Part shown: positions 1 through 48,569 of the stretch, piece after piece
How the letters are laid out: each line of letters begins with the position of its first letter
Numbering within the stretch: position 1 is the first letter of the stretch
From: Cyclobacteriaceae bacterium
GTDB taxonomy: Bacteria > Bacteroidota > Bacteroidia > Cytophagales > Cyclobacteriaceae
DNA: 48,569 bases
Assembly (NCBI GenBank): GCA_009885605.1
Contig: VFKK01000064.1
Coordinates: 1-48,569, forward strand
Direction of reading: 5' to 3'
Program-made: the position numbers and the translations under genes
The notes under the pieces: generated by a model
The model's input: only the letters and a program-made list of their open reading frames with translations
Told to the model about the DNA's origin: nothing
The model's database searches: none

Positions 1-452
1 GAGCCTCCGCTAACCAAGATTCCGGAAGCTTCTGAAGGGAAACTCATCAGTTGCTTGCACCAGTTGACGACTTGCCTGTCCACATACATTGCAGAATGCT
101 CTCCGATTGCAACGTTTGGATTCATCCCTGATGCTAATAAATCCGCCAGAACTCCCATTGGAGTTCCTGTTCCCTGGATCCAGGCAAAGAACCGGGGATG
201 AACATTGCCCTTGTTGTAAGGGAATATAAATTGCTGAAAATCCGAATAAACTTCTTCCGGAGATTTCCCTTTCGCAGGGATTGATGAATCAAAGAAATCC
301 TTCACCTCTTTCGGAATCGGTCTCCAAACAGGCTTTTCACGGATTTGCTGCCAATAGTCCATCAGATCGTCTATCATTTGATGTCCGAGCGCGCGCATTG
401 CGTCCCAATCTTCAGGATCAAGTGTGAGGTCATTTGAGTGATTTGGAGTCAT
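1..452 (-). CDS. PLP-dependent group II (aromatic-L-amino-acid-type) decarboxylase, 5' part; runs off the window
   Basis: Not in the ORF track. Manual translation from ATG at 452 gives MTPNHSNDLTLDPEDWDAMRALGHQMIDD...NVHPRFFAWIQGTG...GILVSGGS, typical of Pyridoxal_deC N-termini. Overlaps the sulfatase stop by 23 bp. Confidence 0.85.
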   Translation of the reverse strand, partial: MTPNHSNDLTLDPEDWDAMRALGHQMIDDLMDYWQQIREKPVWRPIPKEVKDFFDSSIPAKGKSPEEVYSDFQQFIFPYNKGNVHPRFFAWIQGTGTPMGVLADLLASGMNPNVAIGEHSAMYVDRQVVNWCKQLMSFPSEASGILVSGG

Positions 453-2220
453 TTTTATTTTTTTCTGTAGGGATTAATCGCAAACTGTATAGTTCACCGA
501 CACCCTCGGGGTTAATATGTATTGCAGAAAGGGTGAGTTTATCCTCTCCTGAATTCAAGGTTATTTTTCCAAGGAGGGTTTTTTTCCAGGTTTGTTCAGG
601 AGCCTCTTTCCTTGGAACGCGGTCGGTACTGGCAATACGGCCAGGTTCAAAAGGCTCATCCAAAGCTTTGGACAAAATGGAATTGGATGTCTGGAGTATC
701 AGGGTTGCTCCGATTTGGGATTGATGGGCTGTGTATTCTATCCAAACTTCATAAACTCCCGCGTCTAGGACATCCAGACTCCAAGAGAGACTATCACTTT
801 CTTTTTTCCAATTTTTAACCCAATCTTGGGCCCATCCATGTCCTTCGAAAAAGCTTAACTCCCCGAAAAGCTGGCTTTCGTAGGCGGGCAGAATAATTTG
901 GTCAGATATTTTACTTATGGGAATTCTCCTTGTCATTGATATGTCCGAAGATATTTGTTGCCACCAATTTTTATAATCGCTTTCCATGGAAGAGACCAAG
1001 GCAGGATACGAAATGGCCAGGTTTTTTTTCTGCTCCGGATCGTTTTTCAGATCATATAATTCCAAACTCGAAGTAAGTAAAGAAAGCAGCAAAGAATCCT
1101 TTCTAAGAGCTCCCGGTCGGTCTTTGAGGACTTTGTCCAACTGCGCTACATGAGTGTAAATTGCTCTAGATGAAATCTCTTTTCCCTCAAACAGTGGAAC
1201 CAAAGAAATTCCATCCAGTGTCTTTTGGCCAGTGTTTTCCACTCCCAAAAAATCCACGATCGTGGGAAATATATCAATATGGGCTGCAGGAGAAGAAATA
1301 AGTCCGGGAGTGATCTTGCCAGGCCACTTCCAAAAACTTGGCACCCTGACGCCTCCTTCGTGAACAGAGCCTTTTATTCCTTTCATGCCAACATTGAATC
1401 GCTGGCCATTTGGGCCATTATCAGTTAAAAAAATAACCAAGGTGTTTTCCGTCAAATCCAATTCCTCCAACAAATCCAAAACACGTCCAACATTCTCATC
1501 TACATTACTAACCATTCCATAAATCGATGCAAGCTCGTCATCCAATCCTGCCTCTTTATAGGGCAGGAAATACTTATCTGGAACCTGATGAGGACTGTGA
1601 GGGGTATTAATCGACATGTAAGCGAAAAAGGGGTGCTCCTTGTTTTCTGTGATAAAGTCCATGGTCTCATTGGTAAGGATATCCGGTAAATATCCCTCGA
1701 AAGGCAATTCCTCTCCGTTTTTTTCCAAATGAGTATCAAAATAATTAGACCAATGCCCGGCAGCAAAACCGGTAAATTCCTCGAATCCTTGGCTGAGGGG
1801 ATGATTTGGGTGATGCTGTCCATTATGCCATTTTCCAAAAATCCCAGTGCTATAGCCTTGATCAAGTAACAGTTCCGCCAAGGTATATTCCTCCGAATCC
1901 ATAGTTTCCAGACCATTGGAGACAGACACTACCCCAGTCCGTAAATGATAACGGCCCGTCAGCAAACTAGCCCGGGTAGGAGCGCAAAGCGGACTGACAT
2001 AAAACCGTTCAAATCTTGCCGACTCTCTGGCCAGCTGGTCCAAATTGGGGGTTTTCACCCATTCATTTCCATGAATTCCTAAATCGCCATATCCTTGGTC
2101 ATCTGTTAGAATTAGCAGAATATTTGGCTTCGTTGGCGTTTCGGCGGATTTGCAGGAAAAAAGAAAAACTAATCCGCCAGCCAAAAGAAAAGAGAAGATT
2201 CTTTTTAGGAGAAAGCTCAT
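430..2220 (-). CDS. Arylsulfatase (S1 family, Cys-type), probable lipoprotein
   Basis: PNILLILTDDQGYGD, catalytic CAPTRASLLTGR (CxPxR), GKWH and DNG motifs; lipobox-like FLFSC. Confidence 0.93.
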   Translation of the reverse strand: MSFLLKRIFSFLLAGGLVFLFSCKSAETPTKPNILLILTDDQGYGDLGIHGNEWVKTPNLDQLARESARFERFYVSPLCAPTRASLLTGRYHLRTGVVSVSNGLETMDSEEYTLAELLLDQGYSTGIFGKWHNGQHHPNHPLSQGFEEFTGFAAGHWSNYFDTHLEKNGEELPFEGYLPDILTNETMDFITENKEHPFFAYMSINTPHSPHQVPDKYFLPYKEAGLDDELASIYGMVSNVDENVGRVLDLLEELDLTENTLVIFLTDNGPNGQRFNVGMKGIKGSVHEGGVRVPSFWKWPGKITPGLISSPAAHIDIFPTIVDFLGVENTGQKTLDGISLVPLFEGKEISSRAIYTHVAQLDKVLKDRPGALRKDSLLLSLLTSSLELYDLKNDPEQKKNLAISYPALVSSMESDYKNWWQQISSDISMTRRIPISKISDQIILPAYESQLFGELSFFEGHGWAQDWVKNWKKESDSLSWSLDVLDAGVYEVWIEYTAHQSQIGATLILQTSNSILSKALDEPFEPGRIASTDRVPRKEAPEQTWKKTLLGKITLNSGEDKLTLSAIHINPEGVGELYSLRLIPTEKNKNDSKSLK

Positions 2221-2585
2221 TTTTTAAAGATAAAGTAAACTGCCAAAATCAGAAAAATCGCTCCGATCAGGTGATTCAGTTTGAGAGTTTCTGTTTTGAA
2301 AGCTATCAGGGTGAAAATCATGAAAACGACTAAAGTGATCACTTCCTGGATGACTTTCAATTCTACAAGAGAAAAAGGGCCTCCATTTCCGGAGAAACCA
2401 ATTTTGTTAGCGGGAACCTGAAACATGTATTCGAAAAGTGCGATTCCCCAGCTGATTAAGATAACTGAAACGATTCCCAGCTTGTTAAACCAGTTCCACT
2501 CGGCAAACTTCAAATGACCGTACCAAGCAAGCGTCATAAAACTATTGGAAAGGACAAGTAAACCGATGGTGAGGAGTGCTTTCAT
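2217..2585 (-). CDS. DMT superfamily small membrane protein (DUF486-like)
   Basis: SNSFMTLAWYGHLK, SWGIALFEY..QVPAN.IG and LKVIQEVITL motifs; ATG at 2585 preferred over the track start at 2615. Confidence 0.85.
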   Translation of the reverse strand: MKALLTIGLLVLSNSFMTLAWYGHLKFAEWNWFNKLGIVSVILISWGIALFEYMFQVPANKIGFSGNGGPFSLVELKVIQEVITLVVFMIFTLIAFKTETLKLNHLIGAIFLILAVYFIFKK

Positions 2586-2664
2586 AGACGAGGATTTTAA
2601 TTCTCGAATTTGCAAAAAAGGCAGATCACCTCAAGTAAGTTTTATGATACCGAATCTTAAAAAA

Positions 2665-2910
2665 TCAACTTGATACATCTCGGAAAGATGACTTTTTGTA
2701 ATTTTTATAAAGCCCAATTACTATCAAAATAATGGATGGCCAAAAAGTGAGACCTGCCATCATTCCAAAAATCACAGGATTTGGATTGGGGTCATCACCA
2801 AACCCAAGAGCCGCTAGACTAATAGTAACTATCAAAGGTCCGCTCCCAATTATTAAAAGAACTAATCCAACAATCAACAAGACATTCTTTTTAGTTTTAG
2901 GGTTCACCAT
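2665..2910 (-). CDS. Small two-TM membrane protein, function unknown
   Basis: Two hydrophobic helices around DDPNPNP; ATG at 2910 preferred over 2961. Confidence 0.7.
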   Translation of the reverse strand: MVNPKTKKNVLLIVGLVLLIIGSGPLIVTISLAALGFGDDPNPNPVIFGMMAGLTFWPSIILIVIGLYKNYKKSSFRDVSS

Positions 2911-3005
2911 GGTTAAATCGAAACAGGAAATCACGAAGTGTTGAATATTAAGGTAAAACAAAATATATCGGGGTAAAATAAAAAACGTATAAGCCCCTTA
3001 TTCTC

Positions 3006-3152
3006 TTAAAAAATAATCTGACACATCTCTTCCGGCTTCCTGACCTAAACCTATAGGATTTTGAATTTCTTCAGATCTAAGTTTTCACGGAATATTTAGA
3101 AACATTGATTTTTTTGGAACTCAGCTTGTGCCTTCAGCAATTTGGGGTTTTC
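3006..3152 (-). pseudogene. radA: Degenerate duplicate of the radA 3' end
   Basis: Direct repeat of 5578-5724. 63/74 identity over the first 74 nt, including 23 identical nt (3057-3079 = 5629-5651); CAG>TAG stop and small indels. Confidence 0.93.
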
Positions 3153-3169
3153 CAGTAAATGTGCTAGCG

Positions 3170-4111
3170 TTAGAGGCCTGTAGTTTTTCTTATATGCTTA
3201 ATCAAATTCCCCCGTTTTCCCCACGCAAGGAAAAAACGCAACTCTGAAGGATGAATGGCTAATTTTTTTAAAACCCAGTCCAAAGGATATCCGGCTAATC
3301 GTTTGATCAACAGTTTTGGATTAAAGAACAACTCCTGCTGCAGTTTTTTATGAGCGAAAATTGCAGCCATTTCATACATTTTCGCTTTAAAAAGACTGTC
3401 ATTCAGTTTATTGAAAAAAAATTCATGTTCAAAACTTGATTTCTTTTTATAGGAGTCTTTTCTTTCTCCGCTTAAGATCACCAAAACACCCGTACGGGTT
3501 GGGAAATGGAATTTGACACCTGAATTCCAGGCTCTGAAAAGCCATTCCTGTGACGGGGTAAAATAAAGGTCTTTCTCCATTTTCCACGGTCCGATTTGGT
3601 CCACAGTGCTCCTCTTGAAAAACCAGCAAGAAGCGACACTAAACACATTACTTGAAAAGTTTCCATTTGGATGAACACTCACCAGATGGGCCTCAAAATT
3701 TTCCTTAATGAGGTCTTCGTGTTTGACAGGCGGAATTTTTAGACCTGGGACTACCAGGAATTCTACCTTATTTATTTCCAGTTCAGAAATACAATTGGCG
3801 AGGTGTGAGGGAAAATACATATCATCCTGATTCAGGAAGGCAACGTATTGTCCCGTCGCCAGTGTTAATCCTACATTGTTGGGCTTGGCCTGTTGTCCGC
3901 TATTTTCTTCCAGATTGATAAACCTGATCCGGTCGTCCAGGAAGGAAGACACACACTCGGCAGTATCATCAGTGCAACAATCCCCAACCACGATTATTTC
4001 CCAATGTGAATAATCGGAATCCATCACACTCTGAATGGCAAATTTCAACAGATGGCTGCTGTTGTACGTGGCTATGATGATTGAAACCAGAGGATTTTCC
4101 AAGCGAATCAT
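3170..4111 (-). CDS. Glycosyltransferase family 2
   Basis: VSIIIATYN, EIIVVGDCCTDDT and YVAFLNQDD GT-A motifs. Confidence 0.9.
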   Translation of the reverse strand: MIRLENPLVSIIIATYNSSHLLKFAIQSVMDSDYSHWEIIVVGDCCTDDTAECVSSFLDDRIRFINLEENSGQQAKPNNVGLTLATGQYVAFLNQDDMYFPSHLANCISELEINKVEFLVVPGLKIPPVKHEDLIKENFEAHLVSVHPNGNFSSNVFSVASCWFFKRSTVDQIGPWKMEKDLYFTPSQEWLFRAWNSGVKFHFPTRTGVLVILSGERKDSYKKKSSFEHEFFFNKLNDSLFKAKMYEMAAIFAHKKLQQELFFNPKLLIKRLAGYPLDWVLKKLAIHPSELRFFLAWGKRGNLIKHIRKTTGL

Positions 4112-4112
4112 T

Positions 4113-5342
4113 TTAATCGATGCCTTCTAATCTATCGGCTACTTTCACCGCCAAATAGGGGATCAGGGTGTATTTACCCGTATTTACAGAATGGTAATTA
4201 GTGAAAGTTCTTATTCCTACTTCATGTCGCGTGTGGAGTTTACTTTCGTGTTTGTCCACATCTGTGTTGCCAAGGGCAAATATTACTCCGCCTACAGGAC
4301 TAACGTCTTCCGGACTGAATTTCAAATTATCCAAAGCAGGAATTCGGTTTGATAACTCCTTGAAGCTCCTCAAAAAAATGTCATCCCGTTCAGAATCAGA
4401 ATACATCTGATCCCATTCAGGCGGTCTGTCTTGTTCCGACCATCCCGTTCTTCCTATCGGGTACCAAGACATAAATGCCCCTTTTCCCTTGAAATTCACA
4501 GTGTCTCCAAAGGGACCCTGAACCATTGTGCAGGAAGGTAATTCATCCGATTTCAAGGGAATGAGGATCTTATTTCCAAATTTATATCGATGTGACCAGG
4601 AATTAATAGGCTCAATTCCCATGGTTCTGTCAATTTCAAGAAGTCCGTTCCAAGTAGAATTAACCACGTCCGTATACACTTCTTCCATTTTTATTTCTTC
4701 TCGGGTACTGCTGACTTTAAGTTTTGAGTCAATTTTCGAGACTGAATTAACTCTTGTATTGACCATCAAATTGATGGATGTAGTCGCCAGTAAGGCCGCT
4801 GTCAATTTTTCTGCGATGGTTCTGGGTTCTACGGAATATTCTGTCGTCGAGAAAACGTCATCGATATATTCAGGATTGACAATTCCATCAATCTTGGTTC
4901 GTGGCAGAAGCGAGGCATCGATAGTATCAAATAGGTCCAAGTACTTCTTTTTATAAAAAGTTTTGGCTTCGCCGTAGAAATCAATACACTTTTGGTAATG
5001 AGGCGCAAGTTCCTCGGCATTCATCAAGGATCCTTTATGAATGCAATAATTAAAAGGTGTTGAGATTACTTCTTCCGGATTTATCTCTACCCATCTTTTC
5101 AGGTTTGAAATGAAATGCAGTGCGCCGATAATCATTTCCCGGGAGGTGTGAAACTCCTTGTCCATCGCATAGATAAACCCCAGATGAATCTTTCCCTCAT
5201 TCACAAAACTGGCTTTTTTAATTGGCTCTGAGTGTTCTTCGTAGAGGTCTACTTGGTACCCGCGCTGCGAAAGTTCTAATGCCAGGCATGCTCCTAAACC
5301 GCCTGCTCCTAAGACGGCGATTTTACGGTTGATTTTATTCAA
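4113..5342 (-). CDS. FAD-dependent oxidoreductase (DAO/L-2-hydroxyglutarate oxidase-like)
   Basis: Rossmann IAVLGAGGLG...LYE, ASFVNEGKIHLG, C-terminal TGKYT; TTG start. Confidence 0.82.
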   Translation of the reverse strand: MNKINRKIAVLGAGGLGACLALELSQRGYQVDLYEEHSEPIKKASFVNEGKIHLGFIYAMDKEFHTSREMIIGALHFISNLKRWVEINPEEVISTPFNYCIHKGSLMNAEELAPHYQKCIDFYGEAKTFYKKKYLDLFDTIDASLLPRTKIDGIVNPEYIDDVFSTTEYSVEPRTIAEKLTAALLATTSINLMVNTRVNSVSKIDSKLKVSSTREEIKMEEVYTDVVNSTWNGLLEIDRTMGIEPINSWSHRYKFGNKILIPLKSDELPSCTMVQGPFGDTVNFKGKGAFMSWYPIGRTGWSEQDRPPEWDQMYSDSERDDIFLRSFKELSNRIPALDNLKFSPEDVSPVGGVIFALGNTDVDKHESKLHTRHEVGIRTFTNYHSVNTGKYTLIPYLAVKVADRLEGID

Positions 5343-5577
5343 ATTAGGAAGATTTAATTTTTTGAAGGAAAAGTAGCAATTAACTGGTAATAAGTAGGAA
5401 TTGGAAGCTTCCCAAAAATCTAAAAATTAGAGTAAGGCCTCAGCCGAAAACACATAATCCATTTGCTTGCAGGCTTTTGACTAATTAAAAAATATACTCT
5501 TCTTGATTCAAATAAAAATTTAATTAGCTTCTTCATTTAGGATTTTTAAGTCAGGAGAAAAATATTTTCAAATCTGA

Positions 5578-6951
5578 CTAGAAAATGATCTGATACATCT
5601 CTTCCAGCTTGCTGACCTGAACCACCACGATTTTGAATTTCTTCAGATCTAGGCCTTTGACGGCATATTTGGAGACGATGATTTTTTTGAAACCAAGCTT
5701 TTCGGCCTCGGCGATTCGGTTTTCGATTCTCGATACGGCGCGTATTTCTCCGCCAAGTCCAACTTCACCCGCAAAGCAAATCTGCTCCGAAACAGGAGTA
5801 TCCTCGTAGCTGGAAATCAGCGACGCACAAACCGCCAGATCCAATCCCGGATCATCTACGCGTAGTCCTCCAGCCACGTTCAGGAATACATCCTGCTGAC
5901 CAAGTCGCATTCCTCCACGCTTCTCCAAAACTGCCAATAGCATATTCAATCGCTTTGCATCGTGTCCGGTGCTGCTTCGCTGAGGTGTACCGTAAGTTGC
6001 CGGGCTCACGAGTGATTGGATCTCGATCAGAAGTGGTCTGTTTCCTTCCATCATGGCTCCGATCGCGACTCCGTTCAGTACTTCCTCTCGTTGCGTAAGC
6101 AAAATCTCAGAAGGATTTGCGACAGGACGAAGACCTTCGGCCCGCATCTCGTAGATTCCAAGTTCGTGGGTAGATCCGAAACGGTTTTTGGAAGTGCGTA
6201 GGATTCGGTACGTCAGATGTCTATCACCCTCAAACTGCAGAACGGTGTCCACCATATGCTCCAGGACTTTCGGGCCGGCGATCGAACCGTCCTTTGTAAT
6301 ATGGCCAATCAGGAAAACCGGAACGCCCGTTTCCTTGGCAAATTTCATGAGTTCGGCGGTGCATTCCCTGACCTGTGAGACAGATCCGGCCGCCGATTCC
6401 ACATATTGGCTATTCAGTGTCTGGATCGAATCGATGATCAAAAAATCAGGATTCAGGATTTCTATTTGTTGAAAAATCTGCTGGGTGTTGGTTTCGGAAA
6501 GCACATAGCAATCCTCATTTTTGGCGGACATCCTATCTGCCCGCATTTTGATTTGGGCTTCACTTTCCTCCCCCGATATGTAAAGAACCTTCTTTCCTCT
6601 AAGTGTCAAAGCAATCTGAAGCATGAGAGTAGATTTTCCGATTCCAGGTTCGCCTCCGATCAGAACCAGCGATCCCGGGACGATCCCTCCTCCCAAAACC
6701 CGGTCGAGTTCTGCATCTTTGGTTTCCCAGCGGGGTTGAAGATCATAGTTAACGTCTTGGATTTTTTGGGGTGTATTTGCTTTTTTGGTTGTGTTGGAAC
6801 TTGGCTTCCAGCTTCCTTTGCCTGAATCTTCCTTTTGAACGATTTCTTCCACATAGGTATTCCATTCTCCGCAGGAGGAACATTTGCCCAGCCATTTCGG
6901 GCTTTGTGCTCCGCAGTTTTGACAGAAAAAGGTGGTTTTTACTTTAGCCAT
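5578..6951 (-). CDS. radA: DNA repair protein RadA/Sms
   Basis: C4 zinc finger CQNC..CSSC, Walker A GEPGIGKST, KNRFG motif, Lon-like C-terminus. Confidence 0.98.
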   Translation of the reverse strand: MAKVKTTFFCQNCGAQSPKWLGKCSSCGEWNTYVEEIVQKEDSGKGSWKPSSNTTKKANTPQKIQDVNYDLQPRWETKDAELDRVLGGGIVPGSLVLIGGEPGIGKSTLMLQIALTLRGKKVLYISGEESEAQIKMRADRMSAKNEDCYVLSETNTQQIFQQIEILNPDFLIIDSIQTLNSQYVESAAGSVSQVRECTAELMKFAKETGVPVFLIGHITKDGSIAGPKVLEHMVDTVLQFEGDRHLTYRILRTSKNRFGSTHELGIYEMRAEGLRPVANPSEILLTQREEVLNGVAIGAMMEGNRPLLIEIQSLVSPATYGTPQRSSTGHDAKRLNMLLAVLEKRGGMRLGQQDVFLNVAGGLRVDDPGLDLAVCASLISSYEDTPVSEQICFAGEVGLGGEIRAVSRIENRIAEAEKLGFKKIIVSKYAVKGLDLKKFKIVVVQVSKLEEMYQIIF

Positions 6952-6955
6952 TCTT

Positions 6956-6987
6956 GAAATACGAGGGACAAATTACGAAATACGAGG
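6956..6987. promoter_or_regulatory. Direct repeat GAAATACGAGG x2 upstream of radA, candidate operator
   Basis: Identical 11-mers at 6956-6966 and 6977-6987 (21 bp period); the function is inferred. Confidence 0.4.
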
Positions 6988-7031
6988 AATAAGGATTTGG
7001 GAACCTCTTTCCCATTCCTCATTTTAAATTT

Positions 7032-9857
7032 TTAATGTGCTTCCAGCCAATCGTTACCGACTCCAACTTCCACTTCAAGCGGTACGGCTAATTTGATGGC
7101 ATTGGTCATGAGTCCGGGAATGTTTGCTTTCAGGATTTCCACTTCATCCTTGTGCGCATCGAAGACCAATTCATCATGTACCTGGAGGATCATTTTGGAC
7201 TTGAGGTTTTCCTTTTTCATCCAGTCGTGCACATGAATCATGGCAACTTTGATCAGATCGGCTGCGGATCCCTGAAGCGGCGCGTTGATTGCATTTCGCT
7301 CTGCGAAACCTCTCATGGTCTGATTTCGACTGTTGATATCACGCAGGTAGCGGCGACGTCCAAGGATCGTCTCGACAAATTCGTTTTTGCGTGCTTTTTC
7401 GATTGCTCCGTCCATGTATTGTTTCACTGCCGGAAACTCTTGAAAATAGGCATCGATGATTTCTTTTGCTTCTGTCCTTGGAATCCCGAGTCTCTGCGAA
7501 AGTCCGAATGCGGAGATACCGTAAATAATCCCAAAATTGGCTGTTTTCGCCTTTCTTCTCATATCACTCGTCACCTCTTCCAATGGAAGCTTGAAGATTT
7601 TTGCTGCGGTGGTGGAGTGGATATCCCGACCTGTTTTGAAAGCCTCGAGCATGGATTCATCGCCGGAGAAGGCGGCCATTATTCGAAGTTCGATTTGGGA
7701 GTAATCGGCAGAGAGTAGCACATGATTTTCATCTCTCGGCACAAATGCCTTTCGGATTTCTCTTCCTCGAGCAGTTCGGATTGGGATATTTTGAAGGTTT
7801 GGATTGACCGATGAAAGCCGTCCAGTTGCCGCGACGAACTGATTGTAGGTGGTATGAATTCTTCCGGTTTTTGGATTGATCATGGTAGGAAGCGCATCAA
7901 CATACGTTGATTTCAGTTTTACCATTTGTCGGTAATCCAGAATTGCTTCTGCGATTGGATGCTCGATAGCAAGTTTGCTCAGGATTTCTTCGCCGGTTGC
8001 ATACTGCCCGGTTTTAGTCTTTTTTGCTTTGGGATCAAGTTTCAGCTTTTCGAAAAGTACCTCGCCCAATTGCTTTGGTGAACCCAAATTAAATCTCACT
8101 CCTGCCAGTTCGTACACATGCTTTTCAATTTCCAGACTCTCCTTTTGCAAAAGAGTGGAAAGCTCCGCCAAACTGGAGGTATCAATCCGAACGCCTTCAA
8201 ATTCCATTTCGGAAAGAACATTGATCAGCGGATTTTCGACTTCGTTGAATAGCTTCACCAGATTATTTTCTTTTAATATCGGGTCAAACTTTGCTTTAAG
8301 CTGGAGTGTGATATCGGCATCTTCCGAGGCGTAGGCGGTCACTTCGTCTTCCTCCACATCCCGCATATTTCCCTGATTTTTTCCCTTTTTCCCGATCAAT
8401 TCCGTGATGGATACAGGTTTGTAATTCAGGTATTGCTGGGCCAGCCAATCCATCGAATGCTTCCCTTCAGGCTCGATGAGGTAGTGAGCAAGCATGGTAT
8501 CGTAGAGTGTTCCTTTGATATCGATCCCGTAGTTCTTCAGGACTAAGAGATCGTATTTGATGTTTTGGCCTATTTTGACAATTCCCGGATTTTCAAAGAG
8601 AGGACGAAGGATTTCCAGGATTTCCTGAGTTTCTTTTCTGTCTTCGGGACAAGGAATGTAATAGGCTTCGCCCGTGATGTAGGCGAAAGAAATCCCAACC
8701 AAATCAGCTTGCATAGCGTCAAGTGAAGTCGTTTCGGTGTCGAAGCAGATTTCTTTTTGAAGTAAAAGATAGCTTAGCAATTCCTTGACAGCATCCTCAC
8801 CTTTTATCTTATGATAATTGTGAATATTTGAAAGAATCGTTTCATAAACGGGCTCAGGCCCTACGTTCACGGTTTCCTCCTCAAATTCGGATTCCGCAAC
8901 CGGGGCAGATGCTGCTGCAGGAGCTCCAAACAATCCCAGTTGTTCGGGTTTTTGGATCGTTGCTTTTTTGCTCGGCTCTTTAAAAATCCTGCTTGCCAAA
9001 GTTCGGAATTCAAGTTCGGAGAAAAGCGCCCGAAGCTTTTGCTCATCTATTCCGTCAATAATCAGTTCGCTGTGGACAAAGCCAATTGGAACGTCCGTTT
9101 TGATGGTAGCGAGTTCTTTGGAAAGAAGACCCTGCTGAGCAAAGTTTTCCACATTTTCCTTCTGCTTTCCTTTTAGCTTTTCTGTGTTTTGAAGGAGGCC
9201 CTCGACAGATCCAAATTCCTTTAAAAGTTTGGTAGCAGTTTTTTCGCCGATTCCCGGAATTCCGGGGATATTATCCACCGCATCACCCATCAAGCCGAGA
9301 ATGTCCCGCACCTGATCCACATGCTCGATATCCCATCGGGCACAAACCTGCTTTGGCCCCATGACCTCTACACCGTTGCCCATGAAGGCTGGCTTGTACA
9401 AGAAAATATGGTCATCGACAATTTGACCGAAATCTTTATCAGGTGTCATCATGTACACGGTGAAGTCTTCCTTTTCAGCTTTCTTTGCCAAAGTACCGAT
9501 GATATCGTCCGCTTCGAATCCATCCATTTCTAAAATTGGAATGTTAAAAGCCCTGACAATTTCTTTTACCCAAGGGATCGAAACCGTAATATCTTCTGGT
9601 TGGGAAAGCCGATTTGCTTTGTATGGTTCATATTGGATATGCCGGAAAGTTGGGGCAGAAGTGTCAAAAGCTACCCCAATATGGGTAGGTTTTTCCTTTT
9701 CTAGTACCTCAAGTAAGGTGTTGGTAAACCCCAACATGACTCCCGTGTTGAGGCCTTTAGAGTTGATACGAGGGTTCTTGCTGAAGGCAAAATGAGCCCT
9801 GTAAATCAGGGCCATGGCATCTAGTAAAAAAAGCTTATACGCTTGTTTTTGGGACAT
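7032..9857 (-). CDS. polA: DNA polymerase I
   Basis: 5'-3' exonuclease (FEADDIIGT), 3'-5' exo domain (FDTETT), PolA motifs DYSQIELR, KTANFGIIYG and QVHDE. Confidence 0.99.
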   Translation of the reverse strand: MSQKQAYKLFLLDAMALIYRAHFAFSKNPRINSKGLNTGVMLGFTNTLLEVLEKEKPTHIGVAFDTSAPTFRHIQYEPYKANRLSQPEDITVSIPWVKEIVRAFNIPILEMDGFEADDIIGTLAKKAEKEDFTVYMMTPDKDFGQIVDDHIFLYKPAFMGNGVEVMGPKQVCARWDIEHVDQVRDILGLMGDAVDNIPGIPGIGEKTATKLLKEFGSVEGLLQNTEKLKGKQKENVENFAQQGLLSKELATIKTDVPIGFVHSELIIDGIDEQKLRALFSELEFRTLASRIFKEPSKKATIQKPEQLGLFGAPAAASAPVAESEFEEETVNVGPEPVYETILSNIHNYHKIKGEDAVKELLSYLLLQKEICFDTETTSLDAMQADLVGISFAYITGEAYYIPCPEDRKETQEILEILRPLFENPGIVKIGQNIKYDLLVLKNYGIDIKGTLYDTMLAHYLIEPEGKHSMDWLAQQYLNYKPVSITELIGKKGKNQGNMRDVEEDEVTAYASEDADITLQLKAKFDPILKENNLVKLFNEVENPLINVLSEMEFEGVRIDTSSLAELSTLLQKESLEIEKHVYELAGVRFNLGSPKQLGEVLFEKLKLDPKAKKTKTGQYATGEEILSKLAIEHPIAEAILDYRQMVKLKSTYVDALPTMINPKTGRIHTTYNQFVAATGRLSSVNPNLQNIPIRTARGREIRKAFVPRDENHVLLSADYSQIELRIMAAFSGDESMLEAFKTGRDIHSTTAAKIFKLPLEEVTSDMRRKAKTANFGIIYGISAFGLSQRLGIPRTEAKEIIDAYFQEFPAVKQYMDGAIEKARKNEFVETILGRRRYLRDINSRNQTMRGFAERNAINAPLQGSAADLIKVAMIHVHDWMKKENLKSKMILQVHDELVFDAHKDEVEILKANIPGLMTNAIKLAVPLEVEVGVGNDWLEAH

Positions 9858-10019
9858 TTTGGGGAATTCTTTACGAGTTCGAAAGCATTAAAACAGGACT
9901 TCTAAGTTACAATTTTTCCGGTAGGAGTTGGAGAAGTTTCAAACTCGAGTCTGATTTTGATAGAGTTTGGCGGTGATTTTGGTTATATTAATATACACAA
10001 CTTCAAAACCAATCATTCC

Positions 10020-10334
10020 ATGAAAAAGCTACTTACAATTCTGGCATTATTCCTCAGTGTTCAAATGCTAAATGCTGCTCCCATTGAAACAAAGGGAAAA
10101 AACAACGACAAAACCGAACTAACAGAAGCTCAGAAGGCTCGAGTAACTGAAATGGAAAATAGGTTGGAAGAAATTAAAGGAATGGATTTTCAGTCTATGA
10201 GTAAGGATGAGACGAAAGATGTAAGAGAGGAAATGAAAGAAATGAAAGCCGAGGCAAGAGATATCGGAAACGGTGTTTACCTTTCAGTAGGTGCACTTAT
10301 CTTAATTGTTCTCCTTTTGATTCTTCTTACCTAA
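10020..10334 (+). CDS. Small exported coiled-coil protein with hydrophobic C-terminal tail
   Basis: Signal peptide MKKLLTILALFLSVQMLNA, E/K-rich helix, GVYLSVGALILIVLLLILL tail; ATG at 10020 preferred over 9957. Confidence 0.8.
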   Translation: MKKLLTILALFLSVQMLNAAPIETKGKNNDKTELTEAQKARVTEMENRLEEIKGMDFQSMSKDETKDVREEMKEMKAEARDIGNGVYLSVGALILIVLLLILLT

Positions 10335-10351
10335 GACAGAAAGTTTAATTT

Positions 10352-10389
10352 AACAAGAAAGGCTCCAACTGGAGCCTTTCTTGTTTTTT
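10352..10389. terminator. Bidirectional intrinsic terminator
   Basis: AACAAGAAAGGCTCCA-AC-TGGAGCCTTTCTTGTT followed by a T tract, between convergent genes. Confidence 0.85.
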
Positions 10390-10423
10390 AACCATTTCAT
10401 TTTTTGAATCTCATCAATTTGGT

Positions 10424-10867
10424 TTACTTTTCCTCGGGTAGACTATCCAAATATCTTTTGACCTGAAGGCCTCTCAGAAATATAATCACCAAAGGAATCA
10501 GCCAAAGTGTTTCATTGAAAATCAAATGAAAGCCTGTTCGCTTATTCCATCCCAAGTCAGGGAGAAATCCCAATGCAAACCAGATTGTAAGAATGATTTT
10601 GCCGGTGATGCCGGCTATGATCATGTAAACCCAGCTTACGGGATAAAAAGCACTCACGAATATTACTAATCCAACCACTATTCCAAAACTGCCATAATAA
10701 GAAGCGGGTAGTCCTTCAATAGATCCGTTTCCGATTGTCAGCCAATTAAGCAGAGCTGGTCCAAACCATTTGTATAATGCAGACCAAGCAATAGTGTACA
10801 TGCCTGCGAGGAGTAGAAGACCTCTGAAATGCATTGGAAATATTGGAAATTCGGGTTTTTGATCCAT
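10424..10867 (-). CDS. Hypothetical four-TM membrane protein
   Basis: 147 aa ORF with four hydrophobic segments, ATG start. Confidence 0.75.
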   Translation of the reverse strand: MDQKPEFPIFPMHFRGLLLLAGMYTIAWSALYKWFGPALLNWLTIGNGSIEGLPASYYGSFGIVVGLVIFVSAFYPVSWVYMIIAGITGKIILTIWFALGFLPDLGWNKRTGFHLIFNETLWLIPLVIIFLRGLQVKRYLDSLPEEK

Positions 10868-10941
10868 GGATGGTTTGATTTTTTATTTCTTAATGAACAC
10901 CTTGGTGCTCTTCAAGTTTGAGTATACTACAAAACTATCAT

Positions 10942-12621
10942 ATGGAAAGAAAAAATAGATTTCGCTCGGGACCTTTTATTGCAATTGGAGCGATATCCTG
11001 TCTGGCTTTGGGATTCACTTTTGGAAAAAGAGCAGGCGAAATCACGCCTCCTGCCATTGATGCTGCGGGAGATTTGATCGGATTGACTTTTTCCCCTGCG
11101 GAAAAAGACAGCATGATCAGCACGCTGAAAAATCAATTGGGAAATATTGAGACCTCCAGAAAAACCACGTTGGATAATTCCGTTGCTCCGGCTTTGATTT
11201 TCAATCCGCTGCCCATGGGCTTCCAACCCGATCAGGAGCAAAAAGCATTTGATTGGGGTATGAAAGGCCAGGTTACCCTGCCTGAAAAAGAATCAGATAT
11301 CGCCTACATGCCGGTGCATGAGCTTGCGGTTTTGATCAAAAACAAGCAAATCACAAGCGAGCGCCTGACCAAAATCTACCTTGAACGTATCAAGACGTAT
11401 TCCGATACGCTTCAGTGTTTGATTACGTTGATGGAAGATTCTGCTTTGGCAAAAGCCAAACTGATGGATCAGGAATTGGCAGCAGGAAAATACAGAGGAC
11501 CACTTCATGGAATTCCTTACGGCATCAAGGACTTGCTTGCAGTCAAGGGCACCAAAACTACCTGGGGAGCTACTCCCTACAAAGATCAGGTGATCGACGA
11601 GACTGCTACTGTAGTGAATAAATTGAATGATGCAGGGGGAGTTTTGGTCGGGAAATTCACCCTCGGTGCACTTGCAATGGGCGATGTATGGTATGGAGGA
11701 GTAACTAAAAACCCCTGGAATCTCGAGCAAGGCGCAAGTGGATCTTCCGCAGGATCTGCTTCAGCTGTGAGTGCCGGCTTAGTACCTTTTGCAATCGGTA
11801 CGGAAACGCTTGGTTCGATAGTATCTCCATCTACCCGAAATGGTGTAACAGGCCTGCGACCGACATATGGTCGGGTAAGTAAGCATGGCGCAATGGCCTT
11901 AAGCTGGTCCATGGACAAAATTGGACCGATTTCCAGATCTGCTCTTGACAACGGAATCGTGCTTTCAGTCATCAACGGTGCCGATGTAATGGACGCCAGT
12001 ACAATCGCTGCAGCATTTAATTACTCTGTGAAAAATGATCCGAAGAAACTTAAAATAGGATATTTCAAGCCTTACTTCGAAGGTGACAGACCTACTCTTG
12101 CCAATGATAAAAAGGTCTTGGAAGTTCTCGAAAGTCAGGGTTTTGAACTGCATCCCCTGGAACTTAAAACTTCCGTACAAGCAGGTCCGATCGTGATGAT
12201 GCTGATGGTGGAGGGAGCAGCTGCATTTGATGAATTGACAAGATTGGGATGGGACGATCAAATGGTAGCTCAGCATCGCAACGCCTGGCCAAATCTATTT
12301 CGGGCTGCCAGATTTATTCCTGCGGTGGAATACGTGCAGCTTAGCCGTCAGAGAAGCGTCCTGATCAAGGAAATGCATGAGCTGATGAAGGAATATGATG
12401 TGATTGTGACCCCTAGCTTTGGAGGAGCACAATTGCAGATTACAAACCTAACGGGACATCCTGCGTTGTGCCTGCCAAATGGTTTTGCTGCCAATGGAAG
12501 CCCCACCTCAATTACGCTTTTGGGAAATCTTTTCGAAGAAGAAAAGCTGGTGATGCTGGGTCATATGATCCAGCAAAACACAGATTGGCAGGCGAAAAGA
12601 CCACCTATGTTTGACAAGTAA
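10942..12621 (+). CDS. Amidase signature family enzyme with N-terminal signal/TM segment
   Basis: GPLHGIPYGIKD (catalytic Lys), SGSSAGSA, IGTETLGSI and GLRPTYGRVS; ATG at 10942 preferred over 10918. Confidence 0.93.
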   Translation: MERKNRFRSGPFIAIGAISCLALGFTFGKRAGEITPPAIDAAGDLIGLTFSPAEKDSMISTLKNQLGNIETSRKTTLDNSVAPALIFNPLPMGFQPDQEQKAFDWGMKGQVTLPEKESDIAYMPVHELAVLIKNKQITSERLTKIYLERIKTYSDTLQCLITLMEDSALAKAKLMDQELAAGKYRGPLHGIPYGIKDLLAVKGTKTTWGATPYKDQVIDETATVVNKLNDAGGVLVGKFTLGALAMGDVWYGGVTKNPWNLEQGASGSSAGSASAVSAGLVPFAIGTETLGSIVSPSTRNGVTGLRPTYGRVSKHGAMALSWSMDKIGPISRSALDNGIVLSVINGADVMDASTIAAAFNYSVKNDPKKLKIGYFKPYFEGDRPTLANDKKVLEVLESQGFELHPLELKTSVQAGPIVMMLMVEGAAAFDELTRLGWDDQMVAQHRNAWPNLFRAARFIPAVEYVQLSRQRSVLIKEMHELMKEYDVIVTPSFGGAQLQITNLTGHPALCLPNGFAANGSPTSITLLGNLFEEEKLVMLGHMIQQNTDWQAKRPPMFDK

Positions 12622-12646
12622 AAACTGGGACCTGAAAAAATAAGCT

Positions 12647-12684
12647 AAAATAAAAAAATCCCCAATCGGGGATTTTTTTATTTT
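12647..12684. terminator. Bidirectional intrinsic terminator
   Basis: AAAATAAAAAAATCCCC-AATC-GGGGATTTTTTTATTTT between convergent genes. Confidence 0.85.
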
Positions 12685-13244
12685 ACGGCCCCCATGATTT
12701 TCATGTTGTTGGGTTTGAGAAACCAGATTTTTTGAGTGCTCTCCACCGAGTAATGATCGAGTGTCAGGCTTTCAACATTGAAATATACCTCCCCGATCGT
12801 GGTGGAGGTATAAAACATGTTTTCTTCAACCAATTTTACCGTGATTCCGGTTGGCTTGTCATTATCGTAACGCACTGTGATTTTCTTCACTTTTCCTTTC
12901 TCTCTCGGTAAAAGTGTATGGGTGAGATAGCTGTTTTTCACTTGGGTGTCGTAAGACTGAACCAAAGAAGGCTTATTGATATCCGCCTGAAAGAAAATGT
13001 CTAATTCCTCTTTCCAGTCCTGCACTGAATAGACAACGTCCGATGTTTCTTCCTGATTTTGAACCCGGGAGATCTTCGAAACTTTTGCACCGTCTACTTT
13101 TGTGATTTCCTGTTCGATGTATCCCGCAAGGTCAAAGTAGGGAAGCTTTTCCATTTTTGCCTGAGGTGATGCTTCAGGCTTGGGGGTACAGGCGATGGCT
13201 GCCCAAAAGAGCAGCCCTGTAAATAGTATTAGTTGTATTCTCAT
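12678..13244 (-). CDS. Hypothetical lipoprotein
   Basis: Lipobox-like AAIAC after a hydrophobic stretch; start overlaps the gpmI stop by 1 nt. Confidence 0.75.
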   Translation of the reverse strand: MRIQLILFTGLLFWAAIACTPKPEASPQAKMEKLPYFDLAGYIEQEITKVDGAKVSKISRVQNQEETSDVVYSVQDWKEELDIFFQADINKPSLVQSYDTQVKNSYLTHTLLPREKGKVKKITVRYDNDKPTGITVKLVEENMFYTSTTIGEVYFNVESLTLDHYSVESTQKIWFLKPNNMKIMGAVK

Positions 13245-14767
13245 TACTTTAAAAGAATCTCTCCGTTCATTTCAGCTGGTATTTCTACCCCCATTAAAGT
13301 GAGAATTGTGGGGGAAAGATCACCAAGTTTTCCATCTCTCACAGGAAGGAAGTCTTTTCCATCTATCATGATGAAAGGAACCAAGTTGGTTGTGTGAGCA
13401 GTATTTGGAGTTCCGTCTTCATTGATCATCATGTCGCTATTACCGTGATCGGCTATTACGATGATGGTATATCCATTTTCCAAAGCAGTGGTAACGACAC
13501 TTTCTGCACATGCATCCACAGCTTCGCAAGCTTTGACGGCCGCTTCGAATATACCTGTATGACCGACCATGTCTGCATTTGCAAAGTTGAGAACAATGAA
13601 ATCCGCGCTTTTTCTTTTCAATTCAGAATTGATCTTGGAAGCTATTTCAAAGGCACTCATTTCAGGTTTGAGATCATAGGTTGCCACTTTTGGAGAAGAA
13701 CAGAGAAGTCTGGATTCTCCCTCAAATACTCTTTCTCTTCCTCCGGAAAAGAAAAAGGTTACGTGCGGATATTTCTCGGTTTCTGCGATTCTGATTTGCT
13801 TCTTGCCGGCTCTTTCAAGCACTTCCCCGAGCGTGTTATTCAGATTGTCTTTTTCAAAAAGGACCTGAACACCCAGGAAAGTCTCGTCGTAAGTGGTAAA
13901 CGTAACGTAATCGAGGGCGAGTTTTTTCATGTTGAAATCCTCAAAATCTTTTTGAGTCAGCACCTGAGTAATCTCCCTGCCTCGGTCTGTTCGGAAGTTA
14001 AAACAGATGACCAAATCCCCTTCTTCGATGATTGCCAGTGGTCGGTTATTTGCACCGACATGGATGATAGGACGGATAAATTCATCCGTCACACTGTTTT
14101 CGTATGATTTGCGAATAGCAGTCAGGATATCTTTAGACTTTTCTCCCTCACCTTTAACCATCGCATCGTAAGCCAGCTTTACGCGTTCCCAGCGATTGTC
14201 ACGATCCATCGCATAATATCTTCCCACGACTGAGGCAATTTGTCCTGCGGAATTTTTCAAATAATCCTGCAAATCGGTCAGATAGCCTAGCCCTCCTTTT
14301 GGATCTGTGTCTCGACCATCTGTGAAAGCGTGGATAAATACATCCTGCAAGCTATGATACTTGGCCGCGTCACAAAGGCCTTTGAGGTGATTGATATGAG
14401 AGTGCACTCCGCCGTCTGAAACCAGTCCGATAAAGTGAGTTTTCTTCTTGGCGGCTTTGGTTTTTGCAAATGCTGCAGCAAGGACAGGATGGGTGTTTAG
14501 TTCTCCCTTTTCGACTGCAAGATTGATTTTAACGAGGTCCTGGAATACAATTCTTCCTGCTCCGATATTCATATGGCCGACTTCAGAATTCCCCATTTGG
14601 CCTTCCGGTAATCCAACGGCAAGTCCTGATGCTTCTAGGGTAGCGTGGGGATATTTTTTATAAAGGCTGTCTACGAATGGAGTCTTTGCCTTGTCAATTG
14701 CAGAAACTGCAGGGTTGGTGGCGATGCCCCAGCCGTCCAAAATCATTAAAAGTACTTTCTTGTCCAT
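13244..14767 (-). CDS. gpmI: 2,3-bisphosphoglycerate-independent phosphoglycerate mutase
   Basis: ILDGWG, GQMGNSEVGH, DGGVHSH, AETEKYPHVTFF, DMVGHTG and ADHGN. Confidence 0.98.
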   Translation of the reverse strand: MDKKVLLMILDGWGIATNPAVSAIDKAKTPFVDSLYKKYPHATLEASGLAVGLPEGQMGNSEVGHMNIGAGRIVFQDLVKINLAVEKGELNTHPVLAAAFAKTKAAKKKTHFIGLVSDGGVHSHINHLKGLCDAAKYHSLQDVFIHAFTDGRDTDPKGGLGYLTDLQDYLKNSAGQIASVVGRYYAMDRDNRWERVKLAYDAMVKGEGEKSKDILTAIRKSYENSVTDEFIRPIIHVGANNRPLAIIEEGDLVICFNFRTDRGREITQVLTQKDFEDFNMKKLALDYVTFTTYDETFLGVQVLFEKDNLNNTLGEVLERAGKKQIRIAETEKYPHVTFFFSGGRERVFEGESRLLCSSPKVATYDLKPEMSAFEIASKINSELKRKSADFIVLNFANADMVGHTGIFEAAVKACEAVDACAESVVTTALENGYTIIVIADHGNSDMMINEDGTPNTAHTTNLVPFIMIDGKDFLPVRDGKLGDLSPTILTLMGVEIPAEMNGEILLK

Positions 14768-14771
14768 GGTG

Positions 14772-14779
14772 CAAATATA
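14772..14779 (-). promoter_or_regulatory. Bacteroidota -7 promoter element for gpmI
   Basis: TATATTTG (TAnnTTTG) on the minus strand, 4 nt before the ATG. Confidence 0.6.
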
Positions 14780-14902
14780 TTACTTTTCGATGCAAAGTAG
14801 GCGGAGAATCAATCCCTGACAAAACCTGTGAAACCGCACCTTATCAACGTATACAGCGGTTTTGTAATTTGTTTTTGGCTTAGTATTTGCCAAGTGAAGT
14901 TG

Positions 14903-15298
14903 ATGTTATTATTGAAACTCACAATTTCTCTGCTGCTGATGCTAATCCTCCCATCGGGATCACCAGAAACTCCATTATCCATTGACCCTGTAATTTCAGC
15001 GATTGATAGTGGTTCAAGCAGTGATTTGGCCAGATATTTTGAGTCTAGTATTTCTTTAAATGTGGATGGACAACAGGGTGATTACTCTAAAAATCAGGCG
15101 GAACTTGTCATCAAAGATTTTTTCAGAAAGAATCCACCCATGGGATTTAATCTTGTTTTTCGAAGTGAAACCAACCCAAGCCTGAGTTCCTACATAGGTG
15201 ATTATCAGTCTGATCAGGGTATTTTCAAAGTATTGATCAAGGTTTCCCAGCAAAACTCTACCTTGAAGATCTATAGTCTGGAGTTTGTTAAAGGCTAA
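14903..15298 (+). CDS. DUF4783-like exported protein
   Basis: AIDSGSSSDLARYF...YSKNQAELVIKDFFRKNPP pattern; start uncertain (14828 in the track). Confidence 0.75.
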   Translation: MLLLKLTISLLLMLILPSGSPETPLSIDPVISAIDSGSSSDLARYFESSISLNVDGQQGDYSKNQAELVIKDFFRKNPPMGFNLVFRSETNPSLSSYIGDYQSDQGIFKVLIKVSQQNSTLKIYSLEFVKG

Positions 15299-15339
15299 AC
15301 GATTTCTTTAAAAACCTCCTTTTACCTCCTCTGAATCCT

Positions 15340-15347
15340 TATTTTTG
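15340..15347 (+). promoter_or_regulatory. Bacteroidota -7 promoter element for nadC
   Basis: TATTTTTG, 4 nt before the ATG at 15352. Confidence 0.6.
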
Positions 15348-15351
15348 CGGC

Positions 15352-16209
15352 ATGAGACCTGCCTACCTTACAGAAGAAGCCATAAGAAATTTTATTTCCG
15401 CTGGATTTAGCGAAGATATTGGTCCGGGTGATTATTCTTCACTGGCATCTATTCCGGAGGAAAAAACAGGAACCGCCAGGCTTCTGATAAAAGGAGATGG
15501 AATATTAGCCGGGTTAGAATTAGCAGAAAGAATTTTTAAAACTTTTGATCCAAGGCTTGAGGTGGAATTGCTTTTGGAGGATGGTGCCTGCGTAAAGGAA
15601 GGATATATTGGATTGAAAGTCTCCGGTTCGGCAGCATCGATTCTTTCCTCAGAGCGTCTTGTCCTTAATTGTATGCAGCGAATGAGCGGAATTGCTACAC
15701 TTACCCACTTTTTGACGCAAAAAATCATTCATACCAAGGCTCGCCTGATGGATACCCGCAAGACTACGCCGAATTTCCGATTGATGGAAAAATGGGCAGT
15801 GCACATCGGTGGAGGAGTCAATCATCGCTTCGCACTTTATGATATGGTGATGCTCAAGGACAATCATGTGGATTTTGCCGGAGGAATCAGACCAGCAATC
15901 GAACGGACAAAAGCCTATCTGGAGGCGAATAATTTAAACCTGAAAATAGAGGTTGAAACCCGGAATTTGAAGGAAGTGGAAGAAGTGCTCGAAGTGGGCG
16001 GGATAGATTATATTATGCTTGACAATATGGACTATGCCACCATGAGAACGGCCGTAAAGATGATTGGAGGCCGATTCTCTACTGAAGCAAGCGGAGGAAT
16101 CACCGAGGGAAATCTGGTAGAAGTAGCCGAATGCGGGGTAGATTTTATCTCAATGGGAGCCTTGACCCATTCAGTCAAAAGTATGGACATCAGTTTGAAA
16201 GCAATTTGA
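15352..16209 (+). CDS. nadC: Nicotinate-nucleotide diphosphorylase (quinolinate phosphoribosyltransferase)
   Basis: DTRKTTP, NHRFALYD, LKDNH, IEVE, IMLDN, EASGGI and GALTHS. Confidence 0.98.
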   Translation: MRPAYLTEEAIRNFISAGFSEDIGPGDYSSLASIPEEKTGTARLLIKGDGILAGLELAERIFKTFDPRLEVELLLEDGACVKEGYIGLKVSGSAASILSSERLVLNCMQRMSGIATLTHFLTQKIIHTKARLMDTRKTTPNFRLMEKWAVHIGGGVNHRFALYDMVMLKDNHVDFAGGIRPAIERTKAYLEANNLNLKIEVETRNLKEVEEVLEVGGIDYIMLDNMDYATMRTAVKMIGGRFSTEASGGITEGNLVEVAECGVDFISMGALTHSVKSMDISLKAI

Positions 16210-16235
16210 TTATGAATAAGAAAGAATTCAGCGCA

Positions 16236-17303
16236 TCATATCCACTTTTTCTTGATGAAATAACCAAGCATTATAAGTGCTGAAACGAACATTCCTGCAA
16301 GCACATAGAAATAGCCATATCGCCATCGAAGCTCGGGCATAAAATCAAAATTCATCCCATAAATTCCAGCAACGAAAGTAAGAGGGATAAAAATGGTTGA
16401 AATGATTGTCAGGACTTTCATCACATTATTCATGCGATTGGAAAGACTGTTCATGTAGAGGTCCAACACTCCTGAAGACATATCCCGGAAGACTTCCATG
16501 GTTTCTATGACCTGTATGGTATTGTCATATAAATCCCTGATAAATGGCTTGGTTTCCCTGGTAATGAATTGATCAGCATTTTTCTCAAAACTGCTTATAA
16601 CTTCCCTGAGAGGATAAACTGAGCGGCGAAGGGCCAGAATTTGCCGCCGCTCCAGATATATTTTCTGAAGCACACTGGTGTCCGGTTCGTTCATTGCCAA
16701 AGCTTCAATCACTTCGATTTTTTCGCTTACAGTTTCCAAAACCAAAAAGTAATGATCCACTATCGAATCCATAAGAGAATAAAGTAAGTAATCTGCTCCC
16801 CTCTTTCTTATTGATCCTTTTCCAGTTGAGATTCGGGTTCGGACGAAGCTAAAAACATCTCCTGGTTTCTCCTGAAATGAAATCAAAACGTTTCCCTTGA
16901 GGATTAGACTTATTTGCTCTGCTTCAATCTGGGAATCTACTCCTTCACATTGAACCATTTGAAGTTCGGTGAATAAGTAATCATCAAAAATCTCCATTTT
17001 AGGCCGTTGCTCCACATTCAAAATATCCTCAATTGTGAGGCGATGTAACTCAAACATCGCTCCTATTTCCTCTAAAAGTTGCTCATCGTGTAGACCAATG
17101 ATATCTACCCAAAGGACTCGATTTTTTTGACTTAGATGTTCAGAAAGATCTTCCAGAGAGCCGATTTCAAATTCCTCTGCCTCTTCGGCATTGTAGGAAA
17201 TCAGATTGATTTTAACTGATTCTAGTTTTTTGGTCCCGGTGAAAACTGCCGAGCCAGGGGCCTGACCGATCTTGAAGCTTTTCTTTTTTCCCAGTAATCT
17301 CAT
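16236..17303 (-). CDS. corA: Magnesium/cobalt transporter CorA
   Basis: YGMNF signature, MPEL loop and two C-terminal TM helices. Confidence 0.96.
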   Translation of the reverse strand: MRLLGKKKSFKIGQAPGSAVFTGTKKLESVKINLISYNAEEAEEFEIGSLEDLSEHLSQKNRVLWVDIIGLHDEQLLEEIGAMFELHRLTIEDILNVEQRPKMEIFDDYLFTELQMVQCEGVDSQIEAEQISLILKGNVLISFQEKPGDVFSFVRTRISTGKGSIRKRGADYLLYSLMDSIVDHYFLVLETVSEKIEVIEALAMNEPDTSVLQKIYLERRQILALRRSVYPLREVISSFEKNADQFITRETKPFIRDLYDNTIQVIETMEVFRDMSSGVLDLYMNSLSNRMNNVMKVLTIISTIFIPLTFVAGIYGMNFDFMPELRWRYGYFYVLAGMFVSALIMLGYFIKKKWI

Positions 17304-17346
17304 GTTGGCTGAAGGATTTATGAAATATAAAACTTACCCGTCAGGA

Positions 17347-18291
17347 TCACAATAAATCGTCGGTTTTCAAAAAATTCAAATTCCGCTTTAGTCCTGAAAA
17401 CTTGGTTCGATTGACGGCGGATTTTTGGAATACCCGCTTGAATGTATCCTCAGTAATTTCCTCCCAATCAGCTTTTGAAAAGCCCATCAAATCGGGATGG
17501 GGATCAAACCGAGGTTCCTGATGCGGCTTCGAAAATCGATTCCATGGACATACATCCTGGCATATATCACAGCCAAAAGCCCAATTTTCCATTTTCCCCT
17601 TGAACTCAGAAGGAATGGCGTCTTTAAGTTCTATGGTCAGGTAAGAAATGCATTTGGATCCATCCACCACTCCGGCTTCGACAATAGCATCCGTCGGACA
17701 TGCATCGATACATTTCGTACAAGTGCCGCAGTAATCCTTGATGATAAGCGAATCCGGCATCACTTCGAGATCAATGATCAACTCGGCTAAAAAGAAAAAA
17801 CTCCCGATATCCCGATTCAATAAAAGACTGTTTTTTCCTATCCAGCCTATTCCTGCTTTTTGGGCCCACTGACGCTCCATCACGGGGGCAGAATCGACAA
17901 AGGCACGCCCGTTGATTTCCCCGATTTCGGTTCGGAGGATTTCTAAAAATGAGTTAAGTTTTTCACGGATTACGAGATGGTAATCTTCGCCGTAAGCGTA
18001 TTTGGCAAGTTTGATTTCTTCATTTCCTTTGGGAAGTTCTTCCTTTGGAAAGTAATTATAGGCGAGGGAAACGACTGTTTTTGCTCCCTCCACGAGTTTG
18101 GTCGGGTCAAGTCGCTTATCGAAATGATTGGCCAGATAGGCCATTTCTCCCTGGTAATTTTGATTCAGCCAGGCCTCAAGCATCGGGGCTTCTTTTTCCA
18201 GGAAACCTGCTTTTGCAATTCCACAAAATTCAAATCCCAGAGTTTTCGCAGTGGATTTGATAATGGATGCATTTTTTTCGTGAGAGAGCAT
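17347..18291 (-). CDS. queG: tRNA epoxyqueuosine reductase
   Basis: [39 protein letters not shown] and [13 protein letters not shown]. Confidence 0.97.
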
Positions 18292-18337
18292 GGATTCTGG
18301 ATTTCTTCAGGAAAAATATCAAAGAAATCCGGGAATC

Positions 18338-18553
18338 TCAGTGTCTTGGTTTATCCTGATACCATTGCTCTTCAAATGTTTCTTTGATTTCGATAGGTGC
18401 CGTCAACACAGAATATACCATCCATATCACCAACGCCGGACTGATCAGAAACATCAGCCATATTAAAGACAGGCTTAATTCAAATTGAATTGCTGTTACA
18501 AATAGGATCAGAAAGCCCGTTACCAAGCCCACTGAAGTCAGATAGTTATTCAT
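18338..18553 (-). CDS. Small two-TM membrane protein
   Basis: 71 aa ORF with two hydrophobic helices and a TFEEQWYQD tail, ATG start. Confidence 0.7.
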   Translation of the reverse strand: MNNYLTSVGLVTGFLILFVTAIQFELSLSLIWLMFLISPALVIWMVYSVLTAPIEIKETFEEQWYQDKPRH

Positions 18554-18614
18554 CTTTTTCGTGAAATTGTTTCAGAGATTAAACTCGCAGACGCATTCAC
18601 TTGTTACAAGCTCT

Positions 18615-19715
18615 ATGAAAGGATTTCGATTCACTCAGTATGTGCCTCCACAGGACCCTGAGAAAAATACTTTTGAGAACTTGCTGAACATTTTTCTCCA
18701 ACTCGTCACCATGACTGGGGGAGATGTGGCAGAGGCATTGAGCTGGCTGACCAATCTGGACAAGCGATACAACATGACCAATCCGAACTACGGGATTGGA
18801 GACTTTATCGAAGACCTGAAATCGAAAGGCTATCTCACCGAGGAAAACCAAAAAGGCGAATTCAAAATCACAGGAAAAGCAGAGCAAAACATTCGGAAAA
18901 GTGCTCTGGAGGAAATTTTCGGAAAGCTAAAAAAAGGAAAATCGGGGCAACATAAAACCACGCTTTCGGGTCAGGGAGATGAACGCGGCACCGACAGAAG
19001 AGCTTTTGAGTTTGGAGATAATCTCGATCAGATTGCCTTGACTGATTCCCTGAGGAATGCCCAGGCAAATCACGGCTTTTCAGGAGATTATTTGCTGACA
19101 GAGGACGATCTGGAAGTGATGGAAAACGAGGTTAGATCTCAGACTTCCACAGTCCTGATGATTGATATTTCCCACTCCATGATTTTGTACGGGGAGGACC
19201 GGATAACGCCAGCGAAGAAAGTGGCGATGGCACTTGCGGAACTGATCAAAACCCGCTATCCAAAAGACACGCTTGATATCATCGTCTTCGGAAATGATGC
19301 CTGGCAGATCGAAATCAAAGATTTGCCTTATTTACAGGTTGGACCGTATCATACTAATACGGTGGCCGGACTGGAACTTGCGATGGATTTGCTGCGAAGG
19401 AGAAAGAATCCGAATAAACAGATATTCATGATCACCGACGGAAAGCCGACTTGCCTTAAAGTTGGGATCAAGTATTATAAAAATGCCTTTGGTATCGATA
19501 GCAAGATCCTTGCGGAGACGTTGAAGCTAGCAGCTCAATGCCGAAAGCTGAAGATTCCTGTGACCACTTTTATGATTGCTTCAGATCCCTATTTGAAAGA
19601 ATTTGTAAAAGAATTTACCAAAGTAAATAACGGAAATGCCTATTACTCCAGCCTGAAAGGCCTTGGAGACCTCATATTTGAAGACTACAGACGAAACCGA
19701 ACCAAACGCTTTTAA
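18615..19715 (+). CDS. von Willebrand factor A domain protein, partner of the downstream AAA+ ATPase
   Basis: MIDAS DISHS, T and ITDG motifs; ATG at 18615 preferred over 18561. Confidence 0.88.
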   Translation: MKGFRFTQYVPPQDPEKNTFENLLNIFLQLVTMTGGDVAEALSWLTNLDKRYNMTNPNYGIGDFIEDLKSKGYLTEENQKGEFKITGKAEQNIRKSALEEIFGKLKKGKSGQHKTTLSGQGDERGTDRRAFEFGDNLDQIALTDSLRNAQANHGFSGDYLLTEDDLEVMENEVRSQTSTVLMIDISHSMILYGEDRITPAKKVAMALAELIKTRYPKDTLDIIVFGNDAWQIEIKDLPYLQVGPYHTNTVAGLELAMDLLRRRKNPNKQIFMITDGKPTCLKVGIKYYKNAFGIDSKILAETLKLAAQCRKLKIPVTTFMIASDPYLKEFVKEFTKVNNGNAYYSSLKGLGDLIFEDYRRNRTKRF

Positions 19716-19717
19716 GC

Positions 19718-21235
19718 ATGGACTACAAAAAACTGACTGCTCACGAATTAGTACAAATAAAAACCCTTGGCCAACTCAAGGCCTCTGGTTACAAATCTAA
19801 ATCCATCAAAGAAGAACTCAGAGACAATCTGATTACTAAAATCAAAGCAAAGGAAAATGTCTTCGAGGGCATTTGGGGCTTTGAGGACACTGTGATTCCT
19901 GATATTGAGCGAGCGATTCTTTCCCGACACAATATCAACCTCTTGGGTCTTCGGGGTCAGGCCAAAACCAGAATTGCACGATTGATGACTCATCTCCTGG
20001 ATGAATATGTTCCGGTAATTGAAGGTTCTGAGTTGAACGATGATCCTTTGGCACCCCTGACTACTTACTCAAAAGAACTGATCGAAAGCAAAGGAGATCA
20101 TACTCCCATTTCCTGGTGGCATCGGGCAGATCGCTATACCGAAAAGCTGGCAACACCAGATGTTTCTGTTGCAGATTTAATTGGTGACGTAGATCCAATT
20201 AAGGCAGCCACGATGAAACTGAGCTACAACGACGAGCGAGTGATTCATTATGGGTTAGTGCCAAGATCGCACCGGTCGATCTTTGTCATCAATGAATTGC
20301 CGGATTTGCAGGCCCGAATTCAGGTGGCGCTTTTCAACATTCTACAGGAGGGAGATATTCAGATCCGTGGTTTCAAACTCAGACTTCCGCTTGATATTCA
20401 GTTTGTATTTACTGCCAACCCGGAGGATTATACCAACCGAGGAAGCATCGTGACTCCGCTAAAAGATCGTATCGAAAGTCAGATCATCACGCATTATCCA
20501 AAGTCTATTGAGATAGGCCGGAGAATCACTGCGCAAGAAGCAAATCTGAAAGGAAAACCTTTGGAGAAAATTCATGTGCCGGAACTGATGAAAGACCTGG
20601 TAGAGCAGATTGCGATCGAGGCAAGAGGATCTGAGTTTGTGGATGAGAAAAGCGGCGTATCTGCCCGATTGACAATATCTGCGTACGAAAACTTGATTTC
20701 AGCTGCCGAAAGAAGGTTGTACATGAATGGAGAATCAAATACCGTGATCCGAATTGCCGACCTGATCGGAGTGATTCCGGCTATTACCGGAAAGGTGGAA
20801 CTCGTCTATGAAGGGGAACAGGAAGGTGCAGGTTTAGTAGCGTATAACCTGATCGGAAAAGCAATCCGCACTCAGTTTGTTAATTATTTCCCGTCTCCCG
20901 AGCAGAAGAAAAAGGAAAAAGGAGAAAATCCTTACGCACTTCCTTTGGAGTGGTTTGGAGAAGGAAATGCGATAGATATTTTGGCCTCACAGTCAGACAA
21001 GACTTACAAAAGCATTCTTCACCAAGTACCCGGATTGGAAAAAGTGGTCACTTCGATGGTGAAAAACCTGCCCGAAAAAGAGAAGGAGTTCTTTATGGAA
21101 TTTGCCCTTCATGGCTTGGCGGAATATTCTCAACTGAGCAAAAAACTACTTGACACCGGATTGCAATTTAAAGATCTCTTCAGCTCTATGTTTGACATGA
21201 AAGAAGAAGATGACTTTGAAGAGGATGATAATTAA
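19718..21235 (+). CDS. AAA+ ATPase (Mg-chelatase ChlI/MoxR-like)
   Basis: Variant Walker A GLRGQAKT, variant Walker B FVINE, TANPEDY and PLKDR. Confidence 0.88.
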   Translation: MDYKKLTAHELVQIKTLGQLKASGYKSKSIKEELRDNLITKIKAKENVFEGIWGFEDTVIPDIERAILSRHNINLLGLRGQAKTRIARLMTHLLDEYVPVIEGSELNDDPLAPLTTYSKELIESKGDHTPISWWHRADRYTEKLATPDVSVADLIGDVDPIKAATMKLSYNDERVIHYGLVPRSHRSIFVINELPDLQARIQVALFNILQEGDIQIRGFKLRLPLDIQFVFTANPEDYTNRGSIVTPLKDRIESQIITHYPKSIEIGRRITAQEANLKGKPLEKIHVPELMKDLVEQIAIEARGSEFVDEKSGVSARLTISAYENLISAAERRLYMNGESNTVIRIADLIGVIPAITGKVELVYEGEQEGAGLVAYNLIGKAIRTQFVNYFPSPEQKKKEKGENPYALPLEWFGEGNAIDILASQSDKTYKSILHQVPGLEKVVTSMVKNLPEKEKEFFMEFALHGLAEYSQLSKKLLDTGLQFKDLFSSMFDMKEEDDFEEDDN

Positions 21236-21238
21236 AGG

Positions 21239-21260
21239 AGAGGCGAAAGCCTCTTTTTTT
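21239..21260 (+). terminator. Intrinsic terminator
   Basis: AGAGGC-GAAA-GCCTCT followed by a T tract, just after the ATPase stop. Confidence 0.85.
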
Positions 21261-21292
21261 GTTAAATTGGATAATCAACAAATAAATAAGAG

Positions 21293-21541
21293 ATGAATAC
21301 AGCGGAGAAAAAACTAGATCTCATCAGATGGCTTGCGGAATTGAATGATTCTGAAGTTTTGGAGCAATTAGATCAAATTAAAAAAAGATCCATAGTTGAG
21401 AGATATCAAAAAACACTTCAACCAATGTCGTCTGAAGAATTAAGAGAAAGTTTAGCTGAATCTGAAGAAGATTATCGGAATGGACGAATAATTTCTCAGG
21501 AAGAATTAGAGAGAAGGATTAAAGAAGGGCGAATTTTATGA
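21293..21541 (+). CDS. Putative type II antitoxin
   Basis: 82 aa acidic protein with an EEDYRNGRIISQEEL tail typical of ParE/RelE partners; ATGA overlap with the toxin. Confidence 0.75.
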   Translation: MNTAEKKLDLIRWLAELNDSEVLEQLDQIKKRSIVERYQKTLQPMSSEELRESLAESEEDYRNGRIISQEELERRIKEGRIL

Positions 21542-21843
21542 AAATCCAATGGTCTGAAAGAGCACTAAAAGATTTGGATCATGTTTTTCAATTTTATCTT
21601 GAGTTGGCTTCATTCGAGGTAGCTCAAAAAGTAACAGGCAAACTTGCCTCAAAAGTCAGAATTTTAGAATCCTATTCGGAATTAGGGGTAGTTGAAAAAT
21701 TTGATGTAATCCTGCCTTTTGAGTATAGATCATTGATTGAGGGAGATTTCAAAATTATATACAGATTTATTCTAGAGGATAAAATGATACTAATTGCCAG
21801 AATTTTCGACACAAGAAGAGATCCCAAAAAGAAAATTATTTAA
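21538..21843 (+). CDS. RelE/ParE family toxin
   Basis: MKIQWSERALKDL...YRSLIEGDFKIIYR...IARIFDTRRDP pattern. Confidence 0.9.
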   Translation: MKIQWSERALKDLDHVFQFYLELASFEVAQKVTGKLASKVRILESYSELGVVEKFDVILPFEYRSLIEGDFKIIYRFILEDKMILIARIFDTRRDPKKKII

Positions 21844-22202
21844 TGTAGAATCACCAACAATATCCCCAACAGCGCTGGCAAACCCTGAACATAGAAGATT
21901 TTTTTGCTTGCAGTAAATGCCCCGTAAATCCCGGCAACGAGCACACAACTCAGAAAGAACAATGCCACATTATCTGCCCATACAGGATCTGAAATCAGCA
22001 AAGACCAAAACAATCCTGCCACCAAAAATCCATTGTACAATCCCTGATTTGCCGCAAGTGCCTTGGTTTTGGGAAAAAGCTCAGCTGGCATTTGACGAAA
22101 ATTTTTTCGTCCGGTTGTCTCCCAGGCAAACATCTCGAACCATAAGAAATACAAGTGAAGTGCGGCTACCAAACCAATGATAAAGTGTGAGGCGAGTTCC
22201 AT
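21840..22202 (-). CDS. DUF1304 family membrane protein
   Basis: LHLYFLWFEMFAW and ANQGLYNGFL signatures. Confidence 0.9.
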   Translation of the reverse strand: MELASHFIIGLVAALHLYFLWFEMFAWETTGRKNFRQMPAELFPKTKALAANQGLYNGFLVAGLFWSLLISDPVWADNVALFFLSCVLVAGIYGAFTASKKIFYVQGLPALLGILLVILH

Positions 22203-22234
22203 GATTTTGTTTTTATGGGATTTAATGATTTTTC

Positions 22235-22294
22235 AGTGATCAGTCTAAGTTTACAGTCTTCTACTCGGAAAACTGAAACTGGGTACTGACCACT
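22235..22294. repeat. Imperfect inverted repeat of CAGT/ACTG units in a divergent intergenic region
   Basis: AGTGATCAGT pairs with ACTGACCACT (9/10); inner AGTTTACAGT pairs with ACTGAAACT with one bulge. Confidence 0.5.
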
Positions 22295-22314
22295 TCAATT
22301 CTTACATTTACCAA

Positions 22315-23694
22315 ATGTCCGAAATCAAACTTCCTGCTGCATTTGAAACCCAAATGATTTCCCTCTTGGGAGAGGAAGAATTCGAAAAATTTAAACAGGA
22401 TATTGAAAAGCCTGCCCGAACTTCCATCCGGTTAAATGAGGCTAAAGGTTTTGTTCCCAATTGGGCAAAATCCCCGATTCCATGGTCTGGACAAGGATAT
22501 TTTCTGGAGGAGCGACCGAGTTTCACCCTTGATCCTGCCATCCATGCCGGAGCATATTACGTGCAGGAAGCCTCCTCCATGTTTATCGAGCATATTCTGA
22601 AAAGTATTGATGCTCCCAAAGGAATTTACTTGGATTTGGCAGCCGCACCGGGAGGGAAAAGCACCTTGCTTTCTTCTTATTTAGGAAATGACGGATTGCT
22701 TGTAGCCAATGAAGTAATCCAGGCGAGAGCCCAAATTCTGAAAGAAAACAGTGTGAAATGGGGGCTTGGAAACATCGTCGTTACCAACAATGACCCGGAT
22801 CATTTTGGACCGTTGGAAGGTTTTTTTGATCTGGTCTTGGTCGATGCTCCCTGCTCGGGCGAGGGGATGTTTCGCAAAGACCCGCAGGCGAGAGAAGAAT
22901 GGTCTCCGGATCATGTGCAGCTTTGCTCCTCCCGCCAAAGGCGAATCATGGACCAGGCAGGCGGATTGGTCAAAGCGGATGGTTATCTGATTTATAGCAC
23001 CTGCACTTTCAACGTTCTTGAAAACGAGGAAATGATCCGGTTTTTGACTTCAGAATTTTCATACGAACCTGTTCGAATTCCGCTCGATCCAAGCTGGGGA
23101 ATCCGTGAGACTGAAGTGAGGACAGAAGAGGCAACATTCTATGGATATCGTTTTTTCCCACATTTGGTGGAAGGGGAAGGTTTTTTTATCACCGTCCTGA
23201 AGCGTCCCGATGACGCGTTTATTTTGGAACCTGGAAGAATCAAAGACTTCAAGCATCCCGTCTTAAAGTCAGTCGGTGACAGAGAATCTGCCGCAATGGA
23301 TAATGAATTGTGGTTGGATGGCTCGGGAAAATATTACATGCTGAACGAATCATTCTTTAGAATAAACAGAGAATGGAGCCGATATTTTGAGCGGATAAGT
23401 CAGCATTTAAGTCTTCGCTATTTTGGAGTAGAGCTTGGCAAAAAGCAGAAAGATGATTGGATCCCGTCGCATGAATGGGCCTTATCCACTTTGCCAAAAA
23501 ATGGGTTTACCACTCATGAACTTACCCTTGAGGAAGCATTGGATTTTTTGAGAAAAAACGAATTTGAATTACCCGGTCTTCCGATAGGTTGGGCTCTGAT
23601 GACTTATCAAAATCTCCCATTGGGGTGGATCAAAAACCTCGGAAACAGAATCAATAATTATTATCCAAAAGAGTGGCGAATCAGGTTGAATTAA
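22315..23694 (+). CDS. rsmF: RsmF/NOL1/NOP2 family rRNA m5C methyltransferase
   Basis: YYVQEASSM, DLAAAPGGKST, VDAPCSGEGMFRK, YSTCT and C-terminal NNYYPKEWRI. Confidence 0.9.
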   Translation: MSEIKLPAAFETQMISLLGEEEFEKFKQDIEKPARTSIRLNEAKGFVPNWAKSPIPWSGQGYFLEERPSFTLDPAIHAGAYYVQEASSMFIEHILKSIDAPKGIYLDLAAAPGGKSTLLSSYLGNDGLLVANEVIQARAQILKENSVKWGLGNIVVTNNDPDHFGPLEGFFDLVLVDAPCSGEGMFRKDPQAREEWSPDHVQLCSSRQRRIMDQAGGLVKADGYLIYSTCTFNVLENEEMIRFLTSEFSYEPVRIPLDPSWGIRETEVRTEEATFYGYRFFPHLVEGEGFFITVLKRPDDAFILEPGRIKDFKHPVLKSVGDRESAAMDNELWLDGSGKYYMLNESFFRINREWSRYFERISQHLSLRYFGVELGKKQKDDWIPSHEWALSTLPKNGFTTHELTLEEALDFLRKNEFELPGLPIGWALMTYQNLPLGWIKNLGNRINNYYPKEWRIRLN

Positions 23695-23896
23695 ACCTAG
23701 AAATTCTATTCAGTGAACAGGGCAGTCGCTTGTTTTATTTAATAATGGATGGATGAACTATTTACCCGTCACTTGGCGATACCGTTCTTTTGTTCTTAAG
23801 GACAATACCGGAATTTCAAGTTTCAAATTTTAACTTTCATCTGCCAAAATCTTCTCCAACTAGTATCTTGGAGTTTCAATATTGCTATTTCTGATC

Positions 23897-25552
23897 ATGA
23901 ACCGACTTCTTCTTATTCTTATAATTTTCGTAGGTACCCAATTGCAAGCTCAGATTACTCCGAAGGCTATGACTTTTACCCGAGAGGATACCCTGAGAGG
24001 AAGTATCACTCCTGAGAGAGTTTGGTGGGATTTGCAGCAGTATCATTTGGAGGTTGAAGTAGATCCGGTGAACAAAACGATCTCCGGGATAAACACTGCG
24101 CGATATGAGGTAATTGGGGACCAGAACCGCTTTCAAATTGATTTGCAAGCTCCGATGATCTTGGAAAAAGCTTTGCAGAAAGGGAAAGAGATGAAGATCG
24201 AAAAAGTAGGAAGTGCTCATTTTATCACACTGACATCCCCTCAAAAAACCGGTGAAATTCATGAATTGGTCTTGCATTTTAGCGGGAGGCCTGTTGAAGC
24301 TGTGAGACCACCTTGGGATGGAGGGTTGACATGGAAACAAGACAGCAATGGCATGCCCTTTATTGCAAATTCAAACCAGGGAATAGGCTCCAGCATCTGG
24401 TGGCCAAACAAAGATCATCCTGCCGATGAACCGGATCAGGGAGTTTTGATTAGCGTGGAGGTTCCGGAAAACCTGATGAATGTCTCCAACGGAAGATTGC
24501 TACGAACAGAGCACAACAAAAAGAAGAGGACCAAAACCTACCATTGGGAGGTCAAAAACCCGATCAATAACTACGGCATCAACATCAACATTGGAGACTA
24601 CGTCCATTTTGGAGAAAAGTATCTTGGCGAAAAAGGGGATCTCGACATGGACTATTACGTCTTGCGGGAGAATCTGCCAAAAGCCATCAAACAATTTGCC
24701 GAGGCTTCACGGATGATGCGCGCTTTTGAGCATTGGTTTGGCCCGTATCCTTTTTATGAAGATGGGTTCAAACTCGTCGAAGTGCCCTATCTCGGGATGG
24801 AGCATCAGAGCTCGGTGACTTACGGGAATGGTTATGAAAATGGCTATCTGGGGCGGGATTTGAGTGACTCAGGTTGGGGATTGAAGTTTGACTTTATCAT
24901 CGTGCACGAGTCCGGACATGAGTGGTTTGCAAACAACATCACTAACAAGGATGTGGCGGACATGTGGGTTCACGAGGGATTTACCGCGTATTCTGAAAAT
25001 CTTTTTCTCGATTATCACTTTGGTAAAGAAGCCAGTAGCGCCTATTTACTCGGCACAAGGAAGAATATCCAAAATGACAAACCGCTGATCGGACCCTACC
25101 ATGTTAACAAAAATGGATCCTCGGACATGTATTACAAAGGTGCCAATCTCCTACATACCATTCGCCAGGTCATTAATGATGATGAGAAATGGCGACTGAT
25201 TCTGAGGGGACTGAATTCCGAGTTCTATCATCAAACCGTCACCTCAGGAGACATCGAACAATACATCTCTTCCAAATCCGGATTTGATCTCGGTGCTGTT
25301 TTTGACCAATACCTACGTGATATCAGAATACCTGTTCTCAGCTATGCGGTGAAAGGGAAGACCCTGCAATACCGATGGGAAAATGTAGTTCCCAACTTTG
25401 CCATGCCAGTAAAAATCTCAGTAAATGGCACCGATCCGATCTGGATCACACCCTCCCAAAAATGGAACTCCCTGGAACTGGATAGTGAGAAATCTCAGAT
25501 CAAAGTTGATCCTAATTTCTATGTGGGCACGCTAAATATCTCAGGTGATTGA
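23897..25552 (+). CDS. M1 family zinc aminopeptidase, exported
   Basis: LGMEHQ, HESGHEWF (HExxH), downstream HEGF and YYKG; signal peptide. Confidence 0.93.
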   Translation: MNRLLLILIIFVGTQLQAQITPKAMTFTREDTLRGSITPERVWWDLQQYHLEVEVDPVNKTISGINTARYEVIGDQNRFQIDLQAPMILEKALQKGKEMKIEKVGSAHFITLTSPQKTGEIHELVLHFSGRPVEAVRPPWDGGLTWKQDSNGMPFIANSNQGIGSSIWWPNKDHPADEPDQGVLISVEVPENLMNVSNGRLLRTEHNKKKRTKTYHWEVKNPINNYGININIGDYVHFGEKYLGEKGDLDMDYYVLRENLPKAIKQFAEASRMMRAFEHWFGPYPFYEDGFKLVEVPYLGMEHQSSVTYGNGYENGYLGRDLSDSGWGLKFDFIIVHESGHEWFANNITNKDVADMWVHEGFTAYSENLFLDYHFGKEASSAYLLGTRKNIQNDKPLIGPYHVNKNGSSDMYYKGANLLHTIRQVINDDEKWRLILRGLNSEFYHQTVTSGDIEQYISSKSGFDLGAVFDQYLRDIRIPVLSYAVKGKTLQYRWENVVPNFAMPVKISVNGTDPIWITPSQKWNSLELDSEKSQIKVDPNFYVGTLNISGD

Positions 25553-25592
25553 GGAGTGGAATGAAAATTACAGTCGGAAAAAAACGAAAGAT

Positions 25593-25659
25593 TGATAGGA
25601 AAACCTATCAGTAAGATTCATTTCGTGTGGCTAAAAAAAAATCGCCACATGTTTAAATA
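25593..25659. terminator. Two hairpins between convergent genes, possible terminators
   Basis: TGATAGG-AAAA-CCTATCA and TGTGGC...GCCACA. Confidence 0.4.
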
Positions 25660-25721
25660 CGAAAATTTCCCTAGCTAAATCCTTGGCAATTCCGAATCAT
25701 TGAGCTTGGAATTTTAACTTT

Positions 25722-27398
25722 TCAAACTCCCTTAATCTTATATATTTTTCCGTCTGCTTTGGTCATCAGGTATAGTTGGCCAGTTTTGTCCTGACCAAAT
25801 TTCAGGTCAACCCGGGGGCTGCCGCAAAGTTCTTCCAAGCCCATTTCCTTACCTTGGAATTTGATTCCCCAGGTTTCTACTTTGATATTTTTCCAATCAC
25901 TTAGATCGGCCATCAAGAGTCTTCCGGAGGGCACGTCTCCAAAGAGGAACTTACCGGCATGTGGTCCTGACTTCACAAAATACCCTCCGATGATTGCAGC
26001 AATTTCATCATGGTCCAACTGGATCAGAGGAAATACAGAGCCAAGACTACTATCATCATCAGGAAGGGAAAATACCTTGGCCATATTGCCATAAGGATTG
26101 ATGATGAAAGTCCCTTCCCGCACAGGCCAACCGTAGAATTTTCCAGGTTCGATTGCATTCAATTCTTCTACATTCTTGTGACCGATTTCTGTTGCGAGTA
26201 ATCTTCCTTGCGGATCCCAGAAAACTCGGTTGGGATTTCGGAAACCATACGCATAAACTTCTCCCTGTTTTCCTGCTTTTCCGGCAAATGGATTGTCTGT
26301 TGGAATTCCATACTTCCCGTTTTTACTGTTATTCCCAGAAGGATCTATTCTCAAAATGCTGCTCCAGATATCCGCTCCCTGATGATCTGCGATAAAAGCA
26401 TAGCCATTTTCGGCACTTCCGCCGTCACCTATCCCGATGAATAACTTTCCGTAGTCTGATTCTCCGGGTTTTGCAAAAGGGTTAAATGTGATTTCCTGCA
26501 TTCCATGGATTTGGGTTACGAAATCAATTCGAAGAAGTTCCCGACTGGTTCCCTCGAAGGTTTTAGAAGTTGGATTATCAGTTTTCCACTCAGTCAGAAC
26601 CCACTGAAGAGTTACTTTAATGCTGTCTGCATAGGCAAAGTCGGGTTTCTGAGCTTTTCCTTTTTCTGAATGGGCAGTGTAAAGCAGCCCGTTTTTCTGG
26701 AATTCAGGATGAAAAGCATAGCTGCCAAATCCTGTAGCCAGTCCCGGCTTGAACATTAGATCAGGTCGCAGGTCCCGCAGCAGAAAGTAGACCTGATGCT
26801 TCCCGTTTTTCAATTCATATAAGACGCCTCGCTGATCCTGCACAAAAGTGCGACCTGATACGGTTTCGCTTTCCAGTTTAGTGATTTTTGCCAGAGGAGG
26901 AACTGTGTCGGAAGGAGGGATTTGGGTGAGTAATTCCAGTTCCAGGCGAATACCTGAATCCGGAATCGGATCCGGAAGGGGATCATTCAGCCCTGTGGCG
27001 TCCCCTTCCTTAGGCACTTCTGAAAATGTATGCAGATAGCTTAGCAAAGCGTCAAAATCCTTTTCCTGAAGTTGAGGTGAAGCAGGCATGTAAGCCTTGA
27101 ATTGTGCATAAAGCTCAGTAGCACGGACGTCACCTTTTTCGATCATTTCCTGCGGATTCTTGACAAATTCCCGAATCCATTGAGAATCAACCCTGCGTGT
27201 AAGACCGCTTAGGTTAGGGCCTATGGTGGCTTGCTGGAAGTTGTGGCAGGAGCTGCAATACTGATTGAAAATGGCTCTTCCGGCTACGATCTGTTCCGGA
27301 TTTATGCTGATATCAGAGCCGTATTTTTCATTTTCACTTTGCTTGCAAGAAAAAACAAAAACAAATAGAAGGGGAAGTAGAAGTGCCGAATTTTTCAT
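25722..27398 (-). CDS. Cytochrome c fused to a glucose/sorbosone dehydrogenase-like (PQQ) beta-propeller; lipoprotein
   Basis: Lipobox VFSC, CSSCH haem motif, IGPNL, YMP axial Met, and GDGG, ILRID and YAYGFRNP; alternative GTG start at 27404. Confidence 0.88.
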   Translation of the reverse strand: MKNSALLLPLLFVFVFSCKQSENEKYGSDISINPEQIVAGRAIFNQYCSSCHNFQQATIGPNLSGLTRRVDSQWIREFVKNPQEMIEKGDVRATELYAQFKAYMPASPQLQEKDFDALLSYLHTFSEVPKEGDATGLNDPLPDPIPDSGIRLELELLTQIPPSDTVPPLAKITKLESETVSGRTFVQDQRGVLYELKNGKHQVYFLLRDLRPDLMFKPGLATGFGSYAFHPEFQKNGLLYTAHSEKGKAQKPDFAYADSIKVTLQWVLTEWKTDNPTSKTFEGTSRELLRIDFVTQIHGMQEITFNPFAKPGESDYGKLFIGIGDGGSAENGYAFIADHQGADIWSSILRIDPSGNNSKNGKYGIPTDNPFAGKAGKQGEVYAYGFRNPNRVFWDPQGRLLATEIGHKNVEELNAIEPGKFYGWPVREGTFIINPYGNMAKVFSLPDDDSSLGSVFPLIQLDHDEIAAIIGGYFVKSGPHAGKFLFGDVPSGRLLMADLSDWKNIKVETWGIKFQGKEMGLEELCGSPRVDLKFGQDKTGQLYLMTKADGKIYKIKGV

Positions 27399-27528
27399 CG
27401 ACACTAATTAGTTGCTTTTATCTGGAGAAGGCAAATTTTTCATCCAAATCCATTCAATTGACGATAGAAACAAACAGTAAAGAACCGAAAAACAAGGCTT
27501 TAAATAAAAGGAAGTTTTGTATGATTGA

Positions 27529-28800
27529 TCAGGAAATCAATCCATCCTCTTTGGCATCCCAGGTCACCACTTCATCATCCAGATAGTGAGGATAGATCCT
27601 GCGATGTTGCTTTTTCACTTCTGTGATTAAAGCCTGACGGAAACCTTCCACATTTCCACCGCTTGCAGCAGCCATGAAGACAGGCTTGATTCCGTTTTTC
27701 TTTTCGTAAAAATCCGACAAGGCTTTAAAATCCACGTATCTCGTCTCGGCGAGTTCGATCTCTGTCATCTTCATGCTCTCCTCTTCGGAAGGCATCGTTT
27801 CGACCAGATCTATTTTGTTGAAAACCAGAAGGATGGGCTTGTCTCCTGCCTTGATATCATTCAATGTCTGGGTGACTACTGCGATATGGTCTTCGAAATG
27901 AGGATGAGAGATATCCACTACGTGAACCAGCAAATCTGCCTCGCGAATCTCATCCAAGGTGGATTTGAAAGACTCAATCAGGTGAGTTGGGAGTTTTCGG
28001 ATAAAACCAACCGTGTCTGAGAGCAGAAAAGGCACATTTTCGAGCACCACTTTACGGACCGTTGAGTCAACGGTGGCGAATAATTTGTTTTCGGCGAGAA
28101 TATCAGTCTTGGTGATCAGGTTCATCAGCGTGCTTTTCCCCACGTTGGTATATCCGACCAGGGCCACACGGACTACGCCTTTTCGGCTTTTCCGCTGGGT
28201 TTCACCTTGTATGTCAATTTCTTTTAGCCTTTCCTTAAGCAGAGATATTTTGGTTCGGATGTCACGCTTATCTGTTTCGATTTCCTTTTCACCAGAACCA
28301 CCTCTTGTTCCCGTTCCGCCACGCTGACGCTCCAGGTGAGTCCACATTCGGGTCAATCGGGGAAGCAAATATTGAAATCTTGCGAGTTCTACTTGGGTCT
28401 TAGCCTGGGCAGATTGGGCCCGCTTGAGGAAAATATCCAGGATGAGAAGGGAGCGATCGTAAATTTTGACTTTGAGCTCATCCTCCAGGTTTCTCATTTG
28501 TGAGGGAGAAAGGTCATCATCGAAAATCACCATATCCACTTCAAAATGAGTGATGTATGCCAGAATTTCTTCCAATTTTCCTTTGCCAACGAAGGTTCGA
28601 ATATCAGGGCGCTCCATTTTTTGAGTGAAGCGATAGACTGCCTTCGCGCCGAGAGTTTCAGCCAGAAAAGCTAATTCCTCCAGATGTTCTTCCGTCTCCA
28701 TAGTACTTTGATTTTGTCGGATGACAGTCACCAATATTGCGGTTTCCTCCTTTGGGGAAGTCTCGTGAAGTTTCTGAAGTTTTCTGGAAATTTTACTCAT
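27529..28800 (-). CDS. hflX: Ribosome-splitting GTPase HflX
   Basis: GYTNVGKST, LFATVD, DTVGFI, NKID and QVELA..QYLLPRL. Confidence 0.98.
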   Translation of the reverse strand: MSKISRKLQKLHETSPKEETAILVTVIRQNQSTMETEEHLEELAFLAETLGAKAVYRFTQKMERPDIRTFVGKGKLEEILAYITHFEVDMVIFDDDLSPSQMRNLEDELKVKIYDRSLLILDIFLKRAQSAQAKTQVELARFQYLLPRLTRMWTHLERQRGGTGTRGGSGEKEIETDKRDIRTKISLLKERLKEIDIQGETQRKSRKGVVRVALVGYTNVGKSTLMNLITKTDILAENKLFATVDSTVRKVVLENVPFLLSDTVGFIRKLPTHLIESFKSTLDEIREADLLVHVVDISHPHFEDHIAVVTQTLNDIKAGDKPILLVFNKIDLVETMPSEEESMKMTEIELAETRYVDFKALSDFYEKKNGIKPVFMAAASGGNVEGFRQALITEVKKQHRRIYPHYLDDEVVTWDAKEDGLIS

Positions 28801-28855
28801 ATCAAATGCGGGCTATTTTGCTTTAATGAATCAGAAGGGGAATAAGTTTCCAGTC

Positions 28856-28901
28856 AGACCAAAAACGGAGAATATTGGTCTATCAGACCTCCGTATTCTC
28901 C
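28856..28901 (-). promoter_or_regulatory. Structured hflX leader with mutually exclusive hairpins, candidate attenuator
   Basis: On the mRNA strand, GGAGAAUA..GGUCU-GAU-AGACC..UAUUCUCC is followed by GUUUUU; alternative pairings AGACCAA/UUGGUCU and ACGGAG/CUCCGU. Confidence 0.5.
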
Positions 28902-29188
28902 CTTGACTTTGGGCAAAGTTCGGGATAATTCCTTAGAATTGATCAGGATACAGTGACCGGCCGTGGATATTTTGCGTAGAAGTAAGGTCAGATACTTTGC
29001 TGTATCACTTAATTGATTAAGTCCTTTCCTCCAAAATTGAAAAAGTTTTCTTTATTCATATTCCAGGAACCAAAAGACTTTACTTCTTTCGATTACTTTG
29101 CCAAAATAGAAGTCCCAGTCAATTTATACAGTGAGATTTTTTGGCGAACTTTACATGATTTTATGGCAAATAGTAACACCGGGTTTTA

Positions 29189-29935
29189 ATGGGACTTTTA
29201 AACATTTTTAAGAGAAAAACTGAGGAAATAGATAACCTGGACCTCAGCTGGTTGCAGGTGGACATGCACTCACATTTAATTCCGGGAATTGATGATGGTT
29301 CCAAGTCGATGGAGGAATCCCTTGAATTGATCAGACGATTGGCTGGTTATGGGCTTCGAAAAATTATCACGACTCCGCACATCATGTATGAGTATTATCG
29401 AAATACTCCCGAGATTATTGGTTTGGGATTGGAAGATCTGCGAAAAGCAGTCCTTAATGAAGGCATTGAGATCGAAATCGAAGCAGCTGCTGAATATTAC
29501 ATGGATGAGATTTTTCTTGAAAAGATCGTTGCCGGAGATAAGATCCTCTCGTTTGGAGATAATTATGTGTTGGTAGAGACAGGCTTTATCAACAAGCCGC
29601 AGATGCTTTTCGATATTATTTTTCAACTGGAAATGGCCGGCTATAAACCGATACTGGCTCATCCGGAGCGATACCAATACCTCATCGGAGACAAAAAACT
29701 GTTTGAAGAACTGGTGGATCGCAACGTCTTTTTACAAGTCAATTTACTTTCACTCACTGGCTTCTATTCCAAACAAGTAAAGGATTTTGCAGATATGATG
29801 CTGGAGAGAGGAGTGATTCGGTTTTTAGGAACTGATTGTCATAATGTCCGATATCTGGATATGCTGGAGACCTTACCAAAGCATAAGCATTTCGACAAAA
29901 TCAAAAATCTGGCGTTATTAAATCCCAGTCTGTAA
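29189..29935 (+). CDS. CpsB/CapC family PHP-fold tyrosine-protein phosphatase
   Basis: DMHSHLIPGIDDG, TTPH, AHPERY and GTDCH. Confidence 0.93.
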   Translation: MGLLNIFKRKTEEIDNLDLSWLQVDMHSHLIPGIDDGSKSMEESLELIRRLAGYGLRKIITTPHIMYEYYRNTPEIIGLGLEDLRKAVLNEGIEIEIEAAAEYYMDEIFLEKIVAGDKILSFGDNYVLVETGFINKPQMLFDIIFQLEMAGYKPILAHPERYQYLIGDKKLFEELVDRNVFLQVNLLSLTGFYSKQVKDFADMMLERGVIRFLGTDCHNVRYLDMLETLPKHKHFDKIKNLALLNPSL

Positions 29936-29947
29936 AAGGCGCCCCTT

Positions 29948-30901
29948 ATGGAAATTCTTATTACAGGCATCACCGGATTACTTGGAAGTTATATCGCCAG
30001 GGAATTTGCCGGGAAAGCTGAAATCCATGGTTTCAAAAGGCCGGGTTCTTCCCTTCGACTGCTTGAAGGAATTGAATCTTCGATCCACTGGCACGAAGGA
30101 GATATCTCAGATGTGGAGGAGCTTGAGGAGGCGGTGACTGGGAAAGATCTAGTTATCCATGCTGCAGGAATAGTTTCTTTTGACTCCCGGGATGAGGATT
30201 TAATTTACAAAGTAAATAATGTAGGTACCACGAATCTGGTCAACGCCATGCTGACTGCCGGTACCAAAAAGCTGGTTTACATAAGTTCGGTGGCGGCAAT
30301 TGGCAGAAGTCCGGAACTTACAACGATCGATGAAAATCATAAATGGACTGAGTCTCCATACAATACTGTTTATGCCACTTCCAAATATTTTGGTGAGTTG
30401 GAAGCTTGGAGAGGGGAGCAGGAAGGACTGGATCTGATCGTGGTGAACCCTTCAATTTTGCTGGGCAAAGTGAGTGATGACCGTAGCAGCACGGAAATTT
30501 ATCACTATGTGCTGGACGAAAATTCTTATTACCCGAAGGGCGATTTGAATTATCTGGATGTGCGGGATGCTGCCAAGATAATTCGAATGCTGGTGGAAAA
30601 GGAAGCCTGGGGAGAGCGGTATATTTTGAATAAAGAGAGTATTTCCTATCAGGATTTTTTTAAAATCATGGCTGAAATTTTCAGTAAAAAGGCACCTTTT
30701 AAATCTGCAGAGCCTTTTTTGATACGTCTTGCAGTTTTTTATAACGGAATTCTGAGAAGATTCAGGCTCAGCAAAAATCCTCTGAATATGCAGACAGCAA
30801 TGATAGCCCAACAAAAAATGTTTTACGACAACAAAAAGATTCTGGATTTGCTGGATTTTGAGTTCACCTCTCTGGAGGATACTTTCAAGTGGGCCAAATA
30901 A
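29948..30901 (+). CDS. NAD-dependent epimerase/dehydratase (extended SDR)
   Basis: ITGITGLLG, HAAG, ISSVAA and YATSK (YxxxK). Confidence 0.92.
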   Translation: MEILITGITGLLGSYIAREFAGKAEIHGFKRPGSSLRLLEGIESSIHWHEGDISDVEELEEAVTGKDLVIHAAGIVSFDSRDEDLIYKVNNVGTTNLVNAMLTAGTKKLVYISSVAAIGRSPELTTIDENHKWTESPYNTVYATSKYFGELEAWRGEQEGLDLIVVNPSILLGKVSDDRSSTEIYHYVLDENSYYPKGDLNYLDVRDAAKIIRMLVEKEAWGERYILNKESISYQDFFKIMAEIFSKKAPFKSAEPFLIRLAVFYNGILRRFRLSKNPLNMQTAMIAQQKMFYDNKKILDLLDFEFTSLEDTFKWAK

Positions 30902-31044
30902 ACTTATTTTAAATCTGAATCGTTCATAACTATGGAGGTTATACAGACTCTCAACATGCAATTAGTAAGATTATAAAAATAAACAAATCGACATTTTGAG
31001 AGATCAATTTATTTGGTACCTTAAATAAACCATAACTCATCCTA

Positions 31045-32466
31045 ATGACCGGAGATCACGATCACGAATGGGAAAATGATAAAAAGCTGGTAGAGCGATT
31101 TGAAAATTCCCTGAAATCAAACCTTGACCTTTATTTCGAAGAAGAAGAACTCGAAGACATTATCCGGTTTTATTTTGACCAGCAGAAGTTCCTCAAAGCT
31201 CTCCGTGCCGCAGAATACTGCCTGGAAAAGTTTCCTTTTTCTGTAGAAATCAAGCTCCTGAAAGCCCAGTGTCTTATTTTCAACGATGAGTTGGAAGAGG
31301 GTTTGAGCATTCTTGAAAACATCAACAATATTTCCCCAAACAACGAGGAGATAATTCTCGCGTTGGCCAATGCCCATATTCTTGCAGGAAGTCTGCGGGA
31401 GGGGATTGATTTGCTCGAAAACTTCCTGCCTCTGGCGGAAGACAAAGCGGAAGTGTACTATTCGCTTGGCAATCTCTATCGGGCCAGCAATGACAATAAA
31501 AAAGCAAGTCATTATTTCAAAGAAGCAGTAAAAAGCCGAATCAATCATGAGGATGCGCTTTTTCAGCTGGCAATGATTACTGAAGAAGAGGGTTCATTTG
31601 ATGAAATCCTCGATTTTTATCAGGAATTTATCGATCAGGATCCGTACAGTGCCGGAGCTTGGTATAATCTGGGTGTCGTTTACAATCGACTAGGGAGATT
31701 TGAAGAAGCGATCAAAGCCTATGATTATGCACTCATCATCGACGATGCATTTGCCTCGGCTTATTTCAATCTGGGCAATGCCCTGATGAATACCGAGCAA
31801 TATGAGTTGGCGTTGGAAGCATATCAAAATACCATTAATTGCGAAGGGGCAAATGCCGAAAACTGCTGCTACATGGGCGCTGCCTATGAAAAGTTGGGCA
31901 AAATCGATGAAGCATTCAAGTATTTTAAAAAATCATCCAAACTAGACGAGGAGTATGACGATGCCTGGTTTGGTCTTGGAATGTGTATGCTGAAAAAGGA
32001 AAAATTCTTTGAGGCGATTCATTATTTCAAAAAGGCTCTGAATTTCAGCAAAGAGAACGCTAATTACTGGGTTGGATTGGCGGATGCCGAATTTAATCTG
32101 GGAAATTTTCAGGCAAGTTCAGAGGCGTATGAAGAGGCGATTAACCTCGAGCCAGGAATTCTGGAGACTTACGTGAACCTTTCCTTGATTTATTTTGAGG
32201 AAAAAAGATTTGAGGAAGCGATTGATGTAGTACGCGAAGGAATCGAGGAGCTTCCTGAGGAGTCAGAATTGTATTACCGAATGGTCGTCTTTCAGATCAA
32301 AATGGGCAATTACAAAGAAGGGTTTTCATATCTGGAAAATGCATTAACTTTGGCCTACGATAAGCATACGATCTTGTATGAACTTATGCCGGAGCTGAAG
32401 AAGCAAAAGGCGGTCAGTAAGCTTATCGCCCAATATCGGGAGGAGAATCCCGAGAGCAAACCTTAA
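31045..32466 (+). CDS. Tetratricopeptide repeat protein
   Basis: Many TPR units (AWYNLGVVY, AYFNLGNAL, AWFGLGMCM). Confidence 0.92.
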   Translation: MTGDHDHEWENDKKLVERFENSLKSNLDLYFEEEELEDIIRFYFDQQKFLKALRAAEYCLEKFPFSVEIKLLKAQCLIFNDELEEGLSILENINNISPNNEEIILALANAHILAGSLREGIDLLENFLPLAEDKAEVYYSLGNLYRASNDNKKASHYFKEAVKSRINHEDALFQLAMITEEEGSFDEILDFYQEFIDQDPYSAGAWYNLGVVYNRLGRFEEAIKAYDYALIIDDAFASAYFNLGNALMNTEQYELALEAYQNTINCEGANAENCCYMGAAYEKLGKIDEAFKYFKKSSKLDEEYDDAWFGLGMCMLKKEKFFEAIHYFKKALNFSKENANYWVGLADAEFNLGNFQASSEAYEEAINLEPGILETYVNLSLIYFEEKRFEEAIDVVREGIEELPEESELYYRMVVFQIKMGNYKEGFSYLENALTLAYDKHTILYELMPELKKQKAVSKLIAQYREENPESKP

Positions 32467-32476
32467 TATCAAGCCA

Positions 32477-33247
32477 ATGAATTATGTGCTGAAGAACATT
32501 CCTGTACGGACTGAAAAGCCACGTACCACGGGGTTCACTATGGCCATGGACAAGGGATTAAGCCTTAGAGCCACGGAGGATTTTGTTGAAAGTTGTTCTG
32601 ACTTTGTCGACATAGTAAAGCTAGGATGGGCGACTTCCTATGTGACTAAAAATCTGGAGCAAAAACTAGCCATCTACAGGGAAGCTGGAATACCAGTTTA
32701 TTTTGGAGGCACTCTTTTCGAAGCCTTTATTGTAAGAGGTCAGTTTGAAGATTATCGTCGGGTTTTGGAGAAATTTAAGCTTGAATATTGTGAAGTGTCT
32801 GATGGTTCTATTACGCTGAATCACGATAAGAAATGTGAATACATTACAACACTTGCTAAGGAAGTGACTGTGCTATCAGAAGTTGGTTCCAAAGACGCTG
32901 CTAAAATTATCCCTCCATATAAGTGGATAGAGCAAATGCAAACTGAACTGGATGCAGGCGCCTGGAAAGTAATCGGAGAAGCAAGAGAAGGCGGAAACGT
33001 AGGTTTGTTCAGAGATTCAGGCGAAGTAAGACAAGGCTTGGTGGAAGAAATTTTGACGCAAATCCCGGAAGAAAGAATCATTTGGGAAGCGCCGATCAAA
33101 TCGCAGCAAGTTTGGTTTATCAAATTGCTGGGAGCTAATGTAAACTTGGGAAATATTAGTCCTGCTGAGATCATACCTTTGGAGACAATCCGATTGGGAC
33201 TCAGAGGAGATACATTCGACCACTTCCTGGGAGAGATCAAATTGTAA
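32477..33247 (+). CDS. comA: Phosphosulfolactate synthase (ComA/HSA32) family protein
   Basis: KPRTTGFTMAMDKG, VKLGW, GGTLFE, EVSDG, SEVGSK, IGEARE, VNLGNI and LETIRLGLRGDT. Confidence 0.9.
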   Translation: MNYVLKNIPVRTEKPRTTGFTMAMDKGLSLRATEDFVESCSDFVDIVKLGWATSYVTKNLEQKLAIYREAGIPVYFGGTLFEAFIVRGQFEDYRRVLEKFKLEYCEVSDGSITLNHDKKCEYITTLAKEVTVLSEVGSKDAAKIIPPYKWIEQMQTELDAGAWKVIGEAREGGNVGLFRDSGEVRQGLVEEILTQIPEERIIWEAPIKSQQVWFIKLLGANVNLGNISPAEIIPLETIRLGLRGDTFDHFLGEIKL

Positions 33248-33265
33248 TTCAACTTAACTTAACAC

Positions 33266-33295
33266 AGGCTGTTCGGATTTTTGTCCGATCAGCCT
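33266..33295 (+). terminator. Hairpin after comA, adjoining the -7 element (33297-33304) of the next gene
   Basis: AGGCTG-T-TCGGA...TCCGA-T-CAGCCT followed by TTATTTTT. Confidence 0.55.
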
Positions 33296-33310
33296 TTATT
33301 TTTGCTCATT

Positions 33311-34243
33311 ATGAAAATTAAAAAATATCTCCTCACTTACCTGAAAGGTGTGGCAATGGGGGCCGCAGATATAGTACCCGGAGTTTCCGGGGGTTCGATA
33401 GCTTTTATTACCGGGATTTACGAGGAGCTTCTGAACAGTATCAATTCCTTCAATGGAGAGAATTTGAAGCTTCTTCTCAAGTTTAAACTTTTGGACTTTT
33501 ATAAAGCGGTCAATGGTAGTTTTCTTCTAAGCCTTTTGCTGGGGATCATGACCAGTATTTTTTCAATGTCAAGTTTGATTACCTATCTGATGAGTGATCA
33601 TCCGATTCCGCTTTGGTCGTTCTTCTGCGGATTGATTTTGATCAGTGCATTTTTGATTTTAAAAGACATAACCCGTTGGAACCTGGGTGTGATATTGTCA
33701 TTACTGGCAGGTACCTTAATTGCTTATTTCATCACCGAATTACCTCCGACAAGTACGCCTGATGCACTTTGGTTTACCTTTGTGTCCGGAGCAATTGCCA
33801 TTTGCGCCATGATTTTGCCAGGTATCAGCGGGAGTTTTATCCTTTTGATTATGGGTAGATACGAGGGAATTCTTGAGGCTGTAAACAACAGAGATATTCT
33901 TACTTTGGCTGTGTTTGCATTAGGTTGCGCAGTCGGAATCCTATCATTTAGCCGAGTCGTTTCCTGGCTTTTGAAAAATTACCACGCCATTACCATCGGT
34001 CTGCTAGCGGGATTTATGTTGGGATCCGTAAATGAGTTATGGCCTTGGAAAATTGTCACTGCTTATCGGACATCGTCCACAGGAGAGGAAAAACCATTTT
34101 TGATGGAAAATATTTTTCCGGGTACTTATTTGGAGCAAACAGGAATCGAACCGCAGATTTTGTTTGCCGTAGCTGCGTTTATTTTTGGAATCCTTTTGGT
34201 TTTTGGAATAGAGAGAACAGCAAATTATCTGAAGAAATCATGA
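33311..34243 (+). CDS. DUF368 family membrane protein (undecaprenyl-phosphate translocase family)
   Basis: Twin motifs MGAADIVPGVSGG and AMILPGISGS; ATG at 33311. Confidence 0.9.
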   Translation: MKIKKYLLTYLKGVAMGAADIVPGVSGGSIAFITGIYEELLNSINSFNGENLKLLLKFKLLDFYKAVNGSFLLSLLLGIMTSIFSMSSLITYLMSDHPIPLWSFFCGLILISAFLILKDITRWNLGVILSLLAGTLIAYFITELPPTSTPDALWFTFVSGAIAICAMILPGISGSFILLIMGRYEGILEAVNNRDILTLAVFALGCAVGILSFSRVVSWLLKNYHAITIGLLAGFMLGSVNELWPWKIVTAYRTSSTGEEKPFLMENIFPGTYLEQTGIEPQILFAVAAFIFGILLVFGIERTANYLKKS

Positions 34244-34977
34244 GAAAGTTTGGCCTGATCGGTTACCCTTTAGGGCATTCATTTTCGAAGAAATACTTCA
34301 CTGCCAAGTTTGAAAAGGAAGGAATCGCTGATTGCAGTTTTGACCTCTATGAGATTCCCCAAATAATGGACTTTGAGAAGGTTTTGTCAGAAAATCCAGA
34401 GCTGGAAGGGATGTCAGTCACGATACCATACAAACAGGATGTGATTCCTTATCTGGATGAATTGGACCCTGCCTGTGAGGCAATTGGGGCGGTGAATTGT
34501 ATCAAGATTAGTAAGGATAGCTTGAAGGGCTACAATACAGATTACATTGGATTCAGGCTTTCTATTGAAAAATGGCTTCAAGGCCAACAAGTAAAAGCGT
34601 TGGTATTGGGAACTGGAGGTGCTTCCAAAGCTGTCAAAGAGGCGTTGAAGGATTTGAAAATTGAGTTTCTGTCCGTTTCGAGGAACTCTGCTCCGGGTTT
34701 GATTGCCTATGAGGATTTATCCTTTAATCCTGAAATCCTAAAAGGACATCAATTGATTATCAATACGACACCCTTGGGCACTTTTCCGAAGGTGGAGGAA
34801 ATCCCACAGATTCCCCTGGATCAGTTGAATTCAAGCCATCTGGTATTTGATTTAGTCTATAATCCTGCCGAAACGATGCTGATGAAAGCTTGCGTTGTAG
34901 CCGGAGGAAAAGCCCAAAATGGATTGGAAATGTTGGAATTTCAGGCAGAGGCAGCCTGGAAAATCTGGAACGAGTAA
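34240..34977 (+). CDS. aroE: Shikimate dehydrogenase
   Basis: IGYPLGHSFS, VTIPYK, GAVN, GYNTD, LGTGGAS, NTTPLG and DLVYNP; ATGA overlap at 34240 gives the start. Confidence 0.95.
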   Translation: MRKFGLIGYPLGHSFSKKYFTAKFEKEGIADCSFDLYEIPQIMDFEKVLSENPELEGMSVTIPYKQDVIPYLDELDPACEAIGAVNCIKISKDSLKGYNTDYIGFRLSIEKWLQGQQVKALVLGTGGASKAVKEALKDLKIEFLSVSRNSAPGLIAYEDLSFNPEILKGHQLIINTTPLGTFPKVEEIPQIPLDQLNSSHLVFDLVYNPAETMLMKACVVAGGKAQNGLEMLEFQAEAAWKIWNE

Positions 34978-35241
34978 GCAATTTTTTTTAGGCAAGTTGC
35001 GTCGGAGTTGTATTTCATTTGCTAAAAGACGAATAAATAGCAGACAGATTCCAGGAATAAGTAAAGCAGGTTCATTATGGAAATTCCCTTAAACCAGATG
35101 ATTCAAAAAGGCTTAGATGGTGAAAAATTGCACTTTCAAATACCATTTTGAGGGCTAGGTCTCAACCTTTCGAAACAAGACAGTGATTTTTTATTGACCG
35201 TTGAGTCTTTGACCCCAACCTGAAATTTTTAAACTTCAGGC

Positions 35242-35811
35242 ATGGAAAAAGCACAAGACAACCTAAGCCGGTGCCCCTGGTGTCTGGGATTCCCCGAATA
35301 TGTCAAATACCACGATACCGAATGGGGAGTTCCGGTATGGGATGACCGGATACATTTTGAATTCCTAATTTTGGAAAGTGCTCAGGCAGGATTAAGCTGG
35401 GCGACTATTTTGAAAAAGAGGGAGGGGTATCGAAGAGCTTTTGCTGATTTCGATTATCAAGTCGTAGCTGAATTTCCGGAGAGTTATGTGCAGGAATTGC
35501 TGCTGGATCCTGGCATCATCCGGAATACATTGAAAATCAGGGCAGCCATCAACAATGCCCGCTGTTTTATGAAAGTGCAGGAGGAGTTTGGATCCTTCTC
35601 AAACTATATCTGGGGATTTGTTGGGGGTAAACCCAAGCAAAACAAATTGGAGTCCATGAAAGAGATAACAGCAACAACAAAAGAGTCAGATTTGCTTGCA
35701 AAAGATCTGAAGAAAAGAGGCTTCAAATTTTTGGGCAGCACGACTGTTTATGCCCACATGCAGGCTACCGGATTGGTCAATGACCATCTGGAAAGCTGTT
35801 TTAGAAATTAG
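35242..35811 (+). CDS. tag: DNA-3-methyladenine glycosylase I
   Basis: RCPW, YHDTEWG, ESAQAGLSW, IIRN and MQATGLVNDH...C. Confidence 0.97.
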   Translation: MEKAQDNLSRCPWCLGFPEYVKYHDTEWGVPVWDDRIHFEFLILESAQAGLSWATILKKREGYRRAFADFDYQVVAEFPESYVQELLLDPGIIRNTLKIRAAINNARCFMKVQEEFGSFSNYIWGFVGGKPKQNKLESMKEITATTKESDLLAKDLKKRGFKFLGSTTVYAHMQATGLVNDHLESCFRN

Positions 35812-35854
35812 GAGATCATTGCCTTAGAGAGGAAATAAGAGAAAAGCCAAAAAA

Positions 35855-35879
35855 AAGAGGCTCCAATTTGGAGCCTCTT
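35855..35879. terminator. Intrinsic terminator between tag and nhaD copy A
   Basis: AAGAGGCTCCAA-T-TTGGAGCCTCTT with an A9 tract on the left (U tract for the minus strand). Confidence 0.85.
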
Positions 35880-35903
35880 CTGTTATAGTATAATCCGTAA
35901 AGC

Positions 35904-37268
35904 TTATGCTGCAGATCCTATATGCATCAACAGATACACGCCTGCTCCTGCGAAATATCCAAGTGCTGCCAATAAAGAGATCTTCCTCAGATACCATCCG
36001 AATTCGATTTTTTCCATACCCATTGCTGCCACACCTGCTGCTGAACCAATGATCAAAATACTTCCTCCTGTACCGGCACAATAAGCCAAATACTCCCAAA
36101 TGAAGTGATCCATTGGATAAACCTCAAGGCTATACATTCCCATACTTGCTGCTACCAACGGTACGTTGTCTACAATGGCAGAAAGTAAACCGATGAGTGT
36201 AATAATGATTCTGTTATCACCCAAACTGTCGTTGAGGTATGAAGCAAAATTAGCTAAGGTTCCCATAGACTGAAGAGAGCCTACCGCTAATAAAATGCCG
36301 AGGAAAAACAAGACACTTGGCATGTCAATTTTCGTAAGCGCATGGCCTGCGGAGTAATTCTTTCTCTCGGCTTCATCCAGGTCAGGGTTAATGAGTTCAG
36401 ATATAACCCAAAGAATACCCAAACCCAACAACATACCCAAATATGGAGGCAAGTGTGTGACGGTTTTGAAGATTGGAACCGAGATCAATGCTCCAATGCC
36501 GAGGATTAACATCAGGTTACCGGAAGTGATACTAGAGGCATCGGTTTTTTTATCTTCCTCGAATTCTCCCAACGTACCTTTCAAAGTAAACGTGAGGTAA
36601 ATCAAGGGAACCAGCACACAAACGATACTTGGAAGGAATACATTCTTCATGATTGCTGCAGCAGATATTTGTCCGCCAATCCAAAGCATGGTTGTTGTTA
36701 CGTCGCCAATTGGAGACCACGCACCACCCGCATTTGCCGCGATGATGATCATACCGGCGAAAAAAAGTCTCATCTCTTTATCAGGGATCAGTTTCCTGAT
36801 CAGTGAGACCATCACGATTGTGGTCGTCAGATTATCCAAAACAGAAGAAAGGAAGAAGGTTACGATACAAACTACCCAAAGCAGCATGATTGGGTTTTTC
36901 GTCTTGATTCGATCTGTAATAAATTTGAATCCCTGGTGCGCATCAACCAATTCGACAATTGTCATAGCTCCCATTAGGAAGAATAGGATTTGAGCAATCT
37001 CGTTCAAGTGATGTCCCAATGATTCTGAGACGTACTCCAAATGGATCTCCCCCGCACTTAAACTGGCCGCTTTTTCACCAAGTTCATGAACAAAATTAGT
37101 ATACCGGGTGCTATTCAAAAGGGTTTCCGGCGCATCTGAAACAGCGAAGAGAGTCCAACAAATAACAGCTGTCAACAAAGCTGATGCAGTCTTGTTGATT
37201 TTTATCGGATGTTCCAGGGCTATCGCCAGGTATCCGAGGACAAAGACTATAATGATTACAAACTCCAT
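35904..37268 (-). CDS. nhaD: Na+/H+ antiporter NhaD family, copy A
   Basis: FFLSSVLDNLTT, AANAGGAWSPIGDVTT, SAIVDNVP and GGSILIIGSAAGV. Confidence 0.92.
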   Translation of the reverse strand: MEFVIIIVFVLGYLAIALEHPIKINKTASALLTAVICWTLFAVSDAPETLLNSTRYTNFVHELGEKAASLSAGEIHLEYVSESLGHHLNEIAQILFFLMGAMTIVELVDAHQGFKFITDRIKTKNPIMLLWVVCIVTFFLSSVLDNLTTTIVMVSLIRKLIPDKEMRLFFAGMIIIAANAGGAWSPIGDVTTTMLWIGGQISAAAIMKNVFLPSIVCVLVPLIYLTFTLKGTLGEFEEDKKTDASSITSGNLMLILGIGALISVPIFKTVTHLPPYLGMLLGLGILWVISELINPDLDEAERKNYSAGHALTKIDMPSVLFFLGILLAVGSLQSMGTLANFASYLNDSLGDNRIIITLIGLLSAIVDNVPLVAASMGMYSLEVYPMDHFIWEYLAYCAGTGGSILIIGSAAGVAAMGMEKIEFGWYLRKISLLAALGYFAGAGVYLLMHIGSAA

Positions 37269-37456
37269 CTTTAATAGTTGTTTTTTGGTTGATTATTTAG
37301 GTTTGGGAAAAACTCGAATTCAAAATTTGATCGCGATTCTACCTTCTTTCTGATAATTTTCCTAACTAAACACCAAGATTTTAGAATCTATGTGTATTTC
37401 GAAAGAATGAATTTTTGGCTAAGAGATTTAGACTTTTAAGGAAAGGTTTTACCGAT

Positions 37457-37480
37457 ATTCTAAAGTATTCCCAAAACTTA
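37457..37480 (-). promoter_or_regulatory. Conserved block upstream of nhaD copy A (counterpart at 39558-39581), probable promoter
   Basis: ATTCTAAAGTATTnCCAAAACTTA is conserved in otherwise diverged leaders; the minus strand reads TACTTTAG, a variant of TAnnTTTG. Confidence 0.5.
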
Positions 37481-37496
37481 TTTTTGGACTAATAAT

Positions 37497-37760
37497 TTAC
37501 ATAAGCTGTGATAAAGCTATTTCATAGGAATTTTGGGCGAGTTTGGTTTTCCAGGGATTTACTTCAAAAGTCTTTTTCAGTTCATTTTTGATTGTGTTGC
37601 TGACACCCGAATATATCGATTGATCGGTATTTCCCCTTTTCCGCTCATCCAATGGGCAGATATGAGAGTCTTGCCTCCTTTGGTAATTAAATAAGGGATG
37701 AGGGAAACTCATTCATCCGTTTAGATTCCAATCGGCCCGAGACAATTTTGGAATTTGGAA
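37497..37760 (-). pseudogene. Degenerate duplicate of the Glu/Leu/Phe/Val dehydrogenase 3' end
   Basis: 51/54 identity to 39598-39651, with recognisable similarity out to ~39865; encodes TKLAQNSYEIALSQLM versus TKLAQNSYEIALAQLM. Confidence 0.93.
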
Positions 37761-37965
37761 AACAAAAAGGAGAAATTGGAGGGGATCCCGTCAAAGGAGT
37801 CAGATATTCTGGAAAAAGATTCTAAGAAGATTGATTCAAGTTCTAGGGAAATCTAATTTCTCTCCACCTCCAAGTGCCTGTCAGCGTCAATAGCTCTTTG
37901 GAAACCTATCTCGGAACCTGGAAGGGGTTTGTTTTTCAAGGGGTGATATTCCGAGGGAAAATAAA

Positions 37966-37998
37966 AAGAAAGAGGACCTGCTGTGGGGCCTCTTTCTT
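37966..37998 (-). terminator. Intrinsic terminator after nhaD copy B
   Basis: AAGAAAGAGG...CCTCTTTCTT stem with a T-rich tail on the minus strand. Confidence 0.7.
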
Positions 37999-38014
37999 GG
38001 GGAATAATTTTTTT

Positions 38015-39373
38015 TTAAATCTCTCCGTGCATGAATAAATAAACCAGCGCGCCACCTAGATAACCCATAAATGCCAGCAAAGAAATCTTTCTCAGGTACC
38101 AACCAAATTCGATCTTTTCCATTCCCATTGCGGCAACTCCGGCAGCTGAACCAATCACCAGGATACTTCCTCCGGTACCTGCACAATAAGCCAAATATTC
38201 CCAAATGAAATCATCCATTGGATACATTTCAAGGCTATACATGCCCATACTTGCAGCGACCAAAGGCACGTTGTCAACGATAGCTGAAAGAACACCGATC
38301 AGGGTAATGATGATTCTGTTATCACCAATGGAGTCATTCAGGTACGTTGCAAAATTGGATAGTGTCCCCATTGATTGAAGCGAGCCTACCGCCAGTAAAA
38401 TGCCGAGAAAGAACAATACGCTCGGCATGTCAATTTTTGTAAGTGCATGGCCTGCGGTGTAATTTTTCCTTTCATGTTCATCCATGTTAGGATTGATCAG
38501 TTCTGAAACGATCCAAAGAACTCCCAAACCTAACAACATACCCATATAGGGAGGCAAATGAGTGGTGGTTTTGAAGATTGGAACGGCGATCAAAACACCT
38601 ATGCCAAGGAGCAACATCAAGTTGCCGGTTAAAACTGCCGGTTTATAAGTTTTTGTGGATTCCTTAAAATCCCCCAAAGTACCTTTTAAGGTAAAACTCA
38701 AATAAAGCAACGGGATTAACATCGTGACTAAGCTTGGTAAAAACACATTCCTGATGATAGCTCCGGCAGATATCTGCCCCCCAATCCAAAGCATCGTAGT
38801 AGTCACATCACCGATTGGAGACCAGGCACCGCCTGCATTTGCAGCGATGATAATCATACCTGCAAAAAAAAGTCGCATCTCTTTATCAGGAATTAATTTC
38901 CTAATCAGAGAAACCATTACGATAGTAGTGGTAAGGTTATCCAGGACTGAAGAAAGGAAGAAAGCGACAATACACACAACCCACAACAGCATAATTGGGT
39001 TTTTCGTCTTGATTCTGTCCGTTATAAACTTAAACCCATGATGCGCATCAACCAATTCGACAATTGTCATCGCTCCCATCAGGAAGAAAAGAATCTGGGC
39101 AATTTCATCTAAATGATGCCCCAACGATTCTGAGACGTATTCCAGATGAATTTCTTCAGGACTTAAAGTACCTGCTTTTTCACCCAGTTCATGAAGGAAA
39201 TCGATATATCGGGTACTGTTTAAGAGAGTTTCTGGTGCATCCGAAACAGTGAAAATCGTCCAACAAATTACTGCTGTTACCAAAGCTGAGGCAGTCTTAT
39301 TTATTTTGATCGGATGTTCAAAGGCTATCGCCAGGTATCCGATTACAAAAACAATAATGATTATGAACTCCAT
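38015..39373 (-). CDS. nhaD: Na+/H+ antiporter NhaD family, copy B
   Basis: Same motifs as copy A; roughly 85% aa identity to it by manual count. Confidence 0.92.
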   Translation of the reverse strand: MEFIIIIVFVIGYLAIAFEHPIKINKTASALVTAVICWTIFTVSDAPETLLNSTRYIDFLHELGEKAGTLSPEEIHLEYVSESLGHHLDEIAQILFFLMGAMTIVELVDAHHGFKFITDRIKTKNPIMLLWVVCIVAFFLSSVLDNLTTTIVMVSLIRKLIPDKEMRLFFAGMIIIAANAGGAWSPIGDVTTTMLWIGGQISAGAIIRNVFLPSLVTMLIPLLYLSFTLKGTLGDFKESTKTYKPAVLTGNLMLLLGIGVLIAVPIFKTTTHLPPYMGMLLGLGVLWIVSELINPNMDEHERKNYTAGHALTKIDMPSVLFFLGILLAVGSLQSMGTLSNFATYLNDSIGDNRIIITLIGVLSAIVDNVPLVAASMGMYSLEMYPMDDFIWEYLAYCAGTGGSILVIGSAAGVAAMGMEKIEFGWYLRKISLLAFMGYLGGALVYLFMHGEI

Positions 39374-39597
39374 TTTAGAATAATTTTTGGCTTATTAATG
39401 TCAGTTTGACAAACCTCGATCCAAACTGAAATGTTGATTTGATCTTTGATCAGGTATTTTTCCAGGCCAAACATCAACCCTTAGTTTGTTCCAATTTTTA
39501 CGGAAGAGGGAATTTGGACTAACTGAACAAGACCTGAAACAGATCCTTGAACAGCAAATTCTAAAGTATTTCCAAAACTTATGGGGGGAACCATAAT

Positions 39598-40824
39598 TTA
39601 CATAAGCTGTGCTAAAGCTATTTCATAGGAATTTTGGGCCAGTTTAGTTTTGCCTTGATTTGATGCAAAAGTTTTCTCAAGGGCATTTTTAATTGTGATA
39701 CTTACATCCGAAAATATGGCCTGATCGGTAATCTCCACCATGTCGCTCATGAGATAGGCAAACACCCGGGCCATCCCACAGTTTGCGATGAAATCCGGAA
39801 TGACAGCTACTTGCTCATCCGCCCAAACTCCGATTGGCCCAACGAAAATTTCTGAATCGGCAAAAGGCACATTCGCTCCACAGGAGATCACTTCAAGTCC
39901 GGCTTTGACCATTCTCTCCGTCTGCTGCTGAGTGATAAGTCGTGAAGCCGCTGCTGGAATAAAGATCTCGGAAGGGATGTCCCAGATTTTGTCATTGATC
40001 TCTGCAAATGGAATCATATTCTCTGATACAAGTGTGTTCCCATCTCTTTTCAGGAATAAGTCCCGGATCTCATCCAAGTTGAATCCATCTTCCTTAATTA
40101 CTCCTCCATTTTTGTCGATAATCCCTACGATTTTCACTCCTTCCACTGAAAGGAAACAAGCTGCTGCCGCGCCAACATTTCCCCAACCTTGGATGATTGC
40201 ACGCTTACCTTTGATATCGCCTCCCCAGATTTTATAAAAATGAAGCACAGCTTCTGCGACTCCATAGCCGGTGATCATATCGGCGACCGTGTATTTTTTG
40301 GTACCATTTGGAGTAAAGTTGGGATCCTCAAGCACTTTGGATACGCCTTGGCGCAACTGGCCAATTTTTCTGATTTTTTGTGGCTCTGTGGCATGAAAAT
40401 GCCCGTTTACAACTCCTTCCTGCGGATGCCAAAGTCCGTATGATTCCGTGATTGGGATTACTTCATGGATTTCGTCGACATTCAGATCTCCGCCGGTACC
40501 ATAGTAACTTTTCAAAAGTGGCATGACTGCTTTGTACCATCTCTGAAGTACAGCTTCTTTTCGCGGATCATTGGGGTCAAAGTTGATTCCTGATTTTGCT
40601 CCTCCGATTGCAGGACCTGATACGGTGAATTTCACCTCCATCGTCTTGGCAAGGGATTCTACTTCGCGTTTGTCAAGACCTTTTCTCATCCTTGTGCCAC
40701 CGCCCGCAGCACCGCCTCTTAAGGAATTAATCACCACCCAGCCTTCTGCTTCAGATTCGCTGTCACTCCACTCGAAAATGATCTCCGGCTGTTTGTTTTC
40801 AAACTTTTTTAATAACTCTTGCAT
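39598..40824 (-). CDS. Glu/Leu/Phe/Val dehydrogenase family protein
   Basis: GGGTRM, GGAKSGI, TGYGV, QGWGNVG, CGAN and IPDFIANCG. Confidence 0.92.
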   Translation of the reverse strand: MQELLKKFENKQPEIIFEWSDSESEAEGWVVINSLRGGAAGGGTRMRKGLDKREVESLAKTMEVKFTVSGPAIGGAKSGINFDPNDPRKEAVLQRWYKAVMPLLKSYYGTGGDLNVDEIHEVIPITESYGLWHPQEGVVNGHFHATEPQKIRKIGQLRQGVSKVLEDPNFTPNGTKKYTVADMITGYGVAEAVLHFYKIWGGDIKGKRAIIQGWGNVGAAAACFLSVEGVKIVGIIDKNGGVIKEDGFNLDEIRDLFLKRDGNTLVSENMIPFAEINDKIWDIPSEIFIPAAASRLITQQQTERMVKAGLEVISCGANVPFADSEIFVGPIGVWADEQVAVIPDFIANCGMARVFAYLMSDMVEITDQAIFSDVSITIKNALEKTFASNQGKTKLAQNSYEIALAQLM

Positions 40825-40851
40825 GTATTTAGTTGGGTTTATTTCTCGGGC

Positions 40852-40859
40852 AAAAATAG
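40852..40859 (-). promoter_or_regulatory. Bacteroidota -7 promoter element for the dehydrogenase
   Basis: TATTTTTG on the minus strand, about 26 nt before the ATG at 40824. Confidence 0.5.
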
Positions 40860-40899
40860 AGAAATTAACCTCCCCGCCTAAATCAAACTCGGAAGTAGA

Positions 40900-41973
40900 T
40901 TATCCATAAACAGTTCCGCCACAAGAGTCTTGCCTCGCTCCTGTCACTGATGCCAATGAGTTATTTTCATTTCTCAATCTCAGAACGCCCAAAAAACCAA
41001 AAACCAAAGCTTCCTTAAACTCGATCAGTTCCGGTGAGGCAACGAATTGAGACCATTTTCCTTGAAGATGATGATTGAGGCGATCGAAAAAGTAGAAATT
41101 GTATGCACCGCCTCCTGTGATGAGAATCGATGGACTTCTGTTGGACTGATTTGACTTGATAACCTCAGATATTTGAAAAGCATAGTGCTCGATCAGCGTA
41201 CAGAGGATGTCTTTTTCAGCAAGTCCGGACTTCGGAATCAGGGGCAAAAATTCCTCTTCTATGTCTTCCCGGCCAAGAGATTTGGGGGCATTATTGGCAT
41301 AAAAAGGAAGCGAATTTAGCAGGCTGAACAGGGAAATGCTAACCGATCCTTCTTTTGCCCAGCTTCCTCCTTTGTCATAAGGCGCTCCAAGGACATTTGC
41401 CTGCTCATTAAGAAGTAAGTTAAAAGGACAACAATCAAATGCAATTCTTTTTCCATCTGAATCCATGCTGATGTTGGCGATGCCTCCCAGATTCACACAA
41501 AAGTCGATCTGAGGAAAAAGCAATTGGTCTCCGATCGGAACTAAAGGTGCGCCTTGTCCTCCCAATTGCACATCCAGCATCCTGAAATCATTGATGACTT
41601 TTAATCCGCATGCCTGGTGAAGCGCCCAGCCATTTCCGATTTGGATACTAAGAGCGTTATTCGGTTGATGGAAAACGGTATGACCGTGCGAGCAAACAGC
41701 AAAAGGAAAAATCTCATTTTCTTTGCAAAAGTCTTTGACTTTTTCTCCCATCCAACGACCAAAATCAACGTCCAGAATTGCCAGATCCAAAGCTGACAAC
41801 AGGTGAGAGTTCATCAGTTTTTCTCCTAAACCCTCCGGAAAAGGTATGGTCATGGAATGTAAAATCTCAAATGTCCAGTGGTCTTGCTTCTCGTAATGGC
41901 AATATGCCAAATCCAGACCATCGCCGGAGGTGCCGGACATGAGTCCGATCATTCTATAACTTGGGTTGCTCAT
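40900..41973 (-). CDS. anmK: Anhydro-N-acetylmuramic acid kinase
   Basis: IGLMSGTSGDGLD, SHGHTVFH, DFR..D...GGQGAPLVP, NLGGIAN, PKSLGRE and GGGAYN. Confidence 0.96.
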   Translation of the reverse strand: MSNPSYRMIGLMSGTSGDGLDLAYCHYEKQDHWTFEILHSMTIPFPEGLGEKLMNSHLLSALDLAILDVDFGRWMGEKVKDFCKENEIFPFAVCSHGHTVFHQPNNALSIQIGNGWALHQACGLKVINDFRMLDVQLGGQGAPLVPIGDQLLFPQIDFCVNLGGIANISMDSDGKRIAFDCCPFNLLLNEQANVLGAPYDKGGSWAKEGSVSISLFSLLNSLPFYANNAPKSLGREDIEEEFLPLIPKSGLAEKDILCTLIEHYAFQISEVIKSNQSNRSPSILITGGGAYNFYFFDRLNHHLQGKWSQFVASPELIEFKEALVFGFLGVLRLRNENNSLASVTGARQDSCGGTVYG

Positions 41974-42075
41974 GGGTTAAAGTATGTTAAGGATCTGTTA
42001 ATCAAAGATAAATTGATAGAGTTGAAAAGCCCCGTTTTTTTTAAATGTCTAATTTGCAATTCTAAAAAAACATTC

Positions 42076-42792
42076 ATGCCAAATCTGGTCATAGACATCG
42101 GAAATACACGAATCAAATCTGCCCTTTTCGAAAAGAAGGAAGTGGTATGGGAGGGTGTTTTTGAGGATTTACAAGAGGCGATCGCTATTTGGACCAATCA
42201 TCATTTCGGTCATTGTTTGGTTAGTTCGGTGCGATGGAGCAAGGAAGAACTGCAGAAGCTATTGCTTTTCGATTTCATTTTCCTGACTTATCAAACTCCA
42301 ATTCCGATTTCGAATTCTTACGGAAGTACGGTTACATTGGGCCAGGACAGGATTGCAGCAGCAATTGGGGGATGGCAATTAGCCGGCAAAGGTCCTGTTT
42401 TGGTCATAGACTTGGGAAGTTGTATTACCTTTGAGTTTGTAAATCAGGACAATGCATACCTGGGCGGAGCAATCAGCCCGGGTCTTGCCATGAGAGCAAA
42501 AGCAATGAATTCCCTCACAGCCCGGCTTCCTTTGGTCGAACTGAAGGAGAAACCAAAAAATCGGATCGGAGACAATACCATCACGTGCATGGAGATCGGA
42601 ATTTGGTATGGTGTTGAGTATGAATTAACAGGTCAAATTCAGGCTTATCAGAAAGAATATCCAGAAATCGTGGTCTTTGTTTGTGGTGGAGACGCTCAAT
42701 CTTTTGTTTCATTGGTAAAAGACCACATATTTGTAGTCCCAAATTTAGTCCTTCATGGACTTAATTGCATTCTAAACCATAATGTTGAGTAA
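42076..42792 (+). CDS. coaX: Type III pantothenate kinase
   Basis: IDIGNTRIK, LGQDR, IDLGSCIT and GGAISPG; ATG at 42076 (the track extension overlaps anmK). Confidence 0.95.
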   Translation: MPNLVIDIGNTRIKSALFEKKEVVWEGVFEDLQEAIAIWTNHHFGHCLVSSVRWSKEELQKLLLFDFIFLTYQTPIPISNSYGSTVTLGQDRIAAAIGGWQLAGKGPVLVIDLGSCITFEFVNQDNAYLGGAISPGLAMRAKAMNSLTARLPLVELKEKPKNRIGDNTITCMEIGIWYGVEYELTGQIQAYQKEYPEIVVFVCGGDAQSFVSLVKDHIFVVPNLVLHGLNCILNHNVE

Positions 42793-44065
42793 GATCAAAT
42801 TGAAATTGCTGGGTGTACTTTGCACCTTTTTCTTGTTTTCTGAGGCATTTGCCCAGTCCAGTTCGTCTACCTACAGTGCTTTGGGAATCGGTGAATTCAA
42901 TTATTCCGGACTTACCCAAAATCAGGGAATGGGCGGTCTTGGGATAAGTTTTGGCACAGGATGGAATGCCAATGTGGTCAATCCTGCCTTGACAACCCGA
43001 AATACGATTTTCAATTTTCAGGCTGCACTTAATTACAAAAAAATTAATGCTGACAACGGACAGCAAAATTCGGATGTGGATGGTGGAGGACTCTCGTACA
43101 TCGCATTTTCCCTACCGGTCAAATCTGGTAAGATTACAGCCGGAATGGGTTTGAACCAGATAACGAGTGTAAATTATCGACTAATCATCGCGAGTTTGGT
43201 TAATAATGCTGAACTGCAAGCTTTCAATTCAATCAAAGGAGACGGTGGTATTTCCGAAGCCTATTTGAATTTTGGTGTTCTGGCTGCAAAAAACCTGAGT
43301 TTTGGTGTTCAAGGCTCTTATTTGTTTGGTTCAACAATTCGAACAAATCGACTTTCGCTGTTTGATGACAATAGCAATTCTGTGGGAACTGTCTCTGAAT
43401 ATTATGAAAGATTAACGGTAAGTGATATCGGTTTGAAATTTGGAGCTCACTACTTTTTCAAGATTGGTGAGAAAAGCAACCTGCATTTAGGAGCCATTTA
43501 TCAGAATTTAGGAGATGTTAATGGAAAAGCTTTTGCTAAACTGGCTGCATTTGGCCAAGCTAGCGATCCCGATTCGGATGGAGATCTGATTGCCAACAAT
43601 GAAAAAGGAAGTGTTTATATCCCAAATCGATACGGATTTGGATTGTCATATGAAAAAATAAATAAATTTGTTGTCGGACTGGAAGGTCAGTATCAGGATT
43701 TCACCCAATACAGATCCTTTCTGGATGATCCACTTCAGTTAAAAGAAGTTATAAAAGTTGGTTTGGGTTTTCAGATTGTACCGGATTACTTGGCTATAGA
43801 TAGCCCCCTAAAACGCACTACGTATCGTTTTGGAGTGGAATATCAGCAGACACCCTATTACCTGAATCAAACCAACATTAATGACATTGGCATTAACTTT
43901 GGAACATCCTTTCCAGTAAACCAACTTTCGCTTGTGAATTTTGCAGTTAAAGTCGGACAAAGAGGAACCACGGAAAATGGGCTGATTAAAGAAAGTTATG
44001 TGAACTTCACCTTCGGGCTTTCACTTAATGACAATAGTTGGTTCTACAAAAGAGTATTTGAATAA
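42782..44065 (+). CDS. Outer-membrane beta-barrel protein (FadL-like)
   Basis: Signal peptide, SSTYSALGIG plug, GMGG, NPA motif, alternating beta strands and aromatic C-terminus. Confidence 0.8.
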   Translation: MLSKIKLKLLGVLCTFFLFSEAFAQSSSSTYSALGIGEFNYSGLTQNQGMGGLGISFGTGWNANVVNPALTTRNTIFNFQAALNYKKINADNGQQNSDVDGGGLSYIAFSLPVKSGKITAGMGLNQITSVNYRLIIASLVNNAELQAFNSIKGDGGISEAYLNFGVLAAKNLSFGVQGSYLFGSTIRTNRLSLFDDNSNSVGTVSEYYERLTVSDIGLKFGAHYFFKIGEKSNLHLGAIYQNLGDVNGKAFAKLAAFGQASDPDSDGDLIANNEKGSVYIPNRYGFGLSYEKINKFVVGLEGQYQDFTQYRSFLDDPLQLKEVIKVGLGFQIVPDYLAIDSPLKRTTYRFGVEYQQTPYYLNQTNINDIGINFGTSFPVNQLSLVNFAVKVGQRGTTENGLIKESYVNFTFGLSLNDNSWFYKRVFE

Positions 44066-44150
44066 AGCTAAACCATTACAGGAGATTGAGGTGAGCTAAT
44101 GGATGCTTCATCAAGATTGAATGTCACCGAATCAAACCAATTAAAAAGAC

Positions 44151-45452
44151 ATGAAAATTAAATCAACCCTTCTTACTCTCTCAGCTTTGCTCCTGGCTGG
44201 TATGGCTCAGGCTCAAGATGGATGGAAATGGCCTGCAGATGCTGCTCAGGAAGCGAAAGCTAGAGAGCTAAATGCGGCTTACACTGACTACATGAAGTCA
44301 GAACAATTTGTGGATGCTTCCAAGCCTCTTTATTGGTTATTGGTAAATACGCCTGAATTGAATGAGTCACTTTACATCAATGGTGTGACTATTTACAAAG
44401 GAGCCGCAGATGCCACTACTGATGCTGCGCAAAAAGCGGTTTATCAGGATTCGGTTATCACCATTTATTCAAAAAGAGGTGATCTTTATAAGAATGAAGC
44501 CAAATGGATTGAAAACAAAGCCTACTACGGCTACCAGTTTTATAAAGCAGATAAAGAAAAATTAAAGATACCAATTGTAGATTTTGAGAAAGCTCAGGAA
44601 TTGAATGGGGCGATCTCTCCAGGCTTGACAGCGGCTTATTTTGACTTGATCAGAAGGAATTACCTGATGAACAAGGCTTATCAACCTGAACAAGTATTGG
44701 CTATTTATGATAAAATCACTGCTCAGTTAGACAAAGCAGCGGCTGATGGCAAGGATGTAACCAGCCCTAAAGGCCAGGTTGAGCAGTTGCTGGTTGCTAT
44801 GGAATTGATTGATTGTGATTTCATCGAAAACACAATGGGACCAAAACTGGCTGCAGATCCTACTAATGAGGTTTTAGCCAACCAAATCTTCAAGTATTCT
44901 GTCCAGTACAAATGCTATTCTTCAAATTCATTCCTTGCAGCATTGGAGGTAATAGATACCAAGAACCCAACTTTCTCAACTTCTCAGGTAAGAGCCATGA
45001 GATATCTACAGGAAGGTGCCTATGATAAAGCTTTGCCGGTTTTGGAGAAAGCATTAACTCTTGCTGAAAATGACGCTCAGAAATCTGAAGTTCATTTGGA
45101 GTTGGCAAAAATCCATGGTAGCCAAGGCAGAAAGTCTCAGGCAAGAACTTCTGCAAGAGAAGCAGTTGCACTTGATGAGTCAAAAACCGGAGATGCATAT
45201 GCATTGATTGGTAATCTTTATATAAATTCTGCAAATGATTGCAGAGGTGGCGAGAGCCGTGCAAAAGACTACTCAATCTACATCGCTGCCTACAACGCTT
45301 ACCAAAGAGCCGGTGATTCCAAAGGAATGGCAAATGCTCGTGCAAGATTCCCATCCAAGGAAGAATTGTTTACAGAAGGTCTTGCGGTTGGTTCTTCCAT
45401 CAATACCGGATGTTGGGTAGGTGAGACTGTAACCCTTGCTACAAGAGATTAA
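44151..45452 (+). CDS. Exported TPR-containing protein
   Basis: Signal peptide ending AQA; helical TPR-like repeats in the C-terminal half. Confidence 0.8.
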   Translation: MKIKSTLLTLSALLLAGMAQAQDGWKWPADAAQEAKARELNAAYTDYMKSEQFVDASKPLYWLLVNTPELNESLYINGVTIYKGAADATTDAAQKAVYQDSVITIYSKRGDLYKNEAKWIENKAYYGYQFYKADKEKLKIPIVDFEKAQELNGAISPGLTAAYFDLIRRNYLMNKAYQPEQVLAIYDKITAQLDKAAADGKDVTSPKGQVEQLLVAMELIDCDFIENTMGPKLAADPTNEVLANQIFKYSVQYKCYSSNSFLAALEVIDTKNPTFSTSQVRAMRYLQEGAYDKALPVLEKALTLAENDAQKSEVHLELAKIHGSQGRKSQARTSAREAVALDESKTGDAYALIGNLYINSANDCRGGESRAKDYSIYIAAYNAYQRAGDSKGMANARARFPSKEELFTEGLAVGSSINTGCWVGETVTLATRD

Positions 45453-45463
45453 TAAATATTTTG

Positions 45464-45501
45464 AATGAATAAAGGCAGTCCCAGGACTGCCTTTATTCAT
45501 T
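45464..45501 (+). terminator. Long perfect hairpin, probable terminator
   Basis: 18 bp perfect inverted repeat AATGAATAAAGGCAGTCC-CA-GGACTGCCTTTATTCATT. Confidence 0.8.
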
Positions 45502-45525
45502 TATAGCCCTTCGATTAAAATCAAG

Positions 45526-45533
45526 TATCTTTG
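45526..45533 (+). promoter_or_regulatory. Bacteroidota -7 promoter element for lptC
   Basis: TATCTTTG, 4 nt before the GTG start. Confidence 0.55.
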
Positions 45534-45537
45534 AAAA

Positions 45538-46080
45538 GTGAATAAGGTTGCAGGATTCTTTTTTTTTATTTTCAGTTTAGCCGTTCTCTCTTGTAGGGAA
45601 GATGTGGATACCACCGCACTTAAAGTTTACGATGGCCCAGTAAATAGCGCCATAAATATTCATTTGGTTCATAGCGATTCAGCGGTGGTGAGATCAGAAA
45701 TAAGGGCTCCTAAGCAACTTGAATTTTCGAACGGCAACATCGAGTTTCCGGAAGGAATAGATATCCAAATTTTTGAAGTGGATGGGACGCTGAGTACAAC
45801 AATGACGGCAGACAAAGGATATTTTCTCAAAACAGAAAACATCTACAAGGGAATCGGGAACGTACAGGTTAAAAACTTATTGAAAGATCAGCGACTGCAG
45901 TCAGAAGAGTTGTATTGGAATCCCACCGATAAGAAAATTTACACCGAGACTTTTGTGACTATTCAGGAAAGACAAACTCTCTTTAATGGTACTGGCATGG
46001 AAGCCGATCAGAGTTTCAGCAAATACAAGCTTAAGAAAGTAAGAGATAGTCGAACCGTATTGCCAGGGGAAGGAATATGA
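45538..46080 (+). CDS. lptC: LPS export periplasmic protein LptC (Bacteroidota lipoprotein type)
   Basis: Lipobox VLSC, SDSA, EFPEGI, L.SEELYW and G.GMEADQ.F; context between coaX-OMP-TPR and the CNNM gene. Confidence 0.82.
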   Translation: MNKVAGFFFFIFSLAVLSCREDVDTTALKVYDGPVNSAINIHLVHSDSAVVRSEIRAPKQLEFSNGNIEFPEGIDIQIFEVDGTLSTTMTADKGYFLKTENIYKGIGNVQVKNLLKDQRLQSEELYWNPTDKKIYTETFVTIQERQTLFNGTGMEADQSFSKYKLKKVRDSRTVLPGEGI

Positions 46081-46164
46081 AAGGGATAACTCAGATGATT
46101 GTTTTGTTTGAGATAATCAGAGATAGAGAATTTTCTGTGGGAAAAGAAATCAAAATTAAATCCG

Positions 46165-46374
46165 ATGAAACTACCTGACGCACTTTTGTTGTCCCTTTCT
46201 TTAGCATTGATTATTGTTGGAATACACCAATCGCTGACTGCCGGAATTGGTGCTTCCTATCCGATTTTTATGTTCGCAGTCGCTTTGCTATTTTGGTTTC
46301 AATATCGAAGAATACAGCATCCCGCAGAACCAATTTCACCTCAGAAAAAAACTAAACCTGGCAAAAAGCGCTAA
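46165..46374 (+). CDS. Small two-TM membrane protein
   Basis: 69 aa, two hydrophobic helices and a basic tail; ends 2 nt before the next start. Confidence 0.7.
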   Translation: MKLPDALLLSLSLALIIVGIHQSLTAGIGASYPIFMFAVALLFWFQYRRIQHPAEPISPQKKTKPGKKR

Positions 46375-46376
46375 AA

Positions 46377-47657
46377 ATGGAAGTTTCTTACTTGATTATA
46401 GTCTTGATTTCCCTGATGTTTTCCGCTTTTTTTTCCGGAATAGAAATCGCCTATATATCTTCCAACAAGTTGCAGATAGAGCTTCAAAACAAGCAAGGAG
46501 ATATGAGGGGGAAGATATTGAGCGGGTTTGTCCAAAGTCCGGGTCAATTCATCGGGACCACGCTTCTTGGTAATACGATCTGCCTGGTTTTATACGGTAC
46601 TTTCATGGCGTTTTTACTTGAAGTGCCTCTACGAATGTGGCTTCCGGAGAGTATAAATAACGAAGCAGTCATCCTGCTAACACAGACAGTAATCTCCACT
46701 ATAATCGTTTTGATTACGGGTGAATTTTTACCAAAAAGCTTTTTCATGTTGAATCCAAACAGCATGTTAAATTTCTTTGCGATACCATTTCTGGCCATTT
46801 ACTTTTTGATGTACCCGATAGTGTGGGCTGTAGTTGGTCTTTCCCGGTTTTTCATTACCAAAGTTCTAAGACTTTCGTACAGTGAAGACAAGCCTGTTTT
46901 CACCGTCACCGACCTCAATAGCTTCATCCAAAATCACATGAACAAAGGCAGGGCGGAAGGGAAAGTTGATATTGACGCCAAGATTTTTGAAAATGCTGTG
47001 GAGTTCAAAACCGTCCGAATCAGGGAGTGCATGGTGCCGAGGACTGATTTAGTCGCAGTAGATGTGAATGATACCATTCAGGATCTAAAGGCGATTTTTG
47101 AGGAAAGCGGACATTCCAAAGTCATCGTTTATCGGGATTCAATAGACGAGGTGATTGGATATTGTCATCATTTGGAATTGTTTAAAAAACCCAAAACCAT
47201 TGATGAAATTCTTACTCCGATCATTATTGCCCCGGAATCTGCTCTTGCAAATGAAGTTTTGATACAATTTATCCAGGAGCGAAAAAGTCTAGCTCTTGTG
47301 GTTGATGAATTTGGAGGGACCAGTGGAATTGTTTCGATGGAAGATATTATTGAAGAAATTTTCGGAGAAATCGACGATGAATATGACAACGACGATTTGA
47401 TCGAGCAAAAAACCGGCGATCAGGAATACTTGTTAAGTGCCCGCCACGAAATCGATTATTTAAATGATAAATACGGGTGGGAATTGCCCTATGGAGACTT
47501 TGAGACACTATCCGGGCTGATTCTTTCCTTGGCAGAAAACCTCCCCAGGAAGGGAGAGTCCGTCACTTTTGGCCCGTACACTTTCACAATTGTTACCAAA
47601 CAAGATCACCGAATAGATTCAGTTAAGCTGAAAATCAGCACTTCCGGGATTTTTTAG
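46377..47657 (+). CDS. Hemolysin/CNNM family protein (DUF21-CBS-CorC_HlyC)
   Basis: SAFFSGIEIA, GEFLPK, MVPRTD, VVDEFGGTSGIVSMEDIIEEIFGEIDDEYD and ETLSG. Confidence 0.93.
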   Translation: MEVSYLIIVLISLMFSAFFSGIEIAYISSNKLQIELQNKQGDMRGKILSGFVQSPGQFIGTTLLGNTICLVLYGTFMAFLLEVPLRMWLPESINNEAVILLTQTVISTIIVLITGEFLPKSFFMLNPNSMLNFFAIPFLAIYFLMYPIVWAVVGLSRFFITKVLRLSYSEDKPVFTVTDLNSFIQNHMNKGRAEGKVDIDAKIFENAVEFKTVRIRECMVPRTDLVAVDVNDTIQDLKAIFEESGHSKVIVYRDSIDEVIGYCHHLELFKKPKTIDEILTPIIIAPESALANEVLIQFIQERKSLALVVDEFGGTSGIVSMEDIIEEIFGEIDDEYDNDDLIEQKTGDQEYLLSARHEIDYLNDKYGWELPYGDFETLSGLILSLAENLPRKGESVTFGPYTFTIVTKQDHRIDSVKLKISTSGIF

Positions 47658-47741
47658 ATAAGGCTTTCATTTAGATTAAATTTTGAATTTCGTTACTAAT
47701 GCTATTATTTTGCGACACTCAAAAAAAGCGTAGTATCAAAA

Positions 47742-48569
47742 ATGGCGTTAATTAAACAAATTAGACAGAGAACGGGTCTCGCTATCGGCGTAATTGCCGG
47801 CGGGTTAATTCTATTCCTATTGGGTGGAGATTTGCTTAGTCCTAGCTCCAACCTGCTCAGCTCAAATCAAAACATCGTAGGCGAAATCGCAGGAGAGGAA
47901 ATCTCTTACGAGGAATATGTAGCCAAAATTGAAGAAGTTAAGGCAAGCTATCAGCAACGAACCGGACGTGTCCCTTCAGAAGTTGAGATGTTCACAGTAA
48001 GAGAGCAAGCTTGGCAAACTATGATTGTGGAGCGCGTATTCAACGAAGAGTATGAAAAACTCGGCCTTACTGTTTCAGATGCTGAACTGGTTGATATGGT
48101 TCAGGGAAAGAATATCGTTGCCGAATTGCGTCAGCAACTTGTTAATCCGCAGACAGGTGAATTTGACAAAAACCAACTGGTTACATTCCTTCAGTCACTT
48201 GAGACAGCAGAGCCTGCACAGCAAGCTTTCTGGGCACAGCAAGAGAAACTTTTTGCGGATTCCAGGTTGAGAATCAAATATGACAATCTCATGGCTACGG
48301 CAGAGTATGCTACTTCTGCCGAAGCCAAATTAGAATACAAAGCAGCAAATTCACTAGCTGACGCTTCAATCCTTTTTATTCCTTATACTGCTATCAATGA
48401 TTCTGATGTCACATTGGATGAAAGTGAATTGAATGCGTATTTGAAAAAAAATCAATCCAAGTTCAAAACAGGAAACACTGCTAATCTGGAGTACATCAGT
48501 TTCAGTATTCTTCCCAGTGGAATTGATTCTGCAGATGTTATCACCAGAATTAATCAGTTAACTGAGGAA
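47742..48569 (+). CDS. PpiD/SurA-type peptidylprolyl isomerase chaperone, 5' part; runs off the window
   Basis: Not in the ORF track. Manual translation gives MALIKQIRQRTGLAIGVIAGGLILFLLGGDLL...VGEIAGEEISYEEY...REQAWQ...LGLTVSDAEL, a SurA_N-type pattern. Confidence 0.88.
   Translation, partial: MALIKQIRQRTGLAIGVIAGGLILFLLGGDLLSPSSNLLSSNQNIVGEIAGEEISYEEYVAKIEEVKASYQQRTGRVPSEVEMFTVREQAWQTMIVERVFNEEYEKLGLTVSDAELVDMVQGKNIVAELRQQLVNPQTGEFDKNQLVTFLQSLETAEPAQQAFWAQQEKLFADSRLRIKYDNLMATAEYATSAEAKLEYKAANSLADASILFIPYTAINDSDVTLDESELNAYLKKNQSKFKTGNTANLEYISFSILPSGIDSADVITRINQLTEE

What the first reader, a model, noticed from the sequence alone, without database searches (positions are those of the whole stretch)
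2623..46150. Recurrent 3'-end echoes: candidate integrase-independent gene acquisition by tail replacement
Seen: many intergenic regions hold a decayed same-strand copy of the last codons of the gene upstream. Two are unambiguous (radA 3006-3152; dehydrogenase 37497-37760). About a dozen short candidates follow the 2665 ORF, radA (second copy), amidase, DUF1304, rsmF, M1 peptidase, hflX, epimerase, aroE, tag, nhaD-B, anmK, the OMP gene and lptC. In three cases genes lie between the live tail and the echo. No integrase or transposase is present and the targets are unrelated genes. Established: Campbell-type integration and homology-facilitated illegitimate recombination can both leave a displaced gene tail. 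Inference: incoming DNA carrying a homologous tail plus downstream cargo repeatedly replaces host 3' ends. The old tail then decays in place, and many spacers are such fossils. The short matches are weak individually; the signal is their consistent position and strand.
Basis: partly seen in the sequence, partly recalled or inferred. Interest (0 to 1): 0.85.

Follow-up and report, generated by a model that had tools for sequence, protein, structure and literature searches.

The report
Duplicated gene tails flanking swappable genes
In this Algoriphagus genome a few genes are followed, one or two genes later, by a spare copy of their own last 100-270 bases; this known scar of enzyme-free insertion likely lets the enclosed genes swap between related species by ordinary recombination, but most of the short echoes claimed are chance.

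Summary
Partly confirmed. The radA echo (3006-3152, 117/144) and dehydrogenase echo (37497-37762, 191/266) are real. So are a tag echo (37759-37916) and a second, 25-nt radA echo (2657-2681). Of the 12 other short candidates, 11 score as chance and one is borderline; genome-wide, own tails match downstream spacers no better than controls (92 of 1815 at p<=0.05). The dehydrogenase and tag echoes abut: they are the two ends of one tandem nhaD duplication, not two cargo captures. Genome-wide there are 5 events (6 echoes), all 3' tails, with no integrase and no shared site. Relatives show empty sites, four independent radA junctions (one holding a restriction-modification pair) and two recent between-species transfers that start at the live tail and stop at the echo. 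This is 'insertion with long target duplication' (Furuta 2010), here with non-RM cargo. The repeat likely serves afterwards as a recombination arm. Cargo comes from close kin, not distant donors, and which side came in is often unclear. 'Many spacers are fossils' is refuted. The scan noted this pattern before in other genomes.

The parts
5578..6951 (-). radA, live gene; its last ~147 nt are the duplicated target
   Evidence: TIGR00416 608.6 bits
4113..5342 (-). cargo 1: FAD-dependent oxidoreductase
   Evidence: PF01266; absent at the empty site of G010
3170..4111 (-). cargo 2: family 2 glycosyltransferase
   Evidence: PF00535
3006..3152 (-). radA echo 1 (codons ~-147 to stop), frameshifted; same junction in G002 and G113
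   Evidence: 117/144
2665..2910 (-). small membrane ORF between echo 1 and echo 2 (longest frame starts at 2961); a homologue follows radA directly in G006
   Evidence: no Pfam match
2657..2681 (-). radA echo 2, last 8 codons, of the type found in another clade (G092), overlapping the stop of the small ORF
2586..2656 (-). G092-type radA-DMT spacer carried with echo 2
   Evidence: 97 of 115 columns match over tail, spacer and DMT start
2217..2585 (-). DMT (DUF486) gene, the usual neighbour of radA at empty sites; body groups with own clade
   Evidence: PF04342
35242..35811 (+). tag (methyladenine glycosylase); last ~173 nt form the left end of the duplicated unit
   Evidence: PF03352
35904..37268 (-). 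nhaD-like antiporter copy A
   Evidence: NF038006; 78.7% DNA identity to copy B
37497..37762 (-). gdh echo (last 268 nt)
   Evidence: 191/266
37759..37762 (.). tandem-duplication junction; tag and gdh share the 6-mer GCAAAA at the two breakpoints (5 of 6 kept at the join)
37759..37916 (+). tag echo
   Evidence: 102/157
38015..39373 (-). nhaD-like antiporter copy B
39598..40824 (-). Glu/Leu/Phe/Val dehydrogenase, live gene; last 268 nt form the right end of the duplicated unit
   Evidence: PF00208, PF02812

Best explanation
Each long echo is one arm of a 100-270 bp direct repeat around one or two genes, likely made by a single illegitimate join when two alleles of a variable locus were fused, and likely kept in play afterwards as a homology arm for ordinary recombination between related species. 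Shown: the repeats, their 3'-tail bias, empty sites in kin, variable start points with no shared motif, no recombinase gene, and two transfer tracts bounded by live tail and echo. Inferred step 1: DNA from a relative pairs by homology at one end and joins by microhomology at the other, 100-270 nt before a stop codon; only joins that leave the gene whole survive, hence tails. Inferred step 2: live tail and echo can loop the cargo out (empty allele), put it into an empty allele, or swap it between species whose downstream genes differ, and each crossover renews the 3' part of the echo while its 5' edge decays. The nhaD pair is the same kind of join in which the enclosed gene was already present, that is, a tandem duplication. 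The route of DNA entry (transformation) is untested.
For: Top 5 of 8790 gene-versus-nearby-non-coding comparisons are all tail/downstream/same strand with genes between. Four radA junctions with four different cargos start near -146, -148, -153/-161 and -258/-262; nine start sites share no motif by eye. trmB: G000 versus G091 identity is 0.91-0.99 from the tail across the kinase to the echo, against 0.62-0.89 for G113 over the kinase, and the genes behind the echo differ. g1636: G000 versus G002 is 0.87-0.90 in the gene, 0.92-0.99 across spacer and cargo, 0.73-0.91 after the echo. One radA junction is joined to three different downstream regions in G000, G002 and G113. Silent/non-silent differences: G109 16/2 (P 5e-6), G113 5/0, trmB G113 4/0, G002 3' half 7/0. 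G091 has one nhaD between tag and gdh. ComEC present in 5 of 5 genomes.
Against: The window's own echoes do not show the silent-site signal (radA 12/13, P 0.12; gdh 30/44, P 0.21), nor do trmB G000 (1/6), trmB G010 (8/20) or g1636 G002 (5/5): 8 of 15 pairs reach P<0.05 and the pairs are kin, not independent. No recent transfer tract for the window's radA cargo (0.79-0.84 among four kin). Echoes sharing private alleles with their own live tail can also come from gene conversion inside one chromosome. Tract ends are resolved only to 150 nt. An integrase sits just behind radA in G015, G024 and G137. ComEC is near-universal (10 of 14 controls) and does not show competence.
Confidence: 0.62

Rival explanations
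1. Strict tail replacement: in every case the live tail and cargo came in together (for example as a circle, by one crossover) and the echo is the resident tail decaying in place.
For: Fits lineage-specific cargos at radA in G023 (RM pair), G109 and G137 and g1636 (cargo in 2 of 5, empty in 3). Post-echo DNA matches empty sites. gdh echo keeps ancestral residues lost from the live gene.
Against: g1767 cargo is in 5 of 6 kin and the radA cargo in 5 of 6, so the echo side may be the newcomer. Echo 2 plus its spacer is the foreign-type piece. Echoes are renewed, not simply decaying. No tail-versus-body difference in identity for the window's radA (0.92/0.90/0.89 against 0.90/0.90/0.87).
Confidence: 0.2
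2. Remnants of integrase-driven islands: an integrase inserted elements near the 3' end (as phage 21/e14 do in icd, recalled), then the integrase was lost or acts in trans.
For: Three of four radA junctions start within about 15 nt of each other. An integron-like tyrosine recombinase follows radA in three relatives.
Against: That integrase lies outside the repeats in G137. Five unrelated targets with no shared motif. The fourth radA junction is 110 nt away. One PF00589 match in the own assembly, unlinked.
Confidence: 0.1
3. Purely internal events: tandem duplication followed by partial deletion, with gene conversion keeping the repeats alike, and no horizontal step.
For: Explains nhaD fully. 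Cargo trees follow the host clade. Some echoes look like identical copies that then decayed (trmB G000).
Against: Cannot give the between-species identity tracts at trmB and g1636, the RM pair found at radA in only 1 of 39 loci, or the foreign-type echo 2.
Confidence: 0.08

Closest known systems
Insertion with long target duplication (Furuta, Abe, Kobayashi 2010, PMC2853133; read: passages, sections 15 and 18)
   Same: Insert under 20 kb between long, variable direct repeats, no mobility gene, empty site in a relative; the paper notes that repeats often span a start or stop codon and so leave the gene intact, mostly in competent species. Relative G023 (HindVP-type endonuclease plus C5 methylase behind radA, 148-nt repeat) is a direct case.
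   Different: Window cargo is not restriction-modification, so self-inflicted DNA cleavage cannot be the driver. Here one gene is hit four times with different cargo, and transfer tracts between species end at the repeat; the sections I read state there was no evidence for release or re-infection.
E. coli H47 genomic island (PMC5426353; read: passages)
   Same: No recombinase, imperfect direct repeats of 148 and 144 bp, excision and re-integration through several identity blocks.
   Different: 13-kb microcin island shown to move without RecA; RecA dependence is untested here.
Homology-facilitated illegitimate recombination and sequential displacement (PMC5361080, PMC2884548; read: passages; the primary paper PMC122325 was not held)
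   Same: One homologous anchor plus one illegitimate join; displaced 3' ends pushed downstream.
   Different: Described for toxin-immunity and rhs arrays or as replacement of host DNA; here housekeeping targets and a duplicated anchor.
Transformation-triggered tandem duplication (PMC3784515; read: abstract)
   Same: Offers a route to tandem duplication by unequal crossing-over, as at nhaD.
   Different: Uses pre-existing IS repeats and gives 100-900 kb duplications; here 2.1 kb with a 6-bp microhomology.
Integrase-free HGT hotspots (PMC5635113; read: abstract); minimal mobile elements (recalled)
   Same: Cargo turnover by recombination in flanking core genes; the radA-DMT interval behaves this way across the genus.
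   Different: Those need homology on both flanks and leave no echo; most cargo-bearing radA loci here are of that echo-free kind (9 of 12).
Prophage e14/phage 21 in icd leaving icdC (recalled, not checked)
   Same: A displaced 3' gene fragment behind the insert.
   Different: Needs an integrase and one fixed crossover.

Membership tests
Insertion with long target duplication | Direct repeat longer than 30 bp, unique to the site | tested here: met
   147 nt at radA; 97-136 nt at three other loci
Insertion with long target duplication | Insert under 20 kb | tested here: met
   1.1-2.5 kb
Insertion with long target duplication | No mobility gene in the insert | tested here: met
   Pfam on the cargo genes; PF00589 search; three cargo proteins have no Pfam match
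Insertion with long target duplication | Empty site with one copy of the repeat in a relative | tested here: met
   G010 (radA), G107/G002 (trmB), G113/G091/G010 (g1636), G002 (g1767)
Insertion with long target duplication | Restriction and modification genes in the insert (the paper's search criterion) | tested here: not met
   Not in the window or at the other own-genome loci; met in relative G023
Integrase-driven island or prophage | Integrase gene between the repeats | tested here: not met
   the integrase of G137 lies outside
Integrase-driven island or prophage | One fixed crossover site or shared core | tested here: not met
   Start points -146 to about -260 at radA; no motif seen among nine starts, by eye only
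Homology-facilitated illegitimate recombination | Microhomology at the illegitimate join | tested here: inconclusive
   6-mer at the nhaD join; donor side unknown at the other joins
Homology-facilitated illegitimate recombination | RecA-dependent anchor in a competent host | not testable with these tools
   Only ComEC presence shown
Tandem duplication (nhaD) | Head-to-tail repeat of gene and both flanks, single-copy relative, copies nested in the host clade | tested here: met
   All five segments align at 64-79%; G091 single copy; tree
H47-type recombinase-free island | Detectable excised circle, RecA-independent | not testable with these tools
   Needs PCR or reads from a culture

The most novel reading that the evidence does not exclude
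A duplicated gene tail turns any small gene block into a self-renewing, enzyme-free cassette: the echo is a portable right-hand homology arm that lets the block enter any relative carrying the target gene, whatever lies downstream, and is renewed from a working tail at each transfer. This would be a general, selectable route of gene spread between species rather than a passive scar, and would supply the missing 'release and re-infection' step proposed for long-target-duplication inserts.
Probability: 0.3. Interest if true: 0.6.

Novelty: new variant of a known kind. Interest (0 to 1): 0.34.

Why it matters
It shows how small accessory genes can be gained, lost and swapped between related species without any mobile-element enzyme, and it gives a marker (a 100-270 nt tail echo) for such events that integrase-based island finders miss. 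The effect is small in this genome, about 2 events per megabase, and the scar itself is in print. The added value is comparative evidence that the repeat is reused as a recombination boundary. The broad claim that spacers are built from dead gene tails is not supported.

Tried and rejected
Bulk echo signal: none at 150 nt/3 kb or 45 nt/next spacer at six offsets (the one raised cell, 76 of 1168 at -135..-90, has mean Z 0.02). g135 (Z 8.1) rejected: it lies in a duplicated neighbour pair. Two head hits (g936, g2542) look like uncalled 5' ends of tandem paralogues; not counted. Masking bias against head echoes checked by an unmasked scan: none among 110 local repeats; G113 has one short head repeat without cargo. 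Five events all at tails is modest evidence alone. Distant donor for cargo or nhaD-B: not found (nhaD matched only 4 of 28 further genomes). Hidden short echoes before DMT in cargo-bearing genomes: only the 3 with known echoes, of 15. Sulfatase or DMT body from G092: rejected. The six-genome clade tree is unresolved, so gains and losses could not be ordered. Assembly artefact: rejected, the same junction is in a single-contig relative. Literature: nine searches; none returned, by title or abstract start, a report of this in Algoriphagus or at radA; subscription papers and Furuta's supplements were not seen and may hold such cases. Genes were called with my own hexamer caller, which shortens some starts.
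Full report
Setting. The window is contig C101 of a 2.9-Mb, 349-contig assembly, 75% complete. Its RadA is 88-93% identical to named Algoriphagus records and 78-86% to other named Cyclobacteriaceae genera, so I treat it as Algoriphagus. I called 2731 genes with my own hexamer model and compared DNA by local alignment against random-tail controls.

The observation. Self-alignment of the window gives two strong direct repeats: 3007-3127 with 5579-5700, and 35967-37762 with 38072-39865. These hold the radA echo (117/144) and the dehydrogenase echo (191/266); a tag echo (102/157) lies at 37759-37916. A 25-nt second radA echo at 2657-2681 is too short to stand alone (p 0.0013, found after the fact), but it and the 71 nt behind it match the radA end and radA-DMT spacer of relative G092 (score 201 against 27-61 in 14 others). 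Of the remaining 12 named candidates, 11 are at chance level and the 2665 ORF is borderline.

Own tails score like controls in bulk: 92 of 1815 at p<=0.05, opposite strand 103, heads 92; 64 of 1168 for the last 45 nt against the next spacer, 58 expected. So spacers are not generally tail fossils. The extreme end is different. Of 8790 comparisons of whole genes with non-coding DNA within 8 kb in four orientations, the five best are all 3' tail, downstream, same strand, with genes between: gdh, radA, trmB, an unknown gene g1636 and tag; g1767 (PhyH) is seventh. That is five events in 2.9 Mb, a lower bound given the short contigs. An 800-kb sample of G113 gave 1 strong case in 598 genes, and 400 kb of a genome from another family 1 moderate case in 284. 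The feature is rare and not special to this genome.

The nhaD locus is a tandem duplication. The gdh echo and tag echo overlap by four bases. The unit tag tail, spacer, nhaD, spacer, gdh tail is repeated head to tail, each part 64-79% identical, and the two breakpoints share GCAAAA. G091 has one nhaD between tag and gdh; G113 and G010 have two; contigs of G107 and G002 break inside. The B copies form one clade (100/99) inside the host clade. Fourfold sites of A and B differ at 0.57, against 0.38-0.49 for radA orthologues of the clade, so the event is a little older than the clade's split. The window's gdh echo is less decayed (non-silent difference 0.22) than those of G113 and G010 (0.33, 0.37) and is closer to G113's live tail (0.78) than to its own (0.72). 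I infer that it was renewed by recombination with a relative's working tail.

The radA locus. A search with the last 67 residues found a second nearby match in 5 of 111 relatives that had the tail, and missed the window's own echo, so this is a minimum. Among 39 loci read as DNA, chosen partly for those matches, 6 have a long echo, with four different cargos: oxidoreductase plus glycosyltransferase (G000, G002, G113; start -146), a HindVP-type endonuclease plus methylase (G023; -148), a channel-domain gene (G137; about -155) and three unknown frames (G109; about -260). G010 has radA directly before DMT, and its spacer matches what follows the echo in G002 from the first base. The same junction is followed by three different regions in G000, G002 and G113. 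Against a simple story, the window's cargo sits behind radA without an echo in 9 of 12 genomes, is present in 5 of 6 close kin, and its tree follows the host clade. It is not shown that the window's live radA tail is foreign.

Transfer bounded by tail and echo. At trmB, a sensor kinase lies between tail and echo in G000, G113, G091 and G010; G107, G002 and G078 are empty; five distant genomes have the kinase without echo (18 loci read). The G000 echo ends like the empty site of G107. G000 and G091 are 0.91-0.99 identical from the tail across the kinase to the echo, where G113 is 0.62-0.89, and their genes behind the echo differ. At g1636, G000 and G002 carry cargo and echo with the same odd 5' edge, three kin are empty, and identity is 0.87-0.90 in the gene, 0.92-0.99 across the insert and 0.73-0.91 after the echo. 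These two tracts are the best evidence that the repeat is reused as a recombination boundary. In both loci the core of each echo follows its own genome's live tail, which needs either crossover inside the echo or later gene conversion; I cannot separate the two.

Silent-site test. If the echo were a copy decaying neutrally, about a third of echo-live differences would be silent. 8 of 15 pairs exceed that at P<0.05 (G109 16 silent to 2 non-silent; G113 5 to 0), and 7 do not, among them both window echoes. So some echoes were working tails until recently and others are old or were identical at birth. The pairs are kin.

Mechanism. Shown: repeats, empty sites, variable starts without a motif, no linked recombinase, two transfer tracts. 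Inferred: one homology-anchored illegitimate join fuses two alleles of a variable locus; selection keeps joins that leave the gene whole; the repeat then supports excision, insertion and exchange by ordinary recombination. Which side came in differs by locus. Tail plus cargo fits G023, G109, G137 and g1636. Echo plus downstream DNA fits the second radA echo and perhaps g1767, where cargo is in 5 of 6 kin. ComEC is present but competence is untested.

Comparison with known work. Earlier scan notes (unchecked) describe the same pattern in other genomes and pointed me to Furuta 2010. That paper defines insertion with long target duplication and remarks that repeats often span start or stop codons. 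The window meets every criterion except restriction-modification cargo; G023 meets all. The H47 island has 148/144-bp imperfect repeats and no recombinase. Displacement of 3' ends by homology-facilitated illegitimate recombination is proposed for effector arrays, and integrase-free hotspots with recombining flanks are common. I found no report of this in Algoriphagus or at radA in nine searches, judged from listings only.

Verdict. A real but rare and known kind of scar, extended to non-RM cargo, with new comparative evidence for reuse across species. The sweeping part of the finding is refuted. Interest 0.34.

Noticed in passing
L008, L010, L022:4685-5842 (directly behind radA or its echo in G015, G024, G137): An integron-like tyrosine recombinase (PF00589 plus PF13495; below the integron integrase cut-off) followed by a run of small same-strand ORFs, one repeated; may be an integron-like array at radA in one clade.
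   Followed up: partly
L026 (G102:C6), L027 (G117:C40): A decayed radA tail sits far from radA, beside a 645-aa gene that follows radA or its echo in G060 and G109: a tail-plus-neighbour fragment inserted at another place.
   Followed up: partly
L049 +166..218 and L050 +145..212 behind trmB (G132, G095): A 55-70 nt internal piece of trmB is repeated 150-200 nt behind the stop, with no cargo between.
   Followed up: no
L021:1635-3145 (G109): Cargo behind radA is two overlapping frames (215 and 229 aa, perhaps one split gene) and a 68-aa frame, none with a Pfam match; its echo is still an open frame.
   Followed up: partly
G113:C1 about 2074383-2077500 (L108): A helix-turn-helix-like gene has a 92-nt tail echo between two similar opposite-strand genes that begin like TIR-domain proteins (label recalled); looks like another tandem unit.
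   Followed up: no
G000 contig C303:15961-31336: A dense family of repeated surface-protein genes sharing C-terminal segments, about 45 of the 110 local repeats.
   Followed up: no
L043:1265-1330 and 1490-1530: Short spacer motifs behind g1767 recur at several places in each of five relatives: a small dispersed repeat.
   Followed up: no
window 21293-21843: An 82-aa and a 101-aa overlapping pair resembling an antitoxin and RelE/ParE toxin in a low-GC stretch (label from recall).
   Followed up: no
window 430-2220: The sulfatase behind DMT was not seen in the loci of the closest kin but is there in six more distant genomes at 66-71% identity: another variable gene of the radA hotspot.
   Followed up: partly

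What the first reader, a model, noticed from the sequence alone, without database searches (positions are those of the whole stretch)
3006..5724. Two-gene insert (FAD oxidoreductase + GT2) bracketed by radA and a dead copy of the radA tail
Seen: a ~147 bp direct repeat of the radA 3' end (63/74 identical near the stop, with an in-frame stop and indels) begins about 17 bp after the GT2 stop. The ~2.4 kb between the copies holds only two cargo genes and no recombinase. Inference: the insert entered at the radA 3' end and supplied a new tail. The repeat is longer than most att cores and is diverged, which favours homologous capture from a related donor or an old eroded island.
Basis: partly seen in the sequence, partly recalled or inferred. 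Interest (0 to 1): 0.75.

Follow-up and report, generated by a model that had tools for sequence, protein, structure and literature searches.

The report
Stacked gene-capture scars behind radA
In a freshwater Algoriphagus bacterium, two accessory genes sit between the DNA-repair gene radA and a dead copy of its last 146 bases, with a second, smaller insert and scar right behind; this likely records ordinary one-sided recombination with DNA from related species, a known kind of scar rather than a new mobile element.

Summary
Window 3007-3152 repeats the radA tail (5579-5724): 114/143 identical, two in-frame stops, indels, 17 nt after the GT2 stop. An independent metagenome contig spans both copies.

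In the genus, 10 of 92 radA loci carry echoes of 17-261 nt around unrelated cargo. Echo and live tail differ mostly at silent sites (16/18 in G121). Relatives show both parent layouts: radA-FAD-GT2 without echo (8 genomes) and empty radA-DMT (G010). The trmB gene in this genome shows the same three layouts. No integrase lies between these repeats.

Best reading (0.68): homology-facilitated illegitimate recombination. Donor DNA recombined in radA and its far end joined back inside the host's radA tail. The echo probably stays recombinogenic.

A donor origin of this window's live tail was not shown: the event is old and no breakpoint was detected. The structure matches 'insertion with long target duplication', and this scan has noted the same scar class in other genomes (rps11, uvrB, rpoD, gyrA, accC, another radA). 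New member of a known kind.

The parts
5578..6951 (-). radA/sms, intact, 457 aa; last gene of the polA-radA pair; the homologous anchor
   Evidence: TIGR00416 608.6 bits, cut-off 403; ORF list
5579..5724 (-). live radA tail, the 146 nt that are repeated
   Evidence: alignment
5343..5577 (-). AT-rich spacer between radA and the FAD gene; homologous to the G036 spacer, while G002 and G106 have only about 40 nt
4113..5342 (-). FAD-dependent oxidoreductase, DAO/GlpD-like fold, 409 aa (TTG start); cargo gene 1; substrate unknown
   Evidence: PF01266 E 6e-11; model pLDDT 95; Foldseek hits to GlpD/GlpO, glycine and sarcosine oxidases at 12-15% identity
3170..4111 (-). GT2 glycosyltransferase, 313 aa; cargo gene 2; paired with the FAD gene in distant bacteria
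   Evidence: PF00535 E 4e-23; neighbours in metagenome loci
3153..3169 (-). 17-nt linker ending at the inferred illegitimate junction; same junction position in G002 and G125
3007..3152 (-). echo 1: dead copy of the last 146 nt of radA (80% identical, two in-frame stops, indels); inferred displaced host tail
2665..2910 (-). 81-aa small hydrophobic ORF without a Pfam family; cargo of the second capture; its last codons run into echo 2; a homologue follows radA directly in G006
2586..2656 (-). native radA-DMT spacer; aligns loosely with the spacer after radA in the empty-site genome G010
2217..2585 (-). DMT-family (DUF486) gene, 122 aa; native downstream neighbour of radA
   Evidence: PF04342 E 1e-40; first gene after radA in 6 of 92 loci

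Best explanation
The FAD and GT2 genes lie between intact radA and a dead 146-nt copy of its end, and they likely arrived by one-sided recombination: DNA from a related Algoriphagus that already had radA-FAD-GT2 would have recombined homologously inside radA, while its far end would have been joined illegitimately back into the host's radA tail. That leaves radA whole and pushes the host's old tail and its downstream genes behind the cargo. An 81-aa ORF with a 25-nt echo marks a second, probably earlier, capture of the same kind. Once formed, the echo likely serves as a right-hand homology arm, so the unit can spread to empty sites by ordinary double crossover and the echo gets patched with live-tail sequence. 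Shown: the anatomy, the parent layouts in relatives, the variable echo lengths and the silent-site excess. Inferred: the recombination route, which copy is the donor's in this window, the order of the two captures, and the reuse of the echo.
For: (1) Echo starts vary: about -17 (G095), -24 (G000 echo 2), -37 (G091), -80 (G077), -143 (G023), -145 (G000/G002/G125), -153 (G145), -261 (G121). The short-echo scan gave 10 plus-strand hits at score >=16, against 0 on the minus strand and 0 with four control radA windows, over 1.03 Mb.
(2) Cargo is unrelated between cases: FAD+GT2, a restriction-modification pair, an MscS-domain gene, two unknown ORFs, a 20-kb block.
(3) Echo and live tail differ mainly at silent sites, where about 20% is expected: G121 16/18, G023 5/6, G145 9/13, G125 4/5, G002 12/23, G000 14/29. 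In the young pairs this means both copies were working alleles.
(4) Both parents exist. After each echo the DNA continues as after radA in an insert-free relative: G002 like G010, G095 like G111 (93%), G145 like G091, G121 like G067, G023 like G107. Donor layouts without a detected echo: radA-FAD-GT2 in 8 genomes, radA-MscS in G063, radA-ORF81 in G006.
(5) In G095 the first 21 nt of the donor's DMT gene sit directly before a 17-nt echo.
(6) radA switches ancestry far upstream of the echo in G023 (nt 487, 3% to 14% divergence from G107) and G145 (nt 730, 9% to 16% from G082); 0 of 300 permutations reached either.
(7) trmB shows the same three layouts: kinase plus echo in G000, G125, G106, G010; empty in G002, G036; kinase without echo in G107.
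(8) Reuse of the echo: the G125 echo's 5' half is 100% identical to its own live tail although four-fold sites in radA and polA differ by 0.35-0.49 between these species; genomes with the same junction differ in what follows the echo; runs X7 and X17 (two studies) hold an echo variant with a 37-nt live-tail patch.
Against: No breakpoint was found in G000's own radA (p 0.12, 0.27, 0.74), and two other echo carriers (G095, G121) show the opposite polarity against their nearest empty relative. No close echo-free donor of this FAD allele was found; the best outside the clade is 68% nt. In the old pairs (G000, G002) the silent excess could come from the live copy evolving after duplication. Three independent junctions fall within -153..-143, and a weak 5/6 dyad flanks the -145 junction. 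Short echoes may be eroded long ones, as in G106. HFIR as described usually deletes host DNA rather than duplicating it, and it is rare (PMC3240628, introduction). Genomes are one per species, so kin are not independent.
Confidence: 0.68

Rival explanations
1. A linear donor fragment (radA tail plus cargo) was circularised by end-joining and then integrated by a single RecA crossover in the radA tail (Campbell type). This gives the same direct repeat.
For: It gives variable repeat lengths without an integrase. Circularisation followed by single crossover is a described fate of linear DNA in E. coli (PMC3240628 abstract). The G000 and G002 echoes are more decayed at the 5' end than at the 3' end.
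Against: It does not explain ancestry switches 500-740 nt upstream of the echo start in G023 and G145. Echoes of 17 and 25 nt are short for a RecA single crossover (recalled minimum about 25 nt), unless they are eroded.
Confidence: 0.14
2. The repeat is the attL/attR pair of a tyrosine-integrase element that targets the radA 3' end and carries a replacement tail. The element lost its integrase or was mobilised in trans.
For: A tyrosine integrase (PF00589 + PF13495; TIGR02249 212 bits, below the 265 cut-off) is the first gene after radA in 6 of 92 loci. Three junctions cluster at -153..-143 with a weak dyad. Integrase elements also supply replacement tails, which would give silent differences.
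Against: Junctions spread from -17 to -261. In G145 and G077 the integrase lies after the echo, outside the repeat. The 201-nt tail search found no second copy in G015, G024, G131, G069 or G144. The dyad is not kept in G023 or G145. G000 (75% complete) has one PF00589 gene, 29% identical to that integrase. The same layout occurs at trmB.
Confidence: 0.12
3. The cargo was always behind radA in this lineage, and the echo is an intragenomic duplication of the radA tail that then decayed.
For: FAD+GT2 follow radA in scattered lineages and may be old there. Cargo GC (41-42%) equals the genome's (42.2%). Four-fold distances of FAD and GT2 within the clade are close to those of core genes.
Against: After the echoes the sequence continues with the native post-radA spacer of insert-free relatives. 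Young echoes differ from live tails almost only at silent sites. Close relative G010 lacks the cargo.
Confidence: 0.06

Closest known systems
Homology-facilitated illegitimate recombination (HFIR) in S. pneumoniae, A. baylyi, P. stutzeri and E. coli; seen in PMC3240628 (abstract, introduction). The two 2002 primary papers were not held.
   Same: One homologous anchor, one illegitimate junction, no dedicated recombinase, small gains of about 1-3 kb.
   Different: Described products usually lose host DNA of similar size. Here the junction falls inside the anchor gene, so its end is duplicated. RecA dependence and junction microhomology could not be tested.
Insertion with long target duplication (Furuta et al. 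2010, PMC2853133; passages and introduction read; the earlier H. pylori study is its ref. 37, not read)
   Same: Insert under 20 kb, long and variable target duplication over 30 bp, no mobile-element genes, empty-site relatives. The G023 case even carries a restriction-modification pair.
   Different: That class was defined for RM genes and linked to DNA breakage. Here the cargo is metabolic, the repeats are diverged alleles of a core-gene tail, and captures stack.
3'-end displacement arrays (V. cholerae T6SS effector-immunity arrays, Rhs orphan tails; PMC5361080, passages)
   Same: Successive HFIR-like insertions push older 3' parts downstream and build an array.
   Different: There the anchor is a toxin gene and the displaced parts are functional. 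Here the anchor is a housekeeping gene and the displaced tails are dead.
Integrase-free HGT hotspots turned over by homologous recombination in flanking core genes (Oliveira et al. 2017, PMC5635113; passages)
   Same: 41 different first-gene clusters after radA among 92 loci; mosaic radA.
   Different: That model uses double crossover in two core genes and leaves no repeat; the echoes record the one-sided step.
Tyrosine-integrase islands that target protein-gene 3' ends, and their integrase-less remnants (CIMEs) (recalled)
   Same: Direct repeat of a gene tail; target gene kept intact.
   Different: No fixed crossover point, no integrase inside the repeat, several target genes.

Membership tests
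HFIR product | Homologous anchor on one side, with donor DNA adjacent to the same gene | tested here: met
   Donor layouts radA-FAD-GT2 (8 genomes without a detected echo), radA-MscS, radA-ORF81, trmB-kinase
HFIR product | Crossover inside the anchor gene (mosaic radA) | tested here: inconclusive
   Found in G023 and G145 (0/300 permutations); not in G000 (p 0.12-0.74); opposite polarity in G095 and G121
HFIR product | Illegitimate junction at variable positions | tested here: met
   Echo starts from -17 to -261; some short ones may be eroded
HFIR product | 3-10 bp microhomology at the junction | tested here: inconclusive
   Needs the exact donor flank, which was not sampled for this allele
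HFIR product | RecA dependence; uptake of linear DNA | not testable with these tools
   A ComEC-family gene is present, but so it is in 10 of 14 control genomes, including E. coli
Insertion with long target duplication (Furuta 2010 criteria) | Insert <20 kb, duplication >30 bp, no mobile genes, empty site in a relative | tested here: met
   2426-nt insert, 146-nt repeat, G010 empty
Insertion with long target duplication (Furuta 2010 criteria) | Cargo includes R and M genes | tested here: not met
   Cargo here is FAD oxidoreductase + GT2; met only in G023
Tyrosine-integrase island / CIME | Integrase between the repeats, or a cognate one in the genome | tested here: not met
   None in the insert; one PF00589 gene in the 75%-complete genome, 29% identical to the radA-adjacent integrase
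Tyrosine-integrase island / CIME | Fixed crossover site with a conserved inverted-repeat core | tested here: not met
   Variable junctions; the 5/6 dyad at -152 is not kept in G023 or G145
Tyrosine-integrase island / CIME | Excised circle or empty site in the population | tested here: inconclusive
   No such joint in 8 runs laid, all contigs, which drop rare forms
Integron | IntI above the family cut-off, attI and attC sites | tested here: not met
   No integrase at this locus; the integrase in relatives scores 212 against 265 for TIGR02249; attC sites were not searched

The most novel reading that the evidence does not exclude
The radA 3' end of Algoriphagus works as a recombinase-free, integron-like push-down stack. 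Each one-sided capture leaves a tail echo, and the echo then acts as a reusable homology arm that lets the cargo spread between species and accept new cargo, with likely read-through expression from polA-radA. The same logic runs at other core genes such as trmB.
Probability: 0.35. Interest if true: 0.55.

Novelty: new member of a known kind. Interest (0 to 1): 0.32.

Why it matters
Many gene-gain hotspots have no integrase, and the first step that seeds them is rarely visible. Here one genus shows donor, empty and captured layouts side by side at two core genes, plus stacked scars. That makes it a tidy natural test case for one-sided capture and for whether dead gene tails help cargo spread. 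The mechanism class itself is known and this scan has met it many times, so the value is as a well-documented example, not a new system.

Tried and rejected
- Family-wide search with the RadA C-terminal 90 aa over 401 genomes was uninformative for echoes: most genomes gave a second match, probably Lon, and 645 matches were not listed.
- An ungapped 18/30-nt weight-matrix scan missed echo 2 because of its 1-nt insertion; the gapped scan replaced it. Four score-15 hits (G023, G107, G124, G146) were dropped: three lie inside called ORFs and the minus strand gave as many hits at that score.
- Composition: cargo GC 41.0% and 41.7% against 42.2% for the genome, so no sign of a distant origin.
- Promoter and terminator scans were at chance level; no terminator was found after radA. 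Read-through is untested.
- Reads: 8 runs laid, all contigs; no empty-site or circle joint, which does not show absence. One 22-nt joint in X2 (3419 to 6344) was set aside as too short.
- The genome-contig scan with the single FAD protein returned 1 locus, the G002 contig.
- ORF81 DNA search: 2 of 123 genomes; its homologues in G006 and G032 came from protein clustering.
- Sequence search of solved structures gave only two weak N-terminal hits; the fold search names no substrate.
- Literature searches listed no paper on radA-tail duplications in Algoriphagus or Bacteroidota; only listings were seen, and subscription journals are mostly missing. PMC3784515 (passages) concerns large tandem duplications between IS repeats and was set aside.
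- The far ends of the integrase-led regions in relatives were not mapped for short att cores.
- The C24 repeat near gatC was first read as a head echo; its identity is unresolved and it is not counted.
Full report
Observation. The window is contig C101 of a 75%-complete genome. Its relatives are named Algoriphagus by the databases. On the minus strand the order is polA, radA (5578-6951; TIGR00416), a FAD oxidoreductase (4113-5342), a GT2 (3170-4111), then 17 nt and a copy of the radA end (3007-3152 against 5579-5724). The copy has 114 of 143 aligned bases identical, two in-frame stops and single-base gaps. It is the only significant second match in the genome (E 1e-27; next 0.11). A 3110-nt contig from run X2 spans both copies with 3 differences.

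Behind the echo comes an 81-aa ORF (2665-2910) whose last codons run into a second, 25-nt radA-end echo (2657-2681). After it lies a spacer that aligns loosely with the spacer following radA in G010, and then the DMT gene. The short-echo scan used 89 radA ends against 93 downstream stretches (1.03 Mb). It gave 10 plus-strand hits at score 16 or more, 0 on the minus strand, and 0 with four control windows of radA. So the locus reads radA | FAD, GT2 | echo 1 | ORF81 | echo 2 | DMT.

The genus. The radA tail matched in 106 of 123 genomes. I fetched the region for 91 of the 105 relatives and analysed 92 loci with the window's own; downstream lengths ranged from 0.7 to about 28 kb. The first gene after radA falls into 41 protein clusters. 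FAD is first in 14 loci, DMT in 6, a tyrosine integrase in 6. Echoes occur in 10 of 92 loci: G000 (two), G002, G125, G106 (24-nt remnant), G023, G145, G121, G077, G095 and G091. They start at about -17, -24, -37, -80, -143, -145, -153 and -261 and, apart from G091, reach the last codons of radA. The cargo is unrelated between cases: FAD+GT2, HindVP-like endonuclease plus C5 methylase (G023), an MscS-domain gene (G145), two unknown ORFs (G121), and a 20-kb block (G077). Of the 14 FAD-first loci, 5 have an echo after GT2, 8 have none detected, and 1 (G036) ends inside FAD.

Which copy is which. After each echo the DNA continues as it does after radA in an insert-free relative: G002 like G010, G095 like G111 (93% from -16 on), G145 like G091, G121 like G067, G023 like G107. 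The echo is therefore at the host's original position. Donor layouts exist too: radA-FAD-GT2 without echo, radA-MscS in G063, radA-ORF81 in G006. In G095 the first 21 nt of a DMT gene sit between GT2 and a 17-nt echo, which I read as captured donor flank. Echo-versus-live differences are mostly silent in all 6 pairs tested: 16/18, 5/6, 9/13, 4/5, 12/23 and 14/29, against about 20% expected (p 0.007 to 3e-9). In the young pairs this means two working alleles met. In G000 and G002 it could also reflect later evolution of the live copy. The breakpoint test covered 8 pairs. The predicted switch from host-like to foreign appears in G023 (nt 487) and G145 (nt 730). The opposite polarity appears in G095, G121 and weakly G002, and there is nothing in the three G000 pairs. 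So a donor origin of this window's live tail is inferred by analogy only.

Not radA-specific. A self-comparison of the genome gave 56 direct-repeat pairs, most of them paralogous domains, tRNAs or intergenic repeats. Two others duplicate a gene end: trmB on C57 (99 nt, 95%) around a hybrid histidine kinase, and a 157-aa ORF on C214 (134 nt, 86%). At trmB, among 11 loci examined, G000, G125, G106 and G010 have kinase plus echo, G002 and G036 are empty, and G107 has the kinase without an echo; G029 and G035 show other, short-range echoes.

Age and reuse. FAD and GT2 of G000, G002, G125 and G106 form clades, and their four-fold distances (0.28-0.57) are near those of polA and radA (0.35-0.49), so the capture is old. 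G000, G002 and G125 share the junction. Yet the G125 echo's 5' half is 100% identical to its own live tail, and the genomes differ in what follows the echo. Runs X7 and X17, from two studies at depth 9 and 3.6, hold an echo variant with a 37-nt patch identical to the live tail plus 11 other letters. By my reading of those tables, the patch lacks both stops and reads in frame as RadA-like residues. G036 shares G000's spacer and first 40 FAD codons (86%) but has a different FAD allele beyond (48-67%). I infer continued homologous exchange, with the echo serving as a right-hand arm. This is not shown directly.

Integrase rival. The radA-adjacent integrase is real (PF00589 + PF13495; below the integron cut-off). 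It lies outside the repeat in G145 and G077, has no close homologue in G000 (29%; one PF00589 gene found), and five of its six carriers show no second copy of the 201-nt tail. In its favour, three independent junctions lie within 10 nt and a weak dyad flanks -145, but the dyad is not conserved. I give this rival 0.12.

Cargo. The FAD protein was found in 30 of 123 genomes of the genus, at radA and at a second locus. Its best database relatives are 54-89% identical and, where named, Algoriphagus or Cyclobacteriaceae; the rest are 50% or less, from other phyla. The model (pLDDT 95) has a GlpD/glycine-oxidase-type fold at 12-15% identity. A GT2 match lies beside it in 40 of 80 metagenome loci by tblastn (35 clear, 5 weak; many contigs are short), and Pfam finds GT2 next to several others. 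The pair likely makes or modifies a glycan or glycolipid; the substrate is unknown.

Known systems. The structure meets Furuta et al.'s size criteria for insertion with long target duplication but lacks RM cargo (PMC2853133; passages and introduction). The mechanism matches HFIR (PMC3240628; abstract, introduction and start of methods), with the junction inside the anchor. Stacking resembles T6SS/Rhs displacement arrays (PMC5361080; passages). The hotspot fits Oliveira et al. (PMC5635113; passages). Five searches listed no report of this locus. Earlier notes of this scan describe the same scar class in other genomes; none was found for this genome. Those notes are unchecked and are not counted as support. 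No supplementary files were consulted.

Verdict. Real, well explained by one-sided homologous capture (0.68), a new member of a known kind. Interest 0.32.

Noticed in passing
window 2657-2910: Second radA-end echo (25 nt) overlapping the end of an 81-aa ORF; two stacked captures.
   Followed up: yes
L112 (G000:C57:6621-6719 and 9248-9345): trmB tail duplicated (99 nt, 95%) around a 7TM-DISM hybrid histidine kinase; empty, donor and captured layouts exist in relatives.
   Followed up: yes
L113 (G000:C214:5318-5450 and 6961-7092): End of a 157-aa ORF plus downstream DNA duplicated (134 nt, 86%) around a 386-aa ORF without a Pfam family.
   Followed up: partly
L114 (G000:C24:8368-8462 and 11055-11151): 95-nt repeat (79%) bracketing acyltransferase, globin and NfeD genes next to gatC; source of the repeat unresolved.
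   Followed up: partly
G000:C130:8872-9191 and 11589-11909: 322-nt non-coding direct repeat (87%) around three genes.
   Followed up: no
L065:2809-4119, also L019, L023, L076, L098, L104: Tyrosine integrase with an N-terminal extension directly after radA in 6 loci, followed by variable cargo; far ends not mapped.
   Followed up: partly
L034 (G077), 250-8900 nt after radA: 20-kb insert starting with an OLD-family ATPase/TOPRIM gene and a UvrD helicase (Gabija-like, label recalled), a group II intron reverse transcriptase and an IS21.
   Followed up: no
L012:3942-5942 (G023): [quoted passage not shown]
   Followed up: partly
L027 (G030), 380-2550 nt after radA: FAD and GT2 genes are broken into pieces.
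   Followed up: no
L074 (G073): radA appears frameshifted after about codon 344; may be a sequencing error.
   Followed up: no
L053-L056: The FAD+GT2 pair sits at a second locus, beside an HrpB helicase, in G066, G065, G024 and G145.
   Followed up: partly
G000:C218:2815-2942 and 3297-3423: Two similar tRNA-like copies (87% over 128 nt) separated by 25%-GC DNA.
   Followed up: no
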